This document shows, one piece after another, positions 1-64,000 of a DNA stretch of 64,000 nt. The stretch's first letter is position 1. Each line of letters starts with the position of its first letter. The position numbers were made by a program, and so were the translations under genes. The DNA is from Haliotis rubra (taxonomy: Eukaryota). The stretch covers positions 372,001-436,000 of the forward strand of contig NW_025765592.1 in the NCBI RefSeq assembly GCF_003918875.1, written 5' to 3'. The notes below the pieces were generated by a model. That model searched no databases. It saw only the letters and a list, made by a program, of their open reading frames with translations, and was not told the DNA's origin.

Positions 1-1841
1 TGAGTGCCCTTCATCTTCAACTGATGCAGAGATATATGAGTGCTTGAAGACAGTAGATGCACAAACTATGGCAGACCTTCAGCTAGGTTTGTTCGGTGAA
101 GGAATTGCATTTCGTCCAGTTGTGGATGGGTACTTCCTCCCCGATGACCCCAAAATTCTTCTGTCCACTGGCTCCATCAAGCAGACCAGTGTATTGCATG
201 GTTTTACTAAAGATGAGACAGCACTGTTTTCTGCAATGATATTGAAGCAGATGAGAAACGTATCAACATTACCTGAATCACTCATTTTAAGTCGTCAAGA
301 ATATGATAATTTTATTTCATTTGACATGCTCACTGGAACAGACATTGAAGAGCCTATTCGTCTGTTTTATGAAAGTCAGATACCCCTTCTAAAGGACACG
401 GACTATTTAGAGGTCGTAACTCGTGCAACTTCAGACAGGGGATTTAAGTGTCCTCATCTTGAGTTTGACAGATTATATTCTCCTGCTAACCCTACCTATG
501 TCTACAGCTTTAATCATCGACTGTCAATTAGTCCGTATCCAAAGTGAATGGGAGCACCCCACTGGTACGAGCTTGACTTTGTTTTTGGTTGGGTTCTGGA
601 AAAGTCTCTGGGATGTACAGAGGAGGAGATGGAACTCAGCAGGACCATCATGACGTACTGGACCAACTTTGCCAAGTCCGGGTGAGTGAGTGACTGAATG
701 AGCGAATGAAATATACATTCAATGATAAAAACGTTTTACTAAGTCACCCTTCTTTAAATTATACCACAGATAAATGTGTATAAAATAATCATGATTTCTT
801 GATGTTTTCTTATGTGTATCCAGCGATCCAAACGCTCCTGTCCCCGTCAAGGTGAACTGGCCAGCCTCTGACAACACTGATCTCTCCTACATGGCCCCTT
901 GACGTGGGCAGCAAATTAGCAGCAGGACATGGGGTAGTCCACCATGAATGTGTCTTCATCAACAGGATTCTACCCATGATTTCTAAAGGTAAATCTATAA
1001 TGGTACATTGGTTCCTGGTACACATAAATGAATATTTTTAGAAGTGACTTGGATACTTCTCTTGTTTGGTTGAATATTTACGATGATAAGTAATGTTGTT
1101 GATTTTCTTTAATTATCACGAATGGTTGGAACAGACTCGTTTATATTGGTAGTTGTTGATTCTCAAGTTAAAACAAAATAGTTAACAGGGAATCAGTCTG
1201 TACGAGAATTGTGTGTGAAATTGAGAAACAAAAAAGATGTAATTAAACATTGTATTTCTTAAATTGTAAAGTCGCAAATCAATACAAAGACTTCACTTTG
1301 GGAGAGTGAGTGAGTGAGTTTAGTTTTACGCCCACACTCTGTAATATATGGCGGCGGCCAGTAAATAATCAAGTCTGGACCAGACAATCCAGTGATGAGC
1401 ATCGATCTACACAACTGGGATACGATGACACACTTTGGCAGAACAAAATAGAGTGGCAGTACAAAGTCAGAGGTATAATATAACAGCAGTGATTGTAGAA
1501 ATAAAGACAATGATGGTCATAGTGACCTGTCAGCAATAGAAATTCAACTTGGAAGAAAGGGCCAGGCAGAGAGTAAACAAAGTTTAAAGTGACCACTCAC
1601 AATACTGGTCTTCTTGTGACTCGAGATGTGATGTGAGATGAAAGGCAATAGCTAAGTAAGATTCACTGACTGAATCTACAGGTACAAAGTATACCTTGAA
1701 ACATTGTTGCACAACGTTTAACACCGCCTCATGGCAGCATGTTCATGCCAATATGTTCCATAGTGCAGCTATGGAAATTATGAATTCATGGTTGTGTTTC
1801 AGACCCACCGGAGGGGGCAGGAGTACTGCACAAGAGGATGA
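1..1841 (+). pseudogene. Cholinesterase-like copy A, 5'-truncated by the window edge (exons <1-681, 824-988, 1803-~1841); disrupted as assembled
   Basis: Near-identical to copy D at offset 27147. TGG>TGA at 545-547 just before the catalytic-His motif; +1 C at 895-898 and +1 G at ~1813-1817 in homopolymers. GT-AG boundaries match the other copies. Confidence 0.8.
1305..1432 (-). mobile_element. 3' fragment of SINE family 1 in intron 3 (same insertion at ~28449-28575 and ~36010-36136)
   Basis: Matches the tail of full copies (gagtgagtttagttttacgcc...ctggaccagacaatccagtgat). Confidence 0.75.
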
Positions 1842-2563
1842 AAGGACAGCATCATACTAATCTGACCCAAGTTAAAATACTGATACATCATTAACTTTTA
1901 AAGCTGTTTTGAACTGTATCTGGAGTCCCAACAGATATTGTGATGCTGTTTATACAGCTTAACCGCCAATCACAGTCACTTCCACAATCACCCGACCACA
2001 GCCAATACACCTTTCAGACTTCGTGGAATAATTGTGTTGTTCCTCATGGTTTCATGTTGAATCTATTTTATATACTGCGGCAAGTAAGTGATCTGGTAGA
2101 TACGTTATCGACTGAGGCAAGTCAATTGGCATATGTGTGGTAGTTGCATTGGTAACCCGATTTTACGTATCATATTTGCATTGTTAAGTGTAATTATGTA
2201 TACGATATCTACACTGACTAGTCAACTGGCACAGTTGCTATCTTCTCATACAAGTCAACTGCTATACACGTGAGTCGACTATACGAGTAGGTCAGCTGGT
2301 CTACAGAGGTGCATTGCCTGGATATGACAACATAAAGATATGGTGTAAACGTATTTAAAAAACATTTTTCACACCAAGTAACCCATGAAGATCTGGGTCA
2401 TAAGAGACGATGAAACGGATCGTGTGGGTGCATCACCGTATCCCATTTAACATGGGTACATGTTCATGATGTCAATCACTGGATGATTGGTCCACAGACC
2501 TCAACCACCACGACTCCCACAAAATTTGGAAATATGACAACTGCTAGTCTAGACTGTGGACGC

Positions 2564-3097
2564 TGTGTACCCCTCTGATTGGCACGGCTCCCGCGGCCGA
2601 CAACATCCACTTGTCCGACTTCCATTTTTGTGGAAGTCGCGGTGGCTGAGCGGGCTAGCGGCTGACTTTGTGTGATGGCGATTAGGTACCTGACTCTGAG
2701 GGTGTGGGTTCGAATTCCGCATGGGACTCAACCCAACAAAAGTACTAGAATCTGTACTTTGCTAAGAAAGTGTAATCCCAAATATAACATGTGTTACATT
2801 TGACCACTCTCTAAATGGCATAGTGTAATAATAGCTTTCGGCCGTGGGAGCCGTGCCAATTAACGTTTATCAGAGGGGTACACAAAGTCCGCACTCTAGG
2901 CTACCAGTTGTCCGACTTCCATATTTGTGGAAGTCGCGGTGGCTAAGCGGGTTAGGCGGCTGTCTTTGTGTGCTGGCGATTAGGTGCCTAACTGTGAGGG
3001 TGAGGGTTCGAATCCCTCATGGTACTCAATCCAACAAAAGTACAAGAATCTGTAGTTTACTAAGAACGTGTAATCCCAAATATAACACATGTTACCA
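2564..3097. mobile_element. Composite repeat: inverted repeats (2564-2599 / 2839-2884) plus two ~190-bp tRNA-like units (2611-2798, 2908-3095); duplicated at ~29705-30238
   Basis: tgtgtacccctctgattggcacggctccc pairs with gggagccgtgccaat...atcagaggggtacaca. Units contain A-box-like TGGCT(G/A)AGCGG and B-box-like GGTTCGAAT(T/C)C. Confidence 0.6.
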
Positions 3098-3469
3098 GAT
3101 AAATAAACAAACAAACAAACAAACCCATTGCAGGGTTACACTAGTTTTTTTAAAAACAGTGAACTGAAATTTCATTCAAATAAACTTTAAACTGATTTCA
3201 AAGTCAATTTGTACGAAATTTCAGTTGCCTTGATGTGGCTTGAAAGCTTTGCAGGTGTCAGACGTTTACACAACAGGTGAAATCCACAGGCATGGATATC
3301 GTGACTATAACCAAATAGACATGATTGTACAACGCATTAAACGTAGGGGGTATTGAATACAAATGTGTTACAAATATTGACATTTTATCATGAAAAATAT
3401 AGTGTAAAAGGGACATTGGCCAAACCTACATCCTGTCCATCACGATATATTTACCATGAAGAGTCAAAA

Positions 3470-4822
3470 TCATAAATACCGTTTGAATCTGCCTCTATTC
3501 TCAAGACAATCTCGGATTCGTCGAGACATACTTTTCGTCAAACGTCCAATGTAAACTTGGTTCATTCTATCCCATTCTTCCTGCAGCGCTTCGCCAAGTT
3601 CATTAAGAGTGGTGGGTGGTTGTTTACTCCGTCTAAGGATATCCCAGACATGTTCGATGGGTGATAAGTCTGGACTAAGTGCTGGCCATGGTAAGGTGGT
3701 TATGTTCTCCTCCTGGAGGTTATGTTCTCCTCCTGGAGGATATGTTCTCCTCCTGGAGGTTATGTTCTCCTCCTGGAGAATATGTTCTCCTCCTGGAGGT
3801 TATGTTCTCCTCCTGGAGGATATGTTCTCCTCCTGGAGGTTATGTTCTCCTCCTGGAGGATGTGTTCTCCTCCTGGAGGATATGTTCTCCTCCTGGAGGT
3901 TATGTTCTCCTCCTGGAGGATATGTTCTCCTCCTGGAGGATATGTTCTCCTCCTGGAGGTTATGTTCTCCTCCTGGAGGATGTGTTCTCCTCCTGGAGGA
4001 TATGTTCTCCTCCTGGAGGTTATGTTCTCCTCCTGGAGGTTATGTTGTTCTCCTCCTGGAGGATGTGTTCTCCTCCTGGAGGATATGTTCTCCTCCTGGA
4101 GGATGTGTTCTCCTCCTGGAGGATATGTTCTCCTCCTGGAGGTTATGTTCTCCTCCTGGAGGATATGTTCTCCTCCTGGAGGATATGTTCTCCTCCTGGA
4201 GGTTATGTTCTCCTCCTGGAGGTTATGTTCTCCTCCTGGAGGATATGTTCTCCTCCTGGAGGTTATGTTCTCCTCCTGGAGGTTATGTTCTCCTCCTGGA
4301 GGATATGTTCTCCTCCTGGAGGTTATGTTCTCCTCCTGGAGGATATGTTCTCCTCCTGGAGGATGTGTTCTCCTCCTGGAGGTTATGTTCTCCTCCTGGA
4401 GGATGTGTTCTCCTCCTGGAGGTTATGTTCTCCTCCTGGAGGATGTGTTCTCCTCCTGGAGGTTATGTTCTCCTCCTGGAGGATGTGTTCTCCTCCTGGA
4501 GGATATGTTCTCCTCCTGGAGGATATGTTCTCCTCCTGGAGGATATGTTCTCCTCCTGGAGGTTATGTTCTCCTCCTGGAGGATATGTTCTCCTCCTGGA
4601 GGATATGTTCTCCTCCTGGAGGTTATGTTCTCCTCCTGGAGGTTATGTTCTCCTCCTGGAGGATGTGTTCTCCTCCTGGAGATTATGTTCTCCTCCTGGA
4701 GGATGTGTTCTCCTACTGGAGATTATGTTCTCCTCCTGGAGGATATGTTCTACTCTGAAGGATGTGTTCTCCTACTGGAAGATATGTTCTCCTACTGGAG
4801 GTACTCCGTAACAACAACGATG
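3470..4822 (-). mobile_element. Tc1/mariner transposase C-terminal remnant interrupted by a minisatellite
   Basis: Manual minus-strand translation: VVTEYL[array]QEENITTLPWPALSPDLSPIEHVWDIL...LQEEWDRM...SMSRRIRDCLENRG. Confidence 0.85.
3710..4800. repeat. 20-bp minisatellite (tatgttctcctcctggagg[t/a]), ~54 units
   Basis: Direct tandem repeat; it explains the three overlapping stop-free ORFs here. Confidence 0.97.
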
Positions 4823-6070
4823 TCTTTAAGTAATGTGACGTACGCTAATCGTAGGATAACATGCGGAGGTCATTTTTCACTGTAATGTGCAACACACTGA
4901 CTCGTGTCACTGTATGTTTCAAAAAATTTACCCCAACCGCTTGCAAGAAATTCATAAGATATTTTCAATGGAATAATCAATTTCTAACCCCCTACAATCA
5001 TGCAACCTCGTTTCCAGTTACTCCCAAATGAAAATATTCCCTACTTTTTTAACTGTACAGATAACATAAATCAGAGGTAACTGAGTTAGTATGAACAAGG
5101 TAGTTGAGCGGAGCTGTACCTTGACTTCAGGTGGAGAATCTGCAAGTCATCCAGCAAGGCCGTCAGTCTGATTACAGTATGTGTAAAGTAAACTCAGGGG
5201 GACTTCGATCATGCAGTCAATAGTGTTTGGAGGGGGATAGAATGACATGATTTTAACCAAGTTATCAAGCCAAACAGACACTTTAAGTCGTTTGCTACAA
5301 CACATATGGATCCAGAAGCATTTCTTAGTGACCCAACACAAGTAATATATATAGTCGTTCATAAAACCTCATGCCCTCATTTGATCGTGACATACCCTGT
5401 AGTGATTACTGAACAGTGGGTGAGTGGTTCAGTGAGCGAGTGGTTGAGTGAGTTGTTGAGTGGTAGGGCGGTTGAGTGGGTGAGTGAGTGAGTGACTTTG
5501 GGCTATAAAGTTGAAAGTAATATGCTGTTATAGAACACTCACTCACGTATGCACGCATTGACTTACTCACTCTAAAACCATTCAGTTCTCAATTGAACAG
5601 ACATTCTGAACTCACCTATACCTTGTCAAAGACAGACATCTTATGAACGCACCACCATTTCGCTTGATCGCAACCCCTAAACACAACGCATGGAATCCAT
5701 CGTGCACAGCGCAGTAGCTCCATACACGTGCATGGGGTGTCATTTTTTTATTTTAGCGGTTTTCAAAAATATCGAAAAATCATTTTCACAATCATTTTGC
5801 ATCACATATTTTTAGCCGTTTTGGTTCTTTTTGGTTTGAAAATGAAAATCATACACATGCAAATTTCACGTCATACACAAATCATCTTTCAAGAGCGATA
5901 ACTGTATGAACAACTATGGTCATAAGAAAGTGCAAGTGGTGAACAGTCTCGAAACAGTCATTATAATAATATCAACATTCATTGACTCCCATATATCGCC
6001 CAATTCTTTCAATCGTAAAATATAAATGAGGTTTCCCTACTTTTCTTGAGGAGCATATATCTGAGATTTT

Positions 6071-6167
6071 GCATGTCACGCTAACCAGGTCATATCACTG
6101 GTGTAACAGCGTCTGTGTGTACACCCCAGTGCAGTGTCCACAGTACAACTGTAGAGTCAGGTACAAG
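6071..6167 (+). promoter_or_regulatory. Conserved putative promoter / non-coding exon 1 of copy B (donor AAG|gtgagt at 6167/6168)
   Basis: Block conserved upstream of B, C, D, E and F and ends in a consensus donor. Exon 2 starts with an acceptor 1 nt before the ATG, so an upstream exon is needed. The transcription start is unknown. Confidence 0.65.
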
Positions 6168-7277
6168 GTGAGTGTCTAATGAAAAATGGTATTGTTGTCC
6201 ATCAAATACCGTTGACGTATATATACTTGTCGAAATATAGGTAATGGCTAGCAGTGTTGTTACTCCAACAGTTTTGTTGAGTCAGATTCAGGGTGAGTTG
6301 AAAAATACAAGTGTTGTCCTTCAAAACCGTTGACGTTTATACCAGTGATTGTTCTTTATCTTTGAGGATTCAGTATAGAAGGACCTGTGTATTACTTACT
6401 CTTACCCGGAGACATTCATGTTGTTTACAAGCGATTGTTCTTTTTAAAGTGGCAGTTACACCTTCATGATTCTACTAGTAGACCTGTGTATTACTTACTC
6501 TTACCCGGAGACATTCATGTTGTTTACAAGCGATTGTTCTTTTTAAAGTGGCAGTTACACCTTCATGATTCTTGTCAATTTCATTGTGTAGTTTGTCTAA
6601 TCAATATAAATACTTTCGGATGCGCCTCTGTTCAGTCAGAAACACAGGGGTGCCGTTAAGGAATAGATTGTAATGTGACTGTGAACCGTATTCAGTTTAC
6701 CTAAGAATGAAAATTAATGGCAGATTAATCCACAGACGAGGCCATAAAATTCACCAACCGTTTGACAATCTTGACCGCTGTGTCTCTTTTACATACAATG
6801 AAGTCATGTCTACCACGTCACCATACTTAACTTTCCAAATTGTATGTCTGTGTATTTCCTGTTCCACCATCACCGTTACAGTTCTTCAATGTAATTACAA
6901 TGCCAGTACGAAATATAATGGCAGAGGTGACAACAAAGTCAATGATAAATAATAATTCCCACATCAGCAACAGTGCTCAAGCTTCCAAAACAGACTTATA
7001 CTAAATATCCGGGGTGAAAAGATGATGTTCACAGAATGATGGACACCGCTGTCCTCACGTGACAATCTCAACATTGTTTTCCTGCTTTACACAGCCATAT
7101 TACACGTACACAGACATATTGTTCTACTGATTTACACAGCAATATAACACGAACCATCTTGGTTATTAGTGTCACATTTCATGTGTAAAGAAACTGTGAT
7201 TAACTAGGAACATGAACTGAAAAGGATCAAACGTTCAACTGTAAATCGTATCTTAAAATTCAATATCTTCTTTCAGA

Positions 7278-10005
7278 ATGTGGACAGGAATGAGACTTGC
7301 ATTTGCGACGCTTGTTACGTTATTGCTGGTGTTGCCTACTGTGAAAACAAAGGAAGTGTCAACTCTGAATGGCCCACTTCTAGGACAACGTCTGTCAGTG
7401 TTGGGCAAGTCTCTTTGACGTATTCTATGGAATTCCATATGCCAAGCCTCCTGTAGGTGATCTCCGCTTCAAATACCCTCAGCCTTCAGAGTCATGGGGA
7501 CCGGAAGTTAGAGATGCACAAAACCCGACGCCATCTTGCTTCCAACCAAAAAATGCTCATGGCACTGATGAAAGTTACAAACAGATGCCCGATGATTACA
7601 GTGAAGACTGCCTTCACCTTACAGTGTGGGCGCCATCAGCCAATGCTGGCAATCTGGCAGTCATGGTCTGGATCCACGGCGGAGCTTTTTATATTGGATC
7701 TACAAGACTGCCACTGTATGAAGGAAAATACATTGCAGCAGAGAATGACGTCATCGTTGTTTCAATGAATTACAGATTGGGGCCTCTAGGGTTCAGTTAC
7801 CTTGGTCCAGATACCATCCCTGGAAATATGGGCTTGGTGGATCAAAGATTAGCCTTACAGTGGGTGAAAGACAATATTGCCAACTTTGGTGGAGATCCAA
7901 CCCGAGTCACCATATTTGGAGAAAGTGCTGGTGGTGCAAGTGTAGGTCTACACCTGGCATCACCTTTGTCACGTGACCTGTTCGACAGAGCAATCACACA
8001 GAGTGGGACCCTCACTTGCCCGTGGGCTTACACTTTTCCCAACACAGCAAAACAGAAACTGAAGAGATTTGCCAATCTCCTTGAATGCCCTTCATCTTCA
8101 ACTGATACAGAGATATATGAGTGCTTGAAGACAGCAGATGCACAAACTATGGCAGACCTTCAGCTAGGTTTGTTCGATGAAGGAATTCCATTTCGTCCAG
8201 TTGTGGATGGGAACTTCCTCCCCGATGACCCCAAAACTCTTCTGTCCACTGGCTCCATCAAGCAGACCAGTGTATTGCATGGTTTTACAAAGAACGAGAT
8301 GACTCTGTTTTCTGCACTGACATTGAAGCAGATGAGAAAAGTATCTGCATTACCGGAAACATTGATTTTAAGTCGCACAGAATATGAAAGTCTTAAGTTT
8401 AGCATTGGGAAATGTGGACGGAATCGAAGAACCTCTTCGCCTCTTTTATGAAAGTCAGAAAGCCCCCCCCTGAAAGAAAAAGACTATTTTGATGTCGTGA
8501 CTCGAGCGAGTACGGATAAGGCAATGAAGTGTCCTCATCTTGAGTTTGACAGATTGTACTCTCCTGCCAACCCTACCTACGTGTACAGTTTTAATCACCG
8601 ACTATCAGTTAGTCCGTTTCCACAGTGGATAGGAGCAGCCCACTGGTACGAGCTTGACTTTGTGTTTGGTTGGGTCCTGGAAAAGTCTCTGGGATGTACA
8701 GAGGAGGAGATGGAACTCAGCAGAACCATCATGACGTACTGGACCAACTTTGCCAAGTCAGGGTGAGTGAGTGAGTGGTACATATGACTTATTGAGTCAA
8801 TGATCGCCCTCAAACTTTTAAGACCTCTTAATCCTGAAAGAACAGCACAAAACACAAAGGAAACAACTTCTATCATTTTCATGTGTACAATGTCCAGAGA
8901 CCATTTATGTTGTCCACTGGCGTTTTCAAAATGTGTCAAAAACCTATTTCACCCTCTCCAATTAACATGATACCAAACCCGTGGAGATCCGGTTTAGAAT
9001 TGGTCTTCAGCAACTCATGTTTGTCGTAAGAGGAGACTAACGGGATCGGTTGGTCAGGCACGATGACAAGGTTGAAAATTGTCATTGTATACCACTGCAT
9101 AGCTCAATGTTCATGCTATTGATCACTGGATTATCTGGACCAGGTTCAATTAATTACAAATCGCCACCATACCATATAGCTGGAATATTGCTGAGTGTGG
9201 TGTTAAACAACAAATGAACCAAACAAACAAATAAACAAAACATCCTAGAACTCTTTTATTTACAGGAACCCGAACACTCCTGTCCCCGTCAAGGTGAACT
9301 GGCCAGCCTCTGACAACACTGATCTCTCCTACATGGCTCTTGACGTGGGCAGCAAATTAGCAGCAGGACACGGGGTAGTCCACCACGAATGTGTCTTCAT
9401 CAACAAGATTGTCCCCATGATTTCTAAAGGTAATGTTCATGATGGATAGTTAAATGGGAATGGTCGGGACCGACAGGTATTTCGAGTTATGCATAATATT
9501 CGAGACGCCGGCAGTCGACTCATCGGGATTTGACTGTAGTTGAATGGTTTCAGATGTGAATAGTTTCTCAAGTGATTATGATACTTATGTATACCAATAC
9601 GTCCATACTGATCCACGGATACTGATTGGTTCGTGTCAACATGTTCATGCCCATATGTTAATGCTGATACCATCATGTTGATATGTTCGTAATGTTACCT
9701 TTATACCAATACGTTCATGCGGACATGTTCCTGCCCATATGTGTAGTCATCTCAGTGTTGAGCCTTGTTTCATGAAAGAAGTTTTACCCCCAACTCACTC
9801 AACTTTTCACTATAACCATCGCTGGAAGACGTATGAGTTAATACAAAAGGCACCTTTGTTTGTAACCAGATGGCAACAGCCCCTCCCCATGTCACGCCTG
9901 GTTTATCGTTGTGGATATTACACTGACTGTAGCACGGCAAATAATGAGTCCATTTAATGCTTTTCAGATCCCCCTGAAGGGCAGGAGTACTGCACGAGAG
10001 GATGA
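7278..10005 (+). CDS. Cholinesterase-like carboxylesterase copy B (exons 7278-8762, 9266-9429, 9968-10005); frameshifted in this assembly
   Basis: Signal peptide, GIPYAKPP, SEDCL, HGGAF, GESAG, KNE, GAAHWYE and tail DPPEGQEYCTRG*. Indels at ~7414 (ttt), ~8408 (ggg) and ~8463 (C8). Confidence 0.85.
8977..9240 (+). mobile_element. SINE family 1, full length, in intron 2 of copy B
   Basis: Head cccgtggagatccgg...gtcgtaagaggagactaacggg; tail gctggaatattgctgagtgtggtgttaaac plus (aaac)n. Confidence 0.8.
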
Positions 10006-10043
10006 AAGGACAGCATCACAATAATCAGACCTTGAGGAACATA

Positions 10044-10736
10044 CAGTCGAGCACCGTTGTGTCGAACTCTAGATATAATTTCATGGTGCCAACAAACAAA
10101 ATTACCCTTTTAACTCGACATTGGCAAGGAACTCGATATTCACCTTCTTTTCATAGGCAAGTATCCCACTGAACGGACGTTGTTTCCACACATTTACACA
10201 CGGTGCGGCATGAATCAAAGGGATGCGGTAGTGTAAACTAATTAGGGCTAATTGAGTTGAAGGTGTCACTTGTTTGTTATCTAATTAGGATTAATTAGGA
10301 AGGAATTAATTGGGAAGTACTCACTGATACGACTAAACACTACTGATAACGGATTATAGTTTCGAATCAAAACATACTAAGAAATCAACTGAGGGTTTTG
10401 TGTAATCGCAGTTGAGAATGTCGGTTGCGTTCACAAGATTTGTCGTGTATCGAGAGTGGTTATCTACTATCGCCTTCATGCCACCACCAAATGCCCGTCA
10501 GTCTAAAGATTTAGATCCAACTTTTGTATGATTCAAGAGGTGTACCTTGTGTGCCGTAACATTGCGATCCCTGTGAGTAAAAATGTATATACAAATATAT
10601 ATACATAAAATCTACTTTTTCTTTTCTTTCTTTCATAGTGATAGGTGATGATATGCCCTGGTCGGATGTCTCGAAGTTCGGATAACTCGATATTCTTTCT
10701 TGGTCCCGTGAATATCGAGACAACGGTGCTCGACTG
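10044..10736. mobile_element. Tc1/mariner-superfamily (pogo/Tigger-like) non-autonomous element
   Basis: TIRs cagtcgagcaccgttgt / acaacggtgctcgactg, flanked by TA on both sides; sits 38 bp after the copy B stop codon. Confidence 0.8.
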
Positions 10737-10740
10737 TATA

Positions 10741-11860
10741 CAGCGGGTGGCCATATTATAACGTACAAACACGGCGGACCGATTGTTTACACGGGAATTC
10801 AAAGTGTCATAACTCGTCAAATATAAACAGTCTTACCTCAATATTTTGTGATGTGTCCCTTGTTCCTTATTATTTTCAACATCCACCTTGGAATCGATGA
10901 ATATACATTTCTGATGAAATCGAGGGCAATATTTTCCAAGTTGCCCCGCACTTCGTGTTCCAAGTAGGCAGCCGACTGAATGTTTCTTCGGCGTCCCTGA
11001 AGTCTATTCTTCAGGTAGAGCCAACAGTTCTCAATAATATTTGCGTCTAGACTCTGTGCAGGCCGCAACATTCCATTAATGTAATTTTGTCGCTTGTAAT
11101 CCTGAACGACATGGGCCCGATGTACAGGGGCGTTTTCATATTGGAAGATGTACCGGTTTCCCGGCAAATGTCTGGCTATAACGGGCCAAAACATATCATC
11201 GAGGATTTCTGTGTATTTCTGAGCATTTATGTTGCCATTAACAACACAAAAAGGTACCAACACCATGCCAGGTGATACAACCCCACACCATCAATCTGAC
11301 GCGTGGCTGTCGTCCCGGACAAAGACATTGCGGGAGGAATTCTTCATCGGGCTGTCTCCAAACAAAAACGCGATTGTTTTCCCCAATGATAATTTTACAC
11401 TCGTCAGGGAAGATCACTCGATTCCAGTAATGATTCACTGTATGATATCGTTGCCCCCCTTGCCTAGGCCAAACGGTTTCTGACATTATAGTCACGAATT
11501 CGGATTTTCTTTCTAACAACACGTCTATGAAATATATTTTCATATAATCGTCTCCTTACAGTCCTCACCGATACACGTGGTAGCCCTATTGTTGTTCAAA
11601 TTCTCAGTTATTCACCCAAAGGTGAAATCCTATTGTGTCTGACCAACCTCAAAAGTTGTCGATTGTCCCGAAGAGTCAGTTCCCTCATACGGCCTGTTCT
11701 GAGAGCATTTTCGTCGATTAAACCGCTTTACCACCGAATATACGCTGCTTCGGGGCATTCCAAAGAATTTTGCAATGTTAGAACATTTTCAATTACTTTT
11801 TTACAATTAATTTCTTAAGTGACTCCGACAAATTAGCCGATTTCCCCATTGTTACCGGAA
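10741..11860 (-). mobile_element. Degenerate Tc1-like transposon
   Basis: Frameshifted ORFs with WNRVIFPDE, LMVWGCI, FQYENAPVHRA, PAQSLDANIIENCW and KGHITKY. Confidence 0.85.
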
Positions 11861-12399
11861 ATAGCCAGAATATGTAGCAGACAACAAGTGGATTAAAAAT
11901 AGAACCACGTGACAGACACGTGACATCATGGTCGATCATATGACAAGATATTACTGTATGTCATTATCATTATTGAAGCCTCTTTAAACTGTACTGAGGA
12001 AGCAAAGTCACAGACATAGAATGCCACTCTGCATGGATGTTGTGACATCTTTTACACTGCTAAGTCATCCGTGTCTACAGGCACTACCTCTACCACTCCC
12101 AAACATACCTCCCAAGGACGCCATGGAATTAATAGTCCGACTGTATTTTATTATTCCTCACGGCTCCACGTCAGGACGTCAATTTGTACCCGTGCCTACG
12201 TTATATACTCAGAAAAGTCAACATGTCAATCAACTGCTCTGAAAGTCACTTGGTACAATAGTTAACAACTCTGGTAAGTCAAAGGACATCACCTTTACCA
12301 CACCCCATATCCTATCAATATATCAATAATCTAACTATAGTTGGTTATTCCTCACAGTTTCATGTCAGGAAGTCCGATAGTGCCTACAGCATGCACTCA

Positions 12400-13560
12400 G
12401 GGAAGTCAAGTGTCTGCTCGGACAAGTCACTTGGTACCTGTGTTATCCAGCAAGTCAACTACCGTAGACATTATATACTCAGAGACGTCAACTGGTATGT
12501 AAACTATCTGCTCGGACAAGTCACTTGGTACATGTGTTATCCAGCAAAGTCAACTACCGTGTAAACATTCGGACAATATACTCAGAGTCAACTACCGTAG
12601 ACAACTGGTATGTAAACTATCTGCTCGGACAAGTCACTTGGTACATGTGTTATCCAGCAAGTCAACTACCGTAGACATTATATACTCAGAGAAGTCAACT
12701 GGTGTGTAAACTATCTGCTCGGACAAGTCACTTGGTACTTGTGTTATCCAGCAAGTCAACTACCGTAGACATTATATACTCAGAGAAGTCAACTGGTATG
12801 TAAACTATCTGCTCGGACAAGTCACTTGGTACTTGTGTTATCCAGCAAGTCAACTACCGTAGACATTATATACTCAGAGAAGTCAACTGGTATGTAAACT
12901 ATCTGCTCGGACAAGTCACTTGGTACATGTGTTATCCAGCAAGTCAACTACCGTAGACATTATATACTCAGAGAAGTCAACTGGTATGTAAACTATCTGC
13001 TCGGACAAGTCACTTGGTACTTGTGTTATCCAGCAAGTCAACTACCGTAGACATTATATACTCAGAGAAGTCAACTGGTATGTAAACTATCTGCTCGGAC
13101 AAGTCACTTGGTACTTGTGTTATCCAGCAAGTCAACTACCGTAGACATTATATACTCAGAGAAGTCAACTGGTATGTAAACTATCTGCTCACTTGGACAA
13201 GTCACTTGGTACGTTGTGTGTATCCAGCAAGTCAACTACCGTAGACATTATATACTCAGAGAAGTCAACTGGTATGTAAACTATCTGCTCGGACAAGTCA
13301 CTTGGTACTTGTGTTATCCAGCAAGTCAACTACCGTAGACATTATATACTCAGAGAAGTCAACTGGTATGTAAACTGTCTGCTCGGACAAGTCACTTGGT
13401 ACTTGTGTTATCCAGCAAGTCAACTACCGTAGACATTATATACTCAGAGAAGTCAACTGGTATGTAAACTATCTGCTCGGACAAGTCACTTGGTACTTGT
13501 GTTATCCAACAAGTCAACTTGGTACAGAAGTCAACTGGTATGTAAACTGTTGCTCGGACA
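12400..13560. repeat. 94-bp higher-order minisatellite (3 x ~31-bp subunits), ~12 units
   Basis: Period 94 (12691 to 12785); each unit has three aagtca(a/c)(c/t)t cores. Confidence 0.9.
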
Positions 13561-14019
13561 AGTCAAGTTATCAACAATTATATCCGTCAACTGGTAGACA
13601 TTATATATTTAGAGATATTATACATTTAACTGGCATAAACCATTTACTCAGACAAGTCAACAATGGTACATGCGGTACAGACACAGATTAATCGGGTGGT
13701 ACATGTTCACTGTGTTCGCCTTTTCTTCATGGATATATGAACTGGCATACCCAATACCTACGCTCACTGATCATCTGGTATATTTGTATCTAGTCAGACA
13801 GGTCAACTAGTATAAACGCTGTCTTAATGGACTAGTGAACAGCTACATACCTTACTGTGAAACCAACTACATCATACATTATTCACTGGCACAAATCAAT
13901 CGGTACATGTGTAATCTATTCTGGCAAGTCAACACATCGCCTCCAACAGTAGAGCCTGCTACTACAACATCCACAATATCAGCAAAGTCCGCCACTACCT
14001 CGATACTGACACCTGTAAA

Positions 14020-14570
14020 CTCCTAATGGACTGTCTTGTCACGTGTATACTCGACTACTGTAAGTCACGATATGCCAACCTCTCCACTAGATCACTCCAG
14101 AAACTAATAAAGAATCCGAAATTCTGCTGCCAGATGCATCACCCAAACTCCCCGTCATGACCATATCACACCAGTGCTACAGTCTCTACGCTGGCTCCCC
14201 ATCTCTGCAAGAATTACCTTCAAAATCCTCATTCTGACTCATGACTGCCTCTACAACGATAACTTTCCCGACTATCTCAAACATCTCGTCTCCGATCCTC
14301 CTCTGGCTCTCTCCTCACCCAACACAGATCTCCAAACCAACTGTCTGACCGAGTCTTCTCCTTTGCCAGCCCTGAACTGTGGAACTCTCTTCCAAAGAAA
14401 ATCAGGAACACTTCATTGAAAGAAACTTTAAATCTTTGCTTAAGACCCATCTGTTCACTGCTGCCTTTCTGTAAAGTTATATGAACTATTTCCTTCCCCA
14501 ATATTGTCACAGCGCCGCTGGGCATCACTACGATGGATATTAGGCGTTATATAAATACATTATTATTATT
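14020..14570 (+). mobile_element. L2/CR1-group LINE 3' end fragment
   Basis: RNSAARCITQTPRHDHITPVLQSLRWLPISARITFKIL, with an (att)n tail at ~14555-14570. Confidence 0.8.
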
Positions 14571-15249
14571 TGTCAATAACGGCATGAAAAAACATATGGT
14601 CAACATTCTTTATAGATATTGTGACGCCTTCTCTACTGAACAGCCACCAATCACAATCACGCATATATACCCATCAATAACGGCATGGAATAAACACAAG
14701 GTCCGCATTCTGTTCTTCCCTGTTGCATGTTAAGTCTATTCTAGCATATCAATGGATATGTAATGTCCACTGAATCGTATGCCAGTTGCGTAGATTGATG
14801 CTCATGCCGTTGATCACTGGATTGCCTGGTCCAGAAAGGTCCATTGGGTGGTAGTACTCTGTACTACCTTCAAGAACTCTAAATATAGCGCACGTCTATA
14901 TACAGTCAATGTCAGTCTAACCGCTGACTCTCTGCTCTGCAGTGCTATACACTTGGAACATTGTTACACAATGGACATCACTGCCACTCAACACCATGAA
15001 GCCAAAGCTTCAGGTCCTTTCTACAACTAGCATATGGACCGAAAGGAACTCCAAGTGATGTAATCCAAAATATGAACAACAATAGTTGGCCATAGCATAA
15101 TATTCAATACAAATAAGGTATGTTCAATAAACAGGTGTCACAGATATTGATAGTTTATATCATTAATAAGATCAGTAGCTTAAACAGTGTAAGATGTGGT
15201 CAAAGCGTCCTGCTGTCCATCAGGACATTTTGCATGAAAAGTCAAAATA

Positions 15250-15580
15250 ATTAATATTACGTGAATCAGCCTCTATTCTCAAGGCAATCCCTGATTCGAC
15301 GGTGTACTCATCACCAAACGTCCAGTGTTAACTTGGTTCAAGCCATCCAAATTCTTCCTGCATGGCAGCGCCATGTTCGTTAAGAATGGCCGTCGGTTGA
15401 TATCCAAGACATGCTCTGGATAGAGTGCTGATCATTGTAAGGTGGTTATGCTCTGCTCATTTCCTGGTCATTGAGGTACTCCGTAACAATACTAGCGATT
15501 TGCGCTCTTTGTTGTCATCCTGAAGCGTGACACTACTAGCGATTTGCGCTCTTTTGTTGTCATCCTGAAGCATAAACTTA
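15250..15580 (-). mobile_element. Tc1 transposase remnant homologous to 3470-4822, without the minisatellite
   Basis: FMLQDDN (locally duplicated) and IVTEYL; DNA aligns by eye with 3430-3710. Confidence 0.75.
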
Positions 15581-15596
15581 CGCTTTTTGTAATAAT

Positions 15597-15705
15597 ATAT
15601 GTCACGCAAACCAGGTGATCTTATCAGATAACACCCGTTTAGCAGCATGTCTGTGTGTACACCCTACAGCAGTGTTCAGAGTACAGCTGTAGAGTCAGGT
15701 ACAAG
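15597..15705 (+). promoter_or_regulatory. Putative promoter / non-coding exon 1 of copy C
   Basis: Homologous block ending gtagagtcaggtacaag|gtgagt. Confidence 0.6.
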
Positions 15706-16024
15706 GTGAGTGGGTGTTGAAATATTACATTCTGTTTTAACATTGACGTATACCATTGTCCGAATTATAGCTAATGACTGACAGTGATATTCCTCTTGGC
15801 CAAAGCAGTTTATCTTTGAGGATTGAGGCTCTATATAAATACAAACAAATAGGAAAGTCTGCCACCTACCTCTTCCACATGCGACTCTAGCTCAGACGTA
15901 CTACAGTCAAGATTACACCATTCAATGCCTCGGGGGCACATTGATTCATTGCCATAGCCATGTATCAGGGTTTGGATTTGGGTCATTACAATGTGAGAAA
16001 TACTGTAAATAACAGGCGCAAATA

Positions 16025-16188
16025 NNNNNNNNNNNNNNNNNNNNNNNNNNNNNNNNNNNNNNNNNNNNNNNNNNNNNNNNNNNNNNNNNNNNNNNNNNNN
16101 NNNNNNNNNNNNNNNNNNNNNNNNNNNNNNNNNNNNNNNNNNNNNNNNNNNNNNNNNNNNNNNNNNNNNNNNNNNNNNNNNNNNNNNN
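16025..16188. other. Assembly gap in intron 1 of copy C
   Basis: Run of N. Confidence 1.
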
Positions 16189-16778
16189 TCTTACTCAAAT
16201 GTTCTCTTCTCAGGTTTTTGACATTCGAGGCCCTTGATAGCTTTCAAAAAATGTAAAACGCATAAAAGAAATGTCCAGACTAGACACGTCAGTGACATTA
16301 ATGATGTCTATTTTTTGTCTTGATTCCAAGTTAACCCACAAATCTGTACGCGATGGAATTTATGGTGAGACCACCAAAAACAAAACAAAGATATATCAAT
16401 GTGTTATATATGTTAAGTTTGGAATTGTGTTGAACTAGGCTTCCAAATAAATACTGCAATGGATGTACACAATAGAGTGGCAGTACGATGGATATATATC
16501 ACGGCAGACATAGCAGTAAAGTCAGTGATAAATAACATTACCTCATCAGCAACAGTGGACAAGTTTACAAAATACACGCTTCCTGATTAGCCAGGGTCTA
16601 ACGATGATGTGCACAGAATGCGAGACACCATTACCCTTTGGACAATATTTTCGGAAACAGTTTGATGCAATAATAACATTGTTTCCCCGCCAGCACACAA
16701 ATATAACAACATTTTGACTTGTACTTATTATTATCACAAAAGAAAGTAAATGAACTTGTTTAGTTATATTCTTTCAGA

Positions 16779-19307
16779 ATGGCAGCAGCAATGAAAATTG
16801 CGCTTGTTACGCTAGTGGCGGTCTTGCATATTGCAAAACACAGAAAGTGTCAACTGAAGATGGCCCACTTCTTGGACAACGTCTGTCACTGTTGGGCAAG
16901 TCCCTTGACGTATTCTATGGAATCCCATATGCCAAGCCTCCTGTAGGTGATCTCCGCTTCAAGCACCCCCAACCTTCAGAGTCATGGGGACCGGATGTTA
17001 GAGATGCACAGAAACCAACGCCATCTTGCATTCAACCTGAAGATGTATTCACATCTCCAGAGGTTTACAGACAGGTCCCGGATGATACCAGTGAAGACTG
17101 CCTTCATCTTACAGTGTGGGCGCCATCAGACAATGCTGGCAATCTGGCAGTGATGGTCTGGATCTACGGGGGAGGTTTCTATTTTGGATCTTCACGAATG
17201 CCACTATATGAAGGAAAATATCTTGCAGCAGAGAATGACATCATCGTTGTTTCAATGAATTACAGACTGGGGCCATTAGGGTTCAGCTATCTGGGGCCAG
17301 ATACCATCCCTGGAAACATGGGCTTGATGGATCAACGACTTGCCTTACAGTGGGTGAAAGACAACATTGCCAACTTTGGTGGAGATCCATCTCGGGTGAC
17401 AATATTTGAGAAAGTGCTGGTGGTGTCAGCGTAGGACACCACCTGGTGTCACCATTGTCACGTGACTTATTTCAGAGAGCCATCATGCAGAGCGGATCCC
17501 CGAATTTCCCATGGGCTTACACTTTTCCACACACAGCAAAACGGAAATTGAAGCAGTTTGCTGATCTCCTTGGATGCCCGTCATCTTCAACTGATGCAGA
17601 GATCTATGACTGTGTAAAGAAAGCAGATGCTCAAACTATGGCAGACCTTCAGCTTAGTGATTTGTTAGATGAAGGACTTGCATTTGGTCCAGTTGTGGAT
17701 GGGCACTTCCTCCCCAATGACCCCAAACTCTTCTGACCACCGGTTCCAACAAGCAGGCTAGTGTAATGCATGGTTTTACTAAAGACGAGTTAACATTGTC
17801 TATAGCAGTTGCTTTGAAGCAGATGAGAAACATATCTTCATTACCGGAAACATTGATTTTAAGCCGCACAGAGTATGAAAGTTTTCTTTCCTATGATAGA
17901 ATAGGTGGTAAAGGATTTGAAGAGCCTCTTCGCCTGTTTTATGAAAGTCAAACATCCCTCTTAGGGACACTCACTATTTGGATGTCATGACTCGCATGAT
18001 GTCAGATAGGGATTTCAAGTGTCCTCATCTTGAGTTTGACAGATTGTACTCTCCTGCCAACCCTACCTACGTGTACAGTTTTAATCACCGACTATCAGTT
18101 AGTCCGTATCCAAAGTGGATAGGAGCAACCCATTGGTATGATGTTGAGTTTGTGTTTGGTTTGGTCCTGGAAAAGTATCTGGGATGTACAGAGGAGGAGA
18201 TGGAACTCAGCAGGACCATCATGACCTATTGGACCAACTTTGCCAAGTCAGGGTGAGTAATAGAGTGCAATTGAGAGTGTGAGTGAGTGGCGAGTGATAG
18301 TGTGAGTTGGACAGAGTAAGTGAAAAATCGAGTCATGGAATTACGCAGGTTAATAGTCTCGGAACAGATGAGCGAGTGAGTGAGAGATCCCTCACTCGGT
18401 CTTATATTATTGTTCTTTACATGTTCAAACAATTTCACCTCAGATAAAAATTGATTCCCATTTCCAAACAGATCGATTTGTATTGTTTTCTTGAAGCTTT
18501 CATATCTTTATACAGCAACCCTAACACTCCTGTCCCCGTCAAGGTGAACTGGCCAACCTCTGACAACACTGATCTCTCCTACATGGCTCTTGACGTGGGC
18601 AGCAACTTAGCAGCGGGACACGGGGTAGTCCACCACGAATGTGTCTTCATCAACAGGATTCTACCCATGATTTCTAAAGGTAATGTGTTGTTATGATGGG
18701 ATGTCGCTTGTTGCAATTACACATATTTGAATGTAGCTGTGTCTAAAACACTCAAAAACAGATCGATATGTCAAAGGAAGCATAGTTTTGTCTTTCCATT
18801 CCAAGTCAAGTCTCTCTTGGCTTCCATACGATTTTCCAAACACCAGTAAAATATGTGCCTCCTCCTTGGTCATGGTTTGACAATGACTTCTTAATGCGAA
18901 ATCATGGAAAATGCGTATTACCCCACATCAATAATGGCTGTGGTTTTAACCAAAGGCAATTACAGACACAAAGAATACCCAGCGTATCAGGTGCTATACA
19001 GTGACGTAATGTATATGGAAAACAACCATAGAACATGTGTAACGAGGAAGACTTCAACTATTGCCAATTGCGTTCAGGACTTCTCCCAGATTTAATTATT
19101 TGCTTGTCGTCATCGTATCCAGCTCCCTGATTTCATAAAGCTGTGAATGTCTGGAACCCACATCACGTTTTGTTTGCCAACCAGTTAAGAACACGCCCAC
19201 TCGTGTCTGTCTTGCTGTAGTGTTGCTGGAGCAGCCAGGGAAGTTATGAATCATATTGTTGTGTTTCAGACCCACCGGAAGGGCAGGACTACTGCACCAA
19301 AGGATGA
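16779..19307 (+). CDS. Cholinesterase-like copy C, the most divergent paralog (exons 16779-18252, 18516-18679, 19270-19307); frameshifted in this assembly
   Basis: YGGGF, [G]ESAGGVS, QSGSPNFPW, KDE, GATHWYD and tail DPPEGQDYCTKG*. Four -1 indels at ~16836, ~17407, ~17726 and ~17965, all in mononucleotide runs. Confidence 0.85.
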
Positions 19308-19554
19308 CAACATCTTAATAATCGGACCTGAGTATAAAATATAAATACACGATTAAAATTCAGGTTTAATGTTGTTTTGATGTTTATTAGTTATATGGCT
19401 TGCTGCCATGTAGATCTGTCAATGACGTCATTGAATAAATATTTGGCCTATGTTCTGTTGTTCAGTATTTAATCTATTTAAGCATGCTGTGTCCTGCAAG
19501 GCCAAGAACCTAACAAACACACACATCACGTTGCAATTCACAATATATACTGAA

Positions 19555-20272
19555 CAGGAACCCAAGGAACCCAAGGAACCCAAGATACCCAAGGAACCCA
19601 AGGAACCAAAGAAATCAAAGGAACCCAAGGAACCCAAGATACCCAAGGAACCCAAGAAATCAAAGGAACCCAAGGAACCCAAGATACCAAAGGAACCTAA
19701 GGAAAGGGAACCCAAGGAACCCAAGGTACAATAGGAACCCAAAGTACCCAAGGAACCCAAGATACCCAAGGAACCCAAGGAACCAAGGAACCAAGGAGAT
19801 AACCAAGGAACCCAAGGTACCCAAGGAACCCAAGATACCCAAGAGGCCAAGGAACCCAAGGAACCCCAAAGGAACCCAAAGGAACCCAAGATACCCAAGG
19901 AACCCAAGGAACCCAAAGGAACCTAAGGAACCCAAGATAACCAAGGAACCCAAGGTACAATAGGAACCCAAAGTACCCAAGGTACCCAAGGAACCCAAGG
20001 AACCCAAGGAACCCAAGGAACCCAAGATAACCAAGGAACCCAAGGTACAATAGGAACCCAAGATAACCAAGGAACCCAAGGTACAATAGGAACTCAAAGT
20101 ACCCAAGGAACCCAAGGAACCCAAGGAACCCAAGATAACCAAGGAACCCAAGGTACCCAAGGAACCCAAGATAACCAAGGAACCCAAGGTACAATAGGAA
20201 CCCAAAGTACCCAAGGAACCCAAAGTACCCAAGGTACCCAAGGAACCCAAGGAACCCAAGGAACACAAGGAA
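19555..20272. repeat. 9-bp minisatellite (aaggaaccc and variants)
   Basis: Direct tandem repeat; it produces the KEP/LGS/GFL low-complexity ORFs. Confidence 0.95.
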
Positions 20273-20549
20273 CACATTGTGACGACTGCCAGCATGGTGA
20301 TGCCTACTACCATTCTTACCTCGTTCATAACCAGCTGCCAAAAGGAAGTTGAAGTCAAAGAACCAATAGACATCCACATGACGTGACAATGCACGATATT
20401 CTGAAAATCTGAGAAACACATTCAAAATAGAGATTTCCTCTATTGTCAGATTGTCAGTGATGCTTTCTAACATTCGTCCATCTTTCCTGGTGATCCCCTT
20501 AAGGGTTGGTGGACAGTCAACGTCAAGACGTGTATGATGTTACCTTTGA

Positions 20550-20906
20550 GGTGAGGTGAGGTGAACTTGTGTTTAACGTCGTACTTGAGCATATTTCGCT
20601 CATATGACGACGTGCATGCGTGTGTATGTGTATGTGCGGCTGCTTGTACTAGCCCAGACTGAAGCTGGTTTTATAGTGCTAGCCCACTGAGATACCATGC
20701 CGCAGTGAAGCATGAATACCCCACTCAGACACATTATACTGACTCCGAGCCGACCAGTCCTTGTTGTACCCATTAATGCCGAGCGCCAGGCAGGGACCAA
20801 CAAGTACCATATTTTAACGTCTTTTGGTATGACGCGATCGGGGATCGAACCCGCGACCTTCCGCTCTCCGGGCGGACGCTCTAATCACTACACCATGGAG
20901 GCGGTC
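20550..20906 (-). mobile_element. tRNA-derived SINE family 3
   Basis: Minus-strand A box tggtgtagtga, B box ggttcgatccc and (cacct)n tail. 14-bp TSD gat(g/a)ttacctttga at 20536-20549 and 20907-20920. Confidence 0.85.
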
Positions 20907-21204
20907 GATATTACCTTTGATGCAGATAAAGCACTTAATGGGAGATCTACACACTGACCTCTGGTGTCAACTTAGCAACAACTTCTCCTTTGAATGTTTG
21001 TAGTTTCATTTTTTAGCAACACAAAAAGGGGGGTGGGGGGTGGGTGGGGGTGGTAAAATGTCGTATTTCAATGCTTCAGGAATCTCCCTGGTTGTGAACA
21101 TCATAAAGTGAGTGTGAGGTTTGTAATAGAGGCTTTATTATACACCTGCAGCACTCTGGCCTTCCCTCCTGTGATGTAAATACACAAATACAAAACAATC
21201 AAAC

Positions 21205-21406
21205 CTCACTCACTCACCCCCCCACTATCCACCTGCTCACTCACTCACTCACTCATTGCCTCACCCACTCACTCACTGACCCACACATCCATCCACCGGC
21301 TCACTCACTCACTCACTCATTGCTTCACCCTCTCACTCCCTGACCCACACATCCATCCACCGGCTCACTCACTCACTCACTCACTCACTCAAACCCACTC
21401 ACTCAC
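21205..21406. repeat. (CACT)n-rich microsatellite region
   Basis: Direct observation. Confidence 0.85.
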
Positions 21407-21866
21407 TGTTAAGTGTGAAAGAGGCTGTTATGGAATGCCTGTATTGTGAACTGTATTGCGATATGCTGCGAGGTCAAGGTCAGAATGGTCAGTCAAATAT
21501 ATTTCTCTTTTGATTTGGATTAAGCTATACAAATGATAACAAAACCTCTGCTGGTTTCTCAATATAACCTGTACATACTGAAAACTTGTTTCAAAACCTC
21601 TTGTTTGAAAAGTGTATTTCAGTATACCACTGACTCAAACCCACTCACTCACTCACTCACTCACTCACTCAAACTCACTCACTCACTTACTCACTCACTC
21701 ATTCCATGGCCAAAGTCCCCCTGTGTCTACTTTACACATGTCGTAATCAGGCTGGCGGTCTCGCTGGATGACTTGCAGATTCTCCACCTGAAGCTTCGCC
21801 CAACAACCAAGTTCATATTAACACACCTGCCCCCGATTTAGGAGTCAGTGCAAAACTATAACTGTA

Positions 21867-21974
21867 CATGTCACGGAAATCAGGTCATCGTGTGAGATAT
21901 CACCGGTGAACAGCGCCTCAACGTGTACACACTTTTTGCACTATCCAGAGAACACTCATCAAGTCAGGTGCAAG
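21867..21974 (+). promoter_or_regulatory. Diverged exon-1 homolog upstream of copy D; main donor mutated (gtgagt>ataagt)
   Basis: catgtcac...caggtcat...gagatatcac.ggtg..cagcg...gtgtacac...agtcaggtgcaag aligns with the exon-1 block of the other copies. Confidence 0.55.
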
Positions 21975-22387
21975 ATAAGTGTGTCACGAAAATAACATTC
22001 TGTTGATCACGAAATACCACTGAAGCATACAATAGCCCGAAATATAGACAATGCTGTTTTGGTGGTGTGACTACAGACGACAAGAGTTTATCTTTGAGAG
22101 CAGAGGCTGCATTAGTCTGTCTCACAGTCCCTGAACCACATTATTTTCCCCAATGCTTAGCCCTCCCTGCAATGCTGAAGCCCTAAATGAAGCAAGTCAA
22201 GATTTCCTCAGGTTCAGCCTGAATCTCTGGTCTCCCTGGGGCTCCTTTTCAATTTAAATGGGTTTATTTGCTACTATCAAAGTTATATGTATTCAGGGAC
22301 TAAACGTTAGTCTAAGGCTGCATATGCTTTCATACAAATACGCCGTTCAATACCCTTCACTAACCGAGGGATCTGAATAAAAAATAA

Positions 22388-22420
<33 letters not shown>

Positions 22421-22489
22421 TAAATAAAATAAATCCAAATAGGATTGCCAGTCACCAACATTCATGCTGTTTACACACGTGTCTATAAT

Positions 22490-23340
22490 ACTACTGCAGT
22501 GTCCTCCCTGTGTGATAAAACAACGACATTTCAGTTGTACGTCCTCCCTGTGTGATAAAACAACGACATTCAGTTGTACAGGAAATACTACTGCAGTGTC
22601 CTCCCTATGTGATAAAACAACGACATTCAGTTGTACAGGAAATACTACTGCAGTGTCCTCCCTGTGTGATAAAACAACGACATTCAGTTGTACAGGAAAT
22701 ACTACTGCAGTGTCTTCCTGTGTGATAAAACAACGACATTCAGTTGTACAGGAAATAGTACTGCAGTGTCCTCCCTATGTGATAAAACAACGACATTCAG
22801 TTGTACAGAAATACTACTGCAGTGTCTTCCTGTGTGATAAAACAACGACATTCAGTTGTACAGGAAATACTACTGCAGTGTCCTCCTATGTGATAAAACA
22901 ACGACATTCAGTTGTACAGGAAATACTACCACTGCAGTGTCTTCCTGTGTGATAAAACAACGACATTCAGTTGTACAGGAAATAGTACTGCAGTGTCTTC
23001 CATGTGTGATAAAACAACGACATTCAGTTGTACAGGAAATACTACTGCAGTGTCCTCCCTGTGTGATAAACCAACGACATTCAGTTGTACAGGAAATACT
23101 ACTGCAGTGTCCTTCTGTGTGATGATAAACCAACGACATTCAGTTGTACAGGAAATACTAAATACTACTGCAGTGCCCTCCCTGTGTGATAAAACAACGA
23201 CATTCAGTTGTACAGGAAATAGTACTGCAGTGTCCTCCCTGTGTGATAAAACAACGACATTTCAGTTGTACAGGAAATAGTACTGCAGTGTCTTCCATGT
23301 GTGATAAAACAACGACATTCAGTTGTACAGGAAATACTAC
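22490..23340. repeat. 57-bp minisatellite, ~15 units
   Basis: Period 57 (22591 to 22648). Confidence 0.95.
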
Positions 23341-23527
23341 TAAAGCATAAGGTTGTCCGACATGAATAACGGATGACAGTGTTTCTACTCTGGACTATAA
23401 CAGCTGATCCGAATATGGTTGCATACAAATAGGCCAGTAAACAGCCAACTCTCGTTCAGAGAACTACATATTCCCGCGAATTTACTTCAATTGTCTGTGT
23501 TCGTTACCTGGCCGAACGTTCCTCTGA

Positions 23528-23765
23528 AATGGGTACCAGTAAGGACAAGATGGTCGGATGTACATTAGTGCATTCAGTAATGAATGGGTACCAGTAAGGA
23601 CAAGATGGTCGGATGTACATTAGTGCATTCAGTAATGAATGGGTACCAGTAAGGACAAGATGGTCGGATGTACATTAGTGCATTCAGTAATGAATAGGTA
23701 CCAGTAAGGACAAGATGGTCGGATGTACATTAGTGCAGTCAGTAATGAATGGATACCAGTAAGGA
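23528..23765. repeat. 55-bp tandem repeat, ~4.3 units
   Basis: Period 55 (23531, 23586, 23641). Confidence 0.95.
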
Positions 23766-24173
23766 GGGCGATGTGACTGTGAACGTTATCGCGCCTCACT
23801 GGCAGTATGAACTGCAGAGGAAGCCCAGGAATGGAAATAGAGGGCGCGTCCATTAACCGGGTTCTTAACTTGCCTTAGGGTTTAAATTTGGGTAATTTAA
23901 ATGTGAAAATTGTTGACGATAATACATGTGTATGCATTATTTGTAGCAAATATTTCAGGCGTAATGCCTGACAAACAAATCCAATGTATACAGTACATAT
24001 ATCTTAGCGTCAGCTATCATACTGCAAATTTAATGTTTTAGAGTCAACATTCAAACACTCATTGTAGCTTTCAAAAGAATTTTTAATACATGTGCAGGAA
24101 ATTTCCAAACTAGACGTATCAATGACAACATTTCGTCTTATTTTGTAGTCTCCATTTCACAGTTAAAACACCC

Positions 24174-25782
24174 TACTGAGTCTAGTAGAAGGTCACGTTT
24201 GGGCGACCTATGACCGTTCAATCAAACGCGAGACGGCCGAACGGACTTAACCAATCAGACAACGACTACTTGTTAGGGTTCGGCGGGACTTACAAAACGC
24301 TTTTGGTACTTTCTCTTCCCTGGTCGCTGACACGGGGTGTTCCTCTTTTGCCAGTCGGGCAAGTTGTTTATTTAGGGATTAAGAGGATCACCAGACCATG
24401 TTAATTAGCAAGACAATGATGGGGGATGACTGAGGAGATGACCAAGCCAAGAAAGAGGGCTATCATTTGTATTTTTATGTTCAGCATACATAAATGACCC
24501 AGAAAACGAAAATACAGAGAACTTAACGATAGACTACAGACAGAAAAAGACCATCTTCAAGCAGGAACTAAGACCATGTTAGAATATGGAGATGCTGTTT
24601 CTCATCTTGTTGGGCTTTAAAGTCAATTGTGTATGAACCATCATTGTGGACATTGATGATGTATGATTGTGATTAGTACCTTATCAATTTCTTATATTTA
24701 CGCAGTTACATAATGATAAACATTGTGTACAGTTATGTATGTTATGTGTTACGTATGATTGTGATTAGTAATTTATCAATTTAGGTATGCGAACACAAAA
24801 ATACAAATGATAGTCCACTTGTGTCACTTGTGTAAATGGCCTGTGGTCTGTTCTCACTGTATCCTTGAGGACGACAAGGAAATGGTCTCTGTAGCTTGTG
24901 ACCAAGTCGTCCCTGGTGTTAATCGTTGCTCAACAAGAAGGATACCAACATCTCCAATGTGTTGTATCACGCTTGCTAGTCATAATTCGAAACTTATATC
25001 CCTGATACACTAAATGTCTACCACCTCGACCATTTGGAACAAACTGAACGTTCACCAAAGCATTTGCCATCATGGGATAAAGTGAACACTTGTCATAACA
25101 TGGCACCTTATATACCTTACAGTAAAACAACATTGTTATTTATTGCTGTTCTAGATACATGGAGATGTATGGGGAACATGGAGATGTATGGAGAACATGG
25201 AGATGTATGGGGAACATGGAGATGTATGGAGAACATGGAGATGTATGGAGAACATGGAGATGTATGGAGAACATGGAGATGTATGGAGAACAGCCATGTA
25301 ATAACTGAACCAAAAATCATTCCCTCTACTAGTGAAGGCCGTGTGGGATTAGTTAAACAAACAAACCCAGTCAACCATGCCTCATAATCCTCTTACTCCT
25401 TAAATAAATAACTTGTCCGGATACCACCGCTGACACTGATCTATCAACAAACGAAAATCCGCATAAAGCACAGATATATTTTTAACTGCTGTATATACGC
25501 TTATGGGTTTCTAATGACATGGTTACTATTTGCTCATATTTTCGCAAGATGACATCCTTGAATATTGACAAAAACGCTGTTATCTGCGACTGTTTACTCA
25601 CTGTTTGTATCACTCTGAAGCGATCGTCGGAAAATAGCATTCGGAATCGTTCGAGTTTTTGAGGTAAAGGTTCAAACGGTATGTGCGAATGTTAACTTTC
25701 GTGATTTGGTAAGCTGTGTTCTGATTTGTCAGTCCAAAAGGTTAGCTGACGCGACCTTCTACTAGGTTTTGTTAGACTCAGT
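24174..25782. mobile_element. Mutator (MULE)-like rearranged derivative with a FLYWCH zinc-finger remnant
   Basis: Imperfect TIRs (actgagtcta...ctagtagaaggtc). Minus strand 24930-25060 reads FVPNGRGGRHLVYQGYKF...HWRC (FLYWCH-like). Plus strand ~24510-24620 reads KYRELNDRL...LEYGDAVSHLVGL*, like a MULE C-terminus. Confidence 0.6.
25158..25291. repeat. Short tandem repeat of acatggagatgtatgg(a/g)ga units
   Basis: Direct observation. Confidence 0.9.
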
Positions 25783-26345
25783 GTAGCAGTGTAACAAATA
25801 ATACTGAGTCTAAGTTTACTAAGCCTGTTTAAAATTATACTTACAAATTAAAACAAATTACTGCAGAGCAATTGTTTGTATGTTGTTTAACGCCGCACTC
25901 AGCAATATTTTAGCTAGATTTCTGTAAATAATCGAGTCTGAAGCAAACATTCCTGTGTTAACATCATGCGCAAATGGGATACCAGCAAGCAAGTAAGCAA
26001 GCCTGACCCTCTGATCCGTTAGGCGCATCTTACGCTGCTGAAGACCAATTCTAACCTGGATCTTCACAGATGCAGTGCAGCTGCTATGGAAGAACAGAGT
26101 AGAGTGGCTGAGATAGCTACAAAGTCAGCAATATATAGTCAGCGACGGTCATCTAAACTGTGTGAAATATCAGGGGGTGATGAAGGTCAGAGAATGGTTC
26201 ACTCCACTGTCCTCAAGTGACAATTATTAGAAACAACTACAACATATAACACTGATTCTGTGATTATCTAAGAACATGAATTGAAAAGCAACAAAAGTTT
26301 ATCTGTTAATGTATCTTAAAAAAAGTTGTGTGTTTTCTTTTCAGA

Positions 26346-28984
26346 ATGTGGACAGGAATGAAACTTGCATTTGCGACGCTTGTGACGTTGTTGCTTGAGT
26401 TGCATGTTGCAAAAACACAGAAAGTGTCAACACTAAATGGCCTCTTCTAGGACAACGTCTGTCAGTGTTGGGCAAGTCCCTTGACGTATTCTATGGAATC
26501 CCATATGCCAAGCCTCCTGTAGGTGATCTCCGATTCAAGCACCCTCAACCTTCAGAGTCATGGGGACCGGAAGTTAGAGATGCACAAAAACCGACGTCAT
26601 CTTGCTTCCAACCAAAAAATGCTCATGGCAGTGATGAAAGTTACAAACAGATGCCCGATGATTACAGTGAAGACTGCCTTCATCTTACAGTGTGGGCGCC
26701 ATCAGACAATGCTGGCAATCTGGCAGTGATGGTCTGGATCCACGGTGGAGGTTTTTATATTGGATCTACAAGACTGCCACTGTATGAAGGAAAATACATT
26801 GCAGCAGAGAATGGAGTCATCGTTGTTTCAATGAATTACAGATTGGGGCCTTTAGGGTTCAGCTACCTTGGTCCAGATACCATCCCTGGCAACATGGGCT
26901 TGGTGGATCAAAGATTAGCCTTACAGTGGGTGAAAGACAATATTGCTAACTTTGGTGGAGATCCAAAACGGGTGACCATATTTGGAGAAAGTGCTGGTGG
27001 TGCAAGTGTAGGTCTACACCTGGCATCACCGCTGTCACGTGACCTGTTTGACAGAGCAATAATGCAGAGTGGGACTCTCATCTCCCTATTTGCAGACCAC
27101 ATGCCCAAAACAGCAATACGGACACTGAAGAGACTTGCTGATCACCTTGAGTGCCCTTCATCTTCAACTGATACAGAGATATATGAGTGCTTGAAGACAG
27201 TAGATGCACAAACTATGGCAGACCTTCAGCTAGGTTTGTTCGGTGAAGGAATTGCATTTCGTCCAGTTGTGGATGGGTACTTCCTCCCCGATGACCCCAA
27301 AATTCTTCTGTCCACTGGCTCCATCAAGCAGACCAGTGTATTGCATGGTTTTACTAAAGATGAGACAGCACTGTTTTCTGCAATGATATTGAAGCAGATG
27401 AGAAACGTATCAACATTACCTGAATCACTCATTTTAAGTCGTCAAGAATATGATAATTTTATTTCATTTGACATGCTCACTGGAACAGACATTGAAGAGC
27501 CTATTCGTCTGTTTTATGAAAGTCAGATACCCCTTCTAAAGGACACGGACTATTTAGAGGTCGTAACTCGTGCAACTTCAGACAGGGGATTTAAGTGTCC
27601 TCATCTTGAGTTTGACAGATTATATTCTCCTGCTAACCCTACCTATGTCTACAGCTTTAATCATCGACTGTCAATTAGTCCGTATCCAAAGTGGATGGGA
27701 GCACCCCACTGGTACGAGCTTGACTTTGTTTTGGTTGGGTTCTGGAAAAGTCTCTGGGATGTACAGAGGAGGAGATGGAACTCAGCAGGACCATCATGAC
27801 GTACTGGACCAACTTTGCCAAGTCCGGGTGAGTGAGTGACTGAATGAGCGAATGAAATATACATTCAATGATAAAAACGTTTTACTAAGTCACCCTTCTT
27901 TAAATTATACCACAGATAAATGTGTATAAAATAATCATGATTTCTTGATGTTTTCTTATGTGTATCCAGCGATCCAAACGCTCCTGTCCCCGTCAAGGTG
28001 AACTGGCCAGCCTCTGACAACACTGATCTCTCCTACATGGCCCTTGACGTGGGCAGCAAATTAGCAGCAGGACATGGGGTAGTCCACCATGAATGTGTCT
28101 TCATCAACAGGATTCTACCCATGATTTCTAAAGGTAAATCTATAATGGTACATTGGTTCCTGGTACACATAAATGAATATTTTAGAAGTGACTTGGATAC
28201 TTCTCTTGTTTGGTTGAATATTTACGATGATAAGTAATGTTGTTGATTTTCTTTAATTATCACGAATGGTTGGAACAGACTCGTTTATATTGGTAGTTGT
28301 TGATTCTCAAGTTAAAACAAAATAGTTAACAGGGAATCAGTCTGTACGAGAATTGTGTGTGAAATTGAGAAACAAAAAAGATGTAATTAAACATTGTATT
28401 TCTTAAATTGTAAAGTCGCAAATCAATACAAAGACTTCACTTTGGGAGAGTGAGTGAGTGAGTTTAGTTTTACGCCCACACTCTGTAATATATGGCGGCG
28501 GCCAGTAAATAATCAAGTCTGGACCAGACAATCCAGTGATGAGCATCGATCTACACAACTGGGATACGATGACACACTTTGGCAGAACAAAATAGAGTGG
28601 CAGTACAAAGTCAGAGGTATAATATAACAGCAGTGATTGTAGACATAAAGACAATGATGGTCATAGTGACCTGTCAGCAATAGAAATTCAACTTGGAAGA
28701 AAGGGCCAGGCAGAGAGTATACAAAGTTTAAAGTGACCACTCACAATACTGGTCTTCTTGTGACTCGAGATGTGATGTGAGATGAAAGGCAATAGCTAAG
28801 TAAGATTCACTGACTGAATCTACAGGTACAAAGTATACCTTGAAACATTGTTGCACAACGTTTAACACTGCCTCATGGCAGCATGTTCATGCCAATATGT
28901 TCAATAGTGCAGCTATGGAAATTATGAATTCATGGTTGTGTTTCAGACCCACCGGAGGGGCAGGAGTACTGCACAAGAGGATGA
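26346..28984 (+). CDS. Cholinesterase-like copy D (exons 26346-27827, 27970-28133, 28947-28984); two frameshifts in this assembly
   Basis: 444-aa ORF with HGGGF, GESAG, KDE and GAPHWYE. -1 indels at ~26441 (cc) and ~27730 (T4 where the paralogs A and E have T5). Confidence 0.88.
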
Positions 28985-30615
28985 AAGGACAGCATCATAC
29001 TAATCTGACCCAAGTTAAAATACTGATACATCATTAACTTTTAAAGCTGTTTTGAACTGTATCTAAAGCCTCCAGAGATATTGTGACGCTGTTTATACAG
29101 CTTAACCGCCAATCACAGTCACTTCCACAATCACCCAACCACATCCAATACACCTATCAAAGACTTCGTGGAATAATTGTGTTGTTCCTCATGGTTTCAT
29201 GTTGAATCTATTTTACATACTGCGGCAAGTAAGTGATCTGGTAGATACGTTATCGACTGAGGCAAGTCAATTGGCGTATGTGTGGTAGCTGCATTGGTAA
29301 CCCGATTTTACGTATCATATTTGCATTGCTAAGTGTAATTATGTATACGATATCTACACTGACTAGTCAACTGGCACAGTTGCTATCTTCTCATACAAGT
29401 CAACTGCTATACACGTGAGTCGACTATACGAGTAGGTCAGCTGGTCTACAGAGGTGCATTGCCTGGATATGACAACATAAAGATATGGTGTAAACGTATT
29501 TAAAAAACATTCACACCAAGTAACCCATGAAGATCTGGGTCATAAGAGACGATGAAACGGATCGTGTGGGTGCATCACCGTATCCCATTTAACATGGGTA
29601 CATGTTCATGATGTCAATGACTGGATGGTTGGTCCACAGACCTCAACCACCACGACTCCAACAAAAATGGAAATATGACAACTGCTAGTCTAGACTGTGG
29701 ACGCTGTGTACCCCTCTAATTGGCACGGCTCCCGCGGCCGACAACATCCACTTGTCCGACTTCCATTTTTGTGGAAGTCGCGGTGGCTGAGCGGGCTAGC
29801 GGCTGACTTTGTGTGATGGCGATTAGGTACCTGACTCTGAGGGTGTGGGTTCGAATTCCGCATGGGACTCAACCCAACAAAAGTACTAGAATCTGTACTT
29901 TGCTAAGAAAGTGTAATCCCAAATATAACATGTGTTACATTTGACCACTCTCTAAATGGCATAGTGTAATAATAGCTTTTGGCCGTGGGAGCCGTGCCAA
30001 TTAACGCTTATCAGAGGGGTACACAAAGTCCGCACTCTAGGCTACCAGTTGTCCGACTTCCATATTTGTGGAAGTCGCGGTGGCTAAGCGGGTTAGGCGG
30101 CTGTCTTTGTGCGCTGGCGATTAGGTGCCTAACTGTGAGGGTGTGGGTTCGAATCCCTCATGGTACTCAATCCAACAAAAGTACAAGAATCTGTTGTTTA
30201 CTAAGAACGTGTAATCCCAAATATAACACATGTTACCAGATAAATAAACACACAAACAAACAAACCCATTGCAGGGTTACACTAGTTGTTTTTTTAAAAA
30301 ACAGTGAACTGAAATTTCATTCAAATAAACTTTAAACTGATTTCAAAAGTCAATTTGTACGAAATTTCAGTTGCCTTGATGTGGCTTGAAAGCATTGCAG
30401 GTGTCAGACGTTTACACAACAGGTGAAATCCACAGGCATGGATATCGTGACTATAACCAAATAGACATGATTGTACAACGCATTAAACGTAGGGGGTATT
30501 GAATACAAATGTGTTACAAATATTGACATTTTATCATGAAAAATATAGTGTAAAAGGGACATTTGCCAAACCTACATCCTGTCCATCTCGATATATTTAC
30601 CATGAAGAGTCAAAA

Positions 30616-31427
30616 TCATAAATACCGTTTGAATCTGCCTCTATTCTCAAGACAATCTCGGATTCGTCGAGACATACTTTTCGTGAAACGTCCAATGTAA
30701 ACTTGGTTCATTCTATCCCATTCTTCCTGCAGCGCTTCGCCAAGTTCATTAAGAGTGGTGGGTGGTTGTTGACTCCGTCTAAGGATATCCCAGACATGTT
30801 CGATGGGTGATAAGTCTGGACTAAGTGCTGGCCATGGTAAGGTGGTTATGTTCTCCTCCTGGAGGATGTGTTCTCCTACTGGAGGATATGTTCTCCTCCT
30901 GGAGGATATGTTCTCCTCCTGGAGGTTATGTTCTCCTCCTGGAGGTTATGTTCTCCTCCTGGAGGATATGTTCTCCTCCTGGAGGATATGTTCTCCTCCT
31001 GGAGGTTATGTTCTCCTCCTGGAGGTTATGTGTTTCCTCCTGGAGGTTATGTTCTCCTCCTGGAGGATGTGGATATGTTCTCCTCCTGGAGGATGTGTTC
31101 TCCTACTGAGGTTATGTTTCCTCCTCCTCCTGGATGTTCTCCTCCTGGAGGTTATGTTCTCCTGGAGGTTATGTTCTCCGAGGATGTGTTCTCCTCCTGG
31201 AGGTTATGTTCTTCTCCTCTCCTGGAGGTTATGTTCTCCTCCTGGAGGATGTGTTCTCCTCCTGGAGGTTATGTTCTCCTCCTGGAGGATATGTTCTCCT
31301 CCTGGAGGTTATGTTCTCCTCCTGGAGGTTGTGTTCTCCTCCTGGAGGTTATGTTCTCCTCCTGAAGGATATGTTCTCCTACTGGAGGATATGTTCTCCT
31401 CCTGGAGGTACTCCGTAACAACAACGA
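30616..31427 (-). mobile_element. Tc1 remnant with the 20-bp minisatellite (30846-31408, ~28 units); duplicate of 3470-4822
   Basis: Flanks near-identical to 3470-3710 and 4800 onward. Confidence 0.85.
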
Positions 31428-32682
31428 TGTCTTTAAGTAATGTGACGTACGCTAATCGTAGGATAACATGCGGAGGTCATTTTTCACTGTAATACGCAAC
31501 ACACTGACTCGTGTCACTGTATGTTTCAAAAAATTTACCCCAACCGCTTGCAAGAAATTCATAAGATATTTTCAATGGAATAATCAATTTCTAACCCCCT
31601 ACAATCATGCAACCTCGTTTCCAGTTACTCCCAAATGAAAATATTCCCTACTTTTTTAACTGTACAGATAACATAAATCAGAGGTAACTGAGTTAGTATG
31701 AACAAGGTTATTGAGCGGAGCTGTACCTTGACTTCAGGTGGAGAATCTGCAAGTCATCCAGCAAGGCCGTCAGTCTGATTACAGTATGTGTAAAGTAAAC
31801 TCAGGGGGACTTCGATCATGCAGTCAATAGTGTTTGCAGGGGGATAGAATGACATGATTTTAACCAAGTTATCAAGCCAAACAGACACTTTAAGTCGTTT
31901 GCTACAACACATATGGATCCAGAAGCATTTCTTAGTGACCCAACACAAGTAATATATATAGTCGTTCATAAAACCTCATGCCCTCATTTGATCGTGACAT
32001 ACCCTGTAGTGATTACTGAACAGTGGGTGAGTGGTTCAGTGAGCGAGTGGTTCAGTGAGTGGGTGAGTGGTTCAGTGAGTGGTTGAGTGGTTGGGCGGTT
32101 GAGTGGGTGAGTGAGTGAGTGACTTTGGGCTATAAAGTTGAAAGTAATATACTGTTATAGAACACTCACTTACGTATGCACGCATTGACTCACTCACTCT
32201 TAAACCATTCAGTTCTCAATTGAACAGACATTCCGAACTCACCTATACCTTGTCAAAGACAGACATCTTATGAACGCACCACCATTTCGCTTTATCGCCA
32301 CCCCTAAACACAACGCATGGGATGCACGTGCACAACGCAGTAGCTCCATACACGTGCATGGGGTGTCATTTTTTTATTTTGACGGTTTTCAAAAATATCG
32401 AAAAATCATTTTCACAATCATTTTGCATCACATTTTTCTAGCCGTTTTGGTTCTTTTTGGTTTGAAAATGAAAATCATATACATGCAAATTTCACGTCAT
32501 ACACAAATCATCTTTCAAGAGCGATAACTGTACGAACAACTATTGTCATAAGAAACAGTCCCAAAACAGTCATTATTATAATATCAACATTCATTGACTC
32601 CCATATATCGCCCAATTTTTTCAATCTTAAAATATAAATGAGGTTTCCCTACTTTTCTCGAGGAGCATATATCTGAGATTTT

Positions 32683-32779
32683 GCATGTCACGCTAACCAG
32701 GTCATATCACTGGTGTAACAGCGTCTGTGTGTACACCCCAGTGCAGCGTCCACAGTACAACTGTAGAGTCAGGTACAAG
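32683..32779 (+). promoter_or_regulatory. Putative promoter / non-coding exon 1 of copy E
   Basis: Near-identical to 6071-6167; AAG|gtgagt donor. Confidence 0.65.
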
Positions 32780-33849
32780 GTGAGTGTCTAATGAAAAATG
32801 GTATTGTTGTCCTTCAAATACCTTTGACGTTTATATACTTGTTGAAATATAGGTAATGGCTAGCAGTGTTGTTACTCCAACAGTTTATCTTTGAGGATTC
32901 AGTATGGATATACCTGCATACAAGAAGGACTGTATAATACTTACTCTTACCCGGAGACATTCATGTTGTTTACAAGCGATTGTTCCTTTTAAAGTGGCAG
33001 TCACACCTTCATGATATTCTGTTCAATTTCATGGTGTAGTTTGTGTTATCAATATAAATACTTTCGGATGCGTCTCTGTTCATTCAGAAACACAGGGGTA
33101 CCGTTAAGGAATAGATTGTAATGTGACTGTGAACCGTATTCAGTTTACCTAAGAATGAAAATTAATGGCAGATTAATCCACAGACGAGATCATAAAATTC
33201 ACCAACCGTTTGACAATCTTGACCGCTGGGTCTCTTTTACATACAATGAAGTCATGTCTACCACGTCATCATACTCAGCAAAGTCTATGCATTCTGTTCT
33301 AAACCAGCAACGTCTAGTCAAGATTCCTTTATCATCATCATAAGATTTACACCCATCATAACAGCTTTCAAAAGACTGTAGACAGATCCAAGAAATCTTC
33401 AAGCATTATTCTGACTGTGACGTCATGTCTACCACGTCACCATACGTAACCTTCCAAATTGTATCTCTATGTATTTTCTGTTCCACCATCACCGCTACAA
33501 TTCTTCAATGTAATTACAATCGCAGTACGAAATACAATGGCAGAGGTGACAACAAAGTCAGTGATAAATAATATTCCCACATCAGCAACAGTACTCAAGC
33601 TTCCAAAACAGACGTATACTAAATATCCGAGGTGAAAAGATGATGTTCACAGAATGCTGGACACCACTGTCCACAAGTAACAATCTCAACATCATTATCC
33701 TGCATTAAACAGTGATATCACACGAACCATCTTGGTTATTAGTGTCACATTTCCTGTGTAAAGAACTGTGATTAATTAGGAACATGAATTGAAAAGGATC
33801 AAAGGTTTAACTGTAAATCGTATCTTAAAATTCGATATGTTCTTTCAGA

Positions 33850-36800
33850 ATGTGGACAGGAATGAGACTTGCATTTGCGACGCTGGTGACGTTGTTGCTG
33901 GTGTTGCCTACTGTGAAAACAAAGGAAGTGTCAACTTTAAATGGCCCACTTCTAGGACAACGTCTGTCAGTGTTGGGCAAGTCCCTTGACGTATTCTATG
34001 GAATCCCATATGCCAAGCCTCCTGTGGGTGATTTTCGCTTCAAGCACCCTCAGCCTTCAGAGTCATGGGGACCGGAAGTAAGGGATGCACAAAACCCGAC
34101 GCCATCTTGCTTCCAACCAAAAAATGCTCATGGCAGTGATGAAAGTTACAAACAGATGCCCGATGATTACAGTGAAGACTGCCTTCATCTTACAGTGTGG
34201 ACACCATCAGAAAATAGTGGCAATCTAGCAGTGATGGTCTGGATCCACGGTGGAGGTTTTTATATTGGATCTACAAGACTGCCACTGTATGAAGGAAAAT
34301 ACATTGCAGCAGAGAATGGAGTCATCGTTGTTTCAATGAATTACAGATTGGGGCCTTTAGGGTTCAGCTACCTTGGTCGAGATACCATCCCTGGCAACAT
34401 GGGCTTGATGGATCAAAGATTAGCCTTACAGTGGGTGAAAGACAATATTGCCAACTTTGGTGGAGATCCAACACGGGTGACCATATTTGGAGAAAGTGCT
34501 GGTGGTGCAAGTGTAGGTCTACACCTGGCATCACCTTTGTCACGTGACCTGTTTGACAGAGCAATAATGCAGAGTGGGACTCTCATCTCCCCATTTGCAG
34601 ATAACATGCCCAAAACAGCAATACGGACACTGAAGAGACTTGCTGATCTCCTTGAATGCCCTTCATCTTCAACTGATACAGAGATATATGAGTGCTTGAA
34701 GACAGCAGATGCACAAACTATGGCAGACCTTCAGCTAGGTTTGCTCGGTGAAGGAATTCCATTTCGTCCAGTTGTGGATGGGAACTTCCTCCCCGATGAC
34801 CCCAAAAGTCTTCTGTCCACTGGCTCCATCAAGCAGACCAGTGTATTGCATGGTTTTACTAAAAATGAGACAGCACTGTTTTCTGCAATGATACTGAAGC
34901 AGATGAGAAACGTATCAACATTGCCGGAAACACTCATTTTAAGTCGTCAAGAATATGATAATTTTATTTCATTTGACATGGTCACTGGAACAGACATTGA
35001 AGAGCCTATCCGTCTGTTTTATGAAAGTCAGATACCCCTTCTAAAGGACACTGACTATTTTGATGTCGTGACTCGCGCAACTTCGGATAGGGATTTCAAG
35101 TGTCCTCATCTTGAGTTTGACAGATTGTACTCTCCTGCTAACCCTACCTATGTCTACAGCTTTAATCACCGACTATCAATTAGTCCGAATCCAAAGTGGA
35201 TGGGAGCACCCCACTGGTACGAGCTTGACTTTGTTTTTGGTTGGGTTCTGGAAAAGTCTCTGGGATTTACAGAGGAGGAGATGGAACTCAGCAGGACCAT
35301 CATGACGTACTGGACCAACTTTGCCAAGTCCGGGTCAGTGAATGAATGAGCGAATGAAATATACATTCAATGACGAAAACGTTGTATTAAGTCACCCTTC
35401 TTTAAATTATACCACAGATAAATGTCTAAAATAATCAAGATTTCTTTAAGCTTTCTTATTTGTATCCAGCGATCCAGTAATTTTAAATGATACCAAATAT
35501 ATCATACAGTTTCAAATCTGTATCCAGCGATCCGAACGCTCCTGTCTCCGTCAAGGTGAACTGGCCAGCCTCTGACAACACTGATCTCTCCTACATGGCC
35601 CTTGACGTTGGCAGCAAATTATCAGCAGGACATGGGGTAGTCCATCACGAATGTGTCTTCATCAACAGCATTCTACCCATGATTTCTAAAGGTAAATTTA
35701 TAATGGTACATTGGTTCCTGATACACATAATTAAATGTTTTTTAGATGTGACTTGGATACTTCTCTTGTTTGGTTAAATATTTACGATGATAAGTAATGT
35801 TGTTGTTTTTCTTCAATTATCACGAATGGTTGGAACTGACTCGTTTATATTGGTAGTTGCTGATTCTCAAGTTAAAACTATATAGTTAACCGGGACTCAG
35901 TCTGTAAGAGAATTATGTGTGAAACTAAGAAACAAAAAAGATGTAATTAAAAATTGTATTTCTAAAATTGTAAAGTCGCAAATCAATACAAAGACTTCAC
36001 TTTGGAAGAGTGAGTGAGTGAGTTTAGTTTTACGCCCACACTCTGTAATATATGGCGGCGGCCAGTAAATAATCAAGTCTGGACCAGACAATCCAGTGAT
36101 GAGCATCGATCTACACAACTGGGATACGATGACACACTTTGACAGAACAAAATTGAGTGGCAGTACAAAGTCAGAGGTATAATATAACAGTAGTGATTGT
36201 GGGAGTAAAGACAATGATGGTTATAGTGACCTGTCAACAACAGAGGTATAATATAACAGTAGTGATTGTAGGAGTAAAGACAATGATGGTCATAGTGACC
36301 TGTCAACAACAGAGGTATAATATAACAGCAGTGATTGTAGGAGTAAAGACAATGGTGGTCATAGTGACCTGTCAACAACAGAGGTATAATATAACAGCAG
36401 TGATTGTAGGAGTAAAGACAATGATGGTCATAGTGACCTGTCAGCAACAGAGGTATAATATAACAGCAGTGATTGTAGGAGTAAAGACAATGATGGTCAT
36501 AGTGACCTGTCAGCAACAGAGGTATATATAACAGCAGTGATTGTGAGTAAAGACAATGGTGGTCATAGTGACCTGTCAGCAACAGAGGTATAATATAACA
36601 GCAGTGATTGTAGGAGTAAAGACATGGTGGTCATAGTGACCTGTCAGCAACAGAGGTATAATATAACAGCAGTGATTGTAGGAGTAAAGACAATGGTGGT
36701 CATAGTGACCTGTCAGCAACAGAGGTATAATATAACAGCAGTGATTGTAGGAGTAAAGACAATGGTGGTCATAGTGACCTGTCAGCAACAGAGGTATAAT

Positions 36801-37445
36801 ATAACAGCAGTGATTGTAGGAGTAAAGACAATGGTGGTCATAGTGACCTGTCAACAACAGAGGTATCATATAACAGCAGTGATATAAAACAGCAGTGACC
36901 TGTATGGTGGTCAAGACAAGTGACCTGTCAGCAACAGAGGTATAATATAACAGCAGTGATTGTAGGAGTAAAGACAATGGTGGTCATAGTGACCTGTCAG
37001 CAACAGAGGTATAATATAACAGCAGTGATTGTAGGAGTAAAGACAATGGTGGTCATAGTGACCTGTCAGCAACAGAGGTATAATATAACAGCAGTGATTG
37101 TAGGAGTAAAGACAATGATGGTCGTAGTGACCTGTCAGCAATAGCAATCCAACTTGGAAGAAAGGGCCAGGCAGAGAGTAAACAAAGTTTAAAGTGAACA
37201 CTCACAATACTGGTCTTCTTGTGACTCGAGATGTGATGAGAGATGAAAGGCAATAGCTAAGTAAGATTCACTGACTGAATCTACAGGTACAAAGTATACC
37301 TTGAAACATTGTTGCACAACGTTTAACACCGTCTCATGGCAGCATGTTCATGCCAATATGTTCCATAGTGCAGCTATGGTAATTATGAATTCATGGTTGT
37401 GTTTCAGACCCACAGGAGGGGCAGGAGTACTGCACAAGAGGATGA
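33850..37445 (+). CDS. Cholinesterase-like carboxylesterase copy E, intact, 561 aa (exons 33850-35333, 35528-35691, 37408-37445)
   Basis: Signal peptide; triad Ser (GESAG, 34495), Glu (KNE, 34867), His (35212); GGGF oxyanion loop; three cholinesterase-type Cys pairs. Spliced length 1686 nt is in frame. Confidence 0.93.
36172..37142. repeat. 69-bp minisatellite, ~14 units, in intron 3 of copy E
   Basis: Period 69 (36172 to 36241); single-copy at the same site in A and D. Confidence 0.95.
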
Positions 37446-37910
37446 ATGGACAGCATCATACTAATCTGACCCAAGTTAAAATACTGATACATCATTATCT
37501 TTTAACGCTGTTTTCAACCGTATCTGGTGTCCCCACAGATATTGTAACGCTGTTTATACAGTTTAATCGCCAATCACAGTCACTTCCTCAATCTCCCAAC
37601 CACAGTCTGTATACCTATCAAAGACTTTGTGGAATCATAATGTTGCTCTTCATGGTTTCATGTTAAATCTATTTCAGCATACTGTGTCAAGCAAGTCAAC
37701 TGGTAGATACGTTATCGATTTAAATTGTAACACATTTGGTATTTTAATAAAGGAAGCTGGTATATATATTGATCTTTCTCTTCACCCACATCATTCATAC
37801 AACAGAATTACTTTCATCTATTCGTATCCTATTCCATCTTCCATTTTCAACTGGTAAATGGTGGCATGAAGATGGAACATAACTTAGATGAATTGTGTGT
37901 AAATAATTTA

Positions 37911-38162
37911 GTGAGTGAGTGACTGAGTGAGTTTAGTTGTACGCCGCACTCAGCAATATTCCAGCTATATGGCGGCGGTCTGTTAATAATCGCGTCTGGA
38001 CCAGATAATCCAGTGATCAACAGCATGAACATCGATCTACGCAATTGGGATACGATGACATGTGTCAACCCAGTCAGCGAGCCTAACCACCCGATCGCGT
38101 TAGTCGCCTCTTACGACAAGCATGGGTTACTGAAGATCAATTCTAACCCGGATCTTCACGGG
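37911..38162 (-). mobile_element. SINE family 1, full length
   Basis: Matches the copies at 8977, 48254 and 51070. Confidence 0.88.
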
Positions 38163-39600
38163 TGATTAATACAAGGAAACGCTTAGAACATATCAATAGA
38201 TTACCTGCTAATTGGTGCAGAAGAATTCTGACTCTTATTGAAAAAATCACTGTTTTATAAACTTGGGCAATCTCAACTCTTGTACACATTTTCTCTGCAC
38301 TGCCAAACCCACCTAAACATTAATTAAAGAACGCAATGAAATAATTTATAGATGTTTATGGAAAGATAGAAACGAGAAAATAAAGAGATCAACTATAAAC
38401 AGAGATTATCAAGATGGAGGCCTCAGAATGATCGATGTAGAATGTTTCATTAATCTTTCCTGTAATTCATTTATTCTCACTTGACTCCAATGCTGGTGAC
38501 AGTATATCTGACCACGATAGTCCTTGTTGGAGAGATGTTTTACCTACATGGAAGATTTTCTATAAGAAAATTACTTTTGAGGAAAATGATGTAGACCAAA
38601 TCTTGACTGAAACACTTTGGTTGAATTATTTCTTTAAATCATCATATATTATATAACTGGTTTAGTATAAAAGATATATGTGATGAAAATGGCTTTCTAA
38701 GAATTGAAAATTTAAAACAGGAATACGAAATACAGGGAACTGTCTTAGACTATCAACAATTGTTAAACAATATTCCAAATAACTGGTGACCCGGTTTCGA
38801 ATCCCCATATAGGCACAATGTGTGAAGCCCATTTCTGGTGTCCCCCGCTGTGATGTTGCTGGAATATTGCTAAAAGCGGCGTAAAACCAAACTCAGTCAG
38901 TCAGTCCAAATAACTGGACATATCACATAAGTAACAGAACACTTACATTCGATGAACTGCATCTTAATAATATATACAACTATATTATCTGTAATGCTAA
39001 AGGCTCAAGGAAATTCTATGATGAACTAATTAAGAATGATACTACACCTAAGTCCGTAAAATATTGGAAAACTGTCTTTCAGCATGGGATTGACTTGAAA
39101 GATGTATTTAGCTATTATAGGAAATGTACAAATGACTGTATGCTCTTAGACCTTCAATGCAGATTTATATACAGAATAATGTATTAAAAAAATTCTATTG
39201 AAGATGAAGTTAGTTGATAATGATACATGTACATTTTGTAAAACCGCCTCAGAAGATATATCACATGTTTTCTTTAAATGTCAATTTCTTCATAACTTTT
39301 GGCTTGAAGTTGAAGAATTCCTGAATGATAACCTCCAAACCAATCTGGCACTATCTAAATTCATTATTATGTTTGGACTACCCTCAAACAACCAAGTAAT
39401 ATATCACATTTTACTACGTGCCAAAAGATAATTCTATACTTCAAGCCTTAAACAGCAAGATATAGACTTTGTAGGGTTTCTCATGCTGCTTAAGGGCATA
39501 TGCTATCGAAAGGTTTATTGCAATGAAAAATAATAAATTCAGTTGTTTTACTAGGAAATGGCATCACTTACATACGGTACTCTGACATTTTAATTTAGCA
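38163..39600 (+). mobile_element. Degenerate L1/Tx1-type LINE ORF2, 3' portion
   Basis: DYQDGGLRMIDV and a zf-RVT-like CTFCKTASEDISHVFFKC...FW; many stops. Confidence 0.75.
38786..38904 (+). mobile_element. SINE family 2, 5'-truncated, inserted in the LINE
   Basis: 13-bp TSD tccaaataactgg. Confidence 0.85.
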
Positions 39601-39762
39601 CTCGTGCAAATTGATTTACTGGAACTGCTGTGTCCACTACAGCTATAACATTTTCACTCAACTCCTATTTATCTATAAAATTATCTACATATGTACACCC
39701 TCATCTGCGTGTACAGTTTTGTACTTATCTGATAACGGGACCGGGTGGTCAGGCTCACTCAC

Positions 39763-40050
39763 TCCTTGTGTTAATCACCCACAGGTCATTTAATGAAGCA
39801 TTTAAGGAAATTCCTAAAATTTCAAAGTTCCCTCTGTGCCAGTTAAGATTAAGGTCATTGGCTAAAGTTATATTACTTTCAGACATTGAACCTATCCAAA
39901 TAGCCTTGGTTTCATCTAAGAGAATTTTAAGCCCTGAGATTTGTTGAAAACTGTTCAGTGTTTCAATTGTTGCATTGGGGCTATTTTCAGATCCATCTAG
40001 AAATAACTGAGTATCATCAGCATACTGTCCTAGTTTATGTTCAATATCAT
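39763..40050 (-). mobile_element. LINE reverse-transcriptase core fragment, inverted relative to 38163-39600
   Basis: Minus strand QYADDTQLFLDGS...FQQISGLKI...KAIWIG. Confidence 0.8.
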
Positions 40051-41270
40051 TAAGAGTTAGACGGAAAAGTTAACTTACGAGTTTTTTAACATGAACAGGA
40101 AGTGGGACTCAAGATTGGTTTCACCATCGAATCAAAGAGATATAGTTTATATTGTACTGATAAGTGTAACATTCAACTTCTGCGTAAAACAAAACACATG
40201 GCTTTAGTAGCTTGTTGACAGAGATTTGACATAGATCATTTGAAAGAACATTTTCTATCAAAAATAACTTCATGAAACATAATGACAGTTTTCACCTAAA
40301 TGGTTGAAATATCCAATTGGAACATACCCATTTATACATGGATGTTGCCCTAATTAATCCCTATTCCAGTGTCTAACTAATGGGAGTAAATCGGGCACTT
40401 GGACGTCGGGTATGCAGGCTTCATCAGTGTAGCCGATTACTAACACACTAACCCGTTTCACTGTATACTTCCAAATCTACCCCAACCGCTTGCAAGAAAT
40501 TCATAAGCCGTTTTCAATGGAATAATCAATATCTAACCCCATATACAATCACACAACCTTGTTCCAAGTCACGCAAAATGAAATATTCCCTACTTGTTTA
40601 ACTGTACATATAAATCTCGGGTAACTGAGTTCATGTGAACAAGTGTTTTGAGCGGAGCTGTACCTCGACTTGAGGTGGAGAATCTGCAAGTCTTCCAGCA
40701 AGGCCGTCAGCCTGATTACAGTATGTGTAAAGTAGACACAGGGGGACTTTGGCCATTCAGTCAATAGTGTTTGGAGGGGGATAGAATGACATGATTTTAA
40801 CCACGTCATCAAGCCATACAGAAACGTTTTTTTCCGCGGTTTTCTGAAACAAATATATAATAGTAGTAATAACAATGACGGGTATTATAAAGCGCTGTAT
40901 ACACCCACAAGGTGCATGCTCAACGCGCATATGGGCCCTGAGGAATTTCCTAGTGGCCCAATAAAAAGTAATAAATATAGTTGTCCATAAAACGGTATGC
41001 AGTCAGATGATCGTGACATATCCCGTAGTGGTTCCTGAACAGTATCGGACTGAAAGAGTGAGTGAGTGAGTGCGTACGTGCGTGCGTCCGTGAGGGAGCG
41101 AGGATGGGAGGGAGCGAGGAAGGGAAGAAGTGAGTGAGTGGGTGATGGAATGAAAGTACAATACTGTTGTACAACACTCAATCAATTATGCACGCACTGC
41201 CTCACTCACTCTAAAACCATTCGCTTCTCAAGTTAACAGACGTTCCGGACTCACCTGTAACTGAGATTTT

Positions 41271-41520
41271 GCATGTCACACTAACCAGGTCATGATGCGA
41301 GATATCACTGGTGTAACAGCGTCTGTGTGTACACCCCAGTGCAGTGTCCACAATACAACTGTAGAGTCAGGTACAAGGTGAGTGTGTGATTATCAATGAC
41401 ATTCTGTTTTCCATCAAATACCATTGACGTATACTGTTGTCGAACTATAGGTAATGTAACAGCGTCTATGTGTACACCCCAGTACAGTGTCCACAGTACA
41501 ACTGTAGAGTCAGGTACAAG
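41271..41520 (+). promoter_or_regulatory. Putative promoter / exon 1 of copy F, tandemly duplicated (donors at 41377 and 41520)
   Basis: 143-bp direct duplication, each copy with gtacaag|gtgagt. Confidence 0.65.
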
Positions 41521-42436
41521 GTGAGTGTGTGATGATCAATGACATTCTGTTTTCCATCAAATACCATTCACGTATACGATTGTCGAAATTTAGGTAATGA
41601 CTAGCAGTGTTGTTACTCTAACAGTTTATCTTTGAGGATTTAGGTTGAATATGCTTGCATACATATAGGCATGTGTATTACCTGCTCCTACCCGGAGACC
41701 TTCATGTTGTTTACAAGCGATTGTTCCTTTTAAAATGGCAGTTACACTTTCATGAATTATGTTAATTACATGGTGTTTGTGTTCGTGTCAACGTTAAATT
41801 TACCCCCATTCATTAAGACCATCTGTAAATTCAATGTCTTATAGTTATATAGTTGCCCATATGCATATGAATCTCAGCTACCTAACCGTTCATCAACGTT
41901 TTTTCGAGTCTGTCTCAAAACTACCTTGATCAGAGTTAAATTTGTCGAAAGGCTGTAGGCCCGTGGAATTTGAAATTTGCAGTCATTCTGATTGTGACGT
42001 GATGTCTACCACGTTACCATACTTAGCCTTCCAAATGGTATGTCTGTGTGTTCTGTTCCACCACCTGTTACGCAGCTTCATTGAGTTACAATTCCAGTAC
42101 GATGTACAATGGCAGAGGTGACAACAAAGTCAGTGATAAATAATATTCCCTCATCAGAAGCAGTGCTCGCGTTTTTAAAATACGATGTTCGTAGATGTTC
42201 ACAGAATGCTGGACACCACTGTCCACAAGTAACAATCTCAACATTGTTGTCCTGCATCATACAGCCATATCACACGAACCATCTTGGTTATAAGTGTCAC
42301 ATTTCATGTGTAAAGAAACTGTGGAACATGAATTGAAATGGATGAAAGGTTCAACTGTAAATAGTATCTGAACTAGGAACATGAACACAGAAGGAACAAA
42401 AGTTCATCTGTAAAATGTATCTTATTTTTTTTCAGA

Positions 42437-44892
42437 ATGTGGACAGGAATGAGACTTGCATTTGCGACGCTTGTGGCGTTGTTGCTGGTGCTGCCTACTG
42501 TGAAAACAAAGGAAGTGTCAACTCTGAATGGCCCACTTCTAGGACAACAACTGTCAGTGTTGGGCAAGTCTCTTGACGTATTCTATGGAATCCCATATGC
42601 GAAGCCTCCTGTAGGCGATCTACGCTTCAAGTACCCTCAGCCTTCAGAGTCATGGGGACCGGAAGTAAGGGATGCACAAAACCCGACACCATCTTGCTTC
42701 CAACCAATAGGTGCTCATGACACACCTGAGAAGCACAAACAGATGCCCGATGATTACAGTGAAGACTGCCTCCATCTTACAGTGTGGGCGCCATCAGACA
42801 ATGGTGGCAATCTGGCAGTGATGGTCTGGATCCACGGTGGAGGCTTCTATTTTGGATCTACAAGGCTGCCACTGTATGAAGGAAAATACCTTGCAGCAGA
42901 GAATGACATCATCGTTGTATCAATGAATTACAGATTGGGGCCTTTAGGGTTCAGCTACCTCGGGCCAGACACCATCCCTGGCAACATGGGCTTGATGGAT
43001 CAAAGATTAGCCTTACAGTGGGTGAAAGACAATGTTGCCAACTTTGGTGGAGATCCAACCCGAGTCACCATATTTGGAGAAAGTGCTGGTGGTGCAAGTG
43101 TAGGTCTACACCTGGCATCACCTCTGTCACATGACCTGTTTGACAGAGCAATCACACAGAGTGGGACCCTCACTTGCTCATGGACATACACGGTGCCCAA
43201 AACAGCAAAAGGAAAATTGAAGAGATTTGCTGATCTCCTTCAATGCCCTTCATCTTCAACTGATACAGAGATATATGATTGCTTGACGTCAGCAGACGCT
43301 CAAACTATGGCAGACCTTCAACTTGTTTTGCTAGATGAAGGAATACCATTTCCTCCAGTTGTGGATGGGTACTTCGTCCCCGATGACCCCAAAGCTCTTC
43401 TGTCCACTGGCTCCATCAAGCAGACCAGTGTATTGCATGGTTTTACTAAAGATGAGACAACACTGTTTTCTGCAATGACTTTGAAACGTTCCCTGAGAAA
43501 CGTATCCACATTACCTGAATCACTGATTTTAAGTCGTCAAGAATATGATAGTTTTCTTTCATTTGACATTGTCACTGGAAAGGACATTGGAGAGCCTATT
43601 CGTCTGTTTTATGAAAGTCAGATACCCCTTCTCAAGGACACTAACTATTTAGATGTCGTAACTCGTGCAACTTCAGACAGGGGATTTAAGTGTCCTCATC
43701 TTGAGTTTGACAGATTGTACTCTCCTGCCAACCCTACCTATGTCTACAGTTTTAATCGCCGACTGTCAGTTAGTCCAAATCCACAGTGGATGGGAGCACC
43801 CCACTGGTACGAGCTTGACTTTATGTTTGGTTGGGTCCTGGAAAAGTCTCTTGGATGTACAGAGGAGGAGATGGAACTCAGCAGGACCATCATGACCTAC
43901 TGGACCAACTTTGCCAAGTCCGGGTGAGTGAATGAATGAATGAGCGAGTGAAATGGTATTATTTTAAATGACATCATGTACATGATACTAAACAGAACGA
44001 TCAATATTTTCTTTCAAATATTCAAGATTTACTGAAGTTTTCGTATCTATATACAGCAATCCGAACGCTCCTGTCCCCGTCAAGGTGAACTGGCCAGCCT
44101 CTGACAACACTGATCTCTCCTACATGGCCCTTGACGTGGGCAGCAACTTATCAGCAAGACATGGGGTAGTCCATCACGAATGTGTCTTCATCAACAGGAT
44201 TCTACCCATGATTTCTAAAGGTAATGTTGTTATGATGGGATATCAGTTTTTAACAGTTACATGCAATACATGTATTGATGTTGAAATCGCTTAACGGAAT
44301 ACCGTAATTTCATTTCAGTATGGTCCAATCAAGTGGTTCATTCCAAAATTGTCATAATGCTATAATGCCAGTATGTCTGTGCCATGTACCCATTAAGAGT
44401 TTTCTCAGAATGTTCATGTTAATTTCAAAATGTCACTACTGATATGCATGGCCCTTACAGTTTGATCGCAGAGATCATTTCTAGTGTCTGTGCTTCTCCT
44501 GCCTGAGACGATATGCTCCTAGAGGCAGTGGGGTAGCCTAGTGGTTTAAACGTTTGCTCGTCATGCAGAAGACCCAGGTTCAATTGCCCACATGGGTACA
44601 ATGTGCAGAGTCCATTTCTAGTGTCCCCCGCCATGATATTGCTGGAATCTTGCTAAAAGCGGTGTAAAACCATACACACTCTCTCCCTCACTCACTCACT
44701 CACATTTATGCTACTAGTAAATAACTGTAACAATAAAAGGGCAACAATACCCAACATGATCGACTGAAGTCTGCAAATTGTTGAGAATGTACATTGTTTG
44801 TTCATGATACAAACGTGCAGCCAGGGAAATCATGAATTTATCCTTGTTTTTCAGACCCACCGGAAGGGCAGGAGTATTGCACAAAAGGATGA
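42437..44892 (+). CDS. Cholinesterase-like carboxylesterase copy F, intact, 562 aa (exons 42437-43923, 44057-44220, 44855-44892)
   Basis: Signal peptide, HGGGF, GESAG, KDE, GAPHWYE and tail DPPEGQEYCTKG*. Spliced length 1689 nt is in frame. Confidence 0.93.
44522..44703 (+). mobile_element. tRNA-derived SINE family 2 in intron 3 of copy F
   Basis: A box tagcctagtgg, B box ggttcaattgc, (cact)n tail. Confidence 0.85.
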
Positions 44893-45402
44893 AAGTACAG
44901 CATTATAATAATCAGAGCCGCACTATAATAATCTAACAATAAGGTTTGACATTGCCAGGAACAGATTATTGTCCAAAGTCTTAGAGAGTCCTCAGAGATA
45001 CTGTGACACCTATAGTCTATACTCAACCACCAATCCCTTTCAGACAACGTGAAGACACCCCTATGTAGCCTTCAATGATGTGATGAAATAAATAATTTGC
45101 CAGCATTATGTTGTTCCTTATGGTGGGTGCCCAATCTTAGAAACACTGCATAGCTCACATAGGCAGTATTATTCCCATGGGGTTGAGAATGATGATTGAA
45201 GATATATGGATCTCCTGTTTAGGAAACAAACAGACCTGTATTTAGCATATACTATCATCCGAAAAAGATTGGTATATAAATGCATAATTTATGTATATAT
45301 TCATATCAGCTTCAGATAAATCAGATGCAACTCCGTATAGTTATGTATCACTTTTTAAGCTGGAACTATGAGTTAACCAGAAATCTGTATATAGCAACCA
45401 AC

Positions 45403-46142
45403 NNNNNNNNNNNNNNNNNNNNNNNNNNNNNNNNNNNNNNNNNNNNNNNNNNNNNNNNNNNNNNNNNNNNNNNNNNNNNNNNNNNNNNNNNNNNNNNNNN
45501 NNNNNNNNNNNNNNNNNNNNNNNNNNNNNNNNNNNNNNNNNNNNNNNNNNNNNNNNNNNNNNNNNNNNNNNNNNNNNNNNNNNNNNNNNNNNNNNNNNNN
45601 NNNNNNNNNNNNNNNNNNNNNNNNNNNNNNNNNNNNNNNNNNNNNNNNNNNNNNNNNNNNNNNNNNNNNNNNNNNNNNNNNNNNNNNNNNNNNNNNNNNN
45701 NNNNNNNNNNNNNNNNNNNNNNNNNNNNNNNNNNNNNNNNNNNNNNNNNNNNNNNNNNNNNNNNNNNNNNNNNNNNNNNNNNNNNNNNNNNNNNNNNNNN
45801 NNNNNNNNNNNNNNNNNNCTCAGCTTTCATTGTGCACCTGAAGAGCCGTTGAACGGGGAAAGACCTTGTGCATATATAAAGGAGATTTGACAAGAAGAAA
45901 TATCTGGACTCATATTTTATATATTTTTTGCTTATACNNNNNNNNNNNNNNNNNNNNNNNNNNNNNNNNNNNNNNNNNNNNNNNNNNNNNNNNNNNNNNN
46001 NNNNNNNNNNNNNNNNNNNNNNNNNNNNNNNNNNNNNNNNNNNNNNNNNNNNNNNNNNNNNNNNNNNNNNNNNNNNNNNNNNNNNNNNNNNNNNNNNNNN
46101 NNNNNNNNNNNNNNNNNNNNNNNNNNNNNNNNNNNNNNNNNN
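45403..46142. other. Two assembly gaps (45403-45818, 45938-46142) at the end of the array
   Basis: Runs of N. Confidence 1.
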
Positions 46143-46320
46143 GCATTGTCAAAATATTATCCCAGTTGATAAGTACGATAACAATGTCAAAGGTGCATAT
46201 AAACTTTAATGAAGGGATCATGAGACCATAACAAGTCGGGAGAATTTCAATTGAAGAGTCAATTACAATGACGTCACGAGTCCACAAGCGGGACAGGGGT
46301 CAAACGACCATTTCACCAAC

Positions 46321-46980
46321 TCAATGACGAGTATGTCCACCATCGGCATTGAGAACAGCAGTGCATCGACGACGCATAGAGCCTATCAAACGTGCAAGGA
46401 AGGCTTGTGGGATGTCACGCCAGATTCTCTCAAGTTCTGTTGCAAGGTCAAGGACGTTATCTGGTGGATGAGGAAGACGGCGTAGACGTCGATCCATCTC
46501 GTCCCTAACATGCTCTATCGGAGAGAGATCCGGTGAATTTGCAGGCCAAGGCAGTAAGTCAACGTTGTGGTGTTGCAAGAAATCAATAGCAGCCCTTGCC
46601 GTATGAGGGCGGGCATTGTCCTGTTGGAATGTTAACCCAGGGCCATGACGTTGCAGAAAAGGAATTGCCACAGGTCGAAGAATCTGATCCCTGTAGCCCA
46701 CACCAGTTAAGTTGCCCTGAACCGAAGGAGTTCTTTGGCGTGCTGTTATTCCACCCCAAATCATCACGGAACCACCACCAAAGCGATTACTCTCCAAGAC
46801 ACAGGCCTGTGCATAACGTTCTCCCACGCGTCCATAGGCACGTTGACGTCCATCACTATGGGAAATGTTAAACCTGGACTCATCTGTAAAAACAACATTT
46901 CTCCACCAAAACAAGGGTCTGCGGACATGATTTCGGCACCACATTCGGCGAGCTTGTCGATGACGTTGTGTCAGGATAGG
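46321..46980 (-). mobile_element. Tc1 DD34E transposase catalytic domain, 5'-truncated
   Basis: VFTDESRF, QQDNARPH and SPDLSPIEH, with 34 residues between the second D and the E. Confidence 0.93.
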
Positions 46981-47812
46981 CCGTCCCACTAACCGATCTT
47001 ATCTAAGACCATTCTTAGCAAATTACGCCAAGTTTACAATCGTCTTAGCTAAAAGTTACACTAACCGATCTTAGGCCAATCGAAGCCGGTGCCGATTTTA
47101 CGATCCGATCTAAGCTTAGATGGAGACTCTTTGGTGAGAAAGATAGATAAATGCGAGGCATGAGGTATCTCCTTTTGCATAGTCTAGCAAATGATGGAAG
47201 TAGTTTTGGAACCAAGTATAAAGGTGTGGAAAAATCCTCAAATAAAGTTTTAGGGTAGTGAGCACCTTGGTTTCAGGGGCAAGTGCGTGTGAACGCTGGG
47301 CATCAGGCATAATATGTGGCTGAACCTTGTCGATCAAAATAAACAAGGTGTGGTGAGGTATCCTCCACCTCACACCCTGTAATATAGGCACTGTTTGCTA
47401 TGTACAGAGGTGCAATATTGTCGTACAAATGTATTACACCGACACCCTCGGCTGTGTTCCCATGACGACAGTGATCAGACGGGCCTCACATTTGTAAGGC
47501 TTCAGTGCAGTGTTTGTTTACATCATTAAAATAAACAAATTCATTTCATGGACATTTTAGGGGACGTTCACGGTGAAATGCTCGCTCTTCTTCTTCACAT
47601 AAAATATGAAAGCCACCATTTTGGTTTCTCTACGATTGATTTTAGCGATCCTAAGTTGGTCATGTGCAACTTAGACTTTGGATCTTAACTTTACGATTGC
47701 CTTGGGTAAGATTGGTTAGTGGAACGGTGTGCCGATCGTAACGTCACACTAAGATTGGGATTTTAGGGGTTTACGATTGACGTAGGGCTAAGATCGGTTA
47801 GTGGAACGGCAC
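46979..47812 (-). mobile_element. Internally deleted PIF/Harbinger element abutting the Tc1
   Basis: TIRs gccgt(c/t)ccactaaccgatctta; HARBI1-like peptide LIDKVQPHI...RSHALAPETKVLTTLK. Confidence 0.75.
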
Positions 47813-48068
47813 CCTGGTCCATCCATAGTCTCAAAAGCTGAGACCTACTTATTACAGTGAGGAAGAGGGATCTGCCAATACCCCTTCATTATGTCAAACT
47901 TGCTGATGTGCTTGACTTGGCTGCTTCTGTCGCTGCAGTCATCAATTCTGGACACTGGGTAAACGTCAGTTTTAGAAACAGCCTTTCACCACATTCATGT
48001 CAAGTGATAATGTCTTCACAACAGGCTGGCGCTTTAATGCCGGAAATTTTTCGGGTCATCTATACAGG

Positions 48069-48224
48069 TGAGTGAGTTCAGTTTTAAGCTGCTTTAATAT
48101 TCCAGAAATATCACGGCAGAGGACACAAGAAATGGGCTTCATACATTGTACCCATGTGGGGAATCGAACCCGGGTCTTCGCCGTGACGAGTGAAGGCTTT
48201 AACCACTGGGGTACCACACCACAC
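48069..48224 (-). mobile_element. SINE family 2
   Basis: Reverse-complement match to 48833-49003. Confidence 0.85.
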
Positions 48225-48253
48225 CACATCTAGCGAGAGGTACAGTACTGCAT

Positions 48254-48490
48254 GACCTGTGAAGATCCAGGTTAGAATTGATCTTCAGTAACTCATCCTT
48301 GTCGTAAGAGGCAACAAACTGGATCAGGTGGTCAGGCTTGCTGACTTAGTTGACACATCACATTAATCCCAATTGCGTAGATCGATGCTCATGCAGTTGA
48401 TCACTGGATTGTCTGGTCCAGACTCGATTATTTACAGACATATAGCTTGAATATTGCTGAGTGCGGTGTAAAACTAAACTCACTCACTCA
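48254..48490 (+). mobile_element. SINE family 1
   Basis: Full head and (cact)n tail. Confidence 0.85.
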
Positions 48491-48832
48491 TTAACTCAGC
48501 TGCAGCTTATCATGGTGTGTCAGCGTAATTAGGATGGAGAGCCCGAAGTGGTGCATGTCTCTTTCGTGAAACCAACAGACCTGTGAACATTATCGGGACA
48601 ACTAGGATTCGAACACATAATCATCGGTTTCTGGCTGGAACTGTGTACAGCGAATGACTGGGCCACCCCATGTCCGTGCTGTGTCAGATATTACTGAGAT
48701 TAACAGGTTTTGGGTTTACTTGACTCGCTGACTTCGTTGACACAGGCTGTTGATCACTGGATAGTCTGGTCCAGACTCACTTATTTACAAACCGCCGCCA
48801 TGTAGCTGGAATGTTGCTCAGTTCAACAACAA

Positions 48833-49003
48833 GGGGCGATGGGGTGGCCTAGTGGTTAAAGCGTAGGCTCGTCACGCCGAAGACCCGGGTTCGAATCCCC
48901 ACATGGGCACAATGTGTGAAGCCCATTTATGGTGTCCCCCGCCGTGATATTGCTGGAATATTACTAGAAGCGGCGTAAAACCAAACTCAGTCAGTCAGTC
49001 AGT
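48833..49003 (+). mobile_element. SINE family 2, inserted in the tail of a family-1 fragment
   Basis: A box tggcctagtgg, B box ggttcgaatcc, TSD tcaacaacaa. Confidence 0.9.
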
Positions 49004-49470
49004 CAACAACAAATAAACAAAGACACATTTAGGTTTATGTGTTTCTAACCTCAACCATCAGAGAGTAAAAGAGAATTAAAAATTATTTGACTAACTGTGT
49101 ATCTTTTTCCTGAATTGATGATAGTTTTTCAGTTCATTTATGATGTCTTAATTATGAACAAATATTTACTAAATGCAGGTGAAGAATCATCAAACTGACC
49201 TGGATTTTTATGACTGTCTTTGGGAAGGAATACTCTATGTTCTATCAAATCAGGGCTTAGATTTTTACTTCGGGGTCAGACATTGAGAAGAGGAAAACTC
49301 GTGTAAATTGATGTCGGAATGAAAACTCCGGACAGGAGATGGGAAACACAGACAGGTTCTCCTGGAAATTTACACATCAGGTTTGTCTTAGCCAGTTGGC
49401 TCGTTATTGCGAGAACATTTCACTAAAACCGTACATTGTTGAAAACCTTGTTCATATTGCATTCAATGTA

Positions 49471-50600
49471 TAGTATGACCAGAAATTATTGAGAATTTTA
49501 GGAATATGTTTAATTGGATTTCTAGTATAAACAACCTTGACCAGCTATCAAGTGCTTGGTTTCATTCAAGACAACTCCGTTAATCCTTTTTCATTAGTTT
49601 GTGAAGAGTTATCCCCCTTTGTTTACTTGCTAGCAGACGACATTTTCAGTGATCCTCAGTATGGATGATTTAGAGAAGAGGAAGTTGATTTTAGAGTATT
49701 ATAACAAGGACATCAGATCAGCTAAAGTGATTTCAAGTAGAACAGGCACCCCTTTGTCGACTGTTTATCGTGTTTTGAAAAATATTGCAAATGGATATGG
49801 CATTGAGCACCAGGGAGGCGCAGGTAGGCCCAGAAAATGGACTGTCGGTGACAGGAGGCGGCTTGGTATTCTTGTCGAAGGAGTTTAGAAAACTTAATGC
49901 TGTATATGATTGATAGAGGAACTGTGGCTGTATGTAAGGAGACAATTGGAACTGAGCTGCATGCAATGGGTTGGCAGAAAAGTCGAGGAATTCCATCACC
50001 GATCATGAAACCTGAACAAAAGGAGCGAAGGTTGAACTGGTGCTTACAGCATAGACATTTTAACTGGGACAATGTGATTTTCTCAGATGAAAGTTCTGTG
50101 TGGCTGTTTCCTAATACACTGAAATTCTGGACCAAACAAACTGAAAAACCTTTGTATCAGCGCCCAAAGTACAGTCCGAAATTTAACGTGTGGGGTGGCA
50201 TATCTGTGTTAGGGGCAACGCCCCTCTGTGTATTTGAAGGGAATATGAACAGTGAGCGGCACACAGATATTCTCGAGGGACATTTACTTCCATCTGCTCA
50301 CGTGTTCTGTGGAAATGTTTGGATTTTCCAGCAGGACAACGACCTAGAACATCGTTCAAAGCATTCACAGGCCTGGTTTCGGACCCAATATGACATTATT
50401 AGATTGGCCAAGCTATAGCCCTGACCTAAATCCAATAGAAAATGTTTGGGGACTTATGAAGGAAAGTGTCAATAAGAAAAATCTAAAAAATAGTGCTGTA
50501 ATGAAAGAAGAGGTGGTCCGATATTGGGACAGCATGAACCACGACTTTCTAACTTTAAAATTTACAATCTTTAAATTCTCAATAATTTCTGGTTGTACTG
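49471..50600 (+). mobile_element. Tc1-like transposon with both TIRs and a frameshifted transposase
   Basis: ~28-bp TIRs (..agta..accagaaattattgagaattt), TA on both sides. HTH plus GRPRK, FSDES, QQDND and WPSYSPDLNPIENVW. Confidence 0.92.
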
Positions 50601-51069
50601 TACATAAGCATACAATGTACTGATTATGCGTTGGTCGCATATAATCTCCTCGATTGATCTGCTTTACTTGTGTGGAGGTTTAATATCAGTATATTGCATA
50701 GTGTACAGTGTTGCTATTTAGCTGCGTGACACATCGGGACTACTGTGATATTATAGCACTTCACTTCAGGTTGTCGGCCTCACGTTGTCAGACTCGGTGA
50801 CTGCTCATACAAACAGTGGCCAGAGAGTTTGGTAAACAAGGTTTTTCAGCGAAGCTGTTCACCGACTGCAGATTATACAAGTCATCAAGCGATGTCCCAG
50901 ATATTACCATACAAGTGGGTGAGTGAGTGAGTTAAGAGCTCTGAGACTTTCTTCATTTTCAGACAGTTAAACTGAAATCTAGACTTGCCACATATTCTAG
51001 ACTTGCATGGGCTTTCTTGGATATCTGTGTTGTATGACAGACTAAGTACAGTACATGTCTGGTGACTAG

Positions 51070-51368
51070 TGAGTGAATGAGTTCAGTTTTACGCCGCACC
51101 TAGCAATATTCCAGCTATATGGCGGCGGTCTGTATATAATCGAGTCTGGACCAGACAATCCAGTGATCAACAGCATGAGCATCGATCATCGTCCTCGTGG
51201 TTTGGTAGACTGTCAGTTTTACCTGAAGTCATGGCGATGCATACTATGTCATGGGAACCGATGACATGTGACAACCAAGTCAGCGAGCCTGACCACCCGA
51301 TCCCGTTAGTCGCCCCTTACGACAAGCATGGGTTACTGAAGGTTCATTCTAACCCGGACCTTCACGGG
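51070..51368 (-). mobile_element. SINE family 1 with an internal insertion
   Basis: 16-bp TSD tgtctggtgactagtg. Confidence 0.9.
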
Positions 51369-51379
51369 TGTCTGGTGAC

Positions 51380-51641
51380 TAGTGTTTCCCCTATGCAGTT
51401 TTAGCAGGGCGCAGCACCGTGCCCTTTTTAGTTGGCGCCTTTCTGTTTTTATTTGAACGCCTTGCTGTTTTTATTTGACGCCTTTCACTTTTTTGTTATA
51501 CAATAATTCATCTTAACACGTAAGCATATATGATTTTTAATTCAATACTTGGAAATCTGTCACTGCATGCCCATGTTAGAATAAGGGTGTCCCTTTTCAA
51601 GTTCTGTCGCCCTGCCTTTTTGGATCCTGGGGAAAACACTA
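51380..51641. mobile_element. MITE with hAT-like termini
   Basis: tagtgtttcccc...gcagggcg pairs with cgccctgc...ggggaaaacacta. Confidence 0.55.
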
Positions 51642-51821
51642 GTGATCCTGACCGCGCAAAAAATGGGGGTTTGTCTTTTGCACTCAACAATATATCGCCT
51701 TACCTCGAAAACACGAATGGTAGTTTGTATACACAAAACTATGTCAATAATTAGATATGCTATTACACGCCATGAGTAAAGAGAGTACTTGGTGTGAAAG
51801 TGTGAAATAAACTTACAGCTG

Positions 51822-51928
51822 GGCCTAGATTTTCGAAGGTCTCTTAGCGCTAAGATAGTCGTAAGTGCTATACATTAACATTAACTTACGACTATCTTAG
51901 CGCTAAGAGACCTTCGAAAATCTAGGCC
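51822..51928. mobile_element. Palindromic MITE (perfect ~45-bp arms, 17-bp loop), probably Harbinger-type
   Basis: ggcctagattttcgaaggtctcttagcgctaagatagtcgtaagt and its exact reverse complement; CTG on both sides. Confidence 0.8.
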
Positions 51929-52508
51929 CTGGATTTAATAGAGGAAATACGGTAGATGAGGGGGCATGTAAATAATCGAATGTGGGCCAGACACTGATAT
52001 TTGAGTTGGGTGGGGTGGGGGGTGCAATTTAAGTCCCTCGCCGCACGGTCACGGTGACCTGCATTTATCCTTGTCGTCAAGCGTGATCTAACGATCCAGC
52101 AGGACGTTTTGAACAGCCAGCATAGGATTCAATTTTCCCCTCTGTATGCAGTCTTGGCGGGTCCTGGGTTCGTTAAAACACTCATGTGTCGAGCTCTGAT
52201 ATGTCGAAGTCACTGTTGTGTCGAAGTGAGAGCTTTGTCCCTGCGAATTCCTTCTTTAGTCACCCTTTTGCGGTCGTGTCGAACACCGGATAATAATTGG
52301 GGGTCCCCGGGACGCCCATGTTTGTGAGTCGAGGTAAAACCCAGTGACTCGATTATCTACAGAATGCTGTCATACCCTACCGAGTGCGGCGTTAAACAAA
52401 CCCACATTTTCACCCTGACATTGCACAATATATCGAGGTCATACTATGTAGCTGCGACTCAAGGCGACAGGTTGTACATAATCACACTTCAATAGATGGG
52501 GATAAAGG

Positions 52509-53218
52509 CATTTGATAAAGTATTTACCATTTGATAAAGTATTTACCATTTGATAAAGTATTTACCATTTGATAAAGTATTTACCATTTGATAAAGTATT
52601 TACCATTTGATAAAGTATTTACCATTTGATAAAGTGTTTACCATTTGATAAAGTGTTTACCATTTGATAAAGTGTTTACCGTTTGATAAAGTGTTTACCA
52701 TTTGATAAAGTATTTACCATTTGATAAAGATTTTACCATTTGATAAAGTATTTACCATTTGATAAAGTATTTAATTTGTGTATTTACCATTTGATAAAGT
52801 GTTTACCATTTGATAAAGTACCATTTACCATTTGATAAAGTATTTACCATTTGATAAAGTATTTACCATTTGATAAAGTATTTACCATTTGATAAAGTGT
52901 TTACCATTTGATAAAGTGTTTACCGTTTGATAAAGTGTTTACCATTTGATAAAGTATTTACCATTTGATAAAGTGTTTACCATTTGATAAAGTATTTACC
53001 ATTTGATAAAGTGTTTACCATTTGATAAAGTATTTACCATTTGATAAAGTGTTTACCATTTGATAAAGTGTTTACCATTTGATAAAGTATTTACCATTTG
53101 ATAAAGTATTTACCATTTGATAAAGTATTTACCATTTGATAAAGTATTTACCATTTGATAAAGTGTTTACCATTTGATAAAGTATTTACCATTTGATAAA
53201 GTATTTACCATTTGATAA
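52509..53218. repeat. 19-bp minisatellite (catttgataaagt[a/g]tttac), ~37 units
   Basis: Direct tandem repeat. Confidence 0.97.
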
Positions 53219-53327
53219 CAGCTGATAACTACCACGGCGATTCAAGTTCACGACATGTGCCCAGCAACCTAAGCTTTAACCACGACGTCAAGTGATGTTT
53301 GACTGGCACTCTAGAAGTTGCTGAGTA

Positions 53328-53557
53328 GTGAGTGAGTGAGTGAGTTTAGTTTGACACCGCACTCAGCAGTATTCCAGCTATATGGAAATAATAGAGCCTG
53401 GACCAGACAATCCAGTGATCAACAGCATGAGCATCGATCTGCGCATTTGGGAACCGATGACATGTGTCAACCAAGTCAGTGAGCCTGACCACCCGATCCC
53501 GTTAGTCGCCTCTTACGACAAGCATGGGTTACTGAAGGTTCATTCTAACCCGGACCG
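53328..53557 (-). mobile_element. SINE family 1
   Basis: 12-bp TSD agttgctgagta. Confidence 0.88.
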
Positions 53558-54399
53558 GATCAGTTGCTGAGTAATAGACAATTAAGGACAATTTATGGAT
53601 GACAACCTTTATACATGTAACAGGAATAAAGAAAACCAATAATAACAATCATGTTGTTTTTCTTAATTCATGTTAGATGTGTACACGTCTATTCTGTGCT
53701 TGACAACGGTATAAGAATCTACCCTGAAACGTCGTATCATATTATACACGATTAACAAAGTTAAGCACCCCTAAATATGTTGACCGCTAACAGAACTATG
53801 TTCAGGTTCAGCTTGTGTATCATGATACTTGTGATACTAACGTTCATTTAAGAAATTATTAAAATTGTACTTGGTACAAAGTGTCTCCCAAACACACCTT
53901 GTGGAGTATGCCCGGAAGCAAACCCACGAATTTTCACTAGTGTAGTTTGCGCACGAGCCACATGTCAGAACATTCGTAGCTACTCGTGTCATTCCGGCAA
54001 GCCGGATGGCGTCTCGTACCCCTCTCGTTGCCATGTTTACGACTGGACCCTGTCTAAGCGCAAACAGGCATGAAGATGAAAAATGTCTAGTACTATTACC
54101 AAGGAAAGATAATTTCCAAACATGGCTCCTATAATATCCTATATCCCGTTTGCAAAATAGCAATACAGCCATTCCCTTTGTAATTATGTTTCAGTGTTGA
54201 AAGTTGCTGATCATTTTGCTCAAAGTGTATGTTTGAATTGTGCTTTGCATAGTTTAGTGAAGTTTCAAAGTTTAACGGGGCCGCCATTTTCATGCTTCGA
54301 AATGCGTTTTACTACGCGCGATTTGATTGGTTTGCCACGATTCTTGGCAATAATGGCGTACGATAGGGGTACGAGTCTTCTTGTAGGTCACGGAAAGAG

Positions 54400-55620
54400 G
54401 CGAGTAGTTACGAATGATGTCAGAATAATCTGCATGGGGTACAATGTTCAATCATTATTCTGCCACGAAGAAGATTGTCAGATGGCCAGAGATTATTGGT
54501 ATGCATAACTCAGGTATGTGCTAGAAGTTGGTCGGGAAATGAATGTCCACGGTTGTCAATCGTTTCGTCAGAAAATATAGGGTCAAGCATCACCATGTTC
54601 GGGGTGACGTCAGAACGTGAAGACAAGGCACTCGTGAAGCACACTGGACGACAACCATTTGCCACATGTACTGTTCCAAAGCACCACTTGTTACCATTTC
54701 GCCGGGTATCAGCATGAATAGTCCAGAATTGCCTGAGGAGAGTCGGGTACAACTCTTGGAGGGTCATCAAACGTGCTCTACTGAGTGATCATCACCAACA
54801 AGCACGTTTGGTTTGGTGTTACCACGGCAACGCTGGAATCTGAGGACTTGGCAAAGAATACATTGGTCTGATGACAGTAGATTCCTTCTTCTGTAACTGA
54901 TGGACCCTTGAGAGTTTGGAATCAGCCAAATACAGCAGCACACAAGGAAACTCACCCAACCGTTGTCTTTGGTGGGGGTTCCGTCATGGTGTGGGAATGG
55001 GTCTTTAAACTTGATTTTGACTGACTGACTGAATTTGGTTTTACGCCGCTTTTGACAATATTCCAGCAATATCACGGCGGGGGACACCAGAAATGGGCTT
55101 CACAAATTTACCCACGTGGGGATTCGAACCCGGGTCTTCGGCGTGACGAGCCAACGGTTTAACCACTAGGCTACCCCACCGCCCGATTTGATGACAATAC
55201 GTGAGAATCTGACAGGTGAATTCAGTATATCCAGCAAGTGCTGGATCCAGTGGTTGTCACCAGTTTGATAATCATCCTCTTGAAATAAAACCTGTATTTA
55301 TGGTTGACAAGGCTAGGCAACGCCGTGCTCGTACAGTGACATCTTTCATTCAGAATAATGCAGTGCCTCACCTCCCATGGCCGCCATAAGTCCATACCTG
55401 AATCCCCTGGAACACATGTGAGACGGGCGACGGATACATGCACGTGTATCACCTGTACCACGTGTCCCACTTGTTTAAAATCTGCGTGAGTAGAAAGCAG
55501 CTCTGCACCAAGAATGGCGACAGTTCCCTCTGCAACGGATACGACGGTTGACAGGGGTATGCGACGTAGAGTACAGGTGGTTACCCAAGCAGGAGGGTAC
55601 ATTAGATATTCTACCATGAC
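54400..55620 (+). mobile_element. Degenerate Tc1 transposon with a SINE family 2 insertion (55020-55184, minus)
   Basis: Fragments WSDDSRF, GGSVMVW, FIQNNAVPHLPWP, LNPLEH and MRRRVQVVTQAGGYIRY. Confidence 0.75.
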
Positions 55621-56804
55621 TCCAGTAAATACTGGATTGTGATTGGTTAATTAAAGTCATTTAGAGGAACAAAATCACGTTTTACAGGTCTCTGATTTTC
55701 CGTGAAAAATTTCAAATCGTAGCCAGCATAGTACCCAGTACAGATTTTGATTTGACACTATTTTCAGTTAGTATGATGTCTTTTACTCATGAAAAGGCCT
55801 GTAATACTCTCAGATTGTGGTATCAGTTTTTATCCAGGCCATTATATGTGGTGCGGGGTCTGCATAGCATTTTCGTCCACATTTGGTTTGCTGCCCGACA
55901 ACACCTCAAAGTTAATCATTAATAGTTTTACTACTATCAATCTGATCACTTTCATTTTGACTTTTGTGTACTGCTAAAGGATGTAGAAATTGCGAGCATT
56001 TTGACATAATTTTGTTTTGACAAAATAAATCAAAATAGCCGCCATTTTGTTTTGTTCTGTGTTTTGCCTTCTCAGCATTTAAATTTACAAAAAAATGAAC
56101 ACCGAATGTTTCCATTTACATCCAAAGTTGATACTTTACATGATACTTTTGATGTGTTTTGACACTTGTTTCTCCTAGAGTGATGGCTTGGGCACAAAAC
56201 AAGTAATTTTGTATGGTCATATCGTGGTAATTTAATATTTTACAGCTTATTCTTTGAGACAGGGGTATTTTTGCAATTCTCCGACTTTTCATGGAAATGT
56301 GTGTGAGTGATTTATTCAATGGCAGTTGACATTATTTTTGTTACTAAAACAAGTTGTTTTTGGTTTCTCTTTACTTCTAGAGTGACGGCACGTTATAAGG
56401 AATGTTTACATATTACCCAGAATTCAAAATGGCCGCCAAAATGGCCACCATTGTAGTTTAACTACATATACATGTGTACTTAGTGGAGGACTAAATTTGT
56501 ACTGATATGAAATCCAAACAACTCATATGGTGTCTAATGTTTAATACAGTATAGGAATAGAGCTAAATTTCAATGATAGGGTCAATCAAAGCTTCACACT
56601 CCTAAAATATTTGATGAATTAACAAAATCCAAAAGTGTTTGAAAACTATGCTTCATGGCCGATAACTACGTATAAGCTTTGGTTGTAGGTATTCAAATTG
56701 TTCTATCAGATAACTCTTAATCACTTTTGATACATTCATAAGCTTGCAATTAACCCTCTTTTTCATTTTCTTTCATTTCATATGTTACTTCATGTCAGAA
56801 TCGG

Positions 56805-57045
56805 ACCTGTGAACATCCGGGTTAGAATTGTCCTTCAATAACCCATGCTTGTCGTAAGAGGCGACTAACGGGATCTGGTTGTCAGGCTCGCTGACTGGGT
56901 TGACACATGTCATCGTATACCAATTGCGCAGATTGATGTTCATGATGTTGATCCCCTCGGTTGTCTGTTCCAGACTCGATTATTTACAGACTGTCGCCAT
57001 ATAGCTGGAATATTACCGAGTGCGGTGTAAAACTTAACTCACTCA
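56805..57045 (+). mobile_element. SINE family 1 inside the left arm (mirror copy at 59968-60213, minus)
   Basis: TSD catgtcagaatcgga in both arms. Confidence 0.88.
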
Positions 57046-57499
57046 TGTCAGAATCGGAGTCAAAGGTGTTCAGGCAACAATCATCTGCCATACACAAAGA
57101 CATGCCTCTATGCACACTATATCATTCTTTCTGCTGGCATGCTGACTTATTGCATTTACACGATGTCAGTTCGACCAATCCACAGGGAGCAGGATCTCTC
57201 GACATCAATAGGGCTAAGCTGACCATCACAAATGCTCCAACCATGGTCAACTGGTAAAAGAATGTTCATGATTGGTTGCAGAGACTGTTTCCAAACATGG
57301 ACTTTGTAGTTTACTCGTTCAATGTGATGTTTTAGACTGTTGGATGTTGGTGGGGAGGTTTTCATTCAATATCTTGTGTCATCTACAGACATCACTGGAT
57401 TATTTGGTACATACATAGACCTCACAAACTGGCCACAAGATGTAATGGGTGTTTGTTGAACATCCAAATTGTCACCCAATTGTGACAATGTTTGTTGGT

Positions 57500-58738
57500 G
57501 ATTTTCAGAGGACACGTTCTAAAATGGGACGGAGTAATACCGTACTTAAAATGAGATTGACATACTATGAACGGAATCGCGCCGCTTCCATCTTTCTGGG
57601 TATGTGTGCGGACGTAGTGCAGTCCGTCATCAATTGCAGTACGTTTGTACACAGTTTCCACCTGGTCCATCCCGTTTGCAGAACTCTACTGAACTCTAGT
57701 TAGTCGCTATTCCAAGCAAATATGTTCAAAACAAAATGAATTGTTCTGAAGAAACTTGTAGTACACGGTTCTAACAGTTTGCAATGGGTTCTCATCACGT
57801 TCTACTTGTTGTTAGTATGTTTATGTAGTTCTCATGCAGTTCTTACTATGTCAACTCTGTGTGCACTACGATATGACAAGGTAGGGTATATATACATGCG
57901 TTTTTAACATGGTCGTGATTTGGAATAGAGTTTCTATGAACAAGTTTGCAGCTGTCAAAATATTGAATGCTGGTTTCCTGCAATTTTTATCGGAAGCAGA
58001 GCAAGAGTACAATGAGTTGGTAGAGCAAGAAAGAAGGAAAACACAAGAACGTGTTGGGTGAGGAACTGGCTTAAACCTGAGAGGTGAATAGTTGTGGGAC
58101 ATTATCATCAACTGATGGAGGAGCTCCGCCGTGATGATCATGAGTCCTTCTGCAATTTCTTGAGAATCACCCCTCCCATGTTTGATGAACTTCTTGAACG
58201 CATTGACCCCTTTATAAATTAGATGTTCACCCTTCTTCTTCCTTGGCGGCATGGTAATGTCAATGTTTCCACCTTGAAACTGAGAACGGAATAAGAATGG
58301 GCAGGGTATTTATATTTATCGAACCAGGAAGTGATTGCTATTACGATTGCACACACTAGAAACGGAGTGAGAAAGTAGCGAGAACGGGAAGAAGTGCCTG
58401 AAAATGAGTTGGTTTAGAAAAATGAGTTAGAACGGGGTTGTGCGTATTACGAACGAGGTTTAGTTCAGAAGGGATATAAAGTGACTATGGACGGGATTGG
58501 ACTGCTTGAAAACGTTGTCCACACGGGGTGAACGGGACTATTTTACCCACTCTAAACGTAACACCAACTGTCTGGGGACGGGGTAAAGACGAGACAGATG
58601 TACTGAGAACTGTTTATGATCAAACTAGCATTGTAATTTATACAAAAGTTGCACGTTCTATCCCGTTCGAGCTCACTTTACAGTTATTGTTTGGACAGGG
58701 CAGGACGTCCTAAGAACTACATTTGTGTGACTCAGGCT
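57500..58738 (+). mobile_element. PIF/Harbinger remnant nested in the foldback element
   Basis: ~58040-58217 reads CWVRNWL...GHYHQLMEELRRDDHESFCNFLRITPPMFDELLERIDPFI, a Harbinger transposase N-terminus. Boundaries are approximate. Confidence 0.7.
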
Positions 58739-61700
58739 TTACCAACAGGTAGCATGGCTGGACCAACAGAACACCATCGTTCGTTCATACATGCTACAAG
58801 ACTAGACTTGTTGACAGGATTGCTGATGTGTTTGTCCCATTGTCTTGGCAGTGTTTTGTTTTTGCCAACAATCTTGACTTCTAGCGCCGTTGACGATCCT
58901 CTTTTGATTTGCTCCCCTGCTTTGATTGACTCTTGTCTGGCATACCTGTCCCAAACAACATCAATTCTAATGCAGTCTGTTCGATTCAGAATTTAAGTGA
59001 AGTTGTCCCAATACATATCAGCCAAGTGTCCAAATGTGGAAGCAGCTCCCTTTCTGAACATTTGCAATTTTGCCATACCATCAATTATATGAACTGGCAA
59101 CATTCTCTCTTCTGCTAGTATAAACAGCGAAGGACCAAAAGCTTCCTTTTAAAGTTCATTTAACAAACCGCTTTTGATGTTCTTTCTTAATGTTCCATCT
59201 GAATGAGCCATTGTAAAATGAACACTAGAAATGTCCATGTTCACATCAAGGTTGATGACAAACCCATTCAATCTTCCAAATGAATGATGTCTGCATCTTG
59301 TGAACATTGGAAGTGGAGTTATTGTCCTAAAGGATATGATTCACAGCCTCTTGCATGTTAAACAGATTGGGGCAGAGCAAAGGGATAACTTCATAAGTAG
59401 TTGATTGAACTCTTCCAGGACAAACTTGTGGTCACCTTTACATCGACTGAACCTGAAAACCAATTCTACATTCCCAAAAAGGCTGTAAAGCCCAGGGATG
59501 AGAAGCTTCACACAACAAATGGATGACAATTTGAATGTTCAAGAAACACTCATTACATCTTGTGGCCAGTTTGTGAGTTCTATGTACGTACCAAATAATC
59601 CAGTGATGTCTGTAGATGACACAAGATATTGAATGAAAACCTCCCACCAACATCCAACAGTCTAAAACATCACATTGAACGAGTAAACTACAAAGTCCAT
59701 GTTTGGAAACAGTCTCTGCAACCAATCATGAACATTCTTTTACCAGTTGACCATGGTTGGAGCATTTGTGAGATGGTCAGCTATTCTAATGTCGAGAGAT
59801 CCTGCTCCCTGTGGATTGGTCGAACTGACATCGTGTAAATGCAATAAGTCAGCATGCCAGCAGAAAGAATGATATAGTGTGCACAGAGGCATGTCTTTGT
59901 GTATGGCAGATGATTGTTGCCTGAACACCTTTGACTTGTTGCCAGTAGATGACTCCGATTCTGACATGAGTGAGTGAGTGAGTTTAGTTTCACACCACAC
60001 TCAGCAATATTCCAGCTATATGGCGGACATCTGTAAATAATCGTGTCTGGACCAGACAATCCAGGGATCAACAGCATGAACATCAATTTGCGCAATTGGT
60101 ATACGATGACATGTGCCAACCCAGTCAGCAAGCCTGACAACCAGATCCCGTTAGTCGCCTCTTACGACAAGCATGGGTTATTGAAGATCAATTCTAACCC
60201 GGATCTCTACAGGTCCGATTCTGACATGAAGTAACATATGAAATGAAAGAAAGTGAAAATGAGGGTTAATTGCAAGCTTATGGATGTATCAATAGTGATT
60301 AAGAGTTATCTGATAGAACAATTTGAATGCCTACAACCAAAGCTTATACGTAGTTATCGGCCATGAAGCATAGTTTTCAAACACTTTTGGATTTTGTTAA
60401 TTCATCAAATATTTTAGGAGTGTGAAGCTTTGATTGACCCTATCATTGAAATTTAGCTCTATTCCTATACTGTATTAAACATTAGACACCATATGAGTTG
60501 TTTGGATTTCATATCAGTACAAATTTAGTCCTCCACTAAGTATATGTAGTTAAACTACAATGGTGGCCATTTTGGCGGCCATTTTGAATTCTGGGTAATA
60601 TGTAAACATTCCTAATAACGTGCCGTCACTCTAGAAGTAAAGAGAAAACAAAAACAACTTGTTTTAGTAACAAAAATAATGTCAACTGCCATTGAATAAA
60701 TCACTCACACACATTTCCATGAAAAGTCGGAGAATTGCAAAAATACCCCTGTCTCAAAGAATAAGCTGTAAAATATTAAATTACCACGATATGACCATAC
60801 AAAATTACTTGTTTTGTGCCCAAGCCATCACTCTAGGAGAAACAAGTGTCAAAACACATCAAAAGTATCAACTTTGGATGTAAATGGAAACATTCGGTGT
60901 TCATTTTTATGTAAATTTAAGTGTTGAGAAGGCAAAACACGACAAAACAAAATGGCGGCCAAAATGGCGGCTATTTTGATTTTTTTTTCAAAACAAAATT
61001 ATGTCAAATAATTTCTACATCCTTTAGCAGTACACAGAAGTCAAAATGAAAGTGATCAGATTGATAGTAGTAAAACTATTAATGATTAACTTTGAGGTGT
61101 TGTCGGGCAGCAAACCAAATGTGACGAAAATGCTCGCAGACCCCCACCACATATAATGGCCTGTAAAAAAACTGATACCACAATCTGAGAGTATTACAGG
61201 CCTTTTCATGAGCCCAAGACATCATACTAACTGAAAATAGTGTCAAACAAAATCAGTACTGGGGAGGCTACGAAATCCTATTTCTAGGCCCTTTTGAGAT
61301 TCTCCTCCTGGACAAAACATCGTCTGCTTTCCAAAACAAAAACTCAGCAAGAAAAGTATGTTTACGTTGATTCTGTGTTATGTCAAAATAGATTGCGCAA
61401 TAGACTGTTACATGATTTCCATATTAAATTTATTATCAGATTTCGTTGACAACATGATCACTGACCCAGTAACGGAAGATGCATTATTTAACATCGAACG
61501 ATGAAGTACTTCCGTCCACATAAATAGAGATAGAACGGTTATTAATTCCAACAAAATGATATATTCCTGTTTCAAATATAGCAGTAGTATAACACAATTA
61601 CAGAAGCTGTAAACTTCACTTAGCCCCCAGAGTGTTTGTCCTGATGCTCATGTTAATAAGATCTGAAAAGTGAACGCTGCGCGAGAATTTCGTTCGCGCG

Positions 61701-62602
61701 GTACTGGATCTACAGACCCGTGCCAGTTATATTCGGACACTTGACGTAACTTCCATAGACTTACATGTTGTTGTAGTGTAGCATAAATAATTCCTTCGTC
61801 GGGCAGTTAATGGAAAACCTCGGGCTTCTGCAAATGATAATGCCCTCAAAAATAGCATTACCGTTGTTATTGCTAAAATACATTGAATTTGTGTTGAAAA
61901 GAAAAAGGAAACAAAGAAGGAATTTGACTGTAAGTTTACTCAAAACCAACTTCTGACGGGGTTGACTGACCAAATGCAATTACGTCAATTCAAGTGACGT
62001 CACGACAGAACGTGACGATATTCGACCTTGGCCTTTGACAAGACCATGGCCTGCACCATGTCAAACTATGTCAGACACATCGTCAGTTGTCAGTGTTCGG
62101 TTTTGGTCCAACAACAACGTTAATAGTGCAATTGTTAAGGCTAGCACCAGCAAGGAAGCCAATATTACCGCTATTTAAAGCGGGAATTCGGGTTGCTTTG
62201 ACTTGTTTGCCCCAGAATATCTGCCAGTCCAAAGCCAATGTCTATGATACAATCCACCGATTGTAGGGAGAGCAAGATACTGAAATTTACATATCTTGCC
62301 ATTTTTGACATTACTAAATCAAAATTCACAGAGGTTTGAGCAATTTAGTGTGTCAGGGCTCCAGATAATTTTTCAACATATTTTACTCCATATTTTTTCA
62401 CTACAGGAGTACTGGAAAACCTTAAGAGTACATTATTGTTTCGTTTCATATATGCACCACAGCATTGATAGTCTTGTGTAAACAGGTCAATAAACAATAA
62501 ACCAATATTTTTTCTCAGATAAATAAGTCTGTAAATGATTCTAAGACCGTACACTATTGCTGTGGTGCGTACCTGCTACGTTTTCTAAATTATTTGCTAC
62601 CG

Positions 62603-62757
62603 TATTAGTTTTACACCCCTTTAAGCAATATTCCAGCAATATCACCGTGAGGGACACCAGAAATGGGCTTCAAACATTGTACCCATATAGGTAAATCGAA
62701 CACGGGTCTTCAGCGTGACGAGCGAACGCTTTAACCACTAGGCTACCCCACCGCCCC
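62603..62757 (-). mobile_element. SINE family 2
   Basis: Reverse-complement match to the family. Confidence 0.85.
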
Positions 62758-63309
62758 TCACAAGTCTCTAAATCTCATAAATTGGATGGTAGATGTCAAA
62801 CCACCACCAACTAAAGTAAATGATAAAAAAACTACAAAATCAACAAAAAGTTGTCTACAAAATGTTTATTTGACTATGTGTTCACTGATATATGAGTAAT
62901 GGTGTTTTATCACAAGCTTGCATAGTCCTCGGTTGCTATGTATATGCATGATAAATAAGTGTACAGAATGTCTATATTACATATATACAATAACACACGC
63001 AGTATCCATGTGTTCCAAGCGTTTTGAACATGCACTCGAAGGGCCAAGACAGTTCACTGCCTAACTTTCAAACCCAAATGTTATATGCGGGCATCTATTG
63101 AACTCTTTGGTACAGAGAAGACTCCTTGAATGAGTTCACAGAGAATGTCAAGTTGAAATGTCCCTTAAGGAACCGATATTTTCAAGAGGATTGAAATATA
63201 AATTAAGAAATCATAATAGCAATTAAAACATGAAAAAAATAGGTTTTGTCGGAAGAGGTAAGTGAGATGGGTTTAGAGTTGTTTTGAACCCTATCCCAGT
63301 TAAATATGG

Positions 63310-63474
63310 CTGAGTGATTCAGTTGGGTTTTGTGCCGCTTTTAGCAATATTCCAGCAATATCACGGCGAAGGACACCAGAAATGGGCTTCACACATTGTA
63401 CCCATGTAGGGAATCAAACCCGGGTCTTCAGCGTGACTAGCGAACGCTTTAACCACTAGGTTACTCCACCGCCC
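63310..63474 (-). mobile_element. SINE family 2
   Basis: TSD cccagttaaatatgg. Confidence 0.88.
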
Positions 63475-63558
63475 CAGTTAAATATGGGGTCTTGACAGTT
63501 TATGTAGGCAGGACAGCCCAGAGTGATACAGATCTTGGACGTTTAGCATTTGGTATGA

Positions 63559-63748
63559 CTGACTGACTGAATGACTGACTGACTGAGTTTTGGTTTTACG
63601 TTTTACGCCACTTTTAGCAATATTCCAGCAACATCACGGCGGAGGACACCAGAAATGGGCTTCACTCATTGTACCCATGTGGGGATTTGAACCCGGGTCT
63701 TCGGCGTGACAAGCCAATGCTTTAACCACTAGACTACCCCACCGCCCC
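63559..63748 (-). mobile_element. SINE family 2
   Basis: TSD agcatttggtatga. Confidence 0.88.
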
Positions 63749-64000
63749 AGCATTTGGTATGATACTGACAAGTTTAGAAACAGTAGATTTGAAAGAAGAT
63801 TGAATTCATGACAATAGGTTCCTGGCACATCCAAGGGACGTAACTCTACACTGCAAATTAAATCACTTTAGGTAACTAGGCAACAGATGCCCCTCAGTGC
63901 AACCTTGACCAGATGAAAATAATAATTTGAAGAACAAAATTTTCTTCAAATTGTGCTAGTTTGATAGTAAAATATTTATACAGAATAACCAACACAAAAC

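What the first reader, a model, noticed from the sequence alone, without database searches (positions are those of the whole stretch)
1..44892. Six-gene array of secreted AChE-fold esterases whose differences cluster in the active-site gorge
Seen: six same-strand paralogs with identical exon structure and nearly invariant scaffold segments. They differ in the omega loop (FQPKNAHGSDESYKQM / IQPEDVFTSPEVYRQV / FQPIGAHDTPEKHKQM), the oxyanion loop (GGGFYI / GGAFYI / GGGFYF), the W233-equivalent segment (TLISLF / TLISPF / TLTCPW / TLTCSW / SPNFPW), the acyl loop (GLFGEGIAFR / GLFDEGIPFR / DLLDEGLAFG / VLLDEGIPFP), the residues after the catalytic Glu (ETALF / EMTLF / ELTLS / ETTLF), the segment before C402 (ATSDRGF / ASTDKAM / MMSDRDF) and the residue before His (P/A/T). 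Established: these segments shape substrate specificity in cholinesterases. Inference: a lineage-specific esterase repertoire under diversifying selection, for example for dietary or defensive esters or chemosensory signal clearance, that automated annotation would mislabel as AChE.
Basis: partly seen in the sequence, partly recalled or inferred. Interest (0 to 1): 0.75.

Follow-up and report, generated by a model that had tools for sequence, protein, structure and literature searches.

The report
Abalone cholinesterase-like esterase gene array
This is half of a 12-copy tandem array of secreted, cholinesterase-derived esterase genes in the blacklip abalone; only two of the six copies in the window are intact, and the copies differ most in the loops around the substrate pocket, but that variation does not reach the level that would show positive selection.

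Summary
The window is Haliotis rubra scaffold C702:372001-436000. All six same-strand COesterase copies, their shared three-coding-exon structure and every quoted motif are present as described.

Four things change the picture:
- **Array size.** The array has 12 copies (315.7-416 kb). It includes a ~27-kb three-gene unit repeated three times at 97-99% identity.
- **Integrity.** Only E and F are intact. A and D are one pseudogene lineage, with a frameshift at codon 33 shared by three copies; A also has a TGA. B and C are near-identical twins of intact upstream genes and are broken only by homopolymer-length indels.
- **Selection.** Pocket-forming segments are more variable than the rest (67% vs 45% of sites; omega 0.48 vs 0.20 in other loops). 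Gene-wide omega is 0.34, and no robust omega>1 class was found. Rubra-asinina orthologues give omega 0.26 (pocket) and 0.16 (rest). Gene conversion makes the genes mosaics.
- **Identity.** They are not acetylcholinesterases. The catalytic triad and oxyanion hole are kept, but the choline-binding Trp84 is gone, the omega loop is 3 residues shorter and the acyl loop 4 shorter.

RefSeq names them "cholinesterase-like". This is a lineage-specific expansion of a known kind, of moderate interest.

The parts
1..1841 (+). Copy A (D-type), 3' part only; pseudogene
   Evidence: Main exon 1-681 (starts upstream of the window at C702:371199), exon 2 824-988, exon 3 1803-1841. TGA replaces Trp codon 450 at 545-547. 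+1 C in exon 2 near 895 and +1 G in exon 3 near 1815, relative to D. Shares the -1 at codon 33 with D and G4.
7278..10005 (+). Copy B (B-type); broken twin of the intact G2 at C702:324376
   Evidence: Exons 7278-8762, 9266-9429, 9968-10005. Against G2 the main exon has 7 substitutions and three homopolymer indels: +1 at 7412 (codon 46), +1 near 8400 (codon 376), and +2 in a C-run at 8462 (codon 395, shared with G5). G2 is identical to RefSeq protein P0002.
16025..16188 (.). Assembly gap (164 N), outside coding sequence, upstream of C
   Evidence: Flanks are collinear with unit beta, with a 163-bp unaligned interval there. Letters were not looked up or filled.
16779..19307 (+). Copy C (C-type); broken twin of the intact G3 at C702:334500
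   Evidence: Exons 16779-18252, 18516-18679, 19270-19307. Against G3 it has 4 substitutions and four 1-bp homopolymer deletions at 16834, 17407 (inside the GESAG catalytic-Ser motif), 17724 and 17958. G3 is identical to RefSeq P0021.
26346..28984 (+). Copy D (D-type); pseudogene lineage
   Evidence: Exons 26346-27827, 27970-28133, 28947-28984. The -1 at 26443 (codon 33) is shared with A and G4, so it predates the 27-kb triplication. A further -1 at 27728 (codon 462). RefSeq model P0005 (482 aa) follows the shifted frame and has no signal peptide.
33850..37445 (+). Copy E; intact gene
   Evidence: Exons 33850-35333, 35528-35691, 37408-37445. The 495-codon main exon is open. Catalytic residues are Ser216, Glu340 and His455. 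Phe stands at the Trp233 position. The donor is GTCAGT where the other five copies have GTGAGT.
42437..44892 (+). Copy F (F-type); intact gene
   Evidence: Exons 42437-43923, 44057-44220, 44855-44892. 87% identical to E. It has an H. asinina orthologue, P0004, with omega 0.11-0.12.
6094..6168 (+). Candidate upstream (5') exon of B
   Evidence: Matches residues 4-28 of the N-terminal extension in RefSeq isoform P0003 at 96%. An equivalent stretch lies at 32706-32780 upstream of E.
32706..32780 (+). Candidate upstream (5') exon of E
   Evidence: Consistent with the splice acceptor directly before the ATG.

Best explanation
The window holds the downstream half of a 12-copy, same-strand tandem array of cholinesterase-lineage type-B carboxylesterase genes in the abalone Haliotis rubra.

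**The protein.** Each gene encodes a ~560-residue protein. It has an N-terminal signal peptide, an intact Ser-Glu-His triad, an oxyanion hole, three disulfide pairs, and a short hydrophilic tail with a Cys four residues from the end. There is no membrane anchor. The product is most likely a secreted, soluble serine esterase, possibly disulfide-linked as a dimer.

**Likely substrates.** The choline-binding Trp84 is absent. The omega loop is 3 residues shorter and the acyl loop 4 residues shorter than in cholinesterases. Trp279, Phe330 and Trp432 are replaced, and a Trp follows the catalytic His. I therefore infer that these enzymes hydrolyse non-choline esters.

**Paralogue types.** The copies fall into five sequence types: B, C, D/A, E and F. 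The types differ mainly in the pocket-forming loops, so they probably differ in substrate range. The B, C and F types have H. asinina partners at dS about 0.34, so at least these predate that species split; since then they have been held under purifying selection. Gene conversion has exchanged segments between types.

**State of the copies in the window.** E and F are intact. The D/A type is a pseudogene lineage. B and C are very recent copies of intact upstream genes, inside a 27-kb unit present three times. They are disrupted only by homopolymer-length indels, which are either fresh decay or consensus errors of the long-read assembly.

**Shown versus inferred.** Shown: family, fold, residues, array structure, lesions, rates. 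Inferred: secretion, non-choline substrates, different specificities, tissue of action.
For: - **Family and fold.** Pfam PF00135 at E = 4e-139. The best solved relatives are BChE and AChE at E = 1e-112 to 1e-104. An AlphaFold model of the intact twin P0002 has pLDDT 91.9 and TM 0.87-0.92 to Torpedo AChE and human BChE.
- **Residue mapping onto Torpedo AChE.** Kept: S200=S216, E327=E340, H440=H455, G118/G119/A201, W114, Y121, Y130, Y442. Changed: W84 to Gln, W279 to Leu, F330 to Leu, W432 to Asn/Tyr/Phe, G441 to Trp.
- **Loop lengths.** None of 25 close-family proteins has a Trp in its 25-residue omega loop; 52 of 53 proteins from other animals have a 28-residue loop with a Trp. The acyl loop is 12-13 residues against 16.
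- **Array.** 12 copies and a 27-kb unit repeated three times.
- **Lesions.**
- **Age of the types.** Eight rubra-asinina sister pairs in the protein tree. Three orthologue pairs give omega 0.11-0.43 at dS about 0.34.
- **Rates.** Omega 0.34 overall; 0.48 in pocket segments against 0.20 in other loops.
- **Gene conversion.** E vs G2 has pS 0.00 in codons 276-335 and about 0.5 in codons 336-411. Max-chi2 permutation gives p<0.0005. G2 groups with L015 at bootstrap 100 in that segment.
Against: - No expression, secretion or activity data were available.
- The signal peptide is read by eye only, as a hydrophobic stretch at residues 7-19.
- Pocket segments were defined from my knowledge of cholinesterase structure, not from 3D distances. 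The tools return no model coordinates.
- H. asinina partners of the F, B and C types lie 0.6-1.6 Mb apart on one chromosome, so orthology may be blurred by gene conversion.
- Part of the array (units beta and gamma) may be an assembly artefact.
Confidence: 0.62

Rival explanations
1. One reading: the paralogues are under pervasive or episodic positive (diversifying) selection on gorge residues, widening the substrate range for dietary, defensive or signalling esters.
For: - Pocket segments carry more variable sites and a higher omega (0.48; acyl loop 1.0; omega loop core 0.8) than other loops (0.20).
- The best single-site candidates lie in or next to the pocket: E306 at the acyl-loop end (p = 0.01), E454 before the catalytic His, and E253.
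- A codeml-like test without synonymous-rate variation gives 2dlnL 6.99, with about 2% of sites at omega 2-2.5.
- Omega in pocket segments is higher on internal branches (0.75) than on terminal ones (0.51).
Against: - No test that allows synonymous-rate variation is significant (2dlnL 1.6-2.4).
- 2-4 sites at p<0.05 among 489 codons is within chance.
- Omega = 1 is rejected, on the low side, for pocket segments on internal branches (p = 0.04).
- Orthologues show omega 0.26 in pocket segments, and the F-type 0.11.
- Gene conversion produces false positives in single-tree site models.
Confidence: 0.17
2. Neutral reading: the loop differences reflect only relaxed constraint on flexible loops in redundant duplicates, plus patchwork gene conversion. 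The paralogues are functionally interchangeable and many are decaying.
For: - Omega stays at or below 1 everywhere.
- Four of the six window copies, and 7 of the 12 array copies, are disrupted.
- The same segments also evolve about twice as fast between orthologues.
- The omega and acyl loops are the most variable parts of this superfamily in general (own knowledge).
Against: - At least 14 paralogues keep fully open main exons, with 107-110 codons under significant purifying selection.
- Type-specific pocket motifs are retained across species. The F-type differs from H. asinina P0004 at 4 of 51 segment positions, with omega 0.11 in the a-priori pocket segments.
- Pocket loops are faster than other loops of the same protein, not merely as fast.
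Confidence: 0.25
3. Assembly-artefact reading: one or two of the three 27-kb units (and so copies A-D of the window) are false duplications or unpolished long-read consensus. If so, the frameshifts in B and C, and some in A and D, are not biological.
For: - The units differ by only 0.4-2.3% in substitutions but carry many 1-bp indels.
- In the main exons, C differs from G3 by 4 substitutions and 4 indels. B differs from G2 by 7 and 3, and G5 from G2 by 5 and 4. All are homopolymer-length changes.
- That indel-to-substitution ratio is far above usual mutation spectra (own knowledge).
- The genome's statistics (1.378 Gb, 2855 contigs) fit the published nanopore-hybrid assembly (own knowledge).
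- An assembly gap sits inside unit gamma.
Against: - The -1 at codon 33 is shared by all three D-type copies together with an adjacent substitution, so it is inherited.
- The +2 C-run change is shared by G5 and B.
- A carries a nonsense substitution, not an indel.
- E, F, G1, G2 and G3 in the same array have no indels at all.
- The units differ by real substitutions at a transition:transversion ratio near 1:1.
Confidence: 0.3

Closest known systems
Vertebrate butyrylcholinesterase and acetylcholinesterase (e.g. human BChE 1p0i/6emi, Torpedo AChE 2w6c/1ea5)
   Same: - Closest solved relatives: E = 1e-112 to 1e-104, about 38-42% identity, TM 0.87-0.92.
- Same Ser-Glu-His triad, oxyanion hole, Glu199, three disulfides and overall gorge architecture.
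- Secreted glycoprotein format.
- A C-terminal Cys that in cholinesterases makes the inter-subunit disulfide.
   Different: - No Trp84 (Gln instead); omega loop 25 residues, not 28.
- Acyl loop 4 residues shorter, so F288 and F290 are not both present.
- W279 to Leu, Y70 to Pro, F330 to Leu, W432 to Asn/Tyr/Phe, G441 to Trp.
- No tryptophan-amphiphilic tetramerisation peptide and no GPI signal.
- Only about 5-6 of the 14 gorge aromatic residues are kept.
[quoted passage not shown]
   Same: A gastropod lineage-specific expansion of AChE-like genes (21 transcripts in three clades). Several are secreted by the mucous gland and are abundant in mucus. The authors propose a role as an organophosphate bioscavenger.
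   Different: A different gastropod order. Orthology to the Haliotis clade was not tested here. That study has transcript and proteome data but no genomic array. Here there is genomic structure but no expression data.
Arthropod and nematode carboxylesterase expansions (insect alpha/beta-esterases, tick AChE-like genes, C. elegans cest genes)
   Same: Tandem arrays of PF00135 genes, with pseudogenes, gene conversion, and variation concentrated around the acyl and alcohol pockets. They are associated with detoxification, pheromone or hormone clearance, or metabolite assembly (own knowledge; PMC2784812 and PMC7641594 surfaced).
   Different: Those families sit in other clades of the superfamily. 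The abalone genes branch with true cholinesterases. Their closest non-Haliotis hits are named AChE/BChE-like, at 39-45% identity.
Neuronal AChE of abalone (H. discus hannai, 599 aa, PMC9189711)
   Same: Same superfamily and same genus. It has a signal peptide and a COesterase domain.
   Different: That gene is 599 aa, expressed most highly in the cerebral ganglion and tied to acetylcholine levels. The array genes are 555-565 aa and lack the choline-binding Trp.

Membership tests
Type-B carboxylesterase / COesterase (Pfam PF00135) | Profile match above the curated threshold | tested here: met
   E: 465 bits. F: 451 bits. Cut-off is 27 bits.
Type-B carboxylesterase / COesterase (Pfam PF00135) | Catalytic Ser (GESAG), Glu and His, plus oxyanion-hole Gly-Gly and Ala | tested here: met
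   S216, E340, H455, G135-G136 and A217 in E and F, aligned to Torpedo S200, E327, H440, G118, G119 and A201. The B-type has Ala at the G119 position. In this assembly C's GESAG motif is hit by a 1-bp deletion.
Type-B carboxylesterase / COesterase (Pfam PF00135) | Alpha/beta-hydrolase fold with the cholinesterase-type disulfides | tested here: met
   The AF2 model of the intact twin P0002 has pLDDT 91.9 and TM 0.87-0.92 to AChE/BChE. Cys87/111, Cys270/282, and Cys418 with the exon-2 Cys are all present. The fold was run on P0002, not on a joined E or F model.
True acetylcholinesterase / cholinesterase (EC 3.1.1.7/8) | Choline-binding Trp84 in the omega loop | tested here: not met
   Gln aligns to W84. 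No Trp occurs anywhere in the omega loop in any of 25 family proteins, against 52 of 53 proteins of other animals.
True acetylcholinesterase / cholinesterase (EC 3.1.1.7/8) | Acyl pocket F288/F290 (AChE) or L286/V288 (BChE) on a full-length acyl loop | tested here: not met
   The acyl loop is 12-13 residues against 16. A 4-residue gap covers I287-F290 or F290-V293, depending on the alignment. At most one Phe (F305) is retained.
True acetylcholinesterase / cholinesterase (EC 3.1.1.7/8) | Peripheral-site and gorge aromatic residues (Y70, Y121, W279, F330, F331, Y334, W432, Y442 and others) | tested here: not met
   Kept: W114, Y121, Y130, F331 (Ser in the C-type), Y442, and W233 (Phe in E and D). 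Lost: Y70, W84, W279, F330, W432, and probably Y334. The residue list comes from my own knowledge of Torpedo AChE.
True acetylcholinesterase / cholinesterase (EC 3.1.1.7/8) | Hydrolysis of acetyl- or butyrylcholine, with eserine sensitivity | not testable with these tools
   Needs recombinant enzyme assays.
Gene family under pervasive diversifying selection | A class of codons with dN/dS>1 supported by a likelihood-ratio test that is robust to recombination and synonymous-rate variation | tested here: not met
   2dlnL is 2.4 on a single tree and 1.6 when partitioned. Only the alpha=1 variant reaches 6.99. These are my own FEL/FUBAR-like implementations on 14 paralogues, not codeml or HyPhy.
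Non-catalytic cholinesterase-like adhesion proteins (neuroligin, gliotactin, neurotactin) | Loss of the catalytic Ser, plus a C-terminal transmembrane segment | tested here: not met
   The catalytic Ser is present. The tail after the domain is a 12-residue hydrophilic peptide ending CT(R/K)G.

The most novel reading that the evidence does not exclude
A Haliotis-specific radiation of cholinesterase-derived secreted esterases rebuilt the substrate pocket: Trp84 lost, a Trp placed next to the catalytic His, and shortened omega and acyl loops. It then partitioned ester substrates among paralogue types through short bursts of adaptive change after duplication. Gene conversion acted as a module shuffler, recombining pocket segments between arrays. 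For example, codons 336-411 of the B-type, which include the acyl-pocket position before Cys402, come from a donor like L015 on another scaffold. If so, the array would be a combinatorial generator of esterase specificities, not a set of slowly drifting duplicates.
Probability: 0.15. Interest if true: 0.55.

Novelty: new member of a known kind. Interest (0 to 1): 0.3.

Why it matters
Cholinesterase activity is a routine pollution biomarker in molluscs. Abalone are farmed and are exposed to organophosphates and algal toxins. A genome with dozens of secreted cholinesterase-like esterases that cannot bind choline in the usual way complicates both gene annotation ('AChE-like') and the reading of such assays.

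The family is also a natural set of pocket variants on a cholinesterase scaffold, and could inform bioscavenger or esterase engineering.

For genome curation, the result flags two things: a 27-kb triplicated unit whose copies differ mostly by homopolymer indels, and RefSeq fragment models that derive from them.

As evolutionary biology it is an ordinary birth-and-death tandem family with gene conversion.

Tried and rejected
- **Reads.** So neither the reality of the frameshifts nor expression could be tested.
- **3D clustering.** Structure prediction returns confidence and secondary structure but no coordinates. I replaced distance-to-Ser with a-priori pocket segments and used secondary structure as a loop control.
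- **Independent protein evidence for intact B or C.** The listing of cluster members returned only RefSeq models from the same assembly, including fragment models of 146-403 aa from the broken copies.
- **RefSeq models P0002 and P0021.** I first took them for frame-corrected models of B and C. They are in fact exact translations of the intact upstream twins G2 and G3.
- **Literature.** Searches for abalone or Haliotis with cholinesterase-like or acetylcholinesterase-like terms gave nothing on this family.
- **Earlier scan notes.** A word search on esterase terms was blank.
- **Synteny with H. asinina.** The partners of the F, B and C types are not adjacent; they lie at 16.7, 17.7 and 18.3 Mb on one chromosome. 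I did not use synteny to claim orthology.
- **Equal-omega test for non-pocket sites.** It gave a significant statistic with identical omega estimates. I treat it as optimiser noise and do not use it.
- **Joined spliced models.** Exon 1 was searched by reference. Exons 2 and 3 were located by motif. The full-length RefSeq protein P0002 stood in for the fold.
- **Non-catalytic adhesion-protein reading.** Rejected, because the catalytic Ser is present and there is no transmembrane tail.

Full report
**What is there.**
The window is Haliotis rubra scaffold C702:372001-436000. tblastn with the open reading frame of copy E finds six copies on the + strand: A 2-694 (cut by the window start), B 7278-8775, C 16823-18265, D 26346-27840, E 33850-35346 and F 42437-43936. 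E and F match Pfam COesterase PF00135 at E = 4e-139 and 7e-135.

The gene structure is the same in all six:
- a splice acceptor directly before the ATG, which implies an upstream non-coding exon (candidates at 6094-6168 and 32706-32780);
- a main exon of about 1484 nt ending at a conserved GG|GT(G/C)AGT donor;
- a 164-nt exon 2;
- a 38-nt exon 3 encoding DPPEGQEYCT(R/K)G and the stop codon.

**The gap.**
The N stretch at 16025-16188 lies about 590 bp upstream of C's ATG (16779) and outside all coding exons. Its flanks align in the same order and orientation to the paralogous unit upstream. The offset is 26999 before the gap and 27015 after. The unaligned interval there is 163 bp, against 164 N. 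The two sides are therefore consistent with being continuous.

**The array is larger and is built from a higher-order repeat.**
A six-frame search of the whole assembly, followed by fetching C702:300-372 kb, shows 12 copies between 315.7 and 416 kb, spaced roughly 7.5-10 kb apart.

| Copy | Position on C702 | Type | State |
|---|---|---|---|
| G1 | 315683 | F-type | intact |
| G2 | 324376 | B-type | intact |
| G3 | 334500 | C-type | intact |
| G4 | 344393 | D-type | broken |
| G5 | 352216 | B-type | broken |
| G6 | 361762 | C-type | broken |
| A | 371199 | D-type | broken |
| B | 379278 | B-type | broken |
| C | 388823 | C-type | broken |
| D | 398346 | D-type | broken |
| E | 405850 | E | intact |
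| F | 414437 | F-type | intact |

- A ~27-kb unit of [B-type, C-type, D-type] occurs three times at 97-99% identity.
- The six window copies therefore represent five sequence types. A and D are the same type.
- Genome-wide there are roughly 35-40 loci at 63% identity or more. They lie on scaffolds C702, C2209, C2539, C1375, C2166 and C645.
- At least 14 of them have a fully open main exon.
- More distant tiers sit at 44-54% and 36-43% identity.

**Integrity.**
Only E and F are intact in the window.

| Copy | Lesions |
|---|---|
| D-type (G4, A, D) | -1 at codon 33 with an adjacent substitution, shared by all three copies, so inherited and older than the triplication |
| A | additionally TGG to TGA at codon 450 (545-547), and +1 homopolymer insertions in exons 2 and 3 |
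| D | additionally -1 at codon 462 |
| B | against its intact twin G2: 7 substitutions and three insertions (T2 to T3, G2 to G3, C6 to C8) |
| C | against its intact twin G3: 4 substitutions and four 1-bp deletions, one inside the GESAG motif |

- No nonsense substitution occurs in B, C or D.
- An indel-to-substitution ratio near 1:1, made up entirely of homopolymer-length changes, is not what ordinary mutation produces. It is what unpolished long-read consensus produces in near-identical repeats.
- The shared lesions, and the clean state of five neighbouring copies, argue that not everything is error.
- RefSeq proteins P0002 and P0021 look like repaired versions of B and C. They are exact products of G2 and G3.
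- RefSeq annotates the broken copies as fragments and models D as a 482-aa protein in the shifted frame.

**What kind of protein.**
- The closest solved structures are butyryl- and acetylcholinesterases: E = 1e-112 to 1e-104 and about 40% identity.
- An AlphaFold model of P0002 (pLDDT 91.9) superposes on Torpedo AChE and human BChE at TM 0.87-0.92.
- In the alignment to Torpedo AChE, the triad (S216, E340, H455), Glu199, the oxyanion hole and the disulfide cysteines are conserved.
- W84 aligns to Gln, Y70 to Pro, W279 to Leu, F330 to Leu, and W432 to Asn/Tyr/Phe.
- G441 is Trp in every window copy where the codon is read and in 17 of 25 family representatives.
- W233 is Phe in E and D.
- All 25 close-family proteins from four Haliotis species have a 25-residue omega loop without any Trp. 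52 of 53 proteins from other animals have a 28-residue loop with a Trp.
- The acyl loop is 12-13 residues against 16.
- The proteins start with a hydrophobic signal-like segment and end in a short hydrophilic tail with a Cys. They have no anchor.

They are therefore catalytically competent serine esterases of the cholinesterase lineage that fail the defining tests for a cholinesterase.

**Is the variation concentrated in the gorge, and is it adaptive?**
*Concentration.*
Those segments were chosen for being variable, and 75% of differences lie outside them.
- I then defined pocket segments a priori from cholinesterase structure (own knowledge): the omega loop, the oxyanion loop, and the regions around Torpedo residues 199-201, 228-237, 279-294, 327-335, 396-401 and 430-444.
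- In 14 intact H. rubra paralogues, these are variable at 67% of sites against 45% elsewhere. Omega is 0.48 against 0.20 in other loops (classified from the model's secondary structure) and 0.37 in helices and strands.
- So the enrichment is real.

*Selection.*
- Pairwise omega is 0.24-0.44 and M0 omega is 0.34.
- A FEL-like test finds 107-110 codons under purifying selection and only 2-4 with beta>alpha at p<0.05: E306 in the acyl loop, E382, E444, and E454 before the His.
- A FUBAR-like mixture gains only 2dlnL 1.6-2.4 from allowing beta>alpha.
- Only the variant that ignores synonymous-rate variation is marginal: 2dlnL 6.99, with sites E253 and E306.
- Pocket segments have omega 0.75 on internal branches and 0.51 on terminal ones. 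Omega = 1 is rejected on the low side at p = 0.04.
- The protein tree shows eight rubra-asinina sister pairs. Three of them were checked at codon level at dS about 0.34. Omega is 0.26 in pocket segments and 0.16 elsewhere; the F-type gives 0.11 and 0.12.

*Gene conversion.*
- E and G2 have no synonymous differences in codons 276-335 and pS of about 0.5 in codons 336-411. Permutation gives p<0.0005.
- In that segment G2 groups with L015, from another scaffold, at bootstrap 100.
- Some 'gorge' differences, such as the B-type motif before Cys402, were therefore imported as blocks.

**Reading.**
The best-supported account is a birth-and-death tandem family of secreted, cholinesterase-derived esterases.
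- The paralogue types are old.
- They are kept by purifying selection.
- They are distinguished mainly by faster-evolving pocket loops.
- They are reshuffled by gene conversion.
- Recent segmental copies are broken or mis-assembled.

Different substrate ranges among the types are plausible but remain inferred. Positive selection is not excluded for a few sites, but it is not demonstrated.

The nearest published parallel is the expanded AChE-like family secreted into the trail mucus of Theba pisana (PMC12094768). The neuronal AChE of abalone is a different, 599-residue gene (PMC9189711). I found no open paper describing the Haliotis expansion.

**Limits.**
- My selection tests are home-made implementations on one species' paralogues, with branch lengths fixed.
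- Pocket segments come from homology and memory, not from measured distances.
- There are no expression or activity data.
P0002 served as the full-length proxy.

Noticed in passing
G000:C702:323.3-404 kb (window 1-32000 is its last third): A ~27-kb higher-order unit [B-type, C-type, D-type esterase genes plus intergenic repeats] is present three times in tandem at 97-99% identity. The copies differ by 0.4-2.3% in substitutions and by unusually many 1-bp homopolymer indels.
   Followed up: partly
window 34108-35220 (E codons 102 and 456): The residue after the catalytic His (Torpedo G441) is Trp in 17 of 25 family proteins, against Gly in 52 of 53 proteins from other animals. Trp84 and Trp432 are lost. 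This agrees with the earlier scan note s1-339716 on a possible 'Trp migration'.
   Followed up: partly
window 35334-35527 and 35460-35480: E's exon-1 donor is GTCAGT, where the other five copies have GTGAGT. Its intron 1 also contains a short duplicate of the acceptor region. The database protein for E (P0001, 499 aa) is the read-through open reading frame without exons 2-3, so E's splicing deserves an RNA check.
   Followed up: no
window 3609-4885 and 30803-31492; 12405-13672; 19428-20473; 22464-23341; 36073-37201; 52509-53218: Several minisatellite-like tandem repeats lie in intergenic and intronic DNA. Their periods are roughly 20/60, 94, 57 and 69 bp, judged from self-alignment offsets. 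They create long spurious open reading frames. The 69-bp array sits in E's intron 2 and lengthens it to 1.7 kb.
   Followed up: no
window 10838-11543 (-), 46321-46989 (-), 49897-50418 (+): Open reading frames that resemble Tc1/mariner-type transposase remnants. One lies between B and C; two lie downstream of the array (not searched against families).
   Followed up: no
window 55734-57483 vs 59515-61263: An inverted repeat of about 1.75 kb at 92.7% identity, downstream of the array.
   Followed up: no
window 45403-45818 and 45938-46142: Two further assembly gaps just after the end of F. They lie outside the finding and were not examined.
   Followed up: no
G000:C1375 (52.9-kb contig): Holds about five further copies at 74-98% identity to E, several in pieces. 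RefSeq proteins from it are flagged LOW QUALITY. It may be a haplotig or an unplaced piece of the same array.
   Followed up: no
L039-L041 (H. asinina CM074538.1, 16.7-18.3 Mb): The H. asinina partners of the F, B and C types lie 0.6-1.6 Mb apart on one chromosome, not in a 9-kb-spaced array. A second family gene lies head-to-head about 10 kb from the C-type partner.
   Followed up: partly

Follow-up and report, generated by a model that had tools for sequence, protein, structure and literature searches.

The window, by which we mean the whole 64-kb stretch of Haliotis rubra DNA that was analysed, holds six cholinesterase-like genes (copies A to F), all on the plus strand and arranged as a head-to-tail array with a spacing of 7.5-9.5 kb. 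The named proteins closest to the products of the array are H. rubra RefSeq models from the same 1.78-Mb contig. Copies E and F are intact, each having three exons and a predicted secreted product of about 560 amino acids.

Copy E appears in the list of open reading frames as a frame of 499 amino acids (33850-35349). Its first exon (33850..35333) codes for the signal peptide as well as the bulk of the catalytic domain, matches Pfam PF00135, and ends in phase 2, with the donor GT at 35334-35335. The second exon (35528..35691) codes for C-terminal helices and carries the cysteine that pairs with Cys418; its junctions are found in contigs of sequencing runs X1, X2, and X4. The third exon (37408..37445) codes for the sequence ending in PQEGQEYCTRG, followed by a stop codon. 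Intron 2 contains a minisatellite of 14 copies of a 69-bp unit (36172..37141). The full product has 561 amino acids, with a signal-like helix at its N-terminus and a short C-terminal tail that bears a single cysteine; this cysteine suggests that the protein may form a disulfide-linked dimer. Copy F spans 42437-44892, with an intact first exon at 42437..43923, in which the GAPHWYE motif is found at 43787, and with exons 2 and 3 at 44057-44220 and 44855-44892. A run of N lies near 45400-45850 of the window.

In this assembly, the remaining copies, A to D, are all disrupted. Copy A (2..679) is truncated by the start of the window; an in-frame stop stands where the Trp435 codon would be, directly before MGAPHWYE, and its second exon (825-987) is frameshifted. 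The first exon of copy B (7278..8760; RefSeq model P0002), which has HGGAF as its oxyanion motif, changes frame near 7414, 8400, and 8470. The first exon of copy C (16823..18250; model P0021) contains three frame changes, one of them within the GESAG motif, and that of copy D (26346..27825; model P0005) changes frame near its 5' end and again right after HWYELDFV. Models P0002 and P0021 read through the breaks of copies B and C. These breaks may reflect either partial decay of the array or indel errors in the assembly.

To describe the active site, we aligned the product of copy E pairwise with Torpedo acetylcholinesterase (AChE) using HMMER, and we give positions in the mature Torpedo numbering where the two proteins are compared. 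The catalytic Ser216, within GESAGG (34495..34497), corresponds to S200, and the catalytic Glu340 (34867..34869), which sits in an N-E-T sequon, corresponds to E327. The catalytic His455 and the Trp456 that follows it are encoded at 35212..35217 (CAC at 35212-35214 and TGG at 35215-35217), such that Trp456 occupies the position of Torpedo Gly441. The original prediction had reported His-Trp-Tyr in all six copies, and the codons, read directly, bear this out to the exact position: the motif reads MGAPHWYE in copy A (beyond the in-frame stop), GAAHWYE in B, GATHWYD in C, and GAPHWYE in D, E, and F. It had also described an omega loop of 23 residues without Trp in copies B to F, which is true of all five, and the coordinates given for copy E are likewise exact. 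In E, this loop runs from Cys87 to Cys111 (34108..34182), with TGC codons at 34108-34110 and 34180-34182 that enclose 23 residues, and the counterpart of Torpedo W84 is Gln102. The Torpedo landmarks of the original prediction are matched by the alignment, i.e., a C67-C94 loop of 26 residues that includes W84, and the motif H440-G441-Y442.

Beyond these two sites, the alignment reveals further changes. The full set of replacements in E relative to Torpedo AChE includes W84 to Q, D72 to N, F330 to L, W432 to N, G441 to W, Y70 to P, and W279 to L. Y334 becomes K or M, depending on the alignment, and W233 is replaced by F in E only. Residues I287-F290 are deleted, making the acyl loop four residues shorter than that of Torpedo AChE. 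The by-eye alignment that had suggested the loss of W279, F288, F290, F330, and Y334, together with an acyl loop about four residues shorter, is upheld. The loss of W432 and the disruption of four copies had gone unmentioned in the original prediction. By contrast with these losses, E retains S200, E327, H440, E199, A201, the GGG oxyanion hole, and the disulfide cysteines, as well as W114, Y121, Y130, F331, and Y442. The functional roles assigned here to AChE residues (choline site, peripheral site, and acyl pocket) follow the published lists (PMC12447245).

The product of copy E matches the type-B carboxylesterase/lipase family of alpha/beta hydrolases (PF00135) over residues 24-498, with an E-value of 4.2e-139 and a score of 465 bits (cutoff 27). 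Its best sequence matches in the PDB are butyrylcholinesterase (BChE) and AChE, to which it is about 40% identical. The AlphaFold model of E, built from a 69-sequence alignment, has a pLDDT of 92.2 and a pTM of 0.91, and Foldseek matches it to BChE and Torpedo AChE with E-values of about 1e-53 and TM scores of 0.86-0.89. The profile, the triad (S216, E340, and H455, in the contexts GESAG, xxE, and GxxHxxE), the oxyanion hole formed by HGGGF and A217, and the fold all place E among the type-B carboxylesterases. The hallmarks of true cholinesterases are missing: instead of W84 in a 26-residue Cys loop, E has 23 residues and no Trp; instead of His-Gly-Tyr/Asp together with W432, it has His-Trp-Tyr and Asn; and among the peripheral and acyl-pocket residues Y70, D72, Y121, W279, Y334, F288, and F290, it keeps Y121 only. 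Judged on these sequence features, E and F are predicted to be type-B carboxylesterases on every count tested, and true cholinesterases on none of the sequence counts tested.

The comparison with enzymes of known structure, namely Torpedo californica AChE (PDB 1EA5/2W6C family) and human and swine BChE (6EMI, 9HGZ), can be summarized in the same terms. Across the catalytic domain, E shares with them not only the level of identity and fold similarity given above but also the Ser-Glu-His triad, the GGG/Ala oxyanion hole, three disulfides, and the aromatic residues W114, Y121, Y130, F331, and Y442. Unlike them, it combines a shortened, Trp-free omega loop and a shortened acyl loop lacking F288/F290 with the replacements at 432, 279, 330, 334, and 441, and it ends in the short one-cysteine tail rather than in a T-peptide.

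Cholinesterases almost always have Gly at position 441, and much of the debate over choline binding and the back door turns on the wall formed by W84 and Y442. In a published simulation, a tetramethylammonium ion in the choline site begins 5.09 Å from Gly441 (PMC10357547), which agrees with the earlier claim that residue 441 adjoins the choline site. W84 and Y442 form thin walls between the pocket and the solvent in the back-door region (PMC3795623; PMC12447245). Given the tetramethylammonium distance and these walls, the side chain at position 441 must lie in the wall or against it.

The original prediction had called the His-Trp arrangement an unusual active-site design and proposed a survey of it, which we carried out at three levels. 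A word search returned 120 hits, 90 of them outside the Haliotis clade described below; Trp directly after the catalytic His (His+1) was confined to a Haliotis-specific group with 73-89% identity and occurred in none of the 90 non-clade hits. A word search limited to residues 436-480 gave 21 candidates, all from Haliotis; it shows no close His-Trp relatives outside the genus, but it is too insensitive to serve as a family-wide survey. Finally, we searched 1.84 billion cluster representatives exhaustively and, adding the hits from the previous steps, aligned all domains of the top 150. Among the 255 non-clade COesterase domains with an aligned His, the His+1 residue was G in 160, A in 41, T in 16, S in 15, F in 9, and C in 6, with W and Y found once each and Q, N, D, H, and V also once each. 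The sole non-clade Trp belongs to a fragmentary domain in a multi-domain model from Macrostomum lignano. These counts bear out the view of an unusual design: His-Trp appears to be rare, yet other bulky aromatics also occur at His+1. In a literature search, neither this abalone family nor His-Trp esterases nor expansions of cholinesterase-like genes in molluscs turned up in any paper, and the sole paper on an abalone AChE deals with another, canonical gene (PMC9189711).

Most of the proteins with His-Phe are chelicerate models named "acetylcholinesterase-1-like", from tick, spider, horseshoe crab, scorpion, and mite (e.g., Ornithodoros XP_064471428.1, Limulus XP_013779867.1, Centruroides XP_023243542.1, and Oedothorax KAG8193089.1); one of the nine His-Phe domains is from a chytrid, in the same protein that holds the His-Tyr domain. 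Like E, the chelicerate proteins carry a bulky aromatic right after the catalytic His, a short omega loop (19-22 residues), and an intact catalytic Ser. Unlike E, they have Phe rather than Trp at this position, most retain both a Trp in the omega loop and a Trp at 432, and their aromatic residue has an independent origin.

The genes of the array fall into a clade found only in Haliotis, which comprises at least 26 paralogue clusters from four species. In the maximum-likelihood tree, which took in 26 full-length paralogue clusters, this clade is monophyletic (SH-aLRT 100) with a long stem. The triad, E199, A201, the oxyanion hole, and Y442 are invariant across the 26 paralogues. W441 is found in every major sublineage and retained in 18 of the 26, and the other states at this position (S, S, M, S/A, G, and T/S) are nested within the tree. 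Position 441 requires a minimum of six changes, i.e., one gain of Trp and at least five replacements (by S, T, M, G, or A), the latter number being approximate given that many inner forks are weakly supported. To judge from this distribution, His-Trp was gained once, on the stem of the clade. Since W441 is kept in 18 of the 26 paralogues, it can be argued that the residue has some selective value and is not a product of pure drift.

The nearest sister groups within Haliotis also have short omega loops of 22-23 residues. In one set (P0031-P0036), the loop Trp is absent and position 441 is G, S, or T; in another (P0037-P0043), a loop Trp is present at a different place and position 441 is S or T. 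Since sister groups lacking W84 have G, S, or T at 441, the loss of W84 preceded the gain of W441. In the paralogues in which W441 was later replaced by small residues, at least five times, no new loop Trp is seen. Among non-clade representatives, Gly at His+1 is strongly associated with an omega-loop Trp (109/28 vs 23/42; odds ratio 7.1, p=1.6e-9, with shared ancestry ignored). We read this association as suggesting that residue 441 stays Gly while W84 adjoins it and that the site is released once W84 is lost.

Within the clade, covariation of position 441 with the equivalents of residues 84, 432, and 233 showed no clear pattern. Weak co-changes with 441 were found at positions 129, 431, and 63, in few independent lineages. 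Specifically, in the six lineages without W441, position 129 changes from L to Q or to a gap in three, and position 431 changes from P to S, T, or A in three; neither position varies among the 18 paralogues with Trp. Residue 129 was reportedly described as a back-door wall residue by Gilson et al. in 1994, and residue 431 directly precedes 432 in the chain. The co-changes hint that the indole may pack at this place.

The ratio of nonsynonymous to synonymous changes (dN/dS) between E and F is 0.31 overall, which indicates purifying selection on both copies. By region, the omega loop has a ratio of 0.6-0.95 and codons 221-280 one of 0.7-0.8; for codons 301-340, whose dS is very small, it climbs to 1.9. 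Among the paralogues, the entropy at the homologues of the AChE gorge aromatics and D72 is 1.13, twice the background of 0.57 (permutation p=0.002), an enrichment that is partly expected, since loops vary in any family. Position 441 itself ranks 59th of 493 in entropy, and the most variable stretches are the tip of the omega loop, residues 229-237, the acyl loop, and residues 328-338 and 358-400. This pattern is, as far as variability can indicate, that of a multigene esterase family whose substrate pocket diversifies and whose catalytic core stays constant.

Evidence of transcription came from three small runs labelled H. rubra and guessed to be RNA (X1, X2, and X4), with one DNA run for comparison. 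Contigs of the guessed-RNA runs join 35330 to 35530 with the intron removed, and these runs have zero depth over introns and flanks, where the DNA run covers everything. The His-Trp codons are unchanged in the contigs that span 35195-35246. The transcript contigs are 95-99% identical to E, with paralogue-type differences at the junction, and in one X2 contig, position 35691 is followed by the exon-3 letters of a close paralogue. Since the identity to E is only 95-99%, the transcripts may derive from paralogues or alleles rather than from E. What the runs demonstrate is that the family is transcribed and spliced as predicted, which need not hold for copy E.

Altogether, we consider it probable, though by no means settled, that these genes encode secreted, Haliotis-specific carboxylesterases of cholinesterase-like ancestry in which the choline site has been dismantled, and in which the loss of W84 freed position 441 for a single gain of Trp, which then became a tunable residue of the pocket or its wall. 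E and F would be catalytically competent serine carboxylesterases of the cholinesterase branch, produced by an abalone-specific tandem expansion, and would presumably act on neutral or other non-choline esters, perhaps in a detoxifying or digestive role. The dismantled features would be those that confer choline specificity, i.e., W84, the full-length omega loop, W432, W279 and Y70, the F288/F290 acyl loop, F330, and Y334. The Gly441 of true cholinesterases would be held small because it adjoins W84 and the choline subsite, and the loss of W84 would have freed position 441 to accept a side chain. Trp would have been fixed once, in the ancestor of the clade, where its indole most likely thickened or partly filled the wall vacated by W84 and W432. 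It would then have been swapped repeatedly, as one of many lining residues that tune the substrate range among paralogues.

The original prediction suggested that the new Trp may either rebuild an aromatic subsite or block the choline pocket. Its view of an unusual design and the location of residue 441 beside the choline site are supported; the part that made Trp a compensation for W84 is unsupported or weakened. In a true migration of the residue, the indole of Trp456 would take the volume and the role of W84, providing a cation-pi subsite from the His loop on the opposite wall of the pocket, so that choline or other quaternary-ammonium esters would still be bound. It speaks for such a relocation that the same proteins lack W84 and W432 yet have W441, that Gly441 lies about 5 Å from bound tetramethylammonium (PMC10357547), that the thin back-door wall is formed by W84 together with Y442 (PMC3795623), the latter being invariant in the clade, and that wall positions 129 and 431 change in the lineages that lost W441. 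The order of events argues against it: W84 was gone before W441 was gained, as the W84-less sisters with G, S, or T show, and W441 then gave way to small residues at least five times without a loop Trp being regained. In addition, other choline-site and peripheral residues were lost as well (Y70, D72 in E, W279, F330, and Y334), and the chelicerate His-Phe proteins mostly hold their loop Trp. Migration is not needed to explain the data, and we consider it distinctly unlikely.

Blocking of the pocket fares slightly better, though we still regard it as rather unlikely. In this case, Trp would plug either the pocket that once took choline or the gap at the back door that results from the short omega loop, leaving a smaller, closed alcohol pocket for small neutral esters. 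Such a plug would be a specific version of our main reading and is compatible with it; it is consistent with the position of residue 441 near the choline site and the back-door wall (PMC10357547, PMC3795623) and with the shortening of the omega loop by three residues and of the acyl loop by four, but an unplugged state is evidently no obstacle for the paralogues in which residue 441 is S, G, or A. A decaying or non-enzymatic family, composed mostly of pseudogenes or of non-catalytic binders or scavengers in which His-Trp would be neutral drift, is suggested by the nonsense codon in copy A and the frame changes in B, C, and D in this assembly. This view is hard to reconcile with E and F being intact across three exons, with the dN/dS between them, with a triad and oxyanion hole invariant in 26 paralogues from four species, and with the presence of spliced family transcripts, and we consider it highly improbable. 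For E and F in particular, the intact three-exon genes and the dN/dS of 0.31 lead us to reject a pseudogene array, and the invariant triad likewise leads us to reject a non-catalytic cholinesterase-like adhesion protein.

The clade amounts to a natural mutational panel: at least 26 closely related, apparently functional paralogues lack W84 and W432, and their residue 441 is W, M, S, T, A, or G. Such a panel could be used to assess how residue 441 and the omega-loop Trp affect the shape of the pocket, the range of substrates, and the sensitivity to inhibitors. If migration were true after all, the family would offer a natural example of a functional residue relocating inside an active site.

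The findings also bear on annotation. The RefSeq models named "cholinesterase 1-like" or "acetylcholinesterase-like" (P0002-P0028, from H. rubra, H. asinina, H. rufescens, and H. cracherodii) belong to the same clade, with 73-89% identity, and most have His-Trp; P0019 has His-Gly and P0006 has His-Ser. Their names are automatic, and the cholinesterase function that these imply is unsupported by the active-site residues; about 30 abalone RefSeq models so named are probably not cholinergic enzymes. This matters for ecotoxicology, in which mollusc "ChE" genes and activities are used as pesticide biomarkers. The AChE of Haliotis discus hannai (OK509160) has 599 amino acids, a conserved choline-binding site, and peak expression in the cerebral ganglia (PMC9189711). 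Like E, it is an abalone protein of the COesterase family with a signal peptide and an FGESAG motif; unlike E, it is a canonical neuronal enzyme, and it lies outside the clade of 556-561 amino acid proteins.

Two long minisatellites that lie between the esterase copies have a common unit, read as VLLLEDMFSSWRLCSPPGGY in the ORF listing, and are located downstream of copy A (window 3609-4885) and downstream of copy D (30803-31492). Since the same repeat follows both genes, the sequence suggests that the array's duplication unit includes the VLLLEDMFSSWRLCSPPGGY repeat, and that copies A and D are a recent pair. Copies A and D are 93% and 92% identical to copy E, respectively, and in both of them ISPYPK precedes the His motif. 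Between copies C and D, further minisatellite-type repeats (19428-20473 on the minus strand and 22464-22952 on the plus strand) give ORF translations of the LGSLG or LGFLGY type, together with CDKTTTFSCTGNTTAVSS units.

In the search of cluster representatives across the family, many of the top matches are multi-domain models with two to eight COesterase (PF00135) domains (among them P0121, a Macrostomum lignano model of 3380 aa, as well as P0139 and P0173). These models probably arose when gene prediction joined neighbouring tandem copies into one protein, and they show that the family has expanded in tandem widely among invertebrates.

Copy B reads HGGAF in place of HGGGF (window 7684-7686), which puts Ala at the third oxyanion-hole glycine (Torpedo G119), and the corresponding RefSeq model, P0002, has the same residue. 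The catalytic Glu340 of copy E sits at the centre of a glycosylation sequon, N-E-T (34864-34872); the matching sites are D-E-T in copy F and N-E-M in copy B. The window DNA of copies B (7278-8760) and C (16823-18250) contains frame changes that the RefSeq-derived models, P0002 and P0021 (copy C), read through. Either the frame changes are indel errors of the assembly or the models have been repaired.

A 69-bp minisatellite (36172-37141; 14 copies, 93% matches) takes up the greater part of intron 2 in copy E and places exon 3 ~1.7 kb downstream, compared with ~0.6 kb in copy F. The acceptor and opening bases of exon 2 in copy E have a nearly identical second version at 35463-35480 (tgtatccagcgatcc), ~50 bp upstream of the acceptor in use (35527/35528).

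Downstream of copy F, adjoining a run of Ns (~45400-45850), two ORFs with DDE-region motifs such as FQQDNARPHTA (46321-46989, minus strand, and 49897-50418, plus strand) look like remnants of Tc1/mariner-type transposases.
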